55,726 bases of DNA from Candidatus Omnitrophota bacterium (lineage in GTDB: Bacteria > Omnitrophota > Gorgyraeia > Zapsychrales > Fredricksoniimonadaceae). Every line of letters begins with the position of its first letter. The stretch's first letter is position 1. The stretch covers positions 1 to 55,726 of the forward strand of contig JAKFXC010000046.1 in assembly GCA_021731625.1 (NCBI GenBank), given 5' to 3'. The position numbers were made by a program, and so were the translations under genes. Under the pieces are notes generated by a model, which had not been told where the DNA came from, did not search any database, and was given only the letters and a program-made list of their open reading frames with translations. Below, in pieces: positions 1 through 55,726 of the stretch.

Positions 1-52
1 CCGTAACCCAATTAAAATTGGGTTACGGTATGTGTCCCCCCTTTTCTTTTTT
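1..52 (+). terminator. Palindromic hairpin (family-A repeat, left arm cut by the window edge) plus T-run. Likely the intrinsic terminator of an off-window upstream gene.
   Basis: 1-13 ccgtaacccaatt pairs with 16-28 aattgggttacgg. The right arm continues to 41 (tatgtgtcccccc), implying a longer stem that starts off-window. It is followed by ttttctttttt (42-52). Confidence 0.55.
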
Positions 53-56
53 ATAT

Positions 57-70
57 TATATGGTATCCTT
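57..70 (+). promoter_or_regulatory. Conserved motif TATATGGTATCCTT upstream of P1, read as an extended -10 (TGg TATCCT, hexamer 64-69).
   Basis: The same 14-mer class lies 5' of all four paralogs (8621-8634, 20761-20774, 30405-30418). The -35 is poor here (cttttc 41-46). Confidence 0.45.
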
Positions 71-100
71 ATATTGAGTTTCCATGTACTTGGAAGAACT

Positions 101-2620
101 ATGCCCAAAAAAATTTCCCACAGTATTCTAGCGTTTATCTTTGTATTCTCATTAGAGGCGCCTGTTGCGCGGGCCACGCCGTTGCTGGGGCTTCCCGAGC
201 CCGGCAGCATGGTCTCTTTGAGTTCTGTCTACCAGCCGACCATTATTAAGGGTCTTACCATCGATGCGAACAACCCATTCTTGTTTGATTTCATTGTGGA
301 TGTCGGGCAAGACCATATCGCCGGGGAACCTTTAAAAGCAGAATCCGAAAAATTGATCAAATATTTCTTAGCGGCCCTTGCCATTCCTTCCAAAGACATT
401 TGGGTTAATCTTTCCCCCTATGAACAAGGCCGCACGGTCCCGCCGGCCCTGGCTCAAACCGATATGGGCCGTGATCTATTGGCCCAGGATTACATGCTCA
501 AGCAATTGACCGCATCGCTCATTTATCCAGAAAAGGCCATCGGCAAGAAATTTTGGGACGAGGTTTATGCGAAGGTGGGGGCACTGTATGGCTCCACCCA
601 GTTGCCGGTCAATACATTTAACAAAGTTTGGATCGTCCCGGACCGCGCGGAAGTTTTTGAACATAAGAATTCTGCCATTGTCACTGAGAGTCACTTAAAA
701 GTCATGCTGGAAGAAGATTATTTGGCGCTTCATAAGAACACAGCGGCGGGACTCTTACCGAACAAAGAAAGTCGGACCTCCCAAATCATCCGCGACGTGG
801 TCCTGCCGGAAATCGAGCAGGAAATCAATTCGGGTAAAAATTTTGCCCAGCTGCGCCAGATTGTCCACTCTATGATTTTGGCCAATTGGTATAAGAAAAG
901 ACTTAAGCAGGCCATACTCAATCAGGTTTATGCGGATCAAAGCAAAGTCAAAGGCATCGATGTGGCAGATCAAACTTTTGTGGAGAAAATTTTTGACCGG
1001 TATCTGCGCGCGTACAAAAAAGGAGTCTTCAATTACGTTAAGGAAGAACAAGGCGTTGGCGGGGGGAGGGTTCCTAAAAAATATTTTTCCGGCGGATTCA
1101 CCACAAGAGGTGGCCCGCTCGATACTGCTTTGGTATCCATCACGGACGATGTTGCTAAAGCCAGTAGGGCGATGATCGGTGCAGACAATCAGCAATTACG
1201 CATGGTCAATGCGGGATTTGAACAGGAGCCTCAAGAGACAACCCTCGATCAGGCCATGTCGGACAATGCAGATGACGAAAAGGATAAAGAAAACGGAAAA
1301 ACAACGCGCATCAATAATGGCACAACGGAAGCGACGAAGAGGAAAGGTCTGGGGGCATTATTACATTTACCTGTATGGGGGAATAAGGATTCACCGAAGA
1401 TCCCTGAGATAGTCAGTGAAAAAAAAGAAAACGTTCCACGCCCCCGGATTCACTATACCTATGAAGAGAGAGATGAGCATGGGAAAAAAAGGGTGGTAAC
1501 ACTGCGTGTGGAGCAGGAGGTTGGGAATATTAACGTCAATGGCCCGAAGGGTAGCTTTAGCATGGGAAAATCTAAGGGATTTAACTTAACTAATGTGATC
1601 GCTGGATCTGCTTTATTGTTTTCGTTGGGCACTGTGGTTTATCTGACATATCAACAATGGACTGAACTGACGTCTCAGTCTCAAAGCGGAGCCCAAGGAT
1701 TTATTCAGGCTGTGCCGGAGCCCTCCGGGAAAAATAGAACATATAAACTAGCTGAAGATTTGACCAAAGAAAGTGTGACGGCCTATATTGCAAGTGCCAA
1801 ATCTTTAAGTGAAGGAGATAAAGAGAGCCTGAAAAATTTAATTTTGTTTCCGGTCAACCCTAAAATGAGTGTCCCATCTCGTAGAGGGCAGCGTCCAGAT
1901 CTACCGATGAGCGGATGGCAGGACGCTTTAGATTTCTATTGGGCAGTGGTCGTTAGTGCAAATAATGGTTCAGAGGACGCTAAAGATCTGGCCGAGGATA
2001 TATTAGAAGGCTTAGCCGATCCCAAGCGTAAAGTTGATCCCCGATTTAAAAGGTTTTTCCGAGAAATGCGCAAGACGAGCACGCTTAAGTTAAAACGTGA
2101 TCGCGCAGCCATTGTCAAAGAAATTCTTACCAATGAATTTGGCGATCAAGCTAAGGCTATTTCGCTTCGAGACGCTGATCATGCCCTCGTGGCCAATATC
2201 CCATATTCACAAAAAGGGATTGAAATTCTTGAACAATTGAGGGTTGGGGATGATTTATATGCCTTCACGCCAAACCTAGACCCAGGCCAGATTATTGTAG
2301 AGTTCCGTATGTCGAAAATTGCAGCTTCGGTTGCGACCGTAGTTTTGGCGACTATGATAGACGCAAATAAACCGGCAGAAGTACGTAAAGACAACACCAC
2401 AGGCGGTATCGATTTACATAAGCTCGACACCGGTTTAAAGATGCGCAAAGACGGCCAAGGGGTACAGATGAGCATTGACCCGGCCATGTTGGAGCGCATC
2501 AAACGTGAAGGAATCAACAGTTTGACTCCGGTTATTTATCGCATCAGCCCCATTAGCAATATTTGGCCGGCGATCGGCATGGAACAGCCCCCGCAAAACG
2601 ATGTTCTCGCCGGGGTTTAG
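101..2620 (+). CDS. Paralog P1 of an unrecognised secreted protein family (constant N-domain, variable core with one TM-like segment, constant GGIDL C-tail).
   Basis: Track ORF 32-2620. The ATG at 101 follows GGAAGA (92-97) and gives the signal peptide MPKKISHSILAFIFVFSLEAPVARA|TP. The N-block LGLPEPGSMV..NPFLFDFIVD..WVNLSPYE..TDMGRDLLAQDY.LKQLTASLIYPE..NTFNKVWIVPD..KVMLEEDY..GKNFAQLRQI..QVYADQSKVKGID..YKKGVFNY..KYFSGG is collinear with P2-P4. The tail is GGIDLH..DPAMLERIKREGI..LTPVI. Confidence 0.9.
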   Translation: MPKKISHSILAFIFVFSLEAPVARATPLLGLPEPGSMVSLSSVYQPTIIKGLTIDANNPFLFDFIVDVGQDHIAGEPLKAESEKLIKYFLAALAIPSKDIWVNLSPYEQGRTVPPALAQTDMGRDLLAQDYMLKQLTASLIYPEKAIGKKFWDEVYAKVGALYGSTQLPVNTFNKVWIVPDRAEVFEHKNSAIVTESHLKVMLEEDYLALHKNTAAGLLPNKESRTSQIIRDVVLPEIEQEINSGKNFAQLRQIVHSMILANWYKKRLKQAILNQVYADQSKVKGIDVADQTFVEKIFDRYLRAYKKGVFNYVKEEQGVGGGRVPKKYFSGGFTTRGGPLDTALVSITDDVAKASRAMIGADNQQLRMVNAGFEQEPQETTLDQAMSDNADDEKDKENGKTTRINNGTTEATKRKGLGALLHLPVWGNKDSPKIPEIVSEKKENVPRPRIHYTYEERDEHGKKRVVTLRVEQEVGNINVNGPKGSFSMGKSKGFNLTNVIAGSALLFSLGTVVYLTYQQWTELTSQSQSGAQGFIQAVPEPSGKNRTYKLAEDLTKESVTAYIASAKSLSEGDKESLKNLILFPVNPKMSVPSRRGQRPDLPMSGWQDALDFYWAVVVSANNGSEDAKDLAEDILEGLADPKRKVDPRFKRFFREMRKTSTLKLKRDRAAIVKEILTNEFGDQAKAISLRDADHALVANIPYSQKGIEILEQLRVGDDLYAFTPNLDPGQIIVEFRMSKIAASVATVVLATMIDANKPAEVRKDNTTGGIDLHKLDTGLKMRKDGQGVQMSIDPAMLERIKREGINSLTPVIYRISPISNIWPAIGMEQPPQNDVLAGV

Positions 2621-2635
2621 CCCGATTGAAAATTC

Positions 2636-2664
2636 TTGACAACAGCGTTGGGCTTCACTATATT
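2636..2664 (+). promoter_or_regulatory. Sigma70-type promoter for glnN.
   Basis: TTGACA (2636-2641), a 17-nt spacer, then TATATT (2659-2664). A 15-nt block including the -35 (ttcttgacaacagcg, 2633-2647) is identical to the carA promoter at 33337-33351. Confidence 0.7.
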
Positions 2665-2690
2665 AGGGATATTATTTGAGGGCAAAGAAG

Positions 2691-2738
2691 TCCTCCTTGA
2701 AAACCAATGATGGTCGTTTCAAGGAGGATTTTTATTTT
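2691..2738 (+). promoter_or_regulatory. Terminator-like hairpin in the glnN 5' leader (candidate attenuator or riboregulator).
   Basis: A perfect 12-bp stem: tcctccttgaaa (2691-2702) pairs with tttcaaggagga (2717-2728) around a 14-nt loop. It is followed by tttttatttt (2729-2738). It lies about 25 nt after the predicted TSS and about 35 nt before the glnN ATG. The right arm is a perfect SD-like AAGGAGGA. Confidence 0.55.
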
Positions 2739-2771
2739 CAGTCACATCGACCATTCAATCTAGGGGGAAAT

Positions 2772-4916
2772 ATGGGTCACGCACGTGAGGAAGTCATCCA
2801 GGCTGCTTGCGCAGAAGAGAGCTGTTGCCAAGGCACATTCAGCGAGCATTTGCCTGAATACTTCGGTCAAAACGTATTCTCACTTAAAGCGATGCGCGAA
2901 TTCCTTTCGCCCAAAGCATATGCATCCATTGAAAAGACCATTAAAGAAGGCGGCAAATTAGAGACCGCCATTGCCGATGAAGTGGCCGAAGGCATGAAAA
3001 AATGGGCCATCTCAAAAGGTGCCACCCATTTTACCCATTGGTTCCAACCTATGACCGGGGTCACTGCGGAGAAACATGATTCTTTTATCAGCTGGGACGA
3101 TAAAGGCGGGATCATATTGAACTTTACCGGCAAAGAACTCATTCAAGGCGAACCGGATGCTTCGTCTTTCCCCTCCGGTGGCTTGCGTGCCACTTTTGAA
3201 GCCCGCGGGTATACCGGCTGGGACCCGACATCCCCGGCCTTTATTAAGGAAGGCCCGGAAGCAACCACCTTGTGCATCCCCACGTTTTATATTGGCTACC
3301 ACGGCGAGGCCTTGGACAAGAAAACCCCCTTGCTGCGCTCCATGACCGCATTGTCCAAGCAGGTTTGCCGGCTGGCAAATTTGTTCGGCATAGACACCAA
3401 GGGCAAACGCGCGTATTGCACCTTAGGTCCGGAGCAGGAATATTTTTTAATCGACAAGGAGCATTACCAGGCGCGTATGGACTTGGTGCAGACCGGCCGT
3501 ACACTATTTGGCTGCCCACCTGCCAAACATCAACAGCAAGAGGACCATTATTTCGGCGCCATTAAACCGCGCATCATGGCCTTTATGGAAAATTTGGACC
3601 GCACCCTCTGGGGCTTGGGTGTTCCGTCGAAGACCCGGCATAATGAAGTGGCCCCGGCGCAGTATGAAATTGCTCCTATTTACGAGGATTTGAATTTAGG
3701 GGTGGACCACAACATGATGGCCATGGAAATCATGCGCCAGACGGCTGATCGTTTGGGCCTGGTCTGCCTCTTGCATGAAAAGCCTTTTGCCGGCATCAAC
3801 GGTTCCGGCAAGCACAACAACTGGTCCATTGTCGGCCCCGACGGAAAAAATTGGCTTTACCCGGGCAAGACCCCGCATGAAAATGCCAAATTCTTGACTA
3901 CTTTGTGCGCCATTATCAAAGCGGTCGACACCTATGCCGATTTGCTGCGGGTGTCCGTGGCCACGGCAGGAAACGACCATCGTCTGGGCGCCAATGAAGC
4001 CCCGCCGGCCATCGTTTCCATTTTCTTAGGCGAGCAATTGTATGATATTGTCGAGCAAATTGAGAAGGGCGGCGCCAAAACGTCCAAGCAGGGCGGTGAG
4101 ATCAACGTTGGCGTTGATGCGCTCCCGTCGCTGGCCAAAGACACCACCGACCGCAACCGCACCTCGCCGTTTGCGTTTACCGGCGCCAAGTTTGAGTTTA
4201 GGGCGGTCGGTTCCAACATGAACCCGTCGGCCGCCAATCTGGTGCTCAACACCATCGTGGCCCAGGCCATCAGCGAAATCTGTAACCAGCTGGAAGCGGA
4301 CAAGAAGGCCGGCAAGAATTTTAACACCAGTCTGCAAGCAGTTTTGCAGGCCATCATCAAGAAACACAAGAGGGTTCTCTTTAACGGCGACAATTACACC
4401 GCCGCGTGGCACGCCGAAGCCAAGAAGCGCGGGCTTCCGAATTTAAAAACCACGCCGGAAGCACTGGAAACCTTAAAACTGAGGAAAAATATCGATGTTT
4501 TTTCCAAAAATGGGGTCTTAAGCGAGATAGAACTTGCTTCCCGGTATGAAATCAACAAACATGCCTACCACACCGTGGTGACACTGGAAGGCAATTGCGC
4601 CCTGACCATGGCCCGCACACAGTTTGTTCCAGCAGCCATTGCGTATCAAAAGGAGCTGGCGGAAAATTTAAAGACCATTGGTACTGCCGGCAAAACCACG
4701 GCGCAAAAGAAAATGCTTAAGGTGATCTCCAGCTTGATCGACGATGCTATCACCGAGGCGGACGGTTTGGAAGCCGCCCTCGGAAAACATGACGCGGCCA
4801 AGATCCTGGCCGCCATGACGAGCGTGCGCACTGCCGTTGACGAGCTGGAAGGATATGTTCCATCCGATTACTGGCCCGTACCCAGCTACGCAGAAATGCT
4901 GCTCATGAATGCTTAA
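2772..4916 (+). CDS. glnN: Glutamine synthetase, type III.
   Basis: The length (about 714 aa) and motifs are typical of GSIII (..HEKPFAGINGSGKHNNWS.., ..NDHRLGANEAPPAI.., ..NRTSPFAFTGAKFEFRAVGS..). The ATG at 2772 follows AGGGGGA (2762-2768). The track ORF start at 2676 is an upstream in-frame TTG inside the leader. Confidence 0.93.
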   Translation: MGHAREEVIQAACAEESCCQGTFSEHLPEYFGQNVFSLKAMREFLSPKAYASIEKTIKEGGKLETAIADEVAEGMKKWAISKGATHFTHWFQPMTGVTAEKHDSFISWDDKGGIILNFTGKELIQGEPDASSFPSGGLRATFEARGYTGWDPTSPAFIKEGPEATTLCIPTFYIGYHGEALDKKTPLLRSMTALSKQVCRLANLFGIDTKGKRAYCTLGPEQEYFLIDKEHYQARMDLVQTGRTLFGCPPAKHQQQEDHYFGAIKPRIMAFMENLDRTLWGLGVPSKTRHNEVAPAQYEIAPIYEDLNLGVDHNMMAMEIMRQTADRLGLVCLLHEKPFAGINGSGKHNNWSIVGPDGKNWLYPGKTPHENAKFLTTLCAIIKAVDTYADLLRVSVATAGNDHRLGANEAPPAIVSIFLGEQLYDIVEQIEKGGAKTSKQGGEINVGVDALPSLAKDTTDRNRTSPFAFTGAKFEFRAVGSNMNPSAANLVLNTIVAQAISEICNQLEADKKAGKNFNTSLQAVLQAIIKKHKRVLFNGDNYTAAWHAEAKKRGLPNLKTTPEALETLKLRKNIDVFSKNGVLSEIELASRYEINKHAYHTVVTLEGNCALTMARTQFVPAAIAYQKELAENLKTIGTAGKTTAQKKMLKVISSLIDDAITEADGLEAALGKHDAAKILAAMTSVRTAVDELEGYVPSDYWPVPSYAEMLLMNA

Positions 4917-4920
4917 ATTT

Positions 4921-4943
4921 GGGACACATACCGTAATCCAATT
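4921..4943 (+). repeat. Family-A repeat half-site (gggacacataccgtaatccaatt).
   Basis: It differs at one base from the arm of the hairpin at 16-41 (reverse complement) and from the copy at 54989-55013. Confidence 0.7.
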
Positions 4944-4960
4944 TACCCAGTAATGTAAAC

Positions 4961-4990
4961 AAAGGGCGGATGATCATTATCCGCCCTTTT
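4961..4990 (+). terminator. Intrinsic terminator after glnN.
   Basis: Stem gggcggat (4964-4971) pairs with atccgccc (4979-4986) around the loop gatcatt. A-tract before, tttt (4987-4990) after. Confidence 0.75.
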
Positions 4991-5001
4991 ATACAATGGC
5001 C

Positions 5002-5050
5002 TTGCGGGCAAGACCACCGCATGGTATATTATGTACATAAATATGTACAT
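5002..5050 (+). promoter_or_regulatory. Toxin-antitoxin promoter with a tandem palindromic operator.
   Basis: TTGCGG (5002-5007), 17 nt, then TATATT (5025-5030) with an extended TG (5022-5023). Two copies of the self-complementary 8-mer ATGTACAT (5031-5038, 5043-5050) are spaced by aaat, directly before the SD AGGAGGG (5051-5057). Confidence 0.6.
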
Positions 5051-5062
5051 AGGAGGGATGCC

Positions 5063-5320
5063 ATGACCACCACAGTAACAGCCACAAACGCGCGCAGTCG
5101 TTGGTTTACCATGCTTAAGACCTTAAAAAAATCGCACAGAATATACGAAATTACCTTCAAAGAAGGCAACGCTGTGCTTCTTTCTAAAGAAGATTATGAG
5201 GAACTTCTGGAGACTCTCGAGCTTTTATCAGTGCCAGGAATGGCCAAAAGCATTAAACAGGCGGACAAAGAAATCAAGCAAGGCAAGACTTATTCTATAG
5301 ATGAGGCGTTGGGTGATTAG
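5063..5320 (+). CDS. Type II antitoxin, Phd/YefM family.
   Basis: MTTTVTATNARSRWFTMLKTLKKSHRIYEITFKEGNAVLLSKEDYEELLETLELLS.. is typical of the Phd/YefM N-domain. A strong SD lies 5 nt upstream. The region is AT-rich relative to its flanks. Confidence 0.85.
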   Translation: MTTTVTATNARSRWFTMLKTLKKSHRIYEITFKEGNAVLLSKEDYEELLETLELLSVPGMAKSIKQADKEIKQGKTYSIDEALGD

Positions 5321-5579
5321 GTCAAGAAGTTTTGAGATACGATTCACAAAGAGGGCAATCAAAGATGTCAAACAATTGCCTCCAAAACTTAAGAAAAAAC
5401 TCCGCGATATTCTTGAACAAACCATTGCTATAAATCCATATGATGGAAAAAAATTAGTTGGGGAACTGTCAGGAAACTACTCTTACCGACTATCTTATAA
5501 AGATCGAATTCTTTATTCCATTGATGAGGAGCATCGGATCATTTATATTAAGCGGACCCGCACACACTATGGCGAGTGA
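5301..5579 (+). CDS. Type II toxin, RelE/ParE superfamily (YoeB/Txe-like C-terminus).
   Basis: It overlaps the antitoxin 3' end by 20 nt (an alternative GTG lies at 5313). ..LPPKLKKKLRDILEQ..NPYDGKKLVGELSGNYSYRLSYKDRILYSIDEEHRIIYIKRTRTHY fits the RelE-fold pattern. Confidence 0.8.
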   Translation: MRRWVIRSRSFEIRFTKRAIKDVKQLPPKLKKKLRDILEQTIAINPYDGKKLVGELSGNYSYRLSYKDRILYSIDEEHRIIYIKRTRTHYGE

Positions 5580-5588
5580 AACATAAGT

Positions 5589-6314
5589 ATGTTTTTGATC
5601 ATCAAACACATCGATATTGAAGGGCCCGGCACGCTGGGAGATTTTCTTAAGGAGCGCGGCGTTGAGTTTAAGGTGCTGGAGCTCGGTGCTGGCGAAGCAT
5701 TGCCAACCAATTTGAGTGGCATCGAGGCGGTCGTGGTCTTAGGCGGTCCCATGAACGTGGACGAGGAGGACAAATATCCTTTCTTGGCGGCCGAGAATGC
5801 CTTCATCCAGAGAGTGCTCAAGCAGGAGATTCCATTCTTAGGCATTTGTCTGGGCTCGCAACTGTTGGCTAAAGCCGCCGGGGCGAGCGTCGGCAAGTCC
5901 CCGGTCAAAGAAATCGGCTGGTATCATATAAAACTCACTGACCAGGGCAAGCACGATCCCTTCTTTAAAGGTTTTCAGCAAGGCGAACCCATTTACCATT
6001 GGCATGGTGACATGTTTGAGGTGCCGGCCGGCGCCCAACTTTTAGCCACCGCCTCCGGCTGCCCCCACCAAGCCATCAAAGTGGGCAAGAACGCCTACGG
6101 TCTGCAATTTCACGTCGAGGTGACCGACAAAAGCATCAAAGAGTGGTGCGATGAGTATATCGAGAAAGACATTCCCGGCCGCCGGGACCATGCCAAATCC
6201 ATGCTCGACGATTATTGGAAATACAAGTCCAGCTTTGAACGGCAAGCCCAAACCATTTATCAAAATTTTCTAGGTATCGTGCATAATGCTCAAAATCGCC
6301 TGCGCTCAAATTAA
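5589..6314 (+). CDS. Stand-alone class I (triad) glutamine amidotransferase domain protein.
   Basis: Nucleophile-elbow FLGICLGSQLL, then HWHGD and LQFHVE (His/Glu). About 240 aa with no fused synthase domain. Confidence 0.85.
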   Translation: MFLIIKHIDIEGPGTLGDFLKERGVEFKVLELGAGEALPTNLSGIEAVVVLGGPMNVDEEDKYPFLAAENAFIQRVLKQEIPFLGICLGSQLLAKAAGASVGKSPVKEIGWYHIKLTDQGKHDPFFKGFQQGEPIYHWHGDMFEVPAGAQLLATASGCPHQAIKVGKNAYGLQFHVEVTDKSIKEWCDEYIEKDIPGRRDHAKSMLDDYWKYKSSFERQAQTIYQNFLGIVHNAQNRLRSN

Positions 6315-7890
6315 CACCACCGTCGGGGACTTGGAAGGCAACAGCCAGAAGATTCTTGCTGCCGTGTCTGCGGCTGCCAAGCTGAAAGTGGATGCCGTGG
6401 TGTTTCCGGAATTGGCTGTTTGCGGGTACCCCCCGGAAGATCTGCTGCTTAAACCCCATTTTATTCAGAGCAATTTAAAGGCCTTGGATGCGCTGGCCAA
6501 AAAGGTGCATGGCTTAAGCACCATTGTGGGATTTGTGGACAGCGACGGGTCAGGAAAAATTTACAATGCTGCCGCCCATATTGCCAAAGGCAAAGTCCAG
6601 GATATTTATCACAAGCAAGAGCTGCCCAATTACGGGGTGTTCGATGAGAAGCGTTATTTTACGCCGGGCCGCAGCGATGGGTTGTTTCAAATTAGTGGCG
6701 TAAAAGTGGGGGTCAATATCTGCGAGGATATTTGGGTCGACGGTGCGGTCTACAGCCGCCAGGCCAAGGCCGGCGCCAAGGTCCTCATCAATATCTCTTC
6801 GTCTCCGTATGAAGAAGGCAAACTGCAGAGGCGCCAGGAACTCTTGATGCGGCGGGCCAAAGAATGCAAGACGACGCTCCTCTATGTCAATGCCGTCGGA
6901 GGCCAGGACGAATTGGTTTTCGACGGCGGGAGCATGGCCATTCTTCCAGACGGCAAAATCCTCGGGCGTGCCAAACAATTTGCCGAAGATCTTTTGGTGG
7001 TCGATTTGAGCAAGCCCGCGGGCAAGATTCCGGAGGCCATGGATGCGACCGAGGAGGTTTATCAGGCCCTGGTCTTAGGCGTGCGCGACTATGTCAATAA
7101 AAATGGTTTTTCCAAAGTGGCGCTGGGCTTAAGCGGGGGGATTGATTCTTCCCTGCTTGCCGTCATTGCCGTCGATGCTTTGGGCAAGGACAACGTGGTG
7201 GGCATTTCCATGCCCTCCCAGTTTAATTCCAAAGCCACCCGGGCAGACGCTGCGGCGGTGGCCAAGAATTTAAACATCGAGTTTTTGGAAATCCCTATCA
7301 AACGCATTTACGCACATTATTTGGCCGCTTTGGAGCCGTGGTTTGCCACCACCGCGCCCAACAGCGCCGAAGAAAATTTGCAGGCCCGCCTGCGCGGCGA
7401 TATCCTGATGGCTTTCTCTAATAAATTCGGCTGGCTGGTTTTGACCACCGGCAATAAAAGTGAAATGGCGGTGGGATATTGCACGCTCTACGGCGACATG
7501 TCCGGTGGCTTTGCGCCGCTTAAAGACATTTTCAAAACCAAGGTCTACGAGCTGGCCCGTTGGCGCAACTCCCAGACCCGGACACCGCCGGTGCCCAAAA
7601 GTGTTTTGCTGCGCAGCCCGTCGGCAGAATTGCGGCCGGACCAAACCGACGAGGAAAACTTAGGGCCCTACGAAGATTTGGACCAGGTGCTGTCTCAATA
7701 CATCGAAGGGCATCGCGCGCCCAGCGCCATTGCCGGTCCCAAGCTGTCTCTAAAGTATGTGCAGAAGACAGTCCAATTGGTCGACCGTAACGAATATAAG
7801 CGCCGCCAAGCCCCGCCAGGCATTAAAATCACCCCCCGCGCCTTCGGCAAAGATTGGCGTCTGCCCTTGACCAACAAATACAATGAATAA
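6286..7890 (+). CDS. nadE: Glutamine-dependent NAD+ synthetase (N-terminal CN-hydrolase glutaminase plus NAD synthase).
   Basis: MLKIACAQINTTVGDLEGN.., nitrilase-type ..NICEDIW.., and the ATP-PPase SGGIDSS motif (LGLSGGIDSSL). It overlaps the previous gene by 29 nt. Confidence 0.93.
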   Translation: MLKIACAQINTTVGDLEGNSQKILAAVSAAAKLKVDAVVFPELAVCGYPPEDLLLKPHFIQSNLKALDALAKKVHGLSTIVGFVDSDGSGKIYNAAAHIAKGKVQDIYHKQELPNYGVFDEKRYFTPGRSDGLFQISGVKVGVNICEDIWVDGAVYSRQAKAGAKVLINISSSPYEEGKLQRRQELLMRRAKECKTTLLYVNAVGGQDELVFDGGSMAILPDGKILGRAKQFAEDLLVVDLSKPAGKIPEAMDATEEVYQALVLGVRDYVNKNGFSKVALGLSGGIDSSLLAVIAVDALGKDNVVGISMPSQFNSKATRADAAAVAKNLNIEFLEIPIKRIYAHYLAALEPWFATTAPNSAEENLQARLRGDILMAFSNKFGWLVLTTGNKSEMAVGYCTLYGDMSGGFAPLKDIFKTKVYELARWRNSQTRTPPVPKSVLLRSPSAELRPDQTDEENLGPYEDLDQVLSQYIEGHRAPSAIAGPKLSLKYVQKTVQLVDRNEYKRRQAPPGIKITPRAFGKDWRLPLTNKYNE

Positions 7891-8608
7891 GACCCTCTCG
7901 GTCATCGTCCCGGCGTATAACGAGCAGCACACCGTCGGCCCTATTCTAGACAAAATCAAGGCCGTGGTCCTGCCCGACGGCATGTCCAAGGAAATCGTGG
8001 TGGTCAATGACGGGTCAACCGATAGGACCGTCGCCATTTTAAATCGCCGGGCCGGCGACCCGCTCATCAAGGTTTTTCACCAGGCCAATGCCGGCAAGAC
8101 CGCTGCCTTGCTGCACGGCCTCAAACAGGCCACCGGCGACATTTTTGTGGTGCAGGACGCTGATTTAGAATATGACCCCCAGCAGCTTCCGTTGCTGCTG
8201 GCGCCCATATTAAAAGGGGAGGCGCAAGTGGTTTACGGCTCCAGGTTCCTGGGGTCCATCCAAGAGATGAAACCAATCAACCGTTATGCCAATGTGATTT
8301 CTAACTGCACCTTGGGCCTGCTGTGGGGCCAGCGGCTTACGGACATTAATACATGTTATAAAATGTTTACCCGCGAAGCCGTGGCCGGCATCGACATCCA
8401 TTCCAGCCATTTTGGTTTTGATACGGAAGTGACAGTCAAATTCCTCAAAAAAGGCCTCCGCATTATAGAAATCCCCATCCGCTACAAAGCCCGCACCCGC
8501 CAGGAAGGCAAAAAGATGCGCTGGTCCACTGCCTTAAAGATGTACTGGCAGCTTATCCGCCACCGTTTTCCTCCTAATGACGCGAACGCGCAAAAGCCCC
8601 TGGCTTGA
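7883..8608 (+). CDS. Family 2 glycosyltransferase (Dpm1/DPG-synthase-like).
   Basis: SVIVPAYNE..VVVNDGSTDRT..VQDADLEYDP (DxD).. are typical of the GT2 fold. It overlaps the nadE stop by 8 nt. Its stop TGA lies inside the -35 of the P2 promoter. Confidence 0.85.
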   Translation: MNKTLSVIVPAYNEQHTVGPILDKIKAVVLPDGMSKEIVVVNDGSTDRTVAILNRRAGDPLIKVFHQANAGKTAALLHGLKQATGDIFVVQDADLEYDPQQLPLLLAPILKGEAQVVYGSRFLGSIQEMKPINRYANVISNCTLGLLWGQRLTDINTCYKMFTREAVAGIDIHSSHFGFDTEVTVKFLKKGLRIIEIPIRYKARTRQEGKKMRWSTALKMYWQLIRHRFPPNDANAQKPLA

Positions 8609-8633
8609 AATGTGTTATATTATATGGCATACT
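8605..8633 (+). promoter_or_regulatory. P2 promoter: TTGAAA-17-CATACT with an extended -10 TG. Predicts a leaderless mRNA.
   Basis: -35 TTGAAA (8605-8610), a 17-nt spacer, TG at 8625-8626, and hexamer CATACT (8628-8633). The ATG at 8641 is 8 nt past the hexamer end, with no room for an SD. Confidence 0.55.
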
Positions 8634-8640
8634 TTTCCGT

Positions 8641-11600
8641 ATGCTTGAAAAATCCTTACGCATTCTCTTAATTATTGCTCTGACCTGTACGACTTTGCCC
8701 GTCGCAAAAGTCCAGGCCCAGCCCTTGCTTGGTCTGTCCGAACCGGGAAGCATGGTCAATGTAAGCCCGGCGTTTCAGCCCCCCATCATCAAGGGCCTGA
8801 CCGTGCACAAAGACAATCCTTTCCTGTTTGATTTTATCGTCGATGTCGGGCAGGAGAAACTCTCCGGTGTGCCCTTGAAAGCCGAAAGCGAAAAGTTGAT
8901 TAAGTGCTTTTTAGCGTCGCTTGCCATCCCGGAGAAAGATTTATGGGTCAACCTTTCGCCGTATGAAAAAGACCGCACCATTCCCGAGGCCTTGAGCCAA
9001 ACCGACATGGGCCGCGACTTGCTGGCGCAGGATTATGTCCTTAAGCAACTCACGGCGTCGCTCATTTATCCCGAAAAAGAATTGGGCAAGGCCTTTTGGG
9101 ACCAAGTTTATGCCAAGGCCCAGCAAATGTATGGCAGCAGTGTCCAGCTGCCCGTCAACACGTTTAATAAAGTCTGGATCATGGCGGACAAGGCCGATGT
9201 CTTTGAACGCAATCAAACTGTATTTGTGGTCGAGGGCCATCTGAAGGTTATGCTGGAAGAGGATTACGTAGCGCTCAATAAGAACAACAAAAGCGCTACG
9301 TCCCCGAAGGGGACTACCGCCTCCCCGCAGGGGACTACTGCAAAAAATAGCAGCACCCAAATTCTGAAGGAAGTCATCCTGCCCGAGCTGGAAAAGGAAG
9401 TCAATACCGGCAAGAATTTTGCCAATCTGAGGCAGATATTCAATTCACTCATTCTGGCCAGCTGGTACAAGAAGAACCTTAAAGAGGCGCTGCTCAATCA
9501 AGTCTACGCTGATCAAAGCAAAGTCCAAGGCATTGATATTCAGGACAAGGCCGTCCAGGAACAAATCTACGAGCGCTACCTTGAGGCGTACAAGAAAGGC
9601 GTGTTTAACTACATCAAACAAGATGTGCACAACGGCCAAGCCGTGCTCAGGAAATATTTCTCCGGCGGTTTGGAAATCGCCAGAGATTTAAATCCGGCCC
9701 AAATTTCAGAGGACCAATTTAAAAAGAAATTTTCAATCGACAATGCCTTGGTCAGCGTCGCCGCAGGGGTGGACACTCAGGACACAGATGCGGCCATGGA
9801 GACTAATCCGAAGGTTATCGGTGTGACAATCGGTCGGGAAAAGTATAGGGAGGAATTCTTATCGTCGGATGTTTTATTCATGATTGGGCAAATTAAGGAC
9901 GTGGTCAATAGCACAATGTCCATCGCTCCGGAGGGGATACTTTTTCCTGAAGGCATCGAGGACCCGATGGCACACTTTAACGATATTGGGGAGAAATATG
10001 TCCAAGCGGGACACCAAGGTTGGGAATACGAAAAATTGGATGGGATTTGGATGGCTTTGGACGAGGAAATGGGCCTGACAAACGCACCGGCGGCGAAAGC
10101 AGCGGAAATTTTGCGAGATCTTGATAAAATGAAACTGAAAATTGAGAAGGACCAGCGCAAAAAGGCGATGGTCGTACAGAGACCAGATGGGATAACCGCT
10201 CTGATACCGCCCAAAGATCCCAACAAGGCCATGCTCATCAAAGAGAACCTTAAGAAGGCCTGGCCGGTGCTGCACAAGCATGGGATCTTGCTGTTCACCC
10301 AGGAAAATAACGCCGCCTTTCAATTGGATTTTGCAATGGTTGCTGCAGGCAAGAAAGTTTCGGCGTTGGCCCTCGCGCTTTGGACCCTGCTTGCGCAGGA
10401 CCCCCTGGATTTAATCCAAGTGCACACCTTGGCTGCCCAATATGGCCGGCCGCCACGAACTGTCAATTTTCTCGAGGACAATCCTGTCCCCTATTTTGAT
10501 AAGTATGGATTGGAAAGAATGGCCGCTGGGGTGGGGGAATTAATATTTGAAGACGGTCAATTGTCGCAAAGGCCAATACCATCTGAGGACAGCCGCAAAG
10601 CCGTAGAGGCGCTTTTGAAAGCCAATCGAGAAAACCAATGGACGGATGAAGAGGCACTCGCTTTTTTAAAAAGCATTGACATGTTCCATTGGGGGTCGGA
10701 CCGGCGGAAGATGATCGAAACCACGTTTGCGCAGGCAAAGCCAGAGGTTTATGCCGCATATGAACAATATCTGGGCAAAAACGAGTTCGACCGCATGGTC
10801 GCTGACCCGAATATGTATGCTCTGCACTTCCCGCAAGACGAAGTCAGGGCCCAGGCCGCTGTGGACATACTGGTCAAATACATTCCACCTAACAATGTTC
10901 CTACCCAAGAGATCATCAAACGCTTTTTGGTCGAAGAGGAATATATTGATCAGGCAGGACGCCGCAGGTCAATCATTGACGATGTGCGCGGTTTTTATGC
11001 CGATCTGGGCAACCGTCTGCACAAGGCAGAGAAGCTTAATGAATTCCCCAACATTTTAATACAACAGGAACAGGCCAAACAAAAACGATTGAGGGAGCTG
11101 CACAGCGGCAGCGATGGCTGGAAGAGGGCGGTGCAGACAGGCATCGTGCGCATCACAGACAAGGGCAACCGCATCACCTTAAGTCCGCCTGCGTCGCCGG
11201 AGCTGGAGCGATTGATGAAACAGGTGAAGGCAAGCGGCATTCCCGAAGGTGTTAGCGTCCAGTCTTCTGGCCAAGGCAGCTGGATGATCACCGGGCCTTT
11301 TAGCTCCAAGGACCGTTTGGCCATCGAGCGTCACTTGAAAAATTCCCAAGGGGCGGACACAGGCATGTTGTCGGCAGAGACCTTGGCAGTGTTACTTGTG
11401 GCGGGATACTTGGTCTTACGCTGGTCGGTGCATATTGTGGAGGGAATAGAGACGACGCAGTTTTTAATCAAGGCAGTGCAATTTTACCACAATCCGAATG
11501 AGCATTCTGAGCAACGCGCGGAGGTCATCATGGAGGCCGCTACAGAGTTTTTTGTGCACAGTTACTTCATGCGCGTTCCTCATCCCGAGACATTGGCCTT

Positions 11601-12666
11601 TTTGAATGATATCGTCGCCCGAGAAATACATTTCAGCGCCAAACTGACAGGGGTCCCTCAGGCAACCACCAGCATGGCGGTGCAGCAAATCGCCTGGAGG
11701 GTCCTTGCCCATTATCATTTGATTGGCCAATATCCGCGGTTTACGTGGTTGAAAACACAGATTTTGGCTTCCGAAGACCCTCTGATCAGCGATTATTTTA
11801 AAGCATTTGTGCGCAAGTATCGTCCCGCGACAGGAACAAATACCCTTGACACCATACGGGCCAAGTATGAGGCGATGTATCAGTTGGGAGTCTTGGATCA
11901 AAAGGAGATTTTTGACATGCTGTCATTGGTTGCGACCTCCATGGTCGGTGAACGTTTGACATTTGCCATGAACAGGGGGACGCTGATTGTCCGACTTCCA
12001 GTCTTTCAGAAATCACCTTATGTCAAAGACCTGGAAAAATTGGAACGATTGGTCCAAGCGATGCCGGCCCTGGCTTCCATTCAAATAGCCCGAGTGCACG
12101 ACCAGAGAAACCGAGATTCGCATATTCAGCTGGACTTTAACCTTATGGACACCGAACGAGGGGTGGCAAACTCGTTTGTCCTTGGCTTACTGATCATGAT
12201 TGTCAAAAATAAATTTCTGGGAGATTATTCAGCCACAAATTTGGAGATTCCGGTGCTGACGAAATTTATTCAATTTGCGAGTGTTCTTGAGACGCTTCCA
12301 GCGCAGAAGCTGGCGGATAAATTCCTTCAAATATTTCCTTTTACGGAGGATTCGGAAAGATTTTTAAATGCTCGTTGGCGCCAACGGGACCTGTCTTCGC
12401 CCTCGGGGGTATTAGAGCTGCACTTATTGCAAAGCATAATCGATAAGACCTGGTTGAACGACGCGGCTATGGACGCAGGGCCGGGCGGTATTGATTTGAA
12501 CATAGCAGCCAAGGGCCTGAATCTCCATAAAGCAGGAACCGGCGTCATCATGAATGTGGACCCTGTCATGCTTAAGCGCTACCAGCAGGAAGGCATCGAG
12601 CGCTTGTCTCCTGTGATATTTTCCGTCACTCCGGTTGCCAGCATTTGGCCCCTGCTGGGCCTGTAA
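8641..12666 (+). CDS. Paralog P2 (largest, about 1341 aa) of the unrecognised secreted family.
   Basis: Signal peptide MLEKSLRILLIIALTCTTLPVAKVQA|QP. The N-block (LGLSEPGSMV..KYFSGG) is very close to P1/P4. A variable core of about 930 aa follows. The tail is NDAAMDAGPGGIDLN..DPVMLKRYQQEGIERLSPVIFSVTPVASIWPLLGL. Confidence 0.9.
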   Translation: MLEKSLRILLIIALTCTTLPVAKVQAQPLLGLSEPGSMVNVSPAFQPPIIKGLTVHKDNPFLFDFIVDVGQEKLSGVPLKAESEKLIKCFLASLAIPEKDLWVNLSPYEKDRTIPEALSQTDMGRDLLAQDYVLKQLTASLIYPEKELGKAFWDQVYAKAQQMYGSSVQLPVNTFNKVWIMADKADVFERNQTVFVVEGHLKVMLEEDYVALNKNNKSATSPKGTTASPQGTTAKNSSTQILKEVILPELEKEVNTGKNFANLRQIFNSLILASWYKKNLKEALLNQVYADQSKVQGIDIQDKAVQEQIYERYLEAYKKGVFNYIKQDVHNGQAVLRKYFSGGLEIARDLNPAQISEDQFKKKFSIDNALVSVAAGVDTQDTDAAMETNPKVIGVTIGREKYREEFLSSDVLFMIGQIKDVVNSTMSIAPEGILFPEGIEDPMAHFNDIGEKYVQAGHQGWEYEKLDGIWMALDEEMGLTNAPAAKAAEILRDLDKMKLKIEKDQRKKAMVVQRPDGITALIPPKDPNKAMLIKENLKKAWPVLHKHGILLFTQENNAAFQLDFAMVAAGKKVSALALALWTLLAQDPLDLIQVHTLAAQYGRPPRTVNFLEDNPVPYFDKYGLERMAAGVGELIFEDGQLSQRPIPSEDSRKAVEALLKANRENQWTDEEALAFLKSIDMFHWGSDRRKMIETTFAQAKPEVYAAYEQYLGKNEFDRMVADPNMYALHFPQDEVRAQAAVDILVKYIPPNNVPTQEIIKRFLVEEEYIDQAGRRRSIIDDVRGFYADLGNRLHKAEKLNEFPNILIQQEQAKQKRLRELHSGSDGWKRAVQTGIVRITDKGNRITLSPPASPELERLMKQVKASGIPEGVSVQSSGQGSWMITGPFSSKDRLAIERHLKNSQGADTGMLSAETLAVLLVAGYLVLRWSVHIVEGIETTQFLIKAVQFYHNPNEHSEQRAEVIMEAATEFFVHSYFMRVPHPETLAFLNDIVAREIHFSAKLTGVPQATTSMAVQQIAWRVLAHYHLIGQYPRFTWLKTQILASEDPLISDYFKAFVRKYRPATGTNTLDTIRAKYEAMYQLGVLDQKEIFDMLSLVATSMVGERLTFAMNRGTLIVRLPVFQKSPYVKDLEKLERLVQAMPALASIQIARVHDQRNRDSHIQLDFNLMDTERGVANSFVLGLLIMIVKNKFLGDYSATNLEIPVLTKFIQFASVLETLPAQKLADKFLQIFPFTEDSERFLNARWRQRDLSSPSGVLELHLLQSIIDKTWLNDAAMDAGPGGIDLNIAAKGLNLHKAGTGVIMNVDPVMLKRYQQEGIERLSPVIFSVTPVASIWPLLGL

Positions 12667-12672
12667 TTTCCA

Positions 12673-12701
12673 TTGATTTTCCCTCCAAAAATATATAAAA
12701 T
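12673..12701 (+). promoter_or_regulatory. Possible sigma70-type promoter for gltBD.
   Basis: TTGATT (12673-12678), a 17-nt spacer, then TAAAAT (12696-12701). No terminator was seen between P2 and gltB, so read-through is equally possible. Confidence 0.35.
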
Positions 12702-12778
12702 GCTTTGCTCTAAAGGTGTGCGCAAAAGTCTGTAACCCACCTAAATTCAAGCGATTTGATTTCTAAAAAGAAGAATAT

Positions 12779-15700
12779 ATGGGCCTTCCTGCAAAACAAG
12801 GTTTGTACGATCCAGAGCGTGAGCATGATAGCTGCGGGGTGGGTTTTATTGTCCATACCAAGGGCAAAAAATCCCATGACATCATCCGCAATGGTGTGCA
12901 AATCCTGGAAAATTTAAGCCACCGCGGGGCCTGCGGCTGTGATCCGGAAACTGGAGATGGGGCCGGGATCATGATGCAGATGCCTGATGCGTTTCTGCGC
13001 AAGGAAATGGCCAAACAGGACATTACGTTGCCACCGGAGGGCGACTATGCCTGCGGTCTGGTGTTTTTACCTACCTCTTTGGAAGACCGCAACAAGATCG
13101 AGCAGTGGACGGAACACATTATTCATGAGGAGGGCCAAAAACTGTTGGGCTGGCGCACGGTGCCGCACGATTCCACCAAGATTGGCCACGTGGCCCGCTC
13201 CGTAGAACCCGAGTTCAAACAGCTGTTCATCGCCCGCGGCAAAAAAACCAAACCGGAAGATTTTGACCGCAAGCTCTATGTGGTCCGCAAGCGTTTGTAC
13301 AATCGCGTCATGGAATCTACGCTGCCGCAGAAGAATTATTATTATTTTTGTTCGCTCAACAGCCACACCCTGGTGTACAAGGGGCAGCTGATGGCCGAAC
13401 AGCTCGACCGTTTTTTTCTGGACTTGGCCGACGAGACTATGGTCTCGGCCCTGGCGCTTATCCATTCGCGCTATTCTACCAATACCTTTCCCAGCTGGGC
13501 CTTGGCGCATCCGTACCGTTATGTGGCCCACAACGGCGAGATCAATACCTTGCGCGGCAACATCAACTGGATGCATGCGCGAGAGAAACAATTCATTTCC
13601 ACGGCCTTCGGCGCAGATTTAAAGAAAGTCCTGCCCATCGTGGTGCCGCATGGGTCGGACACAGCCACCTTTGATAACGTGCTGGAAATGCTGGTTCTCT
13701 CCGGCCGGTCGCTGCCGCATGCCATGATGATGATGATCCCCGAGGCGTGGAGCGGGCATCAGGACATGGATCCTTTAAAGAAGGCCTTTTATGAATACCA
13801 TTCGTGCTTCATGGAGCCCTGGGACGGTCCAGCGGACATATCATTTTCCGACGGGCGTTACGTGGGAGCGGTGCTTGACCGCAACGGCCTGCGCCCGGCC
13901 CGCTATGTGCTGACCAGCGATGATATCGTAATCATGGCCTCGGAAGCCGGCGTGTTGCCGGTGGACCAGGCCAGGGTGCTTAAAAAAGGACGCCTGCAGC
14001 CGGGCAAAATGTTTTTGGTCGACATCAAGGCCGGCCGCATCATCGACGACAAGGAACTCAAGGAAGACTACGCGTCGCGCCAGCCGTATGGTGCGTGGTT
14101 AAAGGACAACATTGTGGATTTGCGGGCGTTGCCCCAGCCCCAAAAAGTGCCGGGCCTGCATAAGCGGACATTGCTGGAACGCCAGCGCGCCTTTGGCTAT
14201 TCATTGGAAGATGTGAAAATGCTGCTCATGCCTATGGCTTTGGGTGAGGAAGCCACCGGCTCGATGGGCACTGACATTCCCTTGGCGGTGTTCTCCGACC
14301 AGCCCAAACTTTTGTATGACTATTTTAAGCAGCTCTTCGCCCAGGTGACCAATCCGCCCATTGATGCCATCCGTGAGGAGATCATTATGGCGGAGGATAT
14401 GATGTTGGGGCCTGAGGGCAATTTGCTCGATGAGACCCCGGCCCACGCGCACCGGCTGTGGATCCAGCGGCCCATTTTGACCAATGAGGAACTGGCGAAG
14501 ATCGCCGCCTTAGACAATGGTTCTTTAAAAAGCGCTCTCATTCCGATGCTGTTTAAGAAGGAAGCCGGTCCGGCGGGGCTGGAGACGGCGCTGCAGGAAA
14601 TTTTCAAAAAAGCGGACGAGGCCATGGCCCAGGGCCGCAGCATTCTTATTTTGTCCGATCGCGGCATTTCTACCAAAGAGGTGCCGATTCCGTCGCTGTT
14701 GGCCGGTGCCGGCTTGCACCATCATCTCATCCGCCAGGGCACCCGCACCAAAGTGAGTTTGGTTTTAGAAAGCGGCGAGGCCCGGGAGCTGCACCATTTT
14801 GCGGCCTTGATCGGCTATGGCGCCAATGCCATCAATCCCTATTTGGTTTTTGAGACCCTCGAGTCTTTAATCGACGAGGAGCAATTCGAAGAAAAAATCC
14901 TGTTTAAGGACGCGCAGAAGAATTTTCTGAAGGCCTGCCACAAGGGACTGTACAAAATCATTTCCAAAATGGGGATCTCTACCATCCAGTCGTATTGCGG
15001 AGCGCAGATTTTTGAGGCGGTGGGCTTAGGCGAGTCCATCATTGACAAATACTTCACAGCCACGTCCTCGCGCATCGGCGGCATCGACGTTTTGACTGTG
15101 GCGCAGGAAGCGCTCAACCGCCACCAGCGGGGCTATCCGCTGCTTCCTGATGCCGACCACATGCTCGATGAGGGTGGGGACTATGCCTGGCGCAAAGAGG
15201 GAGAATACCATCAATTAAATCCGACAACGATTGCGTTATTGCAACACGCGGTGCGTTCGGGCAACTATAAGGTGTTTAAGCAATATTCAAAATCGGTGAA
15301 TGAGCAAAATCAAGGGATCGCCAACATCCGCGGTCTGATGAAATTTCGCACCGGGCATCCGGTCCCTATTGCCGAGGTGGAGCCCGCTGCTGAGATTGTC
15401 AAACGTTTTGCCACCGGAGCCATGAGTTATGGGTCTATTTCCAAAGAAGCGCATGAGACGCTCGCCATTGCCATGAACCGTTTGGGCGGTTTTTCCAATA
15501 CCGGCGAAGGCGGGGAAGACCCGGTGCGTTTTAAGAAAGACCCCAACGGCGACTGGCGGCGCAGCCGCATCAAGCAAGTGGCCCAGGGCCGCTTCGGGGT
15601 GACCATAGAATATTTGGTCAATGCCGACCAGCTGCAGATCAAAATGGCGCAAGGCGCCAAGCCAGGTGAGGGCGGGCAACTGCCGGGCCATAAAGTTTCC

Positions 15701-17317
15701 AAGGAAATTGCCAGGACCCGTTACACCACGCCGGGAGTGGGCCTCATTTCGCCGCCGCCGCACCATGATATTTATTCGATCGAAGACCTGGCCCAGCTCA
15801 TCCACGACTTAAAAAATGCCAACAACCAAGCCATGGTATCGGTGAAATTGGTTTCCGAAGTAGGTGTGGGCACTGTTGCCGCCGGGGTTTCCAAAGGCAA
15901 AGCTGACCATGTGCTCATTTCAGGTTTTGAAGGCGGCACCGGCGCCTCGCCGCAAACGTCCATCAAACATGCCGGCCTGCCTATGGAGCTAGGCATTGCC
16001 GAAACCCAGCAGGTCTTGGTCATGAATGATTTGCGCGGCCGCATCCGGGTGCAGACCGACGGCCAGTTAAAGACCGGGCGGGACGTGGTGATCGCGGCCA
16101 TGCTGGGCGCCGATGAGTTCGGGTTTTCAACCACGGCGCTTATCACCATGGGCTGCATTTTACTGCGCAAATGCCATTTGAATACCTGTTCCGTCGGTGT
16201 GGCCACGCAAGACCCGCTGCTGCGGGAAAAATTTGACGGCAAGCCAGAGCATGTGATGAATTATTTCTTGTACATCGCCGAGGAAGTGCGGGAGATCATG
16301 GCGGAGTTAGGGATCCGCAAATTTGAAGACCTGGTGGGGCGGGTCGACTTGCTGGACACCAAAGACACCATCGAGCATTGGAAAGTCAAAGGGATTGACC
16401 TGACCAACATTTTGCACAAGCCCGACGTACCCAAAGGCGTGGCCATCCGCCACAGCAGCCGGCAGGACCATGGGCTGGAGAAGGCCCTGGACAATGAATT
16501 GATTGCGCGCTGCGCCGAGGCCATTGAGAAGCAAACACCTGTTAAGGTCACTGCCGCCATCCGTAATGTCAACCGCACCGCCGGCACCATGCTCTCGTCG
16601 GTGATTGCGCGCAAATACGGGTTGGCGGGTTTGCCGGATCACACCATTGGCATTGAGCTTTCCGGCGCGGCCGGGCAGAGCTTTGGGGCGTTTTTGGCGC
16701 ACGGGGTGACACTCACTTTGGAGGGCGAGGCCAATGATTATGTGGGCAAAGGGCTTTCCGGTGGACGCATCATCATTTACCCGCCTAAGGAAACCCAATT
16801 TGTGCCGGAAGAAAATATGATCGTCGGCAATGTGGTGCTGTACGGGGCGATCAGCGGCGAGGTGTTTTTTAGAGGCCTGGCCGGCGAACGTTTTGCGGTG
16901 CGCAACTCCGGCGCCCACGCGGTGGTCGAGGGCGTGGGGGACCACGGCTGCGAGTACATGACCGGCGGCCGCGTGGTGGTCTTAGGCCCCACCGGGCGCA
17001 ATTTTGCGGCCGGCATGTCGGGCGGCATTGCCTACGTGTGGGACAAACAGGGCCACTTTGCCAAGAATTGCAATTTAGGCATGGTGGAACTTTTCCCGGT
17101 CAAGCAAGCCAAAGACGTGGCTGAGCTGAAAGGGCTCGTCGAGAAACATGCGCGTTACACGCACAGCAGTGTGGGCGAGATGGTCCTTAAGGACTGGGCC
17201 AACGTGCTGCCGCAGTTTGTCAAAATTTATCCGCGCGACTACCGCCGGGTGCTGGAAGAGGCGGAAGCCATCAAGTCCCAGACCCCGGTCCCGACGGAAG
17301 CAAAGGCAGGCAAATAG
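12779..17317 (+). CDS. gltB: Glutamate synthase large subunit.
   Basis: N-terminal ..[11 protein letters not shown] (Ntn amidotransferase Cys), the FMN domain ..[16 protein letters not shown].., and a C-terminal GXGXG beta-helix. 1512 aa. Confidence 0.97.
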
Positions 17318-17320
17318 CCC

Positions 17321-18790
<1,470 letters not shown>

Positions 18791-18796
<6 letters not shown>

Positions 18797-18839
18797 GGGC
18801 CAGCCCCCTATTTAAAAATAGGGGGCTGGCCCCTATTTT
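18791..18839. terminator. Inverted pair of family-B REP-like units forming a bidirectional terminator after gltD.
   Basis: aaataggggccagccccctattt (18791-18813) and its exact reverse complement (about 18816-18839). This gives a stem of about 23 bp followed by tttt. The gltD stop TAG (18794-18796) lies inside the first unit. Confidence 0.8.
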
Positions 18840-18879
18840 GGGGCGATTACTAAAAGAGGATCATTCAAAGGAGAACGCT

Positions 18880-19419
18880 GTGAAAAAAATTTTTGTGTAT
18901 GCGGTTCTGGGTTTCGTGTTGGCCGGGTGCCAACCCAAAGAGCAGTCCAATACCCAAGAGACAACGGCCGCGGCGGACGTGGCGGAACAGCGCAAGGAAG
19001 CTGCCCGCCGGTTGACTGTCCAAGCCATGACCATGCTCGGCCAGAAAAATTATCAGGGCGCGCTGGGCAGTCTGGATGCCGCCATTAAGTTTGATCCCAC
19101 CAACCAGGACCCCTATTTGATTTTGGCCCAGATTTTGCTTAAGGCCGGCGAATATACCCGGGCCTCGGAATTCCTCGACGGCGCGGTCAAGGCCTTCCCG
19201 GACAACGGCACCTTGTTTTACATGATGGGCATCGCCCATAAAATGAGCGGCAAGAAATTGCCGGCCGTGCTGGCCGCCCGCCGCAGTTTTGAAATCTTTA
19301 AAAAAGCCAACCAGGCGGAAGACGCTGAAAAAGCCGCCGTGCTGTTGCAGCAAATCATCAATGCACCGGACACCTTAGACGACAACAGCCTTGCCAACAC
19401 CCATTCCAATGCGTCTTAA
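18880..19419 (+). CDS. TPR-repeat lipoprotein.
   Basis: GTG at 18880 follows AAGGAG (18868-18873). Lipobox VLGFVLAGC. TPR-like ..GALGSLDAAIKFDPTNQDPYLILAQILLKAGEY... The track ORF start at 18733 would run through the terminator. Confidence 0.75.
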   Translation: MKKIFVYAVLGFVLAGCQPKEQSNTQETTAAADVAEQRKEAARRLTVQAMTMLGQKNYQGALGSLDAAIKFDPTNQDPYLILAQILLKAGEYTRASEFLDGAVKAFPDNGTLFYMMGIAHKMSGKKLPAVLAARRSFEIFKKANQAEDAEKAAVLLQQIINAPDTLDDNSLANTHSNAS

Positions 19420-20071
19420 TATCATCCTTCTTTTAAGCGTTGTCTTGCTTCCACCGCCCGCCTGGGCGGAGCTCATCAAACTTAAGTCCGGCCAGACGGT
19501 GGAGGGGAAGATTGTTAAAGAACGAGGCGATTCCATTCTCGTCGACACCGGGATTGAAATGCCGGTGACCTATTTCCGCGACGAGATCAAAGAGATCTTG
19601 CCTGACCCTCCGGCGCAACCCGCCGCCCCTCAGCCCGACCAGCGCGGACGTGCCGATGCCCTGGAAGCCCGGGCCGTGGAACTCATCGATGAGGGGAAGA
19701 TGGACCAGGGGTTGGACCTCATCAACCAGGCGATCGCGCTGGATCCCTCTGCCCAACGGCACATGAATTACGGGAGCATTCTTTTTGGGAATGGCGTGGC
19801 GGACTTTAAAGGCGGCCGGCAGGACGAGGGAAAAGCCGTTTTGCAGAAAGCCGAGGATGAATTGAAAAAAGCCATCGCCAGCTTCGGCACCAAGACCGAT
19901 CCCTTGTTTCCGGCCCAATGCTATTTTTTGCTGGGAGAAATGTTCAAAAATGCTTTTGCCGACGAGTCGCAAGCCAGGGAGTTTTACCAAAAAGCCGTTG
20001 ATTTGGCCGGCCACGACGGTGCCAAGGCCGCCCTGGCCAAGCTTTCCCAACCCGCAGGAGGGGTGCAATGA
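19409..20071 (+). CDS. Secreted TPR-like protein.
   Basis: Signal peptide MRLNIILLLSVVLLPPPAWA|E, a Pro-rich linker, and TPR-like helices (..GLDLINQAIALDPS.., ..QAREFYQKAVDLAG..). It overlaps the previous stop. Confidence 0.7.
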   Translation: MRLNIILLLSVVLLPPPAWAELIKLKSGQTVEGKIVKERGDSILVDTGIEMPVTYFRDEIKEILPDPPAQPAAPQPDQRGRADALEARAVELIDEGKMDQGLDLINQAIALDPSAQRHMNYGSILFGNGVADFKGGRQDEGKAVLQKAEDELKKAIASFGTKTDPLFPAQCYFLLGEMFKNAFADESQAREFYQKAVDLAGHDGAKAALAKLSQPAGGVQ

Positions 20072-20718
20072 ACAAGAACATAGCTGCCATCATGGTTTTG
20101 GGGATCCTTGCCGCCGGATGTCAAACCATGTACCAGGCCACCATGGAAAAGTTTTTTGGCGTTGAAAAGAGGCAATTCCTCGAGGACGCGGTGGTGGCGG
20201 TGCGCAATGATCAGAAAAAAGCCCAGGAAGAATTTAAAGATGCCATGACCCAATTAAAGGAACTGTATGCGTTTGACGGAGGCCATTTAGAGGGGATGTA
20301 TAACAAGCTTAAAAAATCATATGAGGATTCCGAGAACCAGGCCACGAATGTCAGCAACCGCATTGAGAACATGCACCGCATTGCCGGTGCCATGTTTGCG
20401 GAATGGCAGCAGGAAACCAGGGAGTATCAAAATCCGACGTTCGCGGCCAACAGCAAACGTCAACTCAACGAAACCAAACAACGTTACAATAAACTTGTCG
20501 AATCGGTGAAGAATTCTGAGAAGGCCATGGTGCCTGTCTTAAGGCAATTGAAAGACCATGTTCTATATTTAAAGCATAATCTCAATGCCCAAGCCATTGG
20601 GTCCCTCAAAGTCGAAGCCAGCAACATCCAATCCCAGATTCAAGAAGTGATCCAGCACATGAACGCCTCCATCAATGAAGCCAATGCCTTTATTCAGGCA
20701 TTGACCAAAGGGGCATAA
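20068..20718 (+). CDS. Coiled-coil lipoprotein, possibly DUF2959-like.
   Basis: Lipobox LGILAAGC, then ..MYQATMEKFFGVEKRQFLEDAVVAVRNDQKKAQEEFKDAMTQLKEL.. resembles DUF2959 as I recall it. The family name is tentative. Confidence 0.7.
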   Translation: MNKNIAAIMVLGILAAGCQTMYQATMEKFFGVEKRQFLEDAVVAVRNDQKKAQEEFKDAMTQLKELYAFDGGHLEGMYNKLKKSYEDSENQATNVSNRIENMHRIAGAMFAEWQQETREYQNPTFAANSKRQLNETKQRYNKLVESVKNSEKAMVPVLRQLKDHVLYLKHNLNAQAIGSLKVEASNIQSQIQEVIQHMNASINEANAFIQALTKGA

Positions 20719-20744
20719 AAGCGCTTTCTGGAATCTCCCCTCCC

Positions 20745-20773
20745 TTGACGACGACCGCCGTATATGGCACACT
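20745..20773 (+). promoter_or_regulatory. P3 promoter: TTGACG-17-CACACT with an extended -10 TG. Predicts a leaderless or near-leaderless mRNA.
   Basis: -35 TTGACG (20745-20750), a 17-nt spacer, TG at 20765-20766, and hexamer 20768-20773. The ATG at 20782 is 9 nt past the hexamer end. Confidence 0.55.
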
Positions 20774-20781
20774 TTACTTAT

Positions 20782-23700
20782 ATGTATATATGGCGGAACT
20801 TATATTTTCTTCTGCATAGGTTTATTCTGGTTGCCTTTTTCGCGACTTCCATGCCTATGCCTAACGTGTTGGCAGGGGAGCTTGCTCTGCCCCCGTCGAG
20901 CACTGCTCCACGAAGTGGCCCCCTTGTGGGGTCGCTGCCGGCGCCTGGCACCAGGGTCAACTTAAGCGCGGCTTTTGTTCCCGCGCATTTAACGGGAATC
21001 ACCGTCCATGCCGAAAATCCTCTGCAGTTTGATTTTCTAATACATAAAGGCGAAGGCAATTTAAGCCCGGAGCAAAAACAAGAGGAGTACACCAAACTGA
21101 TCAAGTATTTTTTGGCCTCGCTGACCGTGCCGGACCAGGACCAATGGGTCAATTTGTCTCCCTATGAAAAACAACGCATCATCAACGATAATTTTGGCAA
21201 GACCGAAATGGGCCGGGACCTTTTAGGCCAGGATTATTTGTTAAAGCAAATCACCTCATCGCTTATGTACCCGGAGTCTGGCTTGGGAAAATCTTTTTGG
21301 GACAAAGTTTATGCCAAATCCTACCAAAAGTACGGGCATACCAATATTCCGGTCAATACGTTTAACAAGGTGTGGATTGTGCCGGATGAAGCAGCGGTGT
21401 ATGAAAGCGGCAATACCGTTTACGTGTTAAAAAGTCATTTTCGGGTGATGTTAGAGGAGGACTACATCGCGAAAGCAACACTGCACACATCACCGCATAC
21501 CCTGGCAGGGCCATCTGCCCAAGTTGTGAGAGAAGTGATTCTCCCTGAGATTGAAAGGGAAGTCAATGAAGGCAAAAACTTTGCCCCCTTGCGCCAGGTT
21601 GTCAGTGGGATGATTTTAGCTGCCTGGTATAAAAAAGCCCTAAAAGAAACCCTGCTGGGCAAGGTCTACGCGGACCAAGCCAAAGTCAAAGGGGTGGACC
21701 AAGACCCCAAAACCAATGAGCGGATCTATCAAAACTACCTCGCTGCTTTTAAAAAAGGCGTATACAACTACATCAAGGAAGATTTTGACAAATACAGCAA
21801 ACAGGTCATCCCCAGAAAATATTTCGCGGGAGGATTTGTCGGCAGGGCAGTGGGCGAGGTCATGACGCGCTTCAATGACGAGAATCAACCCAGCCGGGCC
21901 ATGACCGCGGCGGTGGAGAACGACTTTGCCCAAGATTCTATTGAAAACGTTGAGGCCGTATTTGAAGGTTTTGCTGCCACACCGCTCTCCTTAAACCTGT
22001 TCCATAGTAGGACGTGGGAGCAATCTAAGCAGCGCATACAGTCTTTGATTAATGGCAACAATCGCAATCAAAACAGCATAAAGGCATACAAAGAATTCGA
22101 CGTGTTTTTAAAAAGAGGTGATTTTAAAGGGGCGGTGGCCTATTACGAAGCTGCCACGGACCCCTTGTTTAAGGCCTCTGAACCTATACGGGCTTATTAT
22201 GATTTGTCCCTGAATCGGCTGCTGTATTTAAAAATAAATCCCCGCAACGACGAGGACAGAAAATCAGACCCAATAAATCCTCTAGAGCAAATCAGAAAAA
22301 ATTCAAAGGACGTATATACAGAACGAGATTATCCGGATTTATCCGTAGGGCTTCCCACGGCCACAAAAAATTTAGGTGTTTTGGCCATTGAATTGCTGGT
22401 CTTAATGAGCAAATCCGAGAGAACGCAGGAGGAGAATGGGCGGATTAATTATCTTCGGGAATTGTTTCCAAAATATTTGCCGGAAGTGGATTTGAACTCC
22501 GATGACTTGCTGGAAACTTTGGAAGCGACGGCCATTAAATATTTGCAAGAATCGACCCAAGGATATATTAAGGCCTTTAAACAACTGCCACTTAATGATT
22601 ATCCCGGAAGCAATATTGTGCGCAATTTGGTTTATCGGCCCACGGAACTTATGCCTCAGGCCATACAATGGGCCAGGCTGGTGCGCCAAGTGTCCTTACG
22701 TTCAAATCCGCATGATTTTTGGACGCGGGCGAATCTATTAGAAACGGCCATTGTTTTATCGGACGACCGGAGTCCGGTTAGAGTGCAAGCCCAAAAGGAA
22801 TTTGAGGCGAGGCTAAATGATTTGGTCTCAACAGTGCGCAGGAAAGAGGCGTTTAGCCAGCCGGATTTAGAATCCTTGATGGACCATTTAGAGCGATGGG
22901 ATAAACTAAATCAAATGCGTGGAATAGAGAACAGCAGACTAAAAACAGCCATTGATCAACTAAAGGAAGCTCGGCGATGGCAAGGGCCAATTCCCGAGGC
23001 TGCGGAGTTAGAGGGGATGGCGTATCTAGAAGACCATATCTATAGCTTAAATCGTTATCGTTTGTTGGGGGTATTTCCGCAAAATATGGCCAAAGCGGGC
23101 ATTATTCCGGATATTGTCAGGAATTACGCCGACCAGATGCTGATTCGCTATTTTATGAGAAATTATAAAGACAACGGCGTGGGGCTCATGGATATGGGGG
23201 ACGAACAGGCCATCAAAGCCATTCTCGACTATGTTGAAACAAGGTTTGGATTGGTGGACCCGGGAACAAGAAAAAGGATCATGGAGGATCCCAATGGTCC
23301 CGCGCATCGAAAATTTGATGAACGAGCGAAAGCAGCGCCAAAGGTATTTGGAGTCAATGGTTCGGGGAATTCGGACACAAACTTAATGACCTTGCTGGCA
23401 TTAGGGTTAGGAGATTGCCGGGTGGCCAATTTTGTTTTTTCATCCTTGGTCCAGGGGTATTTTAAATACCGCGATGTCATGAACAATATATATCCTTTAA
23501 TTGCCATGATAGAACGCGGCCCCGAGGCTGCAGGAGTTTTTCATGCACAATTGGATGGACTGAATGGGAAATACCGGGAGTTTGATATCATGCAAGGTTA
23601 TATTCAGGGGAATTTGCAAAAGGAAGGATATGGTTTAAGAATAAATAAAGAGCAACAGCGGCCCGTGTTAGGGAACAAAGAATTAGGAGGAGAAGATTCA

Positions 23701-24339
23701 CGGCTGGAGAGCCATACTTTAACAGCTGAGATGAAACGCGATAATGACGGAAGAATTTTTAAAATCATTTTAAAAGATATTTGGTATAAGGATCGATACA
23801 ATTTACGAGACGTGGAAATTGATATCACGGATGAAGTATTAGAGAATTTGAAAAACGAAGGATTTCTCATCCCAACACCGGTGAAGGCATATGATGAGGA
23901 AAAGAGGGAACAAGTTGAAATTTATGTTCATTTTAAATTGGCGCCGTATTCGCAATACACGGGTAAACTTGCTGCCGAGACTGATGCCAATCAAGTTCAT
24001 TTTTATGGCAACATTGTAGATGAGACTGGTTTATATGCTTTGCTTGTGGATTCCGAAGCTTCCGAAACATGGAGAGGATCGGTTTTCGAATTGCTGGATA
24101 AATATATTGCAGCGGGTCAAGGTAATGCAGCGATGATTGGCACTGAGACGACCGGAGGTATCGATTTAAACGCCGCTAATTTGACGAATTTCCAAATCAA
24201 ACGCGACGGCAAAGGTGTGATCTTACCGCTGCGGGAACAAGACCTGGCCCAGTTCGGCCAGGTGCCGGGTTTTATTCCTCGGATCATTGAAATCCGGCCC
24301 GCCGCCAGGAGCAAGGTGCCATTCTTAAACATTAAGTAG
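20782..24339 (+). CDS. Paralog P3 (most divergent member). Its variable core carries a transglutaminase-like Cys/His/Asp signature.
   Basis: The N-block LPAPGTRVNLS..NPLQFDFLI..WVNLSPYEKQR..TEMGRDLLGQDYLLKQITSSLMYPE..NTFNKVWIVPD..RVMLEEDY..GKNFAPLRQV..KVYADQAKVKGVD..FKKGVYNYIKE..RKYFAGG is collinear with P1/P2/P4. The tail is NAAMIGTETTGGIDLN... The start is uncertain (ATG 20764 or 20782). Confidence 0.88.
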   Translation: MYIWRNLYFLLHRFILVAFFATSMPMPNVLAGELALPPSSTAPRSGPLVGSLPAPGTRVNLSAAFVPAHLTGITVHAENPLQFDFLIHKGEGNLSPEQKQEEYTKLIKYFLASLTVPDQDQWVNLSPYEKQRIINDNFGKTEMGRDLLGQDYLLKQITSSLMYPESGLGKSFWDKVYAKSYQKYGHTNIPVNTFNKVWIVPDEAAVYESGNTVYVLKSHFRVMLEEDYIAKATLHTSPHTLAGPSAQVVREVILPEIEREVNEGKNFAPLRQVVSGMILAAWYKKALKETLLGKVYADQAKVKGVDQDPKTNERIYQNYLAAFKKGVYNYIKEDFDKYSKQVIPRKYFAGGFVGRAVGEVMTRFNDENQPSRAMTAAVENDFAQDSIENVEAVFEGFAATPLSLNLFHSRTWEQSKQRIQSLINGNNRNQNSIKAYKEFDVFLKRGDFKGAVAYYEAATDPLFKASEPIRAYYDLSLNRLLYLKINPRNDEDRKSDPINPLEQIRKNSKDVYTERDYPDLSVGLPTATKNLGVLAIELLVLMSKSERTQEENGRINYLRELFPKYLPEVDLNSDDLLETLEATAIKYLQESTQGYIKAFKQLPLNDYPGSNIVRNLVYRPTELMPQAIQWARLVRQVSLRSNPHDFWTRANLLETAIVLSDDRSPVRVQAQKEFEARLNDLVSTVRRKEAFSQPDLESLMDHLERWDKLNQMRGIENSRLKTAIDQLKEARRWQGPIPEAAELEGMAYLEDHIYSLNRYRLLGVFPQNMAKAGIIPDIVRNYADQMLIRYFMRNYKDNGVGLMDMGDEQAIKAILDYVETRFGLVDPGTRKRIMEDPNGPAHRKFDERAKAAPKVFGVNGSGNSDTNLMTLLALGLGDCRVANFVFSSLVQGYFKYRDVMNNIYPLIAMIERGPEAAGVFHAQLDGLNGKYREFDIMQGYIQGNLQKEGYGLRINKEQQRPVLGNKELGGEDSRLESHTLTAEMKRDNDGRIFKIILKDIWYKDRYNLRDVEIDITDEVLENLKNEGFLIPTPVKAYDEEKREQVEIYVHFKLAPYSQYTGKLAAETDANQVHFYGNIVDETGLYALLVDSEASETWRGSVFELLDKYIAAGQGNAAMIGTETTGGIDLNAANLTNFQIKRDGKGVILPLREQDLAQFGQVPGFIPRIIEIRPAARSKVPFLNIK

Positions 24340-24452
24340 GGACAAGCCCCTATGATAAAAATAGGAAAAATAGGGGCCAGCCCCCTATTTCGTCTGGGTA
24401 CAATTGCCGGGCACAGCTTAAAAAATTAGAAATAGGGGGCTGGCCCCTATTT
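24336..24452. repeat. Composite REP-like array after P3: one degenerate unit, one partial unit, and an inverted pair of exact family-B units.
   Basis: gtagggacaagcccctat (24336-24353, contains the P3 stop TAG 24337-24339). aaataggggccagccccctattt (24368-24390). Exact inverted copy at 24430-24452 with a 39-nt spacer, followed by ttttatttt. Confidence 0.8.
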
Positions 24453-24458
24453 TTATTT

Positions 24459-24467
24459 TGTTATAAT
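24459..24467 (+). promoter_or_regulatory. Extended -10 promoter element TGTTATAAT for the Gln-rich protein / glpK operon.
   Basis: TG (24459-24460), t, then TATAAT (24462-24467). The only in-frame start (GTG 24473) is 6 nt downstream, and an in-frame TAA lies at 24467-24469. Confidence 0.5.
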
Positions 24468-24472
24468 AAGTC

Positions 24473-25999
24473 GTGATTTTTCTTCTTGTCCTCCCGGTTT
24501 TACTGCTCTATTACCCTTCCCAGGCCCATGCCGCGGCTGTGGTTCAGCAGCAGCAACAAATCCAGGCCCAGCAGGAAGCGGCCTATCAGCAAGCCTATCA
24601 GCAAGCCATCGCCGAGAAACAGGCCGCGGAAATGCAGGCCTATCAGCAGGCGGTGGCCGAATACCAAGCCCAGGCCGTCCAATATCAGGCCGCCCAGATG
24701 GAAGCGGCCCGCCAGTACCTCGCCCAGCAGCAAGCCCAGGCGTTAATCGCCCAGCAAATGGCCCAAGTCATGCAGCAAAGACAAATGGAGGAAGTGCAGT
24801 TAAACATGCTCAAGCAGGCGGTGGAGCAGGCCCTGGCCCAGCAAATTGCCGTGCAGATCCAGCAGAAAGCCGCGGTGGAAATTCAGCAGGGCATGGTGAT
24901 GCAGGCCGTGCAGCAAGCGGTGGGGCAATTGGGCATGCAGGCCTATGTCAACGAAGCGATGCAGCAGCAGGTCGCGGCCCGCATGATGGTCGAAACCCAA
25001 GCCATCGCGGCCCAATACCAGGCCGCACAACTTCAGGCTGCCCGTGAATACATCATGCAGCAGCAGGTGCAGGCGGTGGTGGTCGCGGAAGTGGCCAAGT
25101 TTATGCAACAACAGCAGATTTCCGCCGTGCAGCAGGGTGTTTTGCAGCAAGCGGTGGGCGAGATTTTAATCCGACAAGTGGCGGGTCAAATTCAAAACAA
25201 GACCGCCGTGCAAATCCAGCAGCAAATGATTCAAAATGCCGTTAGTGAGGCCGCCGCCCGCATGGGTTTGGCCGCGGCCCAGAATGCCGCGCTGCAAAAA
25301 CGCGTCGGCGCGCAATATCAGGCGGCGCAAATGCAAGCCGCCTATCAATTCCTCGCCCAGCAACAAATGCGGGACCAGATTGCCGCCGGGGTCAACCAAT
25401 ATGCTCAACAGCTCAATGTGCAAGGGGCGCAAAAGGAAATGCTCAGCAAAGCTGCTGAGGGGATTTTAGCTAATCAAGTGGCGGCGCAAATACAAGCTAA
25501 CCAGATCGCCCAAATTCAAGGGGTCATGATCGCCCGCGCGGTTGCCGAAGCGGCGCAAATTTTAGGGATGCAGCAAGCCATGGCCGAAAGCCAGGCCGCC
25601 GGGGTGCTGGCCGCCGGCGCCAAGGCCCGCGACCAGGCTCTGGGTGATGACGTGCGCGAGATCGTCGACATTTCGCAAGTCTGGAAAAAACTTGAGAGCA
25701 GCAGCAAAGCGTGGGGCTTGTTGATTGACAACCAAGCCAAGGTCATGACGGTCAATGAATTTATTGAACGCTGGCGCAAACAAGGCGTCAAGATCCGCAA
25801 ACCCGGCTCCGTATATGCGCAAATGATCGATGACATGACGTCCCAAAGCCCGGACGCCCTGGCCAATCCTTTTCCTCAAATCATGCAGATGATTGCGGTG
25901 ATGGAATACGATTTTGACAACGGCATGGACCGCGACAAGTTGGCCCGCCAAATTTTAGGGCCTTCCTACGAAAACAATAAACGGCGTTTAGGCAGATAA
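24473..25999 (+). CDS. Secreted Gln/Ala-rich repeat protein with a non-repetitive C-terminal domain.
   Basis: Hydrophobic N-terminus ..LLVLPVLLLYYPSQAHA|AAVV. About 390 aa dominated by Q and A follow, with three degenerate units of about 100-113 aa, each opening (A)QYQAAQ(M/L)(E/Q)AA(R/Y)(Q/E)(Y/F) (near nt 24680, 25020, 25310). A normal-composition C-domain of about 115 aa ends the protein. The stop overlaps the glpK ATG (TAATG). Confidence 0.75.
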   Translation: MIFLLVLPVLLLYYPSQAHAAAVVQQQQQIQAQQEAAYQQAYQQAIAEKQAAEMQAYQQAVAEYQAQAVQYQAAQMEAARQYLAQQQAQALIAQQMAQVMQQRQMEEVQLNMLKQAVEQALAQQIAVQIQQKAAVEIQQGMVMQAVQQAVGQLGMQAYVNEAMQQQVAARMMVETQAIAAQYQAAQLQAAREYIMQQQVQAVVVAEVAKFMQQQQISAVQQGVLQQAVGEILIRQVAGQIQNKTAVQIQQQMIQNAVSEAAARMGLAAAQNAALQKRVGAQYQAAQMQAAYQFLAQQQMRDQIAAGVNQYAQQLNVQGAQKEMLSKAAEGILANQVAAQIQANQIAQIQGVMIARAVAEAAQILGMQQAMAESQAAGVLAAGAKARDQALGDDVREIVDISQVWKKLESSSKAWGLLIDNQAKVMTVNEFIERWRKQGVKIRKPGSVYAQMIDDMTSQSPDALANPFPQIMQMIAVMEYDFDNGMDRDKLARQILGPSYENNKRRLGR

Positions 26000-27483
26000 T
26001 GTCCGCGCACATTTTAAGCATTGACCAGGGCACGACGGGTTCCAGGGCGTTTGTGTTTGACCGCAAGGGACGTGTCGTCGGGAAGGCCTACCAGGAATTT
26101 AAACAGCATTACCCGCAACCTGGATGGGTTGAGCACGATGCCCAGGAAATTTGGGCGTCGGTGGCGGACGTGGTGCGCCGGGCCATTCAAAAGAGCGGCA
26201 TAGCATCAGGCTCGATCGCCGCCATCGGCATCACCAATCAGCGCGAGACCACGGTTGTGTGGGACCGTTCGACGGGAAAACCGCTGCATCGCGCCGTTGT
26301 CTGGCAAGACCGGCGCACGGCAGGCTATTGCGCGGGCCCGGGGCTACGTCGGCATCACGGGTATGTCCATTCGGCCACAGGGCTGCGCCTTGATCCGTAT
26401 TTCTCAGCGACGAAACTCCATTGGTTGCTTAAACATGTCGCCGGGCTGAAAGCCAAGGCCCGGGCCGGCCGGGTGTGTTTTGGGACCATTGATTCCTGGC
26501 TGATGTATAACTTGACGGGCGGGGCGACGCATGCGACGGATGCCACCAATGCTTCGCGCACGCTGCTGTTTAATATCCGCGCCAAGCAATGGGACCGTCG
26601 GCTGCTGGATATTTTTGGCGTGCCGGCCGGCATTTTGCCGCAGGTTTTTCCGTCGGGGCATGAGTTTGGCCGCAGCGTTGCGGTCGCCGGTCTTAAGGCA
26701 GGGACTCCGATTTTGGCAGTCATGGGAGACCAACAGGCGGCCCTCTACGGCCAGGGGTGTTTTGAACCAGGTATGGTCAAGAATACGTACGGCACCGGAT
26801 GCTTTATGGTGTTAAATACCGGCCAGCAGCTGCGCCTTTCCCGGCGGGGACTTTTGTCGACGATTGCGTCCGATGCCAGAGGCCAGGCCGTGTACGCGCT
26901 GGAGGGGTCGGTCTTTATTGCCGGGGCCGTGGTGCAATGGTTAAGGGATGAATTGAAGGCCATCCCCGATTCCGCCTCGACGGAAAAAGCCATTTCCGCT
27001 GTCAAGGACACTGCGGGGGTTTATTTTGTTCCGGCGTTTGTGGGGCTGGGCGCGCCGCATTGGGATCCACAGGCCAGGGGGATCATCACTGGCCTCACCC
27101 GAGGTGCCAATGTGAACCATATCATCCGGGCAGCGGTGGAATCCATCGCCTATCAAACCAAGGATGTCTTTGATTTGATGGAGCAGGAATCGAAACTCAA
27201 GATCAGATCTTTAGCCGTGGATGGCGGTGCTTGCCGCAATAATTTTTTGATGCAATTTCAGGCTGATCTCTTGGCGAGTGCCATTGTGCGTCCTAAAATG
27301 GTGGACACCACTGTCACCGGCACCGCACACTTGGCCGGGGTCATGGCCGGGATTTGGTCGGTGAAAGATTTGGCCGGGATGCGAGGGGTGGACAAAGTAT
27401 TCCGACCTGCGATGTCCAAAAAATCCGCACAGGAGAAATACGAAGGCTGGCAAAAAGCAGTTGTCCGTGCGCTAAAGGTATGA
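25999..27483 (+). CDS. glpK: Glycerol kinase.
   Basis: ILSIDQGTTGSRAFVFD.., ..ITNQRETTVVWD.., ..VWQDRRTA.., ..DPYFSATKL.WLL.., ..GDQQAALYGQ.. are canonical FGGY/GlpK motifs. Confidence 0.95.
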   Translation: MSAHILSIDQGTTGSRAFVFDRKGRVVGKAYQEFKQHYPQPGWVEHDAQEIWASVADVVRRAIQKSGIASGSIAAIGITNQRETTVVWDRSTGKPLHRAVVWQDRRTAGYCAGPGLRRHHGYVHSATGLRLDPYFSATKLHWLLKHVAGLKAKARAGRVCFGTIDSWLMYNLTGGATHATDATNASRTLLFNIRAKQWDRRLLDIFGVPAGILPQVFPSGHEFGRSVAVAGLKAGTPILAVMGDQQAALYGQGCFEPGMVKNTYGTGCFMVLNTGQQLRLSRRGLLSTIASDARGQAVYALEGSVFIAGAVVQWLRDELKAIPDSASTEKAISAVKDTAGVYFVPAFVGLGAPHWDPQARGIITGLTRGANVNHIIRAAVESIAYQTKDVFDLMEQESKLKIRSLAVDGGACRNNFLMQFQADLLASAIVRPKMVDTTVTGTAHLAGVMAGIWSVKDLAGMRGVDKVFRPAMSKKSAQEKYEGWQKAVVRALKV

Positions 27484-27923
27484 AGAAACTTGTTCCTATT
27501 TTTATGGTTGCGGTGGTTGCTTTAGGATTTTTTAAGGTCTTTTCTAAGCACCAAGTGCTTACACCGTTAAAGCTGGAAATAGACAATAAGATTGAAGAGG
27601 TACTTAAAGAGGGCAAGGACAGAAGGGTGTCTTTTATTAATTCGGATGGTGACACCTTCCTTGTTCTCAGTCCGCCATATCAAATTATATCCGACAAGGG
27701 ACAGGGGATTTTTTTACAAGCAACAAAAGCTATGCAGTATGAAGTCGATGCCAAAGAAAATGGACATTTGTTTTTAATCAGAAAGGGGCGTGTTCTGGCC
27801 CACGCCATACTTTCGAACCATGCGACTCCTATCTATGGATTTAGCAATAACTCTAAAATAAACGTACTCATTAGCCGAACAGAAACAAGCGGTCGGCCGG
27901 TGCGAATAGAATTAACTAAATGA
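27480..27923 (+). CDS. Hypothetical membrane-anchored or secreted protein (orphan, AT-rich).
   Basis: The ATG at 27480 overlaps the glpK stop (ATGA). N-terminal MKKLVPIFMVAVVALGFFKVF. No recognisable domain. Visibly lower GC than both neighbours. Confidence 0.6.
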   Translation: MKKLVPIFMVAVVALGFFKVFSKHQVLTPLKLEIDNKIEEVLKEGKDRRVSFINSDGDTFLVLSPPYQIISDKGQGIFLQATKAMQYEVDAKENGHLFLIRKGRVLAHAILSNHATPIYGFSNNSKINVLISRTETSGRPVRIELTK

Positions 27924-28234
27924 CTCCTAAATATAAGCGTATGCTGACAGGAATGTTGCGTAAAGAGAAGTCCGCGCGAAAGCAGCACAAGCGCGAATGG
28001 GCGGTGTACGTCCTGCGCTGCAGCGACGGGAGTTTATACACGGGCATTGCCAAGGACGTGGCGCAGCGTCTAAAAAGCCACAATGCCGGCACCGGCGCCA
28101 AATACACCAAGACCCGCCGGCCGGTGGGTGTCGTGTACCAACAAAACTCCATGACCCGCCCGCGGGCCTTGAGCCGCGAATATGCCATTAAACGGATGTC
28201 CAAATTGAACAAGGAAAAACTGGTTGCCGCGTGA
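27920..28234 (+). CDS. Small GIY-YIG nuclease-domain protein (UPF0213/YhbQ-like).
   Basis: WAVYVLRCSDGSLYTGIAKDVAQRLKSHNAG.GAKYTKTRRPV..VY.. is the GIY-YIG core. An ATGA overlap joins it to the previous gene. Confidence 0.8.
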   Translation: MTPKYKRMLTGMLRKEKSARKQHKREWAVYVLRCSDGSLYTGIAKDVAQRLKSHNAGTGAKYTKTRRPVGVVYQQNSMTRPRALSREYAIKRMSKLNKEKLVAA

Positions 28235-29772
28235 ATCCTCGTTACTTGTCGCGTTTTAGCAATAAGAATTTTGACCTCTTAGTCGTCGGAGGAGGCATCA
28301 ACGGCGCGGCCATCGCCAACCTCGCGGCCAGCCTGGGCTTAAGCGTTGCTTTGGTTGAGAAAAACGATTGGGCGTCGGGAACCTCCAGCAAATCCACCAA
28401 GCTCCTGCACGGCGGCATCCGCTACCTGGAAAATTTTGAATTTGATTTGGTGGCGGAATCGCTGAAGGAACGGCACATCCAGTGGAAGTCCGTCCCGCAT
28501 TTGGTCAAACCCATGCGTTTTATTGTGCCCGTGTATCGTGGCGTGGGCCGCCCGTTGTGGATGATGAAGCTTGGGGTCTGGCTGTATGATTTCTTGAGCG
28601 GTAAATATAGTTTGGGTTCGCATGGGCATTTGTCCCTCGAGGAAATGGCACGCGTGTCACCGGGGATCCGGAAAGAAGGCCTGCTCGGCGGGGTTTCTTA
28701 CTTCGATGCTCAAATGGACGATGCACGGATCTGTCTGGAAAATGTGCTCATGGCCCGCAAGCGGGGGGCCCAGGTGGCCAATTATTGCGAAGTGACGGAT
28801 TTCTTAAAAGAGAATGGCCGCACCGTCGGGGTCCGGTTGTATGATGCCATCCTGCAGGATGCCTGTGAGGTGAGGGCCAACAACATTGTGGTGGCGGCGG
28901 GGCCATGGGCGGATTTCGTGCGGCACAAAGACACTCCGCGCAGCCGCAGCCGTTTGCGCACCACCAAGGGGGTGCACGTGGTGTTGCGGGGCAATGGCGG
29001 CCAGGACGCGTTTTTATTGCAGAGCCTCAAAGACAAGAGGATCTTTTTCATGATCCCTTTTTGGGGGAACCGCTTGATCGGCACCACCGACACCGACTAT
29101 GCCGAACGCCCTGACGATGTGCGCACCGACCAGCAGGACCTTGATTATTTATTGTCTCAGGCCCGGCAATTTTTCCCCAAAATGGATTTTTCTTTGTCGC
29201 AAGTGATTTGCACCTTTGCCGGGTTGCGGCCGCTGGTGCACGAACACGGATCGCCGTCGAAGATCTCGCGCAAACATGTGATTGAACGCAACTATTCCGG
29301 CGTTTATTATGTTATGGGCGGCAAATACACAACGTACCGCGCCATTGCGTTGGATTGCGTTAGAGAAGTCTTTCCGCGATCCAAAGATCGGCTGCCCGTT
29401 TCCGAATCCTATAAGCTGTATGGCAGCGGCCTGGGGCAGGTGGATTTAAAGTCCGAGGCGGCGCGTTACGGAGTGGATACGGACATCGTCAGCCACTTGA
29501 TGTCCCTCTACGGCAGCCGCTTTGTCGACGTGTTGCATCTGGTCCGGCTGGATCCGTCGCTTAAGGCCAAGATTTGCCCATGCGGGCCGGTGATTCGGGC
29601 TCAAATCGTGTATTCGATCGATACGGAAATGGCCGCATCCGTCGAAGATATTTATGTGCGCCGTTTGGGGTTGGGGTATCAGGACTGCCCGACCCAGCAG
29701 TGCCTGCGGGAAATCACTCAAATTTTGAAAAAGAAAGGATTTCTGAATGAAAAGAATTATCAAAACCGATAA
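28231..29772 (+). CDS. glpD: FAD-dependent glycerol-3-phosphate dehydrogenase.
   Basis: DLLVVGGGINGAAIA.., ..GTSSKSTKLLHGGIRYLE.., ..YFDAQMDDARI.. and a C-terminal GlpD-type helical domain. The GTG start overlaps the previous stop. Confidence 0.92.
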   Translation: MNPRYLSRFSNKNFDLLVVGGGINGAAIANLAASLGLSVALVEKNDWASGTSSKSTKLLHGGIRYLENFEFDLVAESLKERHIQWKSVPHLVKPMRFIVPVYRGVGRPLWMMKLGVWLYDFLSGKYSLGSHGHLSLEEMARVSPGIRKEGLLGGVSYFDAQMDDARICLENVLMARKRGAQVANYCEVTDFLKENGRTVGVRLYDAILQDACEVRANNIVVAAGPWADFVRHKDTPRSRSRLRTTKGVHVVLRGNGGQDAFLLQSLKDKRIFFMIPFWGNRLIGTTDTDYAERPDDVRTDQQDLDYLLSQARQFFPKMDFSLSQVICTFAGLRPLVHEHGSPSKISRKHVIERNYSGVYYVMGGKYTTYRAIALDCVREVFPRSKDRLPVSESYKLYGSGLGQVDLKSEAARYGVDTDIVSHLMSLYGSRFVDVLHLVRLDPSLKAKICPCGPVIRAQIVYSIDTEMAASVEDIYVRRLGLGYQDCPTQQCLREITQILKKKGFLNEKNYQNR

Positions 29773-30124
29773 AGCTGCTTTACCTGTGGGGCCGTATAAC
29801 CAGGCGGTGGTGGTGGGTCAGTTGATGTACACCGCCGGGCAAATCCCGTTGGATAAAGCCGGAAATATGGTGGCCGGAGGCATCAAGGAGCAGACTAAAC
29901 AGGTGTTGGAGAATGTGAGGACGGTCATTGAGGCCGGCGGCTCGTCGCTGGATAAAGTGGTCAAGGCCACGGTGTTTCTCAAAGACCTGGGAGATTTCGC
30001 GGCCATGAACGAAGTGTACAGCCAATATTTTAAAGCCGACACCGCGCCCGCCCGCAGCACCCTGCAAGTGTCGCGCATCCCCAAAGATTCCTTAGTGGAA
30101 ATCGAGGTAGTGGCCGAATGTTAG
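29747..30124 (+). CDS. ridA: RidA/YjgF-family reactive-intermediate deaminase.
   Basis: ..ALPVGPYNQAVVVGQLMYTAGQIPLD.., ..VVKATVFLKDLGDFAAMNEVY..F....PARSTLQVSRIPKDSLVEIEVVA is canonical. Confidence 0.92.
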   Translation: MKRIIKTDKAALPVGPYNQAVVVGQLMYTAGQIPLDKAGNMVAGGIKEQTKQVLENVRTVIEAGGSSLDKVVKATVFLKDLGDFAAMNEVYSQYFKADTAPARSTLQVSRIPKDSLVEIEVVAEC

Positions 30125-30172
30125 CGGACCGTTTCTAGATAACCCATTGGGGCACAGGAGGTTCTGGCAGAA

Positions 30173-30352
30173 GTGTCCCTGCCTTTAACCAAAGTAATCA
30201 GGTTTGACCGCCCGATCAGTTGGAATTCTAACAGGTTTATCGCTCATAGAAATGGCGAAGTTGTTGCCCGCTATGACTCCAAGATTGGACCGCAAGACCC
30301 TCAGCTAGTGGAAAAGTTAGAACAAGTCATCGTCGAGCTTTTGGATAAACGG
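30173..30352 (+). pseudogene. Probable remnant of a glutathione peroxidase C-terminus (about 50 aa), fused in-frame by chance to the P4 ORF.
   Basis: ..ISWNSNRFIAHRNGEVVARYDSKIGPQDPQLVEKLEQVIVELL resembles the Gpx C-terminus (..I.WNF.KFL..R.G.V..R..P...P.......I..LL). There is no upstream Gpx sequence, since ridA ends at 30124 and stops lie in between. Confidence 0.35.
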
Positions 30353-30388
30353 TGCCAAAAACGTCCCCAAAACGTGCCAATGCCGTCC

Positions 30389-30417
30389 TGGATTTATCTC
30401 ATCCTATATGGTATCCT
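30389..30417 (+). promoter_or_regulatory. P4 promoter: weak -35 TGGATT, 17 nt, extended -10 TGg TATCCT. Predicts a leaderless mRNA.
   Basis: The motif tatatggtatcctt (30405-30418) is identical to the P1 copy. Hexamer 30412-30417. The ATG at 30425 is 8 nt past the hexamer end, the same spacing as P2. Confidence 0.5.
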
Positions 30418-30424
30418 TTCATCA

Positions 30425-33343
30425 ATGTGCCGCAGCCTAGTTTTCGCCCTCATTTTTGCCTTTTTCCTAAACGTCATCGCGCCTATTCCCCAGGCGCAGG
30501 CCCAGCCGTTGCTCGGCCTGCCTGAGCCGGGAGCTATGCTCACGTTAAGCCAGGCCTTTGCCCCGCCGATCATCCGGGGGCTGACCGTCCACAAAGACAA
30601 TCCATTCCTGTTTGACTTTATCGTCGATCCCGGCCAGGACCAGCTGTCCGGACCAGCACTCCAAACAGAGGGCGAGAAGCTCATCAAATATTTCTTGGCC
30701 TCGCTAGCATTACCGGAAAAAGACCTTTGGGTCAACCTCTCGCCTTACGAGCAGAATCGCACCATTCCGGAAGCTTTAGGACAGACCGACCTCGGGCGCG
30801 ACCTGTTGGCGCAAGATTACATTTTAAAGCAATTGACCGCTTCATTGATCTACCCGGAAAAAGAATTAGGCAAAAAATTTTGGGACAAGATTTATAGCCA
30901 GGCGCAATCGCTCGCAGGCAGCAGCCAGGTCTCCCTTTCGGGGACTGCTGCGCTGCCGCCGGTCAATACTTTTAATAAAGTGTGGATTGTGGCGGACAAG
31001 GCCGAAGTCTTTGAACGCAACCAAACAGTGTTTGTGATTGGCAGTCACCTGAAAGTCATGCTGGAAGAAGATTACTGGGCGGCGCAAAAACAAGGAAGTC
31101 CGGCGGAGAAGACCCAGGCGGCCAAAATTCTGCGCGACGTCATTGTCCCGGCCATCGAACACGAGGTCAACACCGGAAAACATTTCGCGCCGTTGCGTCA
31201 AATTTTCAATTCTATCATTCTGGCCGGCTGGTATAAGAAAAATCTCAAAGCGGCCCTGCTTAACCAAGTGTACACCGATCAATCCAAAATCAAGGGCATC
31301 GCGCTTACCGACGCCAGCATAAAAAAGCAAATTTACGAGCGTTATCTTCAGGCCTACAAAAAGGGTGTGTTTAATTACATTAAGGAGGGGCCGCCGGCAG
31401 CGGGTAAAGACGCACGCACACCCAGAAAATATTTCTCCGGCGGGATCACCGGCCAGATTCAGGAGTATCTGCCTGCAACGCAGGCAGTGTTTTATAGCAC
31501 CTTGCCACGGGATCGCGCTATGTCCGTCTTGAAAACCCAGCTTAATGATCCTGGGATAAGCCCTTTGATGAGCCCTTTAGCAGCAGATTATGTGGGCGGG
31601 CCGAACGCAGAGATTCTGGAAGCAAAGATCCTGAAGAAAGTCAAAGAATTGAATCGCCAGCCAAGCAGCGTATTTATGGTTTTTAGTGATGTACCGATAC
31701 CAGCAACCGATGAAGATTTGCAGGCCATCAGCGCCCGGGCGAGAAAAATCTTGGCAGAACATCATTTGGGGTCGATGCGCGCAGAATTCAGGCGTATGCC
31801 GCGCTTTCCAGGGGCCGTGCCGGCCCCGACATCAGCAAAACCTCCAGCGCCGCAAGCAAACGCGGCCCCCAATGGCCTCGATTTTATCGGCATGGAGGCG
31901 GAGGCCATGAGAAAACCCGATAGGGCATTTAGATTAACTTCAAGGGAATCGAAGGCAATAGACAAGCTGGTATCCCGCCAGTTCAATGATGAAAATTTAA
32001 GGGAAGCCATCCGGGACATGCTTGAGAGCAGGATCGATAAAAATAGTCCCATAGATTTGGGGGATGATGACGGGCAAAGAATAGAGTTTCCAGAGCAGAA
32101 CAGGATAATTTTAATCAATTCCATTAAGATTTACATGCGCTCTAAGCCGGGGCAGAGGGGTCAGCACCAACCTGTTGTAACAATGCAAGATGTATTGGAT
32201 ATCATAGATCAACAGGCGGAACATTTGAAAAAATATCACATAAGAAAGTACAGCCGCAATCAGTGGGACAAAGTTATAAAGGAAGCCAAGGAAATGTTTA
32301 GAGAGGAATTGGGCTCCAGTAAAGCCATGGTCGCGGTAACTCGGGAAGACAAAAAAAAGCTCATCCAGGGCATGGAAGTCAAAAAATTGGCCAAAGGTAA
32401 TGGAACCCACACGCCCCCCAGAAAACGTATTAAGACCCCGATCTCTATTGTCATGGAAGATCAAAGTCTTGAGCAAGGGCAGATCTATTTGGTTCCCAGT
32501 GCCAATGGAAAAGAAGGGGTTTTATGGGTCCAATTCGAGGGAGAGACTCTCAGGTTACTGGACATTGAACAGCTGGGGTTGACGGATATTTACATATACG
32601 GAGCGGTGGTGATCATCCATAGTCAGTCGGCCGGCACCGTAGGTTTCAGCAAATTAATTTTTACGGGCCCTGAACCTTACTTGCATTCTATCGCGGGCGA
32701 TGACTTGATTGAGGTTCTAGAAATTAATCGTTTAGCCCCTATTGATGGGGATATGTTGGAGCATGGGGTGATTAATCGAAGCTATACACTGAGCACCGAT
32801 AAAAATACCGTAAGTATGCGGTATTCTACCGTCGTGGCAAGCTTGGAGAAATTGATGGGCAAACTAGCGGGGCTTTCCACATCTGAACCCGCATTCAAAA
32901 TGCCCGAAGATCTCTATACCATTTTAGAGTTAAGAGAGTCTGATGTCACAATGGAACGTGTGGGGAATGTCGTCCAATTAAGATTACTTCCGGAGTTAAG
33001 CGACCAGCAATGGACGACGATTGAACTGAAACTGCAAGCCATCCATGACGTGTTTGGCCTCAACACAAAAATAGATAAAACGAAACGAGAAATAAGCGTC
33101 GAAGCAACAATAAGTCCTGCCATGACGGCTGTGGACGGCGGTATTGATTTGCAAGCCGCCACGGCAAAGACCGTAGTCCAAAAGCAAGGCAGCGGCGTGG
33201 ATATGGCGATCGATCCGGCCATGCTGGAGCGGGTCCGGGCCCAAGGCCTCGAAACACTGGTCCCTAAAGTGCTTAGCATCGTCCCTTTGACTCCGGCTCA
33301 AATTGGGGCTCTCGTGGGACCGGTCGCCCCCCATTTTTCTTGA
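30425..33343 (+). CDS. Paralog P4 of the unrecognised secreted family.
   Basis: Signal peptide MCRSLVFALIFAFFLNVIAPIPQAQA|QP. The N-block (LGLPEPGAMLTLS..PRKYFSGG) is close to P1/P2. A variable core of about 560 aa follows. The tail is ISPAMTAVDGGIDLQ..DPAMLERVRAQGLETLVPKVLSIVP... The stop TGA lies inside the carA -35 box. Confidence 0.88.
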   Translation: MCRSLVFALIFAFFLNVIAPIPQAQAQPLLGLPEPGAMLTLSQAFAPPIIRGLTVHKDNPFLFDFIVDPGQDQLSGPALQTEGEKLIKYFLASLALPEKDLWVNLSPYEQNRTIPEALGQTDLGRDLLAQDYILKQLTASLIYPEKELGKKFWDKIYSQAQSLAGSSQVSLSGTAALPPVNTFNKVWIVADKAEVFERNQTVFVIGSHLKVMLEEDYWAAQKQGSPAEKTQAAKILRDVIVPAIEHEVNTGKHFAPLRQIFNSIILAGWYKKNLKAALLNQVYTDQSKIKGIALTDASIKKQIYERYLQAYKKGVFNYIKEGPPAAGKDARTPRKYFSGGITGQIQEYLPATQAVFYSTLPRDRAMSVLKTQLNDPGISPLMSPLAADYVGGPNAEILEAKILKKVKELNRQPSSVFMVFSDVPIPATDEDLQAISARARKILAEHHLGSMRAEFRRMPRFPGAVPAPTSAKPPAPQANAAPNGLDFIGMEAEAMRKPDRAFRLTSRESKAIDKLVSRQFNDENLREAIRDMLESRIDKNSPIDLGDDDGQRIEFPEQNRIILINSIKIYMRSKPGQRGQHQPVVTMQDVLDIIDQQAEHLKKYHIRKYSRNQWDKVIKEAKEMFREELGSSKAMVAVTREDKKKLIQGMEVKKLAKGNGTHTPPRKRIKTPISIVMEDQSLEQGQIYLVPSANGKEGVLWVQFEGETLRLLDIEQLGLTDIYIYGAVVIIHSQSAGTVGFSKLIFTGPEPYLHSIAGDDLIEVLEINRLAPIDGDMLEHGVINRSYTLSTDKNTVSMRYSTVVASLEKLMGKLAGLSTSEPAFKMPEDLYTILELRESDVTMERVGNVVQLRLLPELSDQQWTTIELKLQAIHDVFGLNTKIDKTKREISVEATISPAMTAVDGGIDLQAATAKTVVQKQGSGVDMAIDPAMLERVRAQGLETLVPKVLSIVPLTPAQIGALVGPVAPHFS

Positions 33344-33368
33344 CAACAGCGACGTCATCTTCTATAGT
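33340..33368 (+). promoter_or_regulatory. Sigma70-type promoter for the carA operon.
   Basis: TTGACA (33340-33345), a 17-nt spacer, then TATAGT (33363-33368). The 15-mer ttcttgacaacagcg (33337-33351) is identical to the glnN promoter. Confidence 0.7.
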
Positions 33369-33433
33369 GTCTGGGGCCTGGAGAAATTCCCTTCTCGCCA
33401 GTTGATTCCCACGAACATACTTTGCAGCAATTG

Positions 33434-34540
33434 ATGAAAGACGCCCTATTATACCTGGAAGACGGCGCCAGTTTCCGGGGCCGGACTTTGAAACAAACCG
33501 GAGAAACAATAGGCGAAGCTGTCTTTAACACCGCGATGAGCGGGTATCAAGAAGTCCTCACCGACCCTTCCTACACCGGCCAAATTGTGGTCATGACCTA
33601 TCCCTTAATCGGGAACTACGGGGTCAATGACCAGGACAAAGAATCCGATAAAATCCACGTCAAAGGTTTTGTGGTCAAAGAGTTTTGCCGCCGTCATTCC
33701 AATTGGCGGGCCACCGGGGGACTCATTGATTACTTAAACGACCATAAAATTTTAGCCATTGAGGGCGTCGACACCCGGGCCCTGACCCGCCATTTGCGCA
33801 TATCCGGGGCCATGAAAGCGATCATTTCGACGGAGGACTTTGATCCTCAAAGCTTGCAAAAGAAATTGGCCGCGGCCCCGTCGATGGAAGGGGCGGACTT
33901 GGTCAAAACGGTCAGCACCGCGAAAAAATATGTCTGGAAGGCCAAGGGCCTGCGCCGGTATAAAATTGCCGCTATCGACTGCGGCATCAAATGGAATATT
34001 TTGCGCATCTTAGCGGACTTAGGCTGCGAGGTGCATGTGTTTCCGGCCACAGCCACCCTCAAAGATATCCTGGCAGTACGGCCCGACGGGTTGTTTTTAT
34101 CCAATGGTCCGGGCGACCCCGCGGCCGTGACGTACGTGATCGACACCGTCCGTGAGAGCGTGGGCAAATTGCCCATTTTCGGGATTTGTTTAGGCAATCA
34201 GATTTTGGGCCTGGCTTTGGGCGGCAAAACCTACAAATTGAAATTCGGCCATCACGGCGCCAACCATCCGGTCAAAGATTTTGAGGGCAACCGTATCGGC
34301 ATCACGTCTCAAAACCATGGGTTTTGCGTGGACATGAAAACGCTGAACCTCGACGATGTGGAAATGATCCATTGCAATCTAAACGACCAGAGCGTGGAAG
34401 GCATCCGGCATAAGAAATTGCCAGCCTTCTCTATCCAATACCATCCCGAGGCCGCGCCAGGGCCGCACGATGCACGGTATTTATTTAAACAGTTTATCGA
34501 TATGATCGAACTTAATAAAAACAGCGAGGTGGTCAAATGA
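33434..34540 (+). CDS. carA: Carbamoyl-phosphate synthase small (glutaminase) subunit.
   Basis: [16 protein letters not shown].., ..[21 protein letters not shown].., ..[12 protein letters not shown].., ..QYHPEA... The ATG at 33434 is preferred over the track start (TTG 33422). Confidence 0.95.
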
Positions 34541-35346
34541 AACGATGTCTATGGGTTGTGCCTTTGGCATTGGTTTTGTTAAGCGGTTGCGCCATGAAGG
34601 TGGTGGAGGACGGCCAGGCGGGAATCAAGGGCGATTTCGGAAAAATCAAAGACGAGCCATTGGCCACCGGCATGCATTTTTATTTTCCGTTGGTCAGCTG
34701 GGTGGAAGTGTGGAACACCAAGACGCAAGAACTCAAGGAGTCAGCCCAGGTACCATCGTCGGAAGGTTTGATTTCCACTCTGGATATCTCCCTGCTTTTT
34801 AACGTCTCGCCTCAAAACGTGGTGCATGTGCGCAAAACCATCGGCCGCCAATATTCGGATGTGGTGCTGGAACCGTATTTGCGGGAAGCCATCCGCCAAA
34901 TTGTCAGCGGGTATGAAGTCAAAGCCCTCTTTAACGAAAAAGGCCGCAAGGAAATCAGCGAACGCATGGTCAAATTTTTAAGAGACAAGGTTCAGCAGCG
35001 TGGCATCACCATCCAGGACGTGCTGTTGCGCGACGTGCGGCTGCCGGACACTTTTGCCCAAAGCATCCAGATCAAACTCCGCACCGAGCAGGAGGCCCTG
35101 CAAAAAGAATTTGAACTGCAGAAGGCCAAAAAGGACGCCGAGATTGAGGTGGCCCGCGCCAACGGCGTGGCCCAGAGCAACAAGATCATTGCCGGATCCA
35201 TCGACGAGAATTATTTGCGCTATTTGTGGATCCACGGTTTGCAAAAAAACGAGATGCAGGTCATTTACATCCCGACGGAAGCCAACCTACCGATCATGGA
35301 AGCGGGCCGCTTGCGGATGAAATTGCCGGCAGGGGAGCAGCGCTAA
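34537..35346 (+). CDS. SPFH/band-7 (prohibitin/HflC-like) lipoprotein.
   Basis: Lipobox LVLLSGC. The SPFH core is ..YFPLVSWVEVWNTKTQE.., ..YSDVVLEPYLREAIRQIVSGYEVKALF.., and a coiled coil follows. ATGA overlap with the carA stop. Its stop abuts the carB TTG start. Confidence 0.85.
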   Translation: MKRCLWVVPLALVLLSGCAMKVVEDGQAGIKGDFGKIKDEPLATGMHFYFPLVSWVEVWNTKTQELKESAQVPSSEGLISTLDISLLFNVSPQNVVHVRKTIGRQYSDVVLEPYLREAIRQIVSGYEVKALFNEKGRKEISERMVKFLRDKVQQRGITIQDVLLRDVRLPDTFAQSIQIKLRTEQEALQKEFELQKAKKDAEIEVARANGVAQSNKIIAGSIDENYLRYLWIHGLQKNEMQVIYIPTEANLPIMEAGRLRMKLPAGEQR

Positions 35347-38300
35347 TTGCCGAAACGCCGCGACATTAAGAAAATTTTGATTATCGGCGCCGGTCCTATT
35401 GTGATCGGACAGGCGTGCGAATTCGACTATTCCGGGTCGCAGGCCTGCAAAGCGCTCAAAGAAGAAGGATACGCCGTGGTGCTGGTCAATTCCAACCCCG
35501 CTACCATTATGACCGACCCTGGCTTGGCCGATGCCACCTACATCGAACCGCTGACCACCGAATTTATCGAGAAAATCATCGAGAAAGAACGGCCCGATGC
35601 TATTTTGCCCACCCTGGGAGGGCAGACCGGACTTAACTTGGCCATGAAACTCTACGAGCAGGGCGTGCTGGCCAAATACAATGTGGAAATGCTGGGGGCC
35701 AAATACGAGGTCATCAAAAAGGCGGAGGACCGCAGCGAATTTAAAGACGCTGCAGTCAAGATCGGCCTGGACGTACCCAAAAGTGTTTTTGCCCGTACCT
35801 TGGAAGAGGCCAAGAAAGCCATGGAGAGCATCGGCTTTCCCTGCATTATCCGTCCGTCGTATACCTTAGGCGGCACCGGCGGCGGGATAGCCCGCAGCAT
35901 GGATGAATTTGAGCGCATTGCCGCGCTCGGCATCGAAAGCTCAATGATCCACGAAATTTTAATCGAGGAAAGCATCGAGGGGTGGAAGGAATATGAGCTG
36001 GAACTCATGCGCGACCACAACGACAATGTGGTCATTGTCTGTTCCATTGAAAACATGGATTCCATGGGCGTGCACACCGGAGACAGCATCACCGTGGCCC
36101 CGGTGCAGACCTTAAGCGATCTGGAATACCAGAACATGCGTGACGCCGCGGTCAAGTTGATCCGCGAAATCGGCGTCGAGACCGGGGGATCGAACATCCA
36201 GTTCGCACTCAACCCGGAGAATGGCCGCATGGTGGTCATTGAAATGAACCCGCGGGTGTCCCGTTCCTCGGCGCTGGCTTCCAAGGCCACCGGTTTTCCG
36301 ATCGCCAAATTCGCCGCCAAACTGGCCGTGGGCTATGCGCTGGATGAGATCCAAAATGACATCACCAAAGAGACCCCCGCCTGTTTTGAACCCAGCATCG
36401 ACTACGTGGTGGTCAAGATCCCGCGTTTTACGTTTGAAAAATTTCCCGAGGCCAAAGACATTTTGGGCGTGCAGATGAAAAGCGTGGGTGAAACCATGGC
36501 CATCGGCCGCACCTTTAAGGAGGCCCTGCAGAAAGGCCTGCGCGGCCTGGAAATCGACCATGTCGGCTTAGACAACAAACAGGATTATAAAGACATCGAC
36601 GATGAAAAGGTGCGCTTGCGCTTGGTGGAACCCAATGCCTCGCGGATTTTTTATTTGAAATATGCCCTGCAAAAGGGGTGGAGCATCGAGCAGGTGGCGG
36701 CCTTAAGCAAGATAGATCCTTGGTTCATCGACCAAATCGCCCAAATCATCGAACTCGAGGACCATTTAAAAGCGGCGGTCGCGGCCAGCGGAACGTTGAG
36801 CCTCCCATTGTTGCGCCAGGCCAAAGAATATGGATTTTCCGACGCGCAATTGGCGGAAATCTTAAGCGGCTCCATGGAGATCACCAGCCCCGACCAGGAC
36901 CACAACGTCAAGAGTGAGAAAGATGTGCGGCAGTGGCGCAAAGAACTCGGGGTCACGGCCACCTTCAAATTGGTCGACACCTGCGCGGCGGAATTTGAGG
37001 CCTACACCCCGTATTATTATTCGACGTATGAAGTCGAAGACGAGGCGGCGGCGCACGGTATCAAGACCCGCAACAAAAAGAAAAAAATCATGATTTTGGG
37101 CGGCGGCCCCAACCGCATCGGCCAGGGGATTGAGTTTGATTATTGCTGCTGCCATGCGTCCTTTGCGCTGAAAGATTTAGGGTATGAGACCATTATGGTT
37201 AATTCCAACCCTGAGACGGTGTCGACCGACTATGACACTTCCGACCGTTTGTATTTTGAACCGCTCACGTTCGAGGATGTGATGAACATCTATGATGTGG
37301 AAAAGCCCGACGGGGTGATTGTGCAGTTTGGCGGCCAGACCCCGCTGAATTTGGCCCGCCGCCTGCACCAGGCCGGGGTCCCCATCATCGGCACGTCGGT
37401 GGATTCCATTGATTTGGCGGAGAACCGGGAGCATTTTGCGAAGCTCATCAATGAACTCAAAATCGCCCAGCCGGACAACGCGTCGGCGGTGTCCAAGGAA
37501 GAGACCCTGGAGGCCGCGGCGCGCATCGGCTATCCGATTTTGGTGCGCCCGTCCTATGTGCTGGGCGGCCGGGCCATGCGTATTGTGTATGACCAGGAGT
37601 CGTTGGAGTCGTTCCTGGACGAAGTGCACAGTGTCTCGCGCGGTCATCCGGTTTTAATCGACAAGTTTTTGGAAGATGCGCAGGAAGTGGATGTGGACGC
37701 GATCTGCGACGGGAAAGACGTGTTTGTGGCCGGGATCATGGAGCATATCGAGAATGCCGGCATTCATTCCGGAGACTCGGCCTGCGTGCTGCCGCCGCAC
37801 ACCTTGAAGGATGATATTAAGAAGACCATCCGCGGCTATACGGTGCGCCTCGCCAAGGAGCTTAGCGTGATCGGCCTCTTAAACATTCAATTTGCCGTCA
37901 AGGGTAAGCAGGTGTATGTGTTGGAAGTCAACCCCCGGGCTTCGCGCACGTCGCCGTTTGTGTCCAAGGCCACCGGCGTGCCCCTGGCCAAGATTGCCGC
38001 CCAGGTCATGGCCGGAAAAAAATTGAGCGAATACGACTTGCCCGATCCCGAGGATTTAAAATATTTCACCGTGAAGGAATCGGTGCTGCCGTTTAGCCGT
38101 TTTTCCGGGGTGGACATTATTTTGGGGCCGGAGATGAAGTCCACCGGCGAAGTCATGGGCATAGCCCCGAGTTTCGGGGCGGCGTTTGCCAAGGCGCAGC
38201 TCGCGGCCAACCAGGCCCTGCCCACGAAAGGCACGGTGTTCTTAAGCGTCAGTGATTCCGATAAATCGCAGGTGGTGTCTATTGCCAAAAAGCTGGCCGG

Positions 38301-38637
38301 GTTTCGGTTTAAGATTTTGGTCACCAAAGGCACCGCCCAGCTGCTGCGCGCGGCCGGCATCGATGTCACCGTCGTCGACAAGGCCCAGGAAAGCGAAAAT
38401 AATGCCTTGACCTTGGTCAAAAAAGGTGAGATAAATCTAATTATCAATACTCCTTCCGGAAAGCGAAGCCAGTCCGACATGCGGTCCATCCGGGCCGCGG
38501 CCATTTTGCATAACGTGCCCTGCATCACCACCTTGCAAGGCGCTATGGCGGCGCTCAGCGGCATTGAGGCCAGCTTGAAAGAAGAATTTACCGTGGAACC
38601 CTTGCAAACTTTATACGAAACAAAGGTGGCTGTTTAA
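35347..38637 (+). CDS. carB: Carbamoyl-phosphate synthase large subunit.
   Basis: Duplicated ATP-grasp halves (..[21 protein letters not shown].. and ..[21 protein letters not shown]..) and an MGS-like C-domain. TTG start at 35347. Confidence 0.96.
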
Positions 38638-40028
38638 TGTGCGGCATCATCGGGATATCTCATCATAAAGAAGCCGGTAAAATGGCGTTCCTGGGGTTGT
38701 ATGGCCTGCAGCACCGCGGCGAAGAAGCGGCCGGAATTGTGACCTACGACGGGAAAGACACCCATGTGCTCAAGCGGACCGGCCTGGCGGTGGATAATTT
38801 TGATGAAGAGAGCATTGCCAAACTCAAAGGCCACGCAGCCATTGCCCACACCCGTTATTCCACGACGGGGGGGTCCAACATCAAAAACATCCAGCCGATC
38901 TTTGTGACCCACCGCAAGAAGCCGATCGCCGTGGCCCATAACGGCAATTTGACCAATACCGAGGAGCTCTACGCCCGCCTGGAAGCCGCCGGGTCCATTT
39001 TCCAGACCTCGATGGATTCGGAGATCATGGTGCATTTGCTGGCCCGGACCACCAACGGGGAACTCAAGGAATGGTTTTCCAGAATGCTGGCCCAGTTGAA
39101 AGGCGCGTATTCGGTGGTGTTTTTGTATGAGGACTATGTCATCGGGGCCCGGGATCCCCAGGGCTTTCGGCCGTTGTGTTTAGGGAAGCTCGATGAGGGG
39201 TACATTTTAGCGTCGGAGAGTTGTGCGTTTGATTTGATGAAGGCCAAGTTTGTGCGGGAGGTCGAGCCGGGGGAGATCGTTATTATCAAAGGCAATCATA
39301 TAGAGTCGACATTCTTGCCCAAGATTCAGGAAGAGGGCCGGGCCTTTTGCGTTTTTGAAAATGTGTATTTTGCCCGTCCAGACAGCCATATCTTCGACGA
39401 CAACGTGTACCAGGTGCGCAAGCGCTTGGGCGCGCAATTGGCCAAGGAACATCCCATGCAGGCGGATTTTGTCATGGGCATTCCCGACTCAGGCAATTAT
39501 GCGGCCTTAGGCTATGCGCAGGAGCTCAATTTGCCTTTTGAGATCGGCATGATCCGCAACCACTACATTGGCCGCACCTTTATTCAGCCCACCCAATTTT
39601 TGCGCGACTTCCGTGTGCGTGTTAAACTCAATCCCATACGGGAAGTGCTGGAGGGGAAAAAGGTGGTGGTGGTCGAGGATTCCATCGTGCGCGGCACCAC
39701 CTCCCGCAACCGCATCCAGGAAATCCGGGCGGCCGGGGCCAAAGAGATCCATATGCGCATCTCCTGCCCGCCGATTGTTTCGCCGTGTTTTTACGGGATT
39801 GATTTTCCATCGACCAAAGAACTCATTGCGCACAATAAGACGGTTAAAGAAATTGCCGATTATATCAAGGTGGATTCGCTGGGATATTTGAGCCGTGAAG
39901 GGATGCTGGAAGTAATGAAGAATAAAAACGGGTTTTGCACGGCCTGTTTCACCGGCAAATATCCGACTCCCATTCCCGTCAACACCGATAAACTGCAGCT
40001 GGAAAAAGGCCATACGGTAACGCCATGA
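38637..40028 (+). CDS. purF: Amidophosphoribosyltransferase (glutamine PRPP amidotransferase).
   Basis: N-terminal MCGIIGI (Ntn Cys), ..[11 protein letters not shown].., and the PRTase motif ..[13 protein letters not shown]... The ATG overlaps the carB stop by 1 nt. Confidence 0.95.
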
Positions 40029-40035
40029 GCACACC

Positions 40036-41640
40036 ATGAGTAAATTTATTTTTGTGACCGGCGGCGTGGTTTCGAGTTTGGGCAAAGGCATTGCAGCCGC
40101 TTCTCTGGGGAAGTTGCTGGAAGCCCGCGGCCTGAAAACCGCCATCATTAAATGCGACCCCTATTTGAATGTGGACCCCGGCACCATGAACCCTTACCAG
40201 CATGGGGAAGTTTATGTGACCGACGACGGGGCGGAGACAGACCTCGACCTGGGTCATTACGAGCGTTTCACCAATGCCGTTTTGTCTAAGGACAGTTCGA
40301 TCACCACCGGCAAGGTCTATTATTCGGTGATCACCAAGGAGCGCCGCGGCGATTATTTAGGCAAGACCGTGCAGATCATCCCGCACATCACGGATGAAAT
40401 CAAAGAGCGGATCAAAAAAGTCGCCAAGCAAAATGATGTGGATATCACCATTGTGGAGATTGGCGGCACCGTCGGAGACATTGAAAGCCTGCCGTTCCTG
40501 GAAGCCATCCGCCAATTGCGTTGGGAGCTGGGGGAAAATTATGCATTGAATATCCACGTGACCCTGTTGCCGTATATCCGCTCGGCGGGCGAGCAGAAAA
40601 CCAAACCCACACAGCATTCGGTGGGCCGTTTGCGCGAGATCGGCATCATCCCGCAGATTTTATTGTGCCGCACGGAAAAGCCCATCACCCAAGAGCAGCG
40701 GGAAAAAATCGCCCTCTTTTGCAACGTGGATGTGGAAGCGGTCATTGAAGCGTTGGACGTGAGGCATATTTATGAGGTCCCGGTGGCGCTTAAAAAAGAG
40801 GGGCTGGACAGCCTGGTCCTAAAAAAATTGAACATCAAGCTGCAGGACCGGGGACTGAAAGCTTGGGAAGATGGGGTGCTCAAACGTGTGCGCGCCCCGG
40901 CGAAGGAAGTCAAGATCGGCGTGGTGGGGAAGTACATGTCCTTGCAGGACGCCTATAAATCCATTTATGAGGCTCTGGCCCACGGCGGCATTGCCAACAA
41001 CGCGCGGGTGACGATCCTTAAAGTAGACTCTGAGGACTTGGAAAAGAACGACCCGAGAAAGATTTTAAAGGATGTACAGGGGGTTTTGATCCCGGGCGGA
41101 TTCGGCAGCCGCGGCATTGAAGGCAAGATCCGCGCCGTGCACTACATTCGGGAAAACAAGATCCCGTTTTTTGGGATTTGTTTAGGGATGCAGATTGCCA
41201 CCATCGAGTTTGCCCGGCACGTATGCGGCCTCAAAGACGCCAACTCGACGGAGTTTGACAAAGACAGCAAACCTCCGGTGATTAGTTTGATTGAGGAGCA
41301 AAAAGAGGTGAAGAATCTGGGGGCGTCCATGCGTCTGGGGGCGTTTGCCTGCAGCATTGAGAAGGGGACCCGGGCCTTTGAGGCGTACCGCTCGGGAAAG
41401 ATATCCGAACGGCACCGCCACCGCTATGAATTCAACAATGCGTATCGGGCCGCCCTGGAAGAACAGGGCTTGGTGATCGCGGGCCATAATCCCGAGCGGG
41501 ACCTGGTGGAGATCGTCGAGATCAAAGACCATCCCTGGTTTGTGGGCTGTCAATTCCATCCGGAATTTAAATCGAAACCCGACGCCGCGCACCCGTTGTT
41601 TAAGGCCTTCATCGCCGCGGCACTTGAAAAAGGAAAATAG
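40036..41640 (+). CDS. pyrG: CTP synthase (glutamine-hydrolysing).
   Basis: [19 protein letters not shown].., ..[17 protein letters not shown].., ..[10 protein letters not shown].., ..QFHPEF... Confidence 0.96.
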
Positions 41641-41657
41641 GGGCCAGCCCCCTATTT
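41635..41657. terminator. Solitary family-B REP-like unit after pyrG. A self-hairpin and likely terminator.
   Basis: aaataggggccagccccctattt. Internal 7-bp stem atagggg/cccctat with loop ccagc, an A-tract before and a T-tract after. The pyrG stop TAG (41638-41640) lies inside the unit. Confidence 0.65.
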
Positions 41658-41678
41658 ATTAGATTTAAGGAAGAATCT

Positions 41679-41760
41679 GCGCGGGTGGCGGAATTGGTAT
41701 ACGCGCACGTTTGAGGGGCGTGTGCCGCAAGGCTTGAGGGTTCAACTCCCTCCCCGCGCA
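41679..41760 (+). tRNA. tRNA-Leu (anticodon GAG), type II with a long variable arm. CCA is not encoded.
   Basis: Folded by hand. Acceptor GCGCGGG/CCCGCGC. D-stem GCG/CGC with a GG loop. Anticodon stem CACGT/GCGTG with loop TT-GAG-GG. Variable arm gcc-gcaa-ggc. T-arm GAGGG-TTCAACT-CCCTC. Discriminator A. Confidence 0.9.
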
Positions 41761-41786
41761 TTAATATTAGTTTTTTGGCAGGTAAT

Positions 41787-42494
41787 ATGACCAAACCCAT
41801 TGAAATCTCCGCCAGTATCCTCGCTGCCAATTTCGGCCGCCTCGCCGAGGAGGTCAAAAACGCCCAAGCTGCCGGCGTCGACCGCTTCCACATCGACTGC
41901 ATGGACGGCCATTTTGTTCCTAATCTTACCATCGGCCCTTTGATGGTCGAAGCCATACGCGCCCACACGAAACTTCCCCTTGAAGCGCATTTGATGATCG
42001 AGCATCCCGGCCAGTACATTGAGTCCTACGCCAAGGCCGGGGCGGACATCATTCAAATCCAGGTGGAATGTTATGGGGAGCGCCGGGCGAGCAGCCGGCA
42101 ATGGAACCAGTGGCCTAAGGAAGTTGACAAGGTGGATGCCAAACCTCTGCGGGCGGATTTAAAACGCATCAAGGCGCTGGGGAAAAAAGCATTCATTGTG
42201 ATCAACCCCGGGACCCCGCTTATTACGGACGTTTTGGATGACTGCGACGGGGTGCTCATCATGTCCGTCAATCCCGGCTACGCCGGGCAGAAATTTATCC
42301 CCTTGGTCCTGCCTAAGATATTGCAACTGCGCAAAGACTTCAAAGGGGACATTGCTATTGACGGGGGGATCAATGCCGAAACCGCGCCTTTGGCTGTCGC
42401 CGCCGGTGCGCGGGTGCTCATCACCGCCAGCTTTTTCTTTGGTGCCGCCGACCGCGCCGAAGTCATCCGCAACCTAAAAAGCCTCAATCCTTAA
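41787..42494 (+). CDS. rpe: Ribulose-phosphate 3-epimerase (with an internal insertion of about 20 aa).
   Basis: ..ISASILAANFGRL.., metal ligands FHIDCMDGHFVPN, EAHLMI and AIDGGI are present. ..MSVNPGYAGQKFIP... The ATG at 41787 is preferred over the TTG at 41775. Confidence 0.92.
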   Translation: MTKPIEISASILAANFGRLAEEVKNAQAAGVDRFHIDCMDGHFVPNLTIGPLMVEAIRAHTKLPLEAHLMIEHPGQYIESYAKAGADIIQIQVECYGERRASSRQWNQWPKEVDKVDAKPLRADLKRIKALGKKAFIVINPGTPLITDVLDDCDGVLIMSVNPGYAGQKFIPLVLPKILQLRKDFKGDIAIDGGINAETAPLAVAAGARVLITASFFFGAADRAEVIRNLKSLNP

Positions 42495-43420
42495 ATTTTC
42501 CGCTGGTCCCGCACAAAATTGCTTTTTTCTACTTGTTTGGCAAATTTCTTAAGATCAGCGCCGATCTCTCCGATTTGCGCGACGTGGGAAATTTTCTGAT
42601 CGCGGTTGCTGACAATGCCGATGGAAATGGAGACCAACCCGGCTTTGGTCTCATTGCCCTGCCGGTCACGCCCGGAAATAAACCCCGCTTGCCGGTCCTC
42701 CTCTTTATAAAACGAGGGGGCCACGGCATCGAAGGCGTTGATCACGTTTTCACTTACCGCATCGGCCTTGCTGTCGTCGCAAACAAAAACAAAATCGTCG
42801 CCCCCGATGTGACCGACAAAACCTTCGGATCCGGCAAGGGTTTGCACCGTATTGATGAGGATGCGGGCGGTATGGCGGATGACCTCATCCCCTTTTTCAA
42901 AACCATATTTGTCGTTATAAATTTTAAATTTGTCCAGGTCCGCATACCCGACGGCGAAAATGGTGCCGGAGTTGATGCGGTTTTGCAGTTCTTCCATGAC
43001 CGATGTGTTTCCCGGCAACAGGGTCAGCGGATTGGCGTCGAGGGAGCGCAGGGTGCGTGTTAAAATCATGCGGATACGGGCCAGCAAAGCTTCCGGTTCA
43101 AAAGGTTTGACCAAATAATCGTCGGCCCCGGCCTCGATGCCGGCGACCATGTCCTTGACTTCGCCTTTTCCGGTGAGCATGATGACCGGCAAATGCCGCA
43201 GCAAAACGTCCTTGCGCAACTCCCGCACAAACTGCGGCCCGTTCATCACCGGCATCATGTAGTCGGTGATCACCAGGTCTGGGGACTTGGATTTGGCCAG
43301 CTCCAGTCCTTCTTTGCCGTTGGCAGCGGAGATGACGTTGTAGAGTCCTGAGAGACTTAAGTTCAGGACATCCAGGATGTCAGGGTCGTCGTCGATAATC
43401 AGTATTTTTTCTTGGCGCAT
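42491..43420 (-). CDS. Response regulator: REC domain plus a GGDEF-type cyclase domain with the variant GGDDF motif.
   Basis: REC: KILIIDDDPDI..DLVITDYMMPVMNG..MLTGKG..KPF. Cyclase: ..ADLDKFKIYNDKYGFEKGDEVI..GHIGGDDFVFV... No RxxD I-site lies upstream of the motif. Confidence 0.88.
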   Translation of the reverse strand: MRQEKILIIDDDPDILDVLNLSLSGLYNVISAANGKEGLELAKSKSPDLVITDYMMPVMNGPQFVRELRKDVLLRHLPVIMLTGKGEVKDMVAGIEAGADDYLVKPFEPEALLARIRMILTRTLRSLDANPLTLLPGNTSVMEELQNRINSGTIFAVGYADLDKFKIYNDKYGFEKGDEVIRHTARILINTVQTLAGSEGFVGHIGGDDFVFVCDDSKADAVSENVINAFDAVAPSFYKEEDRQAGFISGRDRQGNETKAGLVSISIGIVSNRDQKISHVAQIGEIGADLKKFAKQVEKSNFVRDQRKI

Positions 43421-43427
43421 GGGGTCC

Positions 43428-44963
43428 TTACATGGTTTTGTATGGTTTTACACTCTCATAGGCCTCTGCCGAGGAGGGCAGGGTAAACGAAAAGGTGGTG
43501 CCAGAGCCGACCTGGCTTTTGACCGCTATGTAACCGCGATGCGCTTCCACGATGTTTTTTGCCAGCGTCAACCCCAAGCCGGTGCCTTTGACGTTCTGGT
43601 TGATTTCATTGTCCACCCGGTAAAATTCATCGAAGAGTTTTTTCAAATCATCCGGGGCAATGCCGATCCCGGTGTCCATCACATGAAAAGTCAAAAACCC
43701 TTTATCCAGGACCGGTGACACCGAAATGGTGATGGTCCCACCCTTGGGAGTGAATTTGACCGCATTATTGAGCAGATTGATAAAGACCCGTTCGGCTTGG
43801 GGAAGATCAAGGTAAAAATGGCTGATGGAGGGGGGGATATTGAGTGCGACCTTGACTTCTTTGTCTTTCATCTGCGGCCCCAGGATATCCACCACATTGT
43901 CGAGCACGGCCTTGACCGAATACAGACCAAATTTCATTTCCACCCGGCCGGATTCAATGCGCGCAATGTCGAGCAGGTCATTGATCAGTGCCACCAAGTT
44001 GTCGGAGTGCGAATTGATTTTCCCTAAGCGTTCCTTGACCGCGTCGGGGATCTCCCCGATTTTTCCGGCCATGAGGATGGCGGCATACCCTTTGATGGAC
44101 GTCAGCGGCGTGCGCAGCTCATGCGACACCGCCGAAATAAATTCCGATTTTTTGCGGCTGACATCCTCGACTTGCCCCAACGCCGTGGCCAGCTGTTTGG
44201 TGCGCTCTTTGACTTTGAGTTCCAGCTCCTGGCTGGAACGAAACACCTTCTCAAAGAGCTGGGCATTCTCCAAGCTTTGCCCGATCTGCCCCGCCAAAAT
44301 GCTCACCAGCTCCTCGTCGCCCTGGGTGATGACCGGCGCGTTGTAGCGGTTGCCGACAAATATAAAACCAATGGTGCCGTTTTGGGTCAGAATGGGCGCC
44401 AGGACAAAATGTTCGGCGGCAAAAATGGCCACGATTTTTTCTTTCGTCTGGCGTGAGGAATTGCCGGAAGAAAACGCGTGGCTTTCATTCAGTGCGGTCT
44501 TTAAGTGCTCGTCTTGTTCAAAACGCCTAAGCATGTCGGGGATCTTTTCCTCGACGATGCCGGTGCTGGTGCGCCGGTACAAATGCCCTTTTTCGTTGAT
44601 GGTGGACACCAGGACCATGGAGAACCCCAGCTCCTCAAAAAGTTTGGGGTTGAGTTTTTGAAAAATTTCCGACTCATTGAGGGCCTGGCTGATTTCCCTC
44701 GACGTTCTTTGCAGGGCAATGATGCCGTTTAAGCGTTTGTCGAGTTCTTCCTGGGCCTTGTTGAGTTCCAGGTCGGTGCGCACAATCAACTTGGCTTGCT
44801 CATCCAATTCGTTAAAGGAGCGCATCAGTTTTTCATGCCCGGCTTCCATGATCTGGATGGCTTTGGTCTTGCTCGAGAGGGTGGTGCCCAGGTAATAAAT
44901 CACCCCCAGAAGGATAAAGATGGCGATCGGGCCCAACATCAATATTTGATCGGTCCACGGCAT
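43428..44963 (-). CDS. Sensor histidine kinase (N-terminal TM, coiled coil, GAF, HisKA, HATPase_c).
   Basis: H-box FISAVSHELRTPLTSIKGYA. N-box NLLNNAVKFT. G-boxes DTGIGI and GTGLGLTLAK. GAF-like ..GTIGFIFVGNRYN..DEELVSILAGQIGQSLENAQLF. Confidence 0.9.
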   Translation of the reverse strand: MPWTDQILMLGPIAIFILLGVIYYLGTTLSSKTKAIQIMEAGHEKLMRSFNELDEQAKLIVRTDLELNKAQEELDKRLNGIIALQRTSREISQALNESEIFQKLNPKLFEELGFSMVLVSTINEKGHLYRRTSTGIVEEKIPDMLRRFEQDEHLKTALNESHAFSSGNSSRQTKEKIVAIFAAEHFVLAPILTQNGTIGFIFVGNRYNAPVITQGDEELVSILAGQIGQSLENAQLFEKVFRSSQELELKVKERTKQLATALGQVEDVSRKKSEFISAVSHELRTPLTSIKGYAAILMAGKIGEIPDAVKERLGKINSHSDNLVALINDLLDIARIESGRVEMKFGLYSVKAVLDNVVDILGPQMKDKEVKVALNIPPSISHFYLDLPQAERVFINLLNNAVKFTPKGGTITISVSPVLDKGFLTFHVMDTGIGIAPDDLKKLFDEFYRVDNEINQNVKGTGLGLTLAKNIVEAHRGYIAVKSQVGSGTTFSFTLPSSAEAYESVKPYKTM

Positions 44964-44968
44964 GGCGT

Positions 44969-46147
44969 TTAATCAATCGCTAAAATAGTGATGCTTTCGT
45001 TTTGGATATGGGTGGTATTGGTTATATAGTCAGAGGTGATCGGAACGATTTCTCCGAACGCATACATGCCGATGAGCGGGGTGGTGTATCCTAGAATTTC
45101 CTTGATGGCCAGGATTTCTGAAGAGGCCTGGTTCCTGAAAATTTTATAGCGGGCCGCCGATTCGATGATCAGGATCAATTTTGCCTGGCGCCCTCCGAGC
45201 ATATCCTTGACTTGATTGGCCGTGGCGGCCGCCGCGTTGCGGCAGGAGTCGCGGTTGCCGATCATCAAATGCACCTCCGCACCCTCGGGGACGTCTCCTT
45301 GACATACAATACTCCCGTCCGCAAGTATGTCAATCGCATTTTTAAGCAAGTATTGCCTTTGTTCCTCAATATAAATGCCCAGCGGGTAAAGGATGGCGTG
45401 GGATGAAAAAACCCCTTTGGTCAAACCCTCGGCGTCCGGCCCAAGGTAATCCTTATAAATTTGTATGGCAGGCACGTCATCGATGGTTTGAATGATGTTG
45501 GACCTGGCCTTGGTAATGGTGCGGGGTTTGCCCAGCGGTTTAAACCCGTGCTTGCAGGACCAGGCGATGTGCGCACCGGAGATGAGGACCCCGACGGCAT
45601 GTTGGGTCAAGACTTGCTGTTGAAAAAACTGGCATACTTTTTGAAATTGGAAATTGTCGCTGCTGATCGCGCCCAGCAAGGGGACGCCGAAGCCGAACAC
45701 TTCCTGGGCCCCGCGGATAAATAAAGAATTATTAAAGGCATGGTCGGTGAATAAGAAGCAGGCCTGGTGCTGCGGAGATTTGCAGTCCGCATTGATTTTT
45801 CGTCCCCATTCAAACCCGGCATCGCGGGGCTCAGACCGGCGGTCCAAGGCCCGGCTGGCAATGCCGAAGGTCATCTCCATGGAGTTCACGGCGAGGATGC
45901 CGATGCCGCGCGTGAAAACTCCTTCGGAAAGGATCACTCCCGCGGTGGAGGATCCGACCAGCCGGCGCGGCTTTAGAATCGTGTGGATGACGTTGAGGGC
46001 CTCGATGGTCGCGTAGGTGGGCGAGGCAAAAACAATCACCAAATCGGTTTGAACGCAGTTTAGTTTGGTTTTGACAGCGACGCAGGCCTGGTGCGCGGCT
46101 TCCTGCACATCTGCCACCTGGCTGAAGCTGACCGCAATGTGAGACAT
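44969..46147 (-). CDS. FIST-domain (FIST_N plus FIST_C) sensory protein.
   Basis: Typical FIST layout: ..DLVIVFASPTY..LVGSSTAGVI.., ..PLLGAISSD.., ..GKPRTITKARSNIIQTIDDVPAIQIYKDYLG.., ..LILIIESAAR..GMYAFGEI. It lies 5 nt upstream of the kinase gene. Confidence 0.7.
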   Translation of the reverse strand: MSHIAVSFSQVADVQEAAHQACVAVKTKLNCVQTDLVIVFASPTYATIEALNVIHTILKPRRLVGSSTAGVILSEGVFTRGIGILAVNSMEMTFGIASRALDRRSEPRDAGFEWGRKINADCKSPQHQACFLFTDHAFNNSLFIRGAQEVFGFGVPLLGAISSDNFQFQKVCQFFQQQVLTQHAVGVLISGAHIAWSCKHGFKPLGKPRTITKARSNIIQTIDDVPAIQIYKDYLGPDAEGLTKGVFSSHAILYPLGIYIEEQRQYLLKNAIDILADGSIVCQGDVPEGAEVHLMIGNRDSCRNAAAATANQVKDMLGGRQAKLILIIESAARYKIFRNQASSEILAIKEILGYTTPLIGMYAFGEIVPITSDYITNTTHIQNESITILAID

Positions 46148-46187
46148 AAAATCATTTTATCGGAGGCCTTCGGCAGGGTCAATGCGC

Positions 46188-47108
46188 TTAAAGCTTTTTA
46201 TACAAGCCGACTAGCAAAAGCACCAGGACGGAAACGGCGGCCATGCCGGAGACGATCCAAAATGAATGCGTAGAGCCGTCATGCGGCAGCGGGAGAGTGA
46301 CGTTCATGGAGAACAGGCTCACGACCAGGGTGGGGGTCATGATGCAAATGGACACCACCGTGAGCCGTTTTAGGCGGATATTGAGGTTATTGTTAACAAT
46401 GGAGGCCCAGGCGTCGGTCATGCCTGAGAGCACTTCTAGATAAGAGTCGGCTTGCTGGTAACACTGGCTGCTCTCGATGGTCAGGTCGTCTAGGAATTCT
46501 TGCACTTCCTGGTCGAAGGTCAGTTTGAGAGAGTTCATCTTCAGCCGTTCGATGACCTTGCTGTTGGAATTGATGGCGTCCAGATAATAGACCAGGCTTT
46601 TACTTAATTTAAACATGTGCAGCAGATCTTTGTTGGAAATGGCCTCATTGATGGCATGCTCGAGTTCTTCCGAAATTTTGCGGATGACGCGCAAGTGCTC
46701 TTCAAAGTGGACCACGCAATAAAAAATGATCCTTAAAAAAATATCGCGCACCGAGTGCATGCGCGAAAAAATTCGCGCCTCCCAGGTCAGGCTTTCGTCG
46801 CTAATGACTAAAACAAGTTTGTCTTGAAACAAGAAAAGTCCGGCGGACGAGACTCGGAAAATAAAGTTGTCGTTGACGTTGTATTTCTTGGGCCTTTTGA
46901 TAATGACGGCCAGGTGGTTGGCCTCGAATTCCACGCGGCCTAATTCTTCTGGGTCCAGGCTAGAGTTGAGGGTGTGGCTGTCAATGCACAGCTCACCGGT
47001 CAGGTAGGCTTTTTCCTTGTCATCAGGGTTAATGTAGACAAAGAATTGCGCATCGCCTTCGGCGATTTCAGCCAATTTTCCGTCTGTCAGTTGAAATTTC
47101 TTCAGCAT
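46188..47108 (-). CDS. CorA/ZntB-superfamily divalent-cation channel homolog with a non-canonical SMN motif.
   Basis: About 300 aa with a soluble N-domain and two C-terminal TM helices (..LTVVSICIMTPTLVVSLFSMNV..FWIVSGMAAVSVLVLLLVGLY). LFSMNV occupies the position of the canonical YGMNF. Confidence 0.65.
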   Translation of the reverse strand: MLKKFQLTDGKLAEIAEGDAQFFVYINPDDKEKAYLTGELCIDSHTLNSSLDPEELGRVEFEANHLAVIIKRPKKYNVNDNFIFRVSSAGLFLFQDKLVLVISDESLTWEARIFSRMHSVRDIFLRIIFYCVVHFEEHLRVIRKISEELEHAINEAISNKDLLHMFKLSKSLVYYLDAINSNSKVIERLKMNSLKLTFDQEVQEFLDDLTIESSQCYQQADSYLEVLSGMTDAWASIVNNNLNIRLKRLTVVSICIMTPTLVVSLFSMNVTLPLPHDGSTHSFWIVSGMAAVSVLVLLLVGLYKKL

Positions 47109-47150
47109 AAGCTTATAAATCTAACATATGAACTAGGGGGATACAAGGTT

Positions 47151-47220
47151 AAAAAGTAGGGACAACTCCCTATTAATCGGCAGTTTTAAAAGATAATTAA
47201 TAGGGAGTTGTCCCTACTTT
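47151..47220. terminator. Long inverted repeat (family-C, related to family-B). A bidirectional terminator between the OMP gene and the corA-like gene.
   Basis: aaaagtagggacaactccctattaat (47151-47176) and its exact reverse complement (47195-47220), with an 18-nt loop. A/T-runs flank both sides. It shares the core TAGGG-N-CCCTA with family B. Confidence 0.8.
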
Positions 47221-47221
47221 T

Positions 47222-48166
47222 TTACCATGCTATCCGCGCCGCCAGGGTCCAGGTGTAGTCTAGCTCTTGATGCAAACCGCCCATGTTTTGGTAGGCGGGG
47301 AACAGGATTGAAGCGAGCAAAGTGGTCTGGCCGCCGCGCATGGTGACGAGCGGCCCTCCCAAAATGCGCTGCCCGCCGCTGTCGGGGTTTTTTAGACCGT
47401 TGTGTTTTTCCTTCCAGGAATTTTGATAAACCACATCCCCGCCGACCCTGACCTGCACTTTGCGGTTGGCTGAACTTAATAGATACGTGGACGCCACGGA
47501 GGCGGTGAGGGCGTTCCCGAATTTAAAATCGTAAGCACCCTCGGTATTGATCACATAAGACACATTGCCAGCCACCTCCCAACGGTCGGTGTTGGCTTTG
47601 TAAAATCCTCCCACGATATAATCAAAAGACCCTGACCCCGGCTGCAATTCTGGTTCAAACTTGGTGCCGGCGGTATTTTTTTCGCCCCGGTATCCGGTGG
47701 GAAATTTGATGCCTGCCGCGGCCCCCACGCACTGCCTGCCGAATTTCCATAACGGGTGGGTGGAGAGAAGAGTGGTGTCCCCAAAACCTTCGGAACTCTG
47801 TTTTTTTCCGAGTGTGGCATGGCTGTCAACCTCGAGGGACCGTCGGATGATGTACGGCGTCTCTACGGTCACGGACAGCCCATCACTAAAGTTCGCACCA
47901 AAAATAAAATGGTGAAAGTCCTCCGTGGTTTTGTCGTGCACTTCGTGTCCCGCATGATGCAAACTGTGGGCCTCGCCTAGGTCCATGCGGTCATAGTTTT
48001 TCTGCTCGAAAAAGTATTCGAAAAACCATTTTTGATCTTGGCTTTCTGTGCGCACAGGATTGTCCTTGCCCAGCCGGGTGATCAGGCACGATTCGCAGGC
48101 CTGCACCAGATGCACCGGGCACACCCACAGAATTACAAGTAAAATGAATGGAATGGATTTAGACAT
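47222..48166 (-). CDS. Outer-membrane beta-barrel protein (MetA/phenol-degradation-like transporter family, tentative) with a Cys/His-rich N-terminal segment.
   Basis: Signal peptide MSKSIPFILLVILWVCPVHLVQA|CESC. His-rich ..EAHSLHHAGHEVHDKTTEDFHHF... Alternating beta-strand pattern. C-terminal ..TLAARIAW (aromatic terminus). SD GAGGAG lies 4 nt before the ATG at 48166. Confidence 0.7.
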   Translation of the reverse strand: MSKSIPFILLVILWVCPVHLVQACESCLITRLGKDNPVRTESQDQKWFFEYFFEQKNYDRMDLGEAHSLHHAGHEVHDKTTEDFHHFIFGANFSDGLSVTVETPYIIRRSLEVDSHATLGKKQSSEGFGDTTLLSTHPLWKFGRQCVGAAAGIKFPTGYRGEKNTAGTKFEPELQPGSGSFDYIVGGFYKANTDRWEVAGNVSYVINTEGAYDFKFGNALTASVASTYLLSSANRKVQVRVGGDVVYQNSWKEKHNGLKNPDSGGQRILGGPLVTMRGGQTTLLASILFPAYQNMGGLHQELDYTWTLAARIAW

Positions 48167-48222
48167 AATTCTCCTCATAGGGAAGAAAAGGTTGTTGGCA
48201 AGGTATGTGTGACAGACGAGAC

Positions 48223-48573
48223 TTAAGCTTTTGGGACCGGCTCGATGGATTTGCTAACGAGGAGAGAGTAATGATGCGTCAGCCAGCGTGGAAGTTTGGC
48301 AACGGGGGAGGCGATTTGGAGCACGAATCGTTCAGCCAGCAACTCATTTCCCGCGCCGGAAGGGGCCGGCTCTTTGTGAGCGCTGCCCTGTGCCGTCACC
48401 AGCATTGGTTTGCCGGGCTGACTGGGTTTGCCTTTAGCTGCTTGATGCAGACATAGGCAAATGGCCCGTTGGCCGCCGCAGGTTTTTTGCTCCTGCGCGG
48501 GTTTTATATACACGCCCAGCGGCACGAGCCAAACCATAACTGCCAACAAGGTGGATGATGCGACGATCTTCAT
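48223..48573 (-). CDS. Small hypothetical exported protein with Cys residues.
   Basis: ATGA overlap with the upstream gene's stop. N-terminal MKIVASSTLLAVMVWLVPLGVY, then ..CGGQRAICLC... No recognisable domain. Confidence 0.45.
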   Translation of the reverse strand: MKIVASSTLLAVMVWLVPLGVYIKPAQEQKTCGGQRAICLCLHQAAKGKPSQPGKPMLVTAQGSAHKEPAPSGAGNELLAERFVLQIASPVAKLPRWLTHHYSLLVSKSIEPVPKA

Positions 48574-49283
48574 GAGCTATTTTTTTTGACCTGGCGGTCC
48601 GGACTAAAATAAATCACCCCGGGCTCCACCACAGTTTGTTTAGGAACAATCGCCCCGGCGGCAATGATAGCACCGTCACCAATCACTACGCCGGGCATAA
48701 TGACCGCATTCAATCCGACGATGACTTTCTTTCCAATGTTCACTTTGGCCAGACGCAAGCCTTGGGATTCAAAGGAATGGCCGATCACGGTGGCGTTCCC
48801 GCCGATGACCGCATGGTCACCAATCTCCAGCAAGGAGTGGTCAGCCACATTTTTGGAGTTGATCTGGACATTGAGGCCCACCCGGGCGCCCATCAGCCGG
48901 TAAAACAAGTTACAAAAGGGGGTCAGCAGCGTAAACTCGATGAATACCGTGCGGACACTCAAGAACAAGGCATTGACAAAAAACCACTTGAGCATTTCCG
49001 TTGAGCCGATTTTATAATGGCCTTCCCGCAAGCGCAGGCCTGACACCGTGCGCAGAAGGCCCACGGCGAGCATGAGGGTGAGGCCAAATAGAAAATATCC
49101 GCCGGCCGCTGCCATGCAAGTCCAAGTCACTTGGACGACGAATTCCTTGCCGGCGTTGTTTAACCAGACCGCAGACACGAACAGCACCGCCGGAACCAGC
49201 GAAATCCCTATGACCACGGCACCCAGAACGTAGAGCGCCAGGGTCAAGATCATCTGACTGAGGGAGAGCACCAGCGATTTCAT
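48570..49283 (-). CDS. Membrane-embedded hexapeptide-repeat (left-handed beta-helix) acyltransferase-like protein.
   Basis: Several N-terminal TM segments, then LbH repeats: ..GARVGLNVQINSKNVADHSLLEIGDHAVIGGNATVIGH..VNIGKKVIVGLNAVIMPGVVIGDGAIIAAGAIV... The start is uncertain (49283 is preferred; the track start 49364 would overlap the upstream gene by 74 nt). Confidence 0.7.
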   Translation of the reverse strand: MKSLVLSLSQMILTLALYVLGAVVIGISLVPAVLFVSAVWLNNAGKEFVVQVTWTCMAAAGGYFLFGLTLMLAVGLLRTVSGLRLREGHYKIGSTEMLKWFFVNALFLSVRTVFIEFTLLTPFCNLFYRLMGARVGLNVQINSKNVADHSLLEIGDHAVIGGNATVIGHSFESQGLRLAKVNIGKKVIVGLNAVIMPGVVIGDGAIIAAGAIVPKQTVVEPGVIYFSPDRQVKKNSS

Positions 49284-49290
49284 ATAGACC

Positions 49291-50880
49291 TCAATAGGCG
49301 CGCGCAAATGAATCCGCCGAAGAAACTTTATGCGCCTCCTCGAAATCGACCGGGAGCGCATCACTCAGTAATTCGCCGCCCTTAAGAAAATTATAAATAT
49401 GCCCCAAGTGCGTGGCCCGGACGGTGTCTAAGCGGTGCATGATGTGCCAGGGCCGCAGCAGCGACGGGTGTTCCAGGCCCATGACCCCTATGATTTGGCT
49501 GAGACTTTTGACGGTGTTGCGGTGATACGAGGCCACCCGGTGGCGTTTTTCTGAGACCACCAATCCAATGACCAACCCCGGGTCATGGGTGGTAATGCCG
49601 ACGGGGCAATGGTTGGAATCGCATTTTAGGGCCTGGATGCAACCTAAAGCCATCATCATCCCGCGGGCCGAATAGATGGCGTCCGCCCCGATGGCCATGT
49701 GATGCACCATGCCAAAGCCCGTGGTCACCCGGCCGCTGGCAAAAATTTTGATTTTTTCCCGCAGGGAAAACCCCACCAAGGCATTCTGCACAAAAATGAG
49801 ACCCTCCGTCAGCGGATAGCCGATGCGGTTGGAAAATTCCAATGGTGCGGCGCCGGTGCCGCCTTCGCCGCCGTCGACGGCGATAAAGTCCGGACGCATG
49901 CCGGTTTTGACCATCGCCTTGCAGATGGCCAAAAATTCATGCCGTTTTCCGATGCACAATTTGAATCCCACCGGTTTGCCGCCGGAGAGCTCGCGCAGTT
50001 TAACGATCATCTGCAGCAATTTGACCGGGGTGTCGCATCCCGGATGGGAGGGCGGGGAAAGGATGGTTTTGCCGATGGGTACCCCGCGCACTGCCGCGAT
50101 GTCCGCGCTCACCTTGGCGCCGGGCAGGATGCCGCCCCCGCCTGGCTTGGCCCCCTGGGACAATTTGAGTTCAATCATTTTGACGTTCGGCAGCCGCGAT
50201 TTCTCCTTGAATTGATCGGGGCAGAAAGACCCATCTTTTTGGCGGCAGCTAAAATAGCCGGTGCCGATCTGCCAGATCAGGTCTCCGCCGCCTTGCAGAT
50301 GAAAAGGGCTTAAGCCGCCCTCGCCGGTATTGTGGGCAAAGTTGTTTAAGCGGGCGCCTTCGTTAAAAGCCATCACCGCGTTTTTACTCAGCGATCCGTA
50401 ACTCATGGCCCCGATGTTGAGCACGCTGCAGGAATAAGGGGCATTGCAATCGGGACCACCGACGGTGATGCGCATGGTTTGCGGGTCCACCGCCCTAGGC
50501 AGCAGCGAATGGTTCACCCATTCATAGCCGGTTTGGTATAAATCCATTTGGGTGCCGAAAGGGATGGTGTCGCGCACGTTCTTGGCGCGCTGGTAAATCA
50601 CCGAGCGCTCCTCGCGGCTAAACGGCCGTCCCGAAGAATTGGATTCCACAAAATACTGGTTGATTTCGGGGCGGATAAATTCCATCAAATACCGCAAATG
50701 CCCGATGAGGGGGAAATTCCGGCAAATGGACTTTTGACTTTGCACCATGTCGATGAGACCGATCAGCATGAGCGGCCCGAAAAAAACCATGGACCACCAA
50801 ATAGGAGGGAAGACCAGGGCGATGACGCCATGGATCAGCAAAATCGCAAAAACCGAGAGCAAAAATAGAATGCGGACCAT
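49291..50880 (-). CDS. FMN-binding glutamate-synthase-family protein (GltB central-domain homolog) with N-terminal TM helices.
   Basis: ..NTGEGGLSP.., ..LKLSQGAKPGGGGILPGAKV.., ..IAVDGGEGGTGAAP.., ..ASGRV.. parallel the FMN domain of the gltB in this window. The N-terminus is hydrophobic. Confidence 0.85.
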   Translation of the reverse strand: MVRILFLLSVFAILLIHGVIALVFPPIWWSMVFFGPLMLIGLIDMVQSQKSICRNFPLIGHLRYLMEFIRPEINQYFVESNSSGRPFSREERSVIYQRAKNVRDTIPFGTQMDLYQTGYEWVNHSLLPRAVDPQTMRITVGGPDCNAPYSCSVLNIGAMSYGSLSKNAVMAFNEGARLNNFAHNTGEGGLSPFHLQGGGDLIWQIGTGYFSCRQKDGSFCPDQFKEKSRLPNVKMIELKLSQGAKPGGGGILPGAKVSADIAAVRGVPIGKTILSPPSHPGCDTPVKLLQMIVKLRELSGGKPVGFKLCIGKRHEFLAICKAMVKTGMRPDFIAVDGGEGGTGAAPLEFSNRIGYPLTEGLIFVQNALVGFSLREKIKIFASGRVTTGFGMVHHMAIGADAIYSARGMMMALGCIQALKCDSNHCPVGITTHDPGLVIGLVVSEKRHRVASYHRNTVKSLSQIIGVMGLEHPSLLRPWHIMHRLDTVRATHLGHIYNFLKGGELLSDALPVDFEEAHKVSSADSFARAY

Positions 50881-50923
50881 ATCAACTCAGCTTAACACAA
50901 AAAAGTCAGGCCTAAACACATCG

Positions 50924-51586
50924 TTAAAATATCCTCAGGTTGATTTTTTTTCGCTCGACTTGGGCCCTGAAGTCCTTGTTTTCGGCCAGCAAACGGCTGA
51001 TCAAATATAATTTTTTGGCATGCTCCAGGCCTTCTTCCAGGCCGTGCCCGAAATCTTGGGGGAACAGCCCCAGCATTTTAGACAGGTCCCGGTAGGTCTT
51101 GGTCACCAGTAGAAAACGCAGGGACTGTTCCTGGCTGACCGACAAGGCCAGGGCAAAATAGTCCATGGCCTTTTTATACTGCTCGTCATTATAATAAATC
51201 ACGCCAAGGTTAAAGTAAAACCAGAAAAAACCGGGGCAGCGTTTGATGGCATTTAAATAATAATTGACGGCCTTCTCTTTCTTACCCAAATAATAATACG
51301 CATACGCGGCGGTGCCGCAGGGGGCCGGGACCTCTGGGTCACGGGACAAGAATTGGCAGCCGGCATCATAATAGACCAGGACATCCTTGATGCGTTCCGT
51401 ACTCATCAGCTCCGGGTGGAACACAAAATCCCGCAAATCGGTTTCGGAGGGAATAAAGTAATTTAAGGCCTTGACCTTCAAGGTGTCATGTTTGATCAAT
51501 ACCGTCAATAAAAGCGTAAACACCAGGAACAAAAGCATCACCCGGCAAAACAGCAGATCCGCTATTTTTTTAAAGTACGTGACCAT
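50924..51586 (-). CDS. TM-anchored TPR protein (TPR-A), paralog of 53709-54356.
   Basis: MVTYFKKIADLLFCRVMLLFLVFTLLLTVLI..KALNYFIPSE.. then TPR-like ..AAYAYYYLGKKEKAVNYYLNAIKRCPGFFWFYFNLGVIYYNDEQYKKAMDYF... It is collinear with TPR-B. The start is uncertain (51586, 51601 or 51538). Confidence 0.65.
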   Translation of the reverse strand: MVTYFKKIADLLFCRVMLLFLVFTLLLTVLIKHDTLKVKALNYFIPSETDLRDFVFHPELMSTERIKDVLVYYDAGCQFLSRDPEVPAPCGTAAYAYYYLGKKEKAVNYYLNAIKRCPGFFWFYFNLGVIYYNDEQYKKAMDYFALALSVSQEQSLRFLLVTKTYRDLSKMLGLFPQDFGHGLEEGLEHAKKLYLISRLLAENKDFRAQVERKKINLRIF

Positions 51587-53667
51587 GACCACAAAAGCCA
51601 TCCCAAAATGCCAAAGTACAACGCTGCCAGGCCATAGGCCAGCGCAAACCTCCACCCAGGAGCGAAACGCCAATGCACCACGTGGTCCCCGGCCGGCACC
51701 CACAACCCTTGCGCAAAAACATTGGTGCGCCACAGCGGGGCCGGTTTTCCGTCGATAAAAGCTCTCCACTGGCTGTGATAATTGACCGAACTTACTAAAA
51801 ATTTTGGTTCCGCAAAAGACATTTTGACCTTCATTTCGTTCGCGTCAAATTTTAAAACTTTAAAGTCTTGGTCGGTGTTGGACATCACTCTGGCGGCGGG
51901 AGGGGCCGTGCCTGTTCCCGTGGGCACATTAGGGCTGGACACAAAAGCCACGTTTTCAAAATAAGTCAGGGCCCCTTCCAGCCGCTGCCAGTCCACCTCG
52001 CCGCTAACGGATTCCACGCGGTCATAAGCGATAAACGGCATGTCCCCGTACTTTCCAAGCACAACATTGTTGACGTGCGAGGAGGCCTTGTAAAACCACT
52101 GAGTGGTAAAGTAAGGCGGATCATAGGACTTAGAACGCACCTCCCCATTGGTTGCCCTTTGAATGGCCTCAGCGGTAGGAAGCTCAAAAGCATAATTAAA
52201 TTCATACGCGAATTCCGGCCGCGGCAACGGGGGATAGGCGAGTGCAAAGCGGCTAAAAGCCTCAAATGGTTGGAGCACCACGGCGCCCCATAAAATGATG
52301 AGGGTGATTTGGGGACGACCCAGGCCCCAAATGTGGGCCAACATCCATATCAGACTAAGGACAATCACCGCATAGGTCGCAAAACCACTGATTCCGGAAT
52401 ATAAAAAGAAACCTGACGCCGCTCCATGCACCACAATAACCCAGGCGCTTAAGGCACCGCGGTTAGGATTTTTGCTTTCGGTGCTTTTTAGAAAAACTCG
52501 CAGTTCTTCGGCGACAAAGAGGATGAATACTGGCAATACCCCAAGCCACAAGAAAAACTGCATGTTGCGGAAGTATTTGAAGAATGGCGTATATTTATAT
52601 AGGAATTCATGCACGTAGGAGGCATCGGCCAACCCGATTAAAAAAACAACGCAGCCGAATCCAAATAAGCAGACCAGACGGCGGTTAAGACGCAGCCATG
52701 CCCCTGCCGCCAGCATGAGAAATGCAAATAAAGGGATATAGAAGTCTTTGAGTTCCAGTTTATCCAAATTGACAAACTGCCGGTCCAAAATTAAATATAA
52801 CCGGGCCCCGCCTTCATTGACTTTGTTGAGCCCAACGGTGGCGGAGTTGGGCGAAGTTGATCCGACATGCCGGTCGACTGGCAGCGCTTCACCGCGTCGG
52901 GCCTGCTGGTACCATAACATGCCCGGAATCAGAGAAACAGCCAAAAGCCCGGCGCAAGCCAGCGTAAACATGCGGTTGTGCTTGGCAAAATCCCGGGCCC
53001 GTGCTGCCAGCTGCCCCAAGCCAGGGGCATAGAGCATCGCAAAAATCAGCAAAAAGAGCGAGAACAGGACATAGAAATAAAACGGGATATACGTGATGTT
53101 GATGATCATGAGAGCAAACACCGCGCCCAGCATGAAAATCCGACGGGGGGTTTGAACAAAGGCCGTTAGAAAGAAAAAGAACCAGATATAAGGAACAATC
53201 TCTAAGAGCAGGAATGACTCAAACGTCTGGGCGCCCAGGGCGGAAAAAAAGAGCGTCAGGGTGGCCATAAAGGATACGCGCTGGTCGCCGAAGAGGCGTC
53301 GGCAGAACAAATAAAAGCCGCCCATTCCCAGAAAGAAATACCCCGCCAAAAATATCCGGTGGGCGATTTGAAAAGGTAGGCCAGCGGTTTTGAGCAGGGC
53401 AATCACCCCGAAAAAAGGATTAAATTCTCCAATCCGGCGGAGGAAAAATTCATTGACGACGTTTTCGTAGGGGTTCCATAATGGGTAAACGCCTCTCATC
53501 ATGTTTTCAACGTAAAAGCGGATATGGCCTAAATAGGGAAAGGCATCGCCTTGTAGGGGAGCGCTGGCATTGAGGAGAAATCTAAAAAGGTGACACCACA
53601 AAAGGATGGAAATAACGGTCAAGACGGCAATTAGAGCTGGGAGCCGCAATGGGGGCGCTGGGGCCAT
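51562..53667 (-). CDS. Large polytopic membrane protein, GT-C/YfhO-like putative glycosyltransferase.
   Basis: About 700 aa with many TM helices, then a soluble segment and a terminal TM (..VNYHSQWRAFIDGKPAPLWRTNVFAQGLWVPAGDHVVHWRF.P..), a layout like the YfhO/ArnT class. The ATG at 53667 is preferred over the TTG at 53688. The family name is tentative. Confidence 0.7.
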   Translation of the reverse strand: MAPAPPLRLPALIAVLTVISILLWCHLFRFLLNASAPLQGDAFPYLGHIRFYVENMMRGVYPLWNPYENVVNEFFLRRIGEFNPFFGVIALLKTAGLPFQIAHRIFLAGYFFLGMGGFYLFCRRLFGDQRVSFMATLTLFFSALGAQTFESFLLLEIVPYIWFFFFLTAFVQTPRRIFMLGAVFALMIINITYIPFYFYVLFSLFLLIFAMLYAPGLGQLAARARDFAKHNRMFTLACAGLLAVSLIPGMLWYQQARRGEALPVDRHVGSTSPNSATVGLNKVNEGGARLYLILDRQFVNLDKLELKDFYIPLFAFLMLAAGAWLRLNRRLVCLFGFGCVVFLIGLADASYVHEFLYKYTPFFKYFRNMQFFLWLGVLPVFILFVAEELRVFLKSTESKNPNRGALSAWVIVVHGAASGFFLYSGISGFATYAVIVLSLIWMLAHIWGLGRPQITLIILWGAVVLQPFEAFSRFALAYPPLPRPEFAYEFNYAFELPTAEAIQRATNGEVRSKSYDPPYFTTQWFYKASSHVNNVVLGKYGDMPFIAYDRVESVSGEVDWQRLEGALTYFENVAFVSSPNVPTGTGTAPPAARVMSNTDQDFKVLKFDANEMKVKMSFAEPKFLVSSVNYHSQWRAFIDGKPAPLWRTNVFAQGLWVPAGDHVVHWRFAPGWRFALAYGLAALYFGILGWLLWSWSRTLKK

Positions 53668-53669
53668 AG

Positions 53670-53698
53670 TTGACAATCGATTGCGCAAAAGGTAATAT
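53670..53698 (+). promoter_or_regulatory. Sigma70-type promoter for the TPR-B / GT-C operon (divergent from 51562-53667).
   Basis: TTGACA (53670-53675), a 17-nt spacer, then TAATAT (53693-53698). The ATG at 53709 is 11 nt past the hexamer end, so the leader is at most a few nt with no SD. Confidence 0.6.
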
Positions 53699-53708
53699 TG
53701 GAACGTCG

Positions 53709-54356
53709 ATGATTGAGGGCCATAAAAAATTTATTCTTGCCGGGAAACTGCTGTCGTTGCTGGCTGTGTTTCTTTTGCTGAGTTTCTTAATTGGCCGAGA
53801 ATTCCGCAGCGCCCAGTTAAGGACCCTCAATTATTTTATGCCTGCCTCGTACGGGGCCTTGCTAAGCCCTATTGTACCGAATCCTCAAATTTTGCAACAG
53901 TATATTACCTATTTTAAGATTGTTTCCGGTATGGGGGGCCGTAGTGCTGATGCGTATGCGCTCTTGGGTTTTTGTTACGCCCGCCTGGGTCGGGCAGATA
54001 CGGCGCTCAGTTTCTTTGAAAAAGCAGCGGCCTTAAATCCGTCCTCTTTTTGGATTTATTATGATGTGGCGGTGCTGTATCTAAAAAGAAATCTTTATCC
54101 GCAGGCCGCTCAAATGTTTTCGCGGGCCTTAAGGATTGAGCCCACACAGGCTTTTCGCTCTATGTACAGCTCCAAGATCTATGTGGACATGTTGGCCGGG
54201 CAGGAAGTCTCCGCGCAAACCGTGGGCCAACAATTGGAACAAGGTTACGCGAAGGCCAAACAATTGCTGGTCTTTAGCCGCCAAGTCCTGGATCACAAGA
54301 TCCCGCCGGACGTGGCGGCAAATGTCACAAAGGACCTCGATGTCCAAATCTATTGA
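53709..54356 (+). CDS. TM-anchored TPR protein (TPR-B), paralog of 50924-51586.
   Basis: MIEGHKKFILAGKLLSLLAVFLLLSFLIG..RTLNYFMPAS.. then TPR-like ..DAYALLGFCYARLGRADTALSFFEKAAALNPSSFWIYYDVAVLYLKRNLYPQAAQMF... Confidence 0.7.
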   Translation: MIEGHKKFILAGKLLSLLAVFLLLSFLIGREFRSAQLRTLNYFMPASYGALLSPIVPNPQILQQYITYFKIVSGMGGRSADAYALLGFCYARLGRADTALSFFEKAAALNPSSFWIYYDVAVLYLKRNLYPQAAQMFSRALRIEPTQAFRSMYSSKIYVDMLAGQEVSAQTVGQQLEQGYAKAKQLLVFSRQVLDHKIPPDVAANVTKDLDVQIY

Positions 54357-55515
54357 CTCCCGCGCGATTGATCTACCCCTGCTGACGGCGGCGATGATTT
54401 TTGCATTGCTGCTGCTCATCGGATTTTGGCTGGCCGCCAAAAAACCGATGTGGAACGATGAGGTCTACAGCCAGGTCCACAGCATTCAAAAATGTTCGTA
54501 TGCGCAGATTCTTGCCGGTGGAGTTGCGGAAGGCAATGTTTCGCCGCTGTTTTATGTGCTCCAGAAAATGCTGGGCAGCGCGTTCGGTTATGCGCTGCCG
54601 GTCCCGTGGGACGGAGAGGCGGTGGTGGATTCCAAAGCCCAATGGATTTTTCGCGTTCTCCCTAATGTGTGCATGTCCCTGGCCATGGCTTTGATGGTTT
54701 ATTTTTTTGTCCGCGTTTATGGATGGATCTGGGGGTTATACGCTTTGCTCTTGTCCTTATCTTCCTTTATGGTCTGGGCGTATTGGGCTGAGGCCCGTCC
54801 GTATGCGTTGTGGGTCTTGCTCACCACAGCCCAAACGCTGATTTTGATCGGACTTTTGCGGGACGTGTCCCATCGGGACACGTCCCGACAGCAAAAATGG
54901 TTTGTGGCCCTGGGCGTCACAAATTTATTATTGGCCCTAACCGTGGTTTTTTCAATCATCCAAATCGCTGTTGTCACGCTACTAGTATGGGGGACACATA
55001 CCGTAACCCAATTAAGTAGAAAATGGCAGCGGTATATTTGGATTTCCCTGCTGCCTATCGGCGTCGCCCTTTTTTATTACAGCCGCGCCCCGCACTACAC
55101 ATTCTGGATGGAAAGCCCTTGGGGGCTTCTGGATCTGAATGTGTCGGCGGATGTTTTATGGGTGGCGGGGATTTATGCGGTGGGAGCCGGGCTCTTGACG
55201 GCTAAAGCGAAACGGCTGCCGCCGGAGGGGTGGGCCTGTTGGCTGCTTACGCTGATGCTGATTGCGGCGTCGCTGGCGCTCATGGCGGTCATGACCTTTG
55301 GTCATGGACGGGAAGGGTTCGTGCTGTCCGCCCGGTATTTCATTTTTTTGGCCCCCGTGGGGATTATCACCGCAACGGTGCTGGCTAAAAATTTAGTGAC
55401 GGCGGCCCAGAAGAATTGGTGGGTTTTGGCAATGCTGGTGATGGTTTTAGCGGGGCTGCTGATCATCCGCTGCTTGAAGGCCTACATGTTGATTTTAGGG
55501 GCGTATGCGTTTTGA
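54340..55515 (+). CDS. Polytopic GT-C-fold glycosyltransferase-like membrane protein (ArnT/PMT class).
   Basis: About 390 aa and about 10 TM segments. The first-loop acidic motif ..KKPMWNDEVYS.. is as in GT-C enzymes. The ATG at 54340 overlaps the TPR-B 3' end. It contains a family-A repeat copy in-frame. Confidence 0.7.
   Translation: MSKSIDSRAIDLPLLTAAMIFALLLLIGFWLAAKKPMWNDEVYSQVHSIQKCSYAQILAGGVAEGNVSPLFYVLQKMLGSAFGYALPVPWDGEAVVDSKAQWIFRVLPNVCMSLAMALMVYFFVRVYGWIWGLYALLLSLSSFMVWAYWAEARPYALWVLLTTAQTLILIGLLRDVSHRDTSRQQKWFVALGVTNLLLALTVVFSIIQIAVVTLLVWGTHTVTQLSRKWQRYIWISLLPIGVALFYYSRAPHYTFWMESPWGLLDLNVSADVLWVAGIYAVGAGLLTAKAKRLPPEGWACWLLTLMLIAASLALMAVMTFGHGREGFVLSARYFIFLAPVGIITATVLAKNLVTAAQKNWWVLAMLVMVLAGLLIIRCLKAYMLILGAYAF
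54989..55013 (+). repeat. Family-A repeat copy inside the GT-C-like CDS.
   Basis: gggggacacataccgtaacccaatt is identical to the reverse complement of nt 16-40 at the window start. It is translated in-frame as ..WGTHTVTQL... Confidence 0.8.
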
Positions 55516-55593
55516 GGCGAGGGAGCTACTTGCCGAACATATAATTATCGATCCACTCATCCGGCTTGCGCAGGAGTTTGAGGATCCTCGCTA

Positions 55594-55726
55594 CTAATCA
55601 TGGATTTGTTCCAGGGGCTTTCTCAACCACAGGAATTTTTTCGGGTGGTTTACCTTTAATGTACCCTTGATTGCCTTGCGGCTGAGGTTCGCCGGCTTGG
55701 ACAAATCCGGGGAGAAGAATTAGAAA
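55594..55726 (-). CDS. 3' end of an unidentified minus-strand gene running off the window.
   Basis: Hand translation of the reverse strand gives an open frame from the window edge: FLILLPGFVQAGEPQPQGNQGYIKGKPPEKFLWLRKPLEQIHD*, with the stop at 55594-55596. No function is recognisable. Confidence 0.3.

Follow-up and report, generated by a model that had tools for sequence, protein, structure and literature searches.

Four genes of one protein family, here termed P1 to P4, lie on the + strand of the window, by which we mean the whole 55,726 nt stretch analysed (contig JAKFXC010000046.1 of assembly GCA_021731625.1, from a Candidatus Omnitrophota bacterium). P1 (101..2620, 839 aa) comprises a signal peptide (101-175), an N-terminal domain (N-domain; 176-1096), a core (1097-2395) and a C-terminal tail (2396-2617). 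P2 (8641..12666, 1341 aa) has the same order of parts, with the signal peptide at 8641-8718, the N-domain at 8719-9672, the core at 9673-12459 and the tail at 12460-12663. In P3 (20782..24339, 1185 aa) a signal-peptide-like N-terminus (approximately 20782-20874) precedes the N-domain (20935-21837), the core (21838-24126) and a variant tail (24127-24336), and in P4 (30425..33343, 972 aa) the four parts occupy 30425-30502, 30503-31447, 31448-33115 and 33116-33340. All four reading frames start and stop where a preliminary description of this DNA had placed them. Its tail ranges for P2 and P3 were also kept, while the tails of P1 and P4 had been started one base out of frame and are given here as corrected. 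In the public annotation P2 begins at 8605 (1353 aa, P0238) and P4 at 30173 (1056 aa, P0274); both calls over-extend the N-terminus and thereby hide the signal peptide, which in P4 is buried.

The N-termini of all four proteins carry a basic n-region, an h-region of 12-18 residues and an AxA-type site, in agreement with the signal peptides first proposed. Throughout the family a hydrophobic segment precedes the N-domain in 95 of 97 members, and it is followed by an AxA-type site in 85 of the 97. Signal peptides were scored by simple sequence rules, not on the basis of a trained predictor such as SignalP. By these rules the P proteins appear to carry a Sec signal peptide that can be cleaved off, and would therefore leave the cytoplasm.

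From LGLPEPG to KYF(S/A)GG the four N-domains align collinearly, with 132 invariant columns out of 330. Identity to P3 is 53-57%, matching the earlier estimate of about half, while P1, P2 and P4 share 64-73% with one another, slightly less than the three-quarters judged by eye. P3 is the most divergent of the four in its tail as well as its N-domain. At the nucleotide level the block is 59-70% identical, third codon positions only 40-47%, and identical residues are encoded by the same codon in only 45-52% of cases; the GGIDL codons of the tails are as first quoted. Such scrambling of third positions and codons indicates old paralogs, and the view that neither recent duplication nor mis-assembly produced the copies stands.

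Within the window, a promoter-like motif, TATATGGYAYMCTTT, occurs only just upstream of P1 to P4, giving four matches at two or fewer mismatches where 0.35 would be expected. Its copies, all on the + strand, are TATATGGTATCCTTA at 57..71 before P1, of the extended -10 type (TGn + YAYMCT); TATATGGCATACTTT at 8621..8635, 5 nt before the ATG of P2; TATATGGCACACTTT at 20761..20775, 6 nt before the ATG of P3; and TATATGGTATCCTTT at 30405..30419, 5 nt before the ATG of P4. At P2 a -35 element, TTGAAA, lies at 8605, a sigma-70 scan gave TTGAAA-17-CATACT with TG upstream, and the transcript is probably leaderless. The genes downstream of P1 to P4 are GS-III, GltB, an unknown ORF and CarA. Those after P1, P2 and P4 have sigma-70-like promoters of their own, a terminator follows P3, and the four P genes are probably transcribed independently. 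Across the family, 69 neighbouring genes represented 133 different Pfam families, among which no immunity-like, secretion, protease or chaperone gene recurred. A role of P1 to P4 as adaptors for the adjoining glutamine-dependent enzymes was rejected as the main reading, because a promoter-like motif precedes every one of the P genes, separate promoters or a terminator lie downstream, and the neighbours elsewhere are heterogeneous.

A large family with two coupled modules

The family to which P1 to P4 belong, as small members, is very large, unnamed and confined to Candidatus Omnitrophota. Profile searches with the N-domain returned at least 1,434 clusters, all unnamed or 'hypothetical' and, where a name is given, mostly Omnitrophota. 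With tblastn more than 508 N-domain loci were confirmed in GTDB species genomes, and the titles of the best 80 of these name Omnitrophota, an 'uncultured Planctomycetales' MAG (title only) and, once, 'bacterium'. HMM matches of the window N-domains had E-values of 1e-100 or better, with 50-66% identity to homologues; across the phylum N-domain identity ranges from 42 to 95%. For the tail, a search with a word-indexed database recovered 12 short fragments only, and an exhaustive profile search was used instead. This yielded 4,784 representative clusters. In every case the tail lies at the very C-terminal end of the protein, and in all of the 150 best matches no more than about 30 residues separate it from the C-terminus. 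The shortest family members have 400 aa and the longest more than 3,700, several copies occur per genome, and the same architecture is found in tandem in other genomes, three times each in L023 and L045. The phylum-wide range, the very long members, the common promoter motif and the xAM motif treated below had escaped the preliminary description.

Its assessment of the family as unrecognised held up, since neither conserved module found a match in Pfam, in NCBIfam, among PDB sequences or in fold searches. Profile searches, which it had proposed, mapped the phyletic spread to Omnitrophota. When P1 to P4 were scanned against Pfam at E <= 1, no domain was found apart from one match at chance level.

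The N-domain is about 310 aa long and recognisable by the landmarks LxLPxPG ... WVNLSPYE ... KYFSGG. AlphaFold modelled it (pTM 0.76) as an alpha/beta structure of helices and two hairpins. Foldseek, the comparison originally suggested, returned no known relative: the best PDB match, 4phq, was insignificant (E = 0.22, TM 0.12-0.13), and a search against viral structures found nothing. As modelled, the N-domain is a confidently predicted orphan fold. By the same values for 4phq, the N-domain has no significant similarity to the ClyA-like alpha-pore-forming toxin fold. The family also differs from type V autotransporters, as Pfam detects no beta-barrel translocator, the N-domain model consists of helices and two hairpins, and the tail spans only 70 aa.

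The tail, of about 70 aa, follows the consensus GGIDL...G.GV...P.I..I.P...LLGL. A common tail had been described for all four window proteins, and GGIDL, G.GV and two prolines are indeed invariant among them. In P1 (tail 2396..2617, + strand) GGIDL is at 2402 and the sequence ends ...LAGV, while P3 has a variant flavour, GKGVILPLREQDL... The tail was modelled at low confidence (pLDDT 46-74), from an alignment only five sequences deep. None of the four window tails contains a 19-residue hydrophobic stretch or a basic end. In the LPXTG, PEP-CTERM and GlyGly-CTERM sorting signals, the motif is succeeded by a transmembrane helix and then by a basic tail. These sortase, exosortase and rhombosortase signals resemble the GGIDL tail in being short conserved C-terminal elements common to unrelated exported proteins of one lineage, yet the GGIDL tail is a 70-residue module of non-membrane character. 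Cargo of the type IX secretion system (T9SS) of Bacteroidota likewise combines a Sec signal peptide with a C-terminal domain of 70-100 aa on diverse passengers, with many paralogs per genome. However, T9SS cargo lacks a constant N-domain, consists of extracellular enzymes and adhesins and belongs to a different phylum, and the T9SS CTD models in Pfam and NCBIfam matched none of the four full-length proteins.

N-domain and tail are coupled. Nearly every C-terminally complete ORF with the N-domain also has the tail, and the tail-only matches that were checked proved to be contig-end truncations or frameshift splits. The tail as an independent, widespread signal was rejected, as most tail-only matches are such fragments. 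One genuine exception, L082:18461-20938, has neither signal peptide nor N-domain, which means that the tail may also function in proteins that are not exported. The divergence of the two modules is correlated (Mantel r = 0.46, reached by none of 2,000 permutations). The coupling could reflect head-to-tail self-assembly, in which the tail would dock in the N-domain of the next or the same molecule. Diverse passengers would in this way be linked non-covalently into chains or lattices within the envelope, instead of being encoded as one giant protein. The almost constant co-occurrence of the modules, their correlated divergence, and the coexistence in one genome of tail flavours with matching N-domain divergence (P3 versus P1, P2 and P4) are all in keeping with this. 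Simple co-inheritance would be expected to give the correlation as well, however, and AlphaFold provided no confident tail structure; we consider self-assembly quite improbable.

Unrelated cores bounded by a short motif

The cores enclosed by these constant ends are diverse. As had been observed from the window, its four cores are mutually unrelated: BLASTP of each against the others and against 59 other family cores detected no similarity, and jackhmmer searches against about 300 family members found only the queries. Among the 63 cores compared, 49 had no match to any other. About 80% of family cores are orphans, the four window cores among them; these had no relatives in any search made, and none were found for the P2 core in metagenome contigs. 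The design of constant ends around a variable middle, proposed from the four genes, thus applies, with the tail as its terminal module.

Where cores can be recognised, they include enzymes (PGK, enolase, TIM, PEPCK, FBPase, GDH, PGM and adenylate kinase), acyl-CoA-type and other domains (AMP-binding, acyltransferase, enoyl-CoA hydratase, methyltransferases and HD), and regulators or repeats (response-regulator receivers, RNA polymerase alpha CTD and WD40). In the loci analysed, N-domain ORFs of more than 3,700 aa carry suites of acyl-CoA-type enzymes or WD40 arrays. One member, L019, has PGK and enolase domains fused in its core. A search with fused PGK returned only ordinary PGKs of 390-410 aa at about 40% identity. 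Of the 78 residues that are universally invariant, 12 have been lost from the fused PGK domains, so the activity of these domains is uncertain. Judged by its domains, recognisable cargo is always of cytoplasm type.

This content bears on the suggestion that the proteins serve as adhesins at the surface or as polymorphic toxins, with variable cores that would bind or poison and that conflict would have diversified. Such a role would fit ultra-small, host-dependent organisms whose genomes each encode several paralogs with signal peptides and hypervariable orphan cores. Yet no adhesin, toxin, lectin, Ig-like or hydrolase domain was present in the 55 + 48 + 7 members scanned. Polymorphic toxins such as Rhs and CDI vary at the C-terminal tip, whereas the variable part is internal here, and the genes downstream are heterogeneous with none recurrently immunity-like. 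This part of the preliminary description was not borne out, and we regard an adhesin or toxin function as very improbable.

A short motif, (D/N/S)xAM, lies at the edges of the cores. In all four window proteins it occurs 19-39 residues after KYF(S/A)GG, as SRAM in P1 (1163..1174, 22 residues after KYFSGG, with a second motif, DQAM, at 1247-1258), DAAM in P2 (9787..9798, 39 residues after KYFSGG), SRAM in P3 (21892..21903, 19 residues after KYFAGG) and DRAM in P4 (31511..31522, 22 residues after KYFSGG). A further copy stands 4-6 residues before GGIDL in P2 (DAAM, 12460..12471, 4 residues before GGIDL at 12484), P3 (NAAM, 24124..24135, 6 residues before GGIDL at 24154) and P4 (SPAM, 33113..33124, 4 residues before GGIDL at 33137), all on the + strand. 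Of 61 family members, 39 have the motif after the N-domain and 27 before the tail, and in an independent sample of 48 members the consensus shows it at both boundaries. L019 carries it at the junction of its PGK and enolase domains. The form [DN]xAM was counted 127 times in family cores against 13.6 +/- 3.7 in shuffled cores. Its density there is 2.13 per 1,000 aa. Among 343 neighbouring ORFs from outside the family the density is 0.19, as expected by chance, so that the motif is about 11 times more frequent in the family than in neighbouring genes. The P1 linker that holds SRAM is disordered in the AlphaFold model (pLDDT below 50). From their positions, the xAM motifs appear to mark core boundaries and are candidate processing sites.

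In MARTX toxins, conserved ends flank a variable effector array, and the modules are freed by cleavage at the linkers between them. A comparable delivery of effectors directed at prey or host can be envisaged, in which the ends would carry the protein across the target membrane and the modules would be released at xAM inside the prey. The constant ends and modular middles, with a conserved short motif as punctuation, recall MARTX, and a Sec signal on cargo suited to a cytoplasm alone would be understandable if the receiving cytoplasm were another cell's. Microsporidia, for instance, secrete hexokinase into host cells. The predatory epibiotic lifestyle that two preprints report for Omnitrophota also favours delivery (10.1101/2023.11.21.568195; 10.64898/2026.06.07.730766), although predation has not been shown for many lineages of the phylum. 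The glycine-rich A/B/C repeats, cysteine protease domain and type I secretion of MARTX are absent here, the P proteins have a signal peptide that MARTX does not, and there is no similarity in sequence or fold. More generally, neither Pfam scans nor the neighbouring genes revealed a protease domain, pore-forming repeats or a linked secretion system. The likeness of the N-domain to ClyA, SmhA and colicin Ia in Foldseek was insignificant (E >= 0.22, TM about 0.12), and the residues lost from the fused PGK also speak against delivery, which we rate as rather improbable.

Handling and destination of the cargo

The reading we prefer, at a probability of roughly 0.45, is that N-domain and tail are the two parts of a cassette, restricted to this phylum, by which cargo exported through Sec is sorted or handled; the cargo may be processed at xAM. 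In its favour are the size and range of the family, the coupling of N-domain and tail, the export signals, the contrast between constrained ends and free cores, the xAM punctuation and the lack of any match to a known family or fold. The signal peptide would be removed as the protein leaves the cytoplasm. The mature protein would then consist of the N-domain, a disordered linker with (D/N/S)xAM, the core, often a second xAM, and the C-terminal domain. Conserved, phylum-specific machinery would recognise N-domain and tail as the two halves of the cassette; it would then either fix the protein in the envelope or transport it further, across the envelope. The core would be an interchangeable passenger, which could be almost anything, delimited by the xAM sites and perhaps cleaved there.

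Several observations weigh against the cassette. PGK, enolase, PEPCK, adenylate kinase, AMP-binding enzymes and response regulators need ATP, NAD(P)H, CoA or phosphorelay partners, and because of these needs such cargo makes little sense in the periplasm or on the surface. No secretion, protease or chaperone gene recurs beside family genes, the tail of L082:18461-20938 occurs without signal peptide or N-domain, and the tail model is of low confidence. A transmembrane-like segment, which could return cargo to the cytoplasm, is present in only 18 of 63 family cores, and such a helix was rejected on that count; one example is VIAGSALLFSLGTVVYLTY in the P1 core (1595..1651, + strand), scoring 1.70 in a 19-aa Kyte-Doolittle window.

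Omnitrophota are described in the same preprints, the earlier by West-Roberts et al. (2023) and the later, of 2026, a catalogue of long proteins, as widespread, ultra-small and partly predatory bacteria with the longest predicted proteins in biology, and the Archaeovorin and other long proteins as having N-terminal signal peptides followed by regions without identifiable domains (10.1101/2023.11.21.568195; 10.64898/2026.06.07.730766). The family shares with these giants its phylum, cytoplasm-type enzymes, HEAT/WD40 repeats, response regulators and the paradox of export versus content. By contrast, the window proteins have 839-1,341 aa and no Pfam domain, whereas the Archaeovorin class comprises genes of more than 90 kb and proteins of more than 30,000 aa; the glycosyltransferase, methyltransferase, glycoside hydrolase, peptidase and NUDIX domains of Archaeovorins are absent from P1 to P4. 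The giant-protein papers classify by size and domain content, and the text searched describes no common N-domain, common GGIDL tail or xAM motif.

Alternatively, the proteins would be membrane-tethered cytoplasmic scaffolds, with the hydrophobic helix uncleaved and the remainder retained inside. N-domain and tail would then mediate assembly or oligomerisation of membrane-proximal metabolic assemblies, and the proteins would be short counterparts of the multi-enzyme giants, with enzymes, regulators and orphan adaptors as cores. This would accommodate the cytoplasm-type nature of all recognisable cargo, the tail-bearing protein that lacks a signal peptide and the location of family genes among housekeeping operons, and the two preprints call the predicted extracellular location of such domains implausible (10.1101/2023.11.21.568195; 10.64898/2026.06.07.730766). 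However, the N-termini obey the rules of signal peptides rather than anchors, with h-regions of 12-18 residues, preceding basic residues and frequent AxA-type sites (85/97), and with positive charges on the N-side even an uncleaved helix would leave the remainder outside. We consider a scaffold unlikely.

Returning to the sorting cassette, a wider version of it, possible but doubtful, would see the two-part label and the xAM sites as belonging to a phylum-specific pathway that puts cytoplasm-type proteins, from 400 aa to giant, outside the cytoplasmic membrane. Its destination might be a metabolically active envelope compartment or an attached prey cell, and P1 to P4 would be ordinary small clients.

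As two domain families without a relative in Pfam, NCBIfam or the PDB, the N-domain and tail are worth describing for themselves. They also sharpen the paradox of a Sec signal placed ahead of domains that depend on ATP, CoA or phosphorelay. Together with the boundary motif they are the first sequence handles on where the long proteins of Omnitrophota go and whether they are cut, handles that pick out client proteins in their thousands, whatever their size, and predict concrete sites at which cleavage may occur.

Four old paralogs in a nitrogen-assimilation neighbourhood

The open reading frames P1 (101-2620), P2 (8641-12666), P3 (20782-24339) and P4 (30425-33343) were confirmed on the plus strand at the coordinates of the preliminary description, in a window that spans a complete NCBI contig of 55,726 bp. 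All four begin, as proposed there, with a predicted signal peptide (basic n-region, hydrophobic stretch of 12–18 residues, AxA-type site). The collinear N-domain block from LGLPEPG to KYF(S/A)GG has 132 of 330 columns invariant across the four proteins. Its identity to P3, 53–57%, agrees with an initial estimate of about half, while that among P1, P2 and P4, put at about three-quarters, is lower at 64–73%. The common C-terminal tail of about 70 aa is present in each protein, with GGIDL, G.GV and two prolines invariant; two of the tail coordinates first assigned were off frame by one base and are corrected to 2396-2617 (P1) and 33116-33340 (P4). A subset of tails (P1 at 2606-2617, family representatives P0121 and P0129, and members at loci L001 and L009 of other genomes) ends in ...LAG(V/L) about 10 residues past a WPLxGL motif, and this ending may be an extra C-terminal signal. 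Public gene calls of P2 (1353 aa) and P4 (1056 aa) use upstream TTG/GTG starts that add 12 residues (window 8605-8640) and 84 residues (30173-30424), respectively. The added residues bury the signal peptide, and topology predicted from gene models of this kind would overlook it.

The cores between the two ends do not match one another, as had been observed by eye, nor do they match 59 other family cores; jackhmmer searches with the window cores against about 300 family members returned self-matches only. Synonymous sites in the N-blocks are indeed scrambled (third positions 40–47% identical, nucleotide identity 59–70%, the same codon at 45–52% of identical residues), and the GGIDL codons had been quoted correctly. 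This low third-position and codon identity bears out the view that P1–P4 are old paralogs with ends under purifying selection, and excludes an assembly artefact.

P1–P4 are embedded in a 42-kb co-oriented gene run (2676-41640, plus strand) dominated by glutamine-producing and glutamine-using enzymes, namely GS-III, a class I GATase, NadE, GltB/GltD, CarA/CarB, PurF and PyrG. It is unusual for nitrogen-assimilation genes to cluster in this way. The minus strand carries a second glutamate-synthase-like gene (49291-50880). An SPFH/Band-7 gene (34537-35346) sits between carA and carB with start and stop codons that overlap or abut. No RNA gene was detected in the window other than tRNA-Leu(GAG) (41678-41761), which lies between pyrG and rpe. 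A 508-aa reading frame without a Pfam match (24473-25999) carries three Q-rich QYQAAQMEAARQYLAQQQ-like repeats (24680, 25013 and 25313; spacing about 300–330 nt). A minus-strand signalling cluster (42491-46147: response regulator with GGDEF, GAF histidine kinase, FIST-domain protein) adjoins a CorA transporter. At locus L085 (1377-6568), a family gene with frameshifts, on a contig that may be long-read, lies next to genes for GAF-ANTAR, an ammonium transporter and P-II; this is, after the window, a second neighbourhood of nitrogen metabolism.

Within their run, P1–P4 appear to be transcribed as separate units. The window contains exactly four copies of the 15-nt motif TATATGGYAYMCTTT, counted with up to two mismatches, versus 0.35 expected, and each lies 5–29 nt before the start codon of a P gene (57-71, 8621-8635, 20761-20775 and 30405-30419 for P1 to P4). 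It reads as a putative extended -10 promoter element, with a TTGAAA -35 located 17 nt upstream at P2, and its spacing suggests leaderless mRNAs for P2–P4. No exact copies were found in 85 loci of other genomes. Downstream of P1, P2 and P4 lie strong sigma-70-like promoters, and downstream of P3 a terminator with a 12-bp stem. The GC-rich palindrome AAATAGGGGGCTGGCCCCTATTT is found twice just past P3 (24367-24391 and 24427-24455) and scores as a terminator on both strands. At other loci no partner recurs beside family genes, the 69 immediate neighbours representing 133 different Pfam families. An adaptor role of the cores for adjacent glutamine enzymes was considered and dropped because of these separate-looking units and heterogeneous neighbours.

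Two constant modules of a large family

Neither the N-domain nor the tail could be named initially, and searches by sequence and fold likewise yielded no known family. Pfam and NCBIfam gave at most chance-level matches to the four full-length proteins at E <= 1, and PDB sequences matched neither single-protein queries nor profiles (124 N-domains, 14 tails). The P1 N-domain was modelled with AlphaFold2 from a 124-sequence alignment (mean pLDDT 77, pTM 0.76; pLDDT 70–97 over most of residues 10-295). The model shows long helices with two packed beta-hairpins, followed by a disordered linker. Foldseek searches with this model found nothing significant in the PDB (best E = 0.22, TM 0.12) or in BFVD. 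The minimal natural member P0120 (533 aa) was modelled with the same N-domain and a low-confidence tail (pLDDT 46–74). A full-text literature search for 'GGIDL' found nothing relevant, and neither module is described in those parts of the Omnitrophota literature consulted. The N-domain and tail are two domain families new in sequence and fold.

The family is huge and apparently restricted to Omnitrophota. The N-domain profile matched at least 1,434 clusters among 8,000 candidates scored; none is named for a function, and where a source is given it is mostly 'Candidatus Omnitrophota/Omnitrophica'. A GTDB scan of one genome per species confirmed more than 508 loci; the best 80 of these are, by title, Omnitrophota (53), 'uncultured Planctomycetales' MAG (26) and a bare 'bacterium' (1), with several loci per genome and some tandem arrays (three copies each at L023 and L045). 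An exhaustive tail-profile search reached 4,784 representative clusters with a cutoff of E <= 1e-3, of which 1,202 pass E <= 1e-10, and the tail ended within about 30 residues of the C-terminus in all of the 150 best matches. Members range from about 400 aa to reading frames still open past 3,700 aa.

The two modules travel together. Across 80 loci the tail is present in nearly every N-domain reading frame with a complete 3' end, and 64 of 91 tail-bearing representatives of at least 450 aa have the N-domain. Of three checked among the 27 that do not, two are fragments: one is cut by a contig end, and the other is the 3' portion of a gene split by a frameshift, with the N-domain just upstream. 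A clear exception is L082:18461-20938, where the encoded protein of 825 aa carries a GGIDL tail along with three xAM motifs (see below) and has neither signal peptide nor N-domain. At the same locus, 7 kb upstream, a family gene (10001-13752) stops after the N-domain and adjoins IS66 transposase genes. N-domain and tail diverge in a correlated way between pairs of members (Mantel r = 0.46; none of 2,000 permutations attained it), and P3 combines the most divergent N-domain of the window proteins with a variant tail. This correlation may reflect co-inheritance, co-evolution or both. Docking of N-domain to tail, by which the proteins would self-assemble head to tail, is a very unlikely alternative reading of the family.

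Orphan and cytoplasm-type cores and a putative boundary motif

Cores were scanned for Pfam domains in three sets: 55 from other loci, two very long members and 48 independent representatives. The first set contains phosphoglycerate kinase (PGK; 1e-107), PEP carboxykinase, enolase, class V FBPase, triosephosphate isomerase, phosphoglucomutase, glutamate and alanine dehydrogenases, DeoC aldolase, PPDK, UDPGP and methyltransferases, as well as response-regulator receivers, HD/HDOD, PP2C and HEAT repeats. Some single proteins combine PGK with enolase or with an HMGL-like domain. One very long member holds a suite of PPTase, AMP-binding, acyltransferase, MaoC, HpcH and enoyl-CoA hydratase domains and the other WD40 propeller arrays, the same content classes as are reported for Omnitrophota long proteins (bioRxiv 10.64898/2026.06.07.730766). 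At most 13 of the 48 independent representatives, chosen as having N-domain plus tail, contain a Pfam domain (RNA polymerase alpha CTD four times, adenylate kinase twice, aminotransferase, receiver, inositol monophosphatase, NUDIX). About four in five cores, including those of P1–P4, are orphans.

In the scanned sets the recognisable cores are without exception cytoplasm-type; domains of adhesins, lectins, toxins or secreted hydrolases did not turn up. The adhesin or polymorphic-effector logic first suggested by the constant ends thus becomes most improbable.

PGK lies between N-domain and tail at L019 (4181-12637), L032 (726-8915) and L044 (3527-9226), accompanied by an enolase, HMGL-like or UDPGP-like domain. 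Identity among these fused PGKs is only 42–43%, and against ordinary PGKs it is about 40%. Of 78 columns that are universally invariant, 66 are retained and 12 lost; given this divergence, activity of the fused domains is not assured.

The short motif [DN]xAM occurs 127 times in 63 cores versus 13.6 +/- 3.7 after shuffling, and at 2.13 per 1,000 aa versus 0.19, the chance level, in 343 non-family reading frames of the same loci. It clusters within 80 residues past the N-domain in 38 of 63 cores, recurs inside long cores and, at L019, separates the end of the PGK domain (1707) from the start of enolase (1732). In the window (plus strand), SRAM (P1, nt 1163), DAAM (P2, 9787), SRAM (P3, 21892) and DRAM (P4, 31511) lie 19–39 residues past KYFSGG, the first xAM site falling within the linker that AlphaFold models as disordered. 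DAAM (P2, 12460), NAAM (P3, 24124) and SPAM (P4, 33113) lie 4–6 residues before GGIDL, a position at which xAM is found, within a few residues, in 27 of 61 members. The consensus of an independent 48-member sample has DxAM at both boundaries. We read xAM as marking module boundaries and as candidate processing sites, at which cleavage may occur.

Predicted export and proposed handling of the cargo

The sequences say that the family proteins would be exported by Sec: a hydrophobic segment is present in 95 of 97 members and an AxA-type site in 85 of 97. Only 18 of 63 cores have a TM-like segment, so the cargo and the N-domain would usually share one side of the membrane. P1 (1595-1651) and P2 (11383-11439) have one such segment each in the core and P3 and P4 none; if these are real helices, the paralog tails would lie on different sides of the membrane. 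The main difficulty for export is the presence of ATP-, NAD-, CoA- and phosphorelay-dependent domains, unexpected outside the cytoplasm. Membrane-tethered scaffolds facing the cytoplasm would accommodate such domains and are an unlikely alternative given the AxA-type sites. The same contradiction was met for Omnitrophota giant proteins (bioRxiv 10.1101/2023.11.21.568195; 10.64898/2026.06.07.730766).

MARTX toxins, with constant ends, central modules and processing between modules, follow a similar logic, as does T9SS cargo with its Sec signal and conserved C-terminal domain. The family fails every defining feature of both, and likewise the features that define sortase-type signals, autotransporters, polymorphic toxins and ClyA-like folds. 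A MARTX-like platform delivering modules into prey is distinctly unlikely. Biologically, the family comes closest to the long and giant, signal-peptide-bearing multi-domain proteins of Omnitrophota; the N-domain itself heads proteins of more than 3,700 aa whose cargo falls into the same classes.

Since the end modules are strongly conserved while the cores run free, both ends are presumably read by something conserved. We tentatively favour, at a probability of roughly 0.45, a phylum-specific two-part handling or sorting cassette, in which N-domain and tail would be the two recognised parts and the core an interchangeable cargo bounded by xAM. We rate the family as modular exported proteins with constant delivery modules, a known kind of protein built here from two new domain families.
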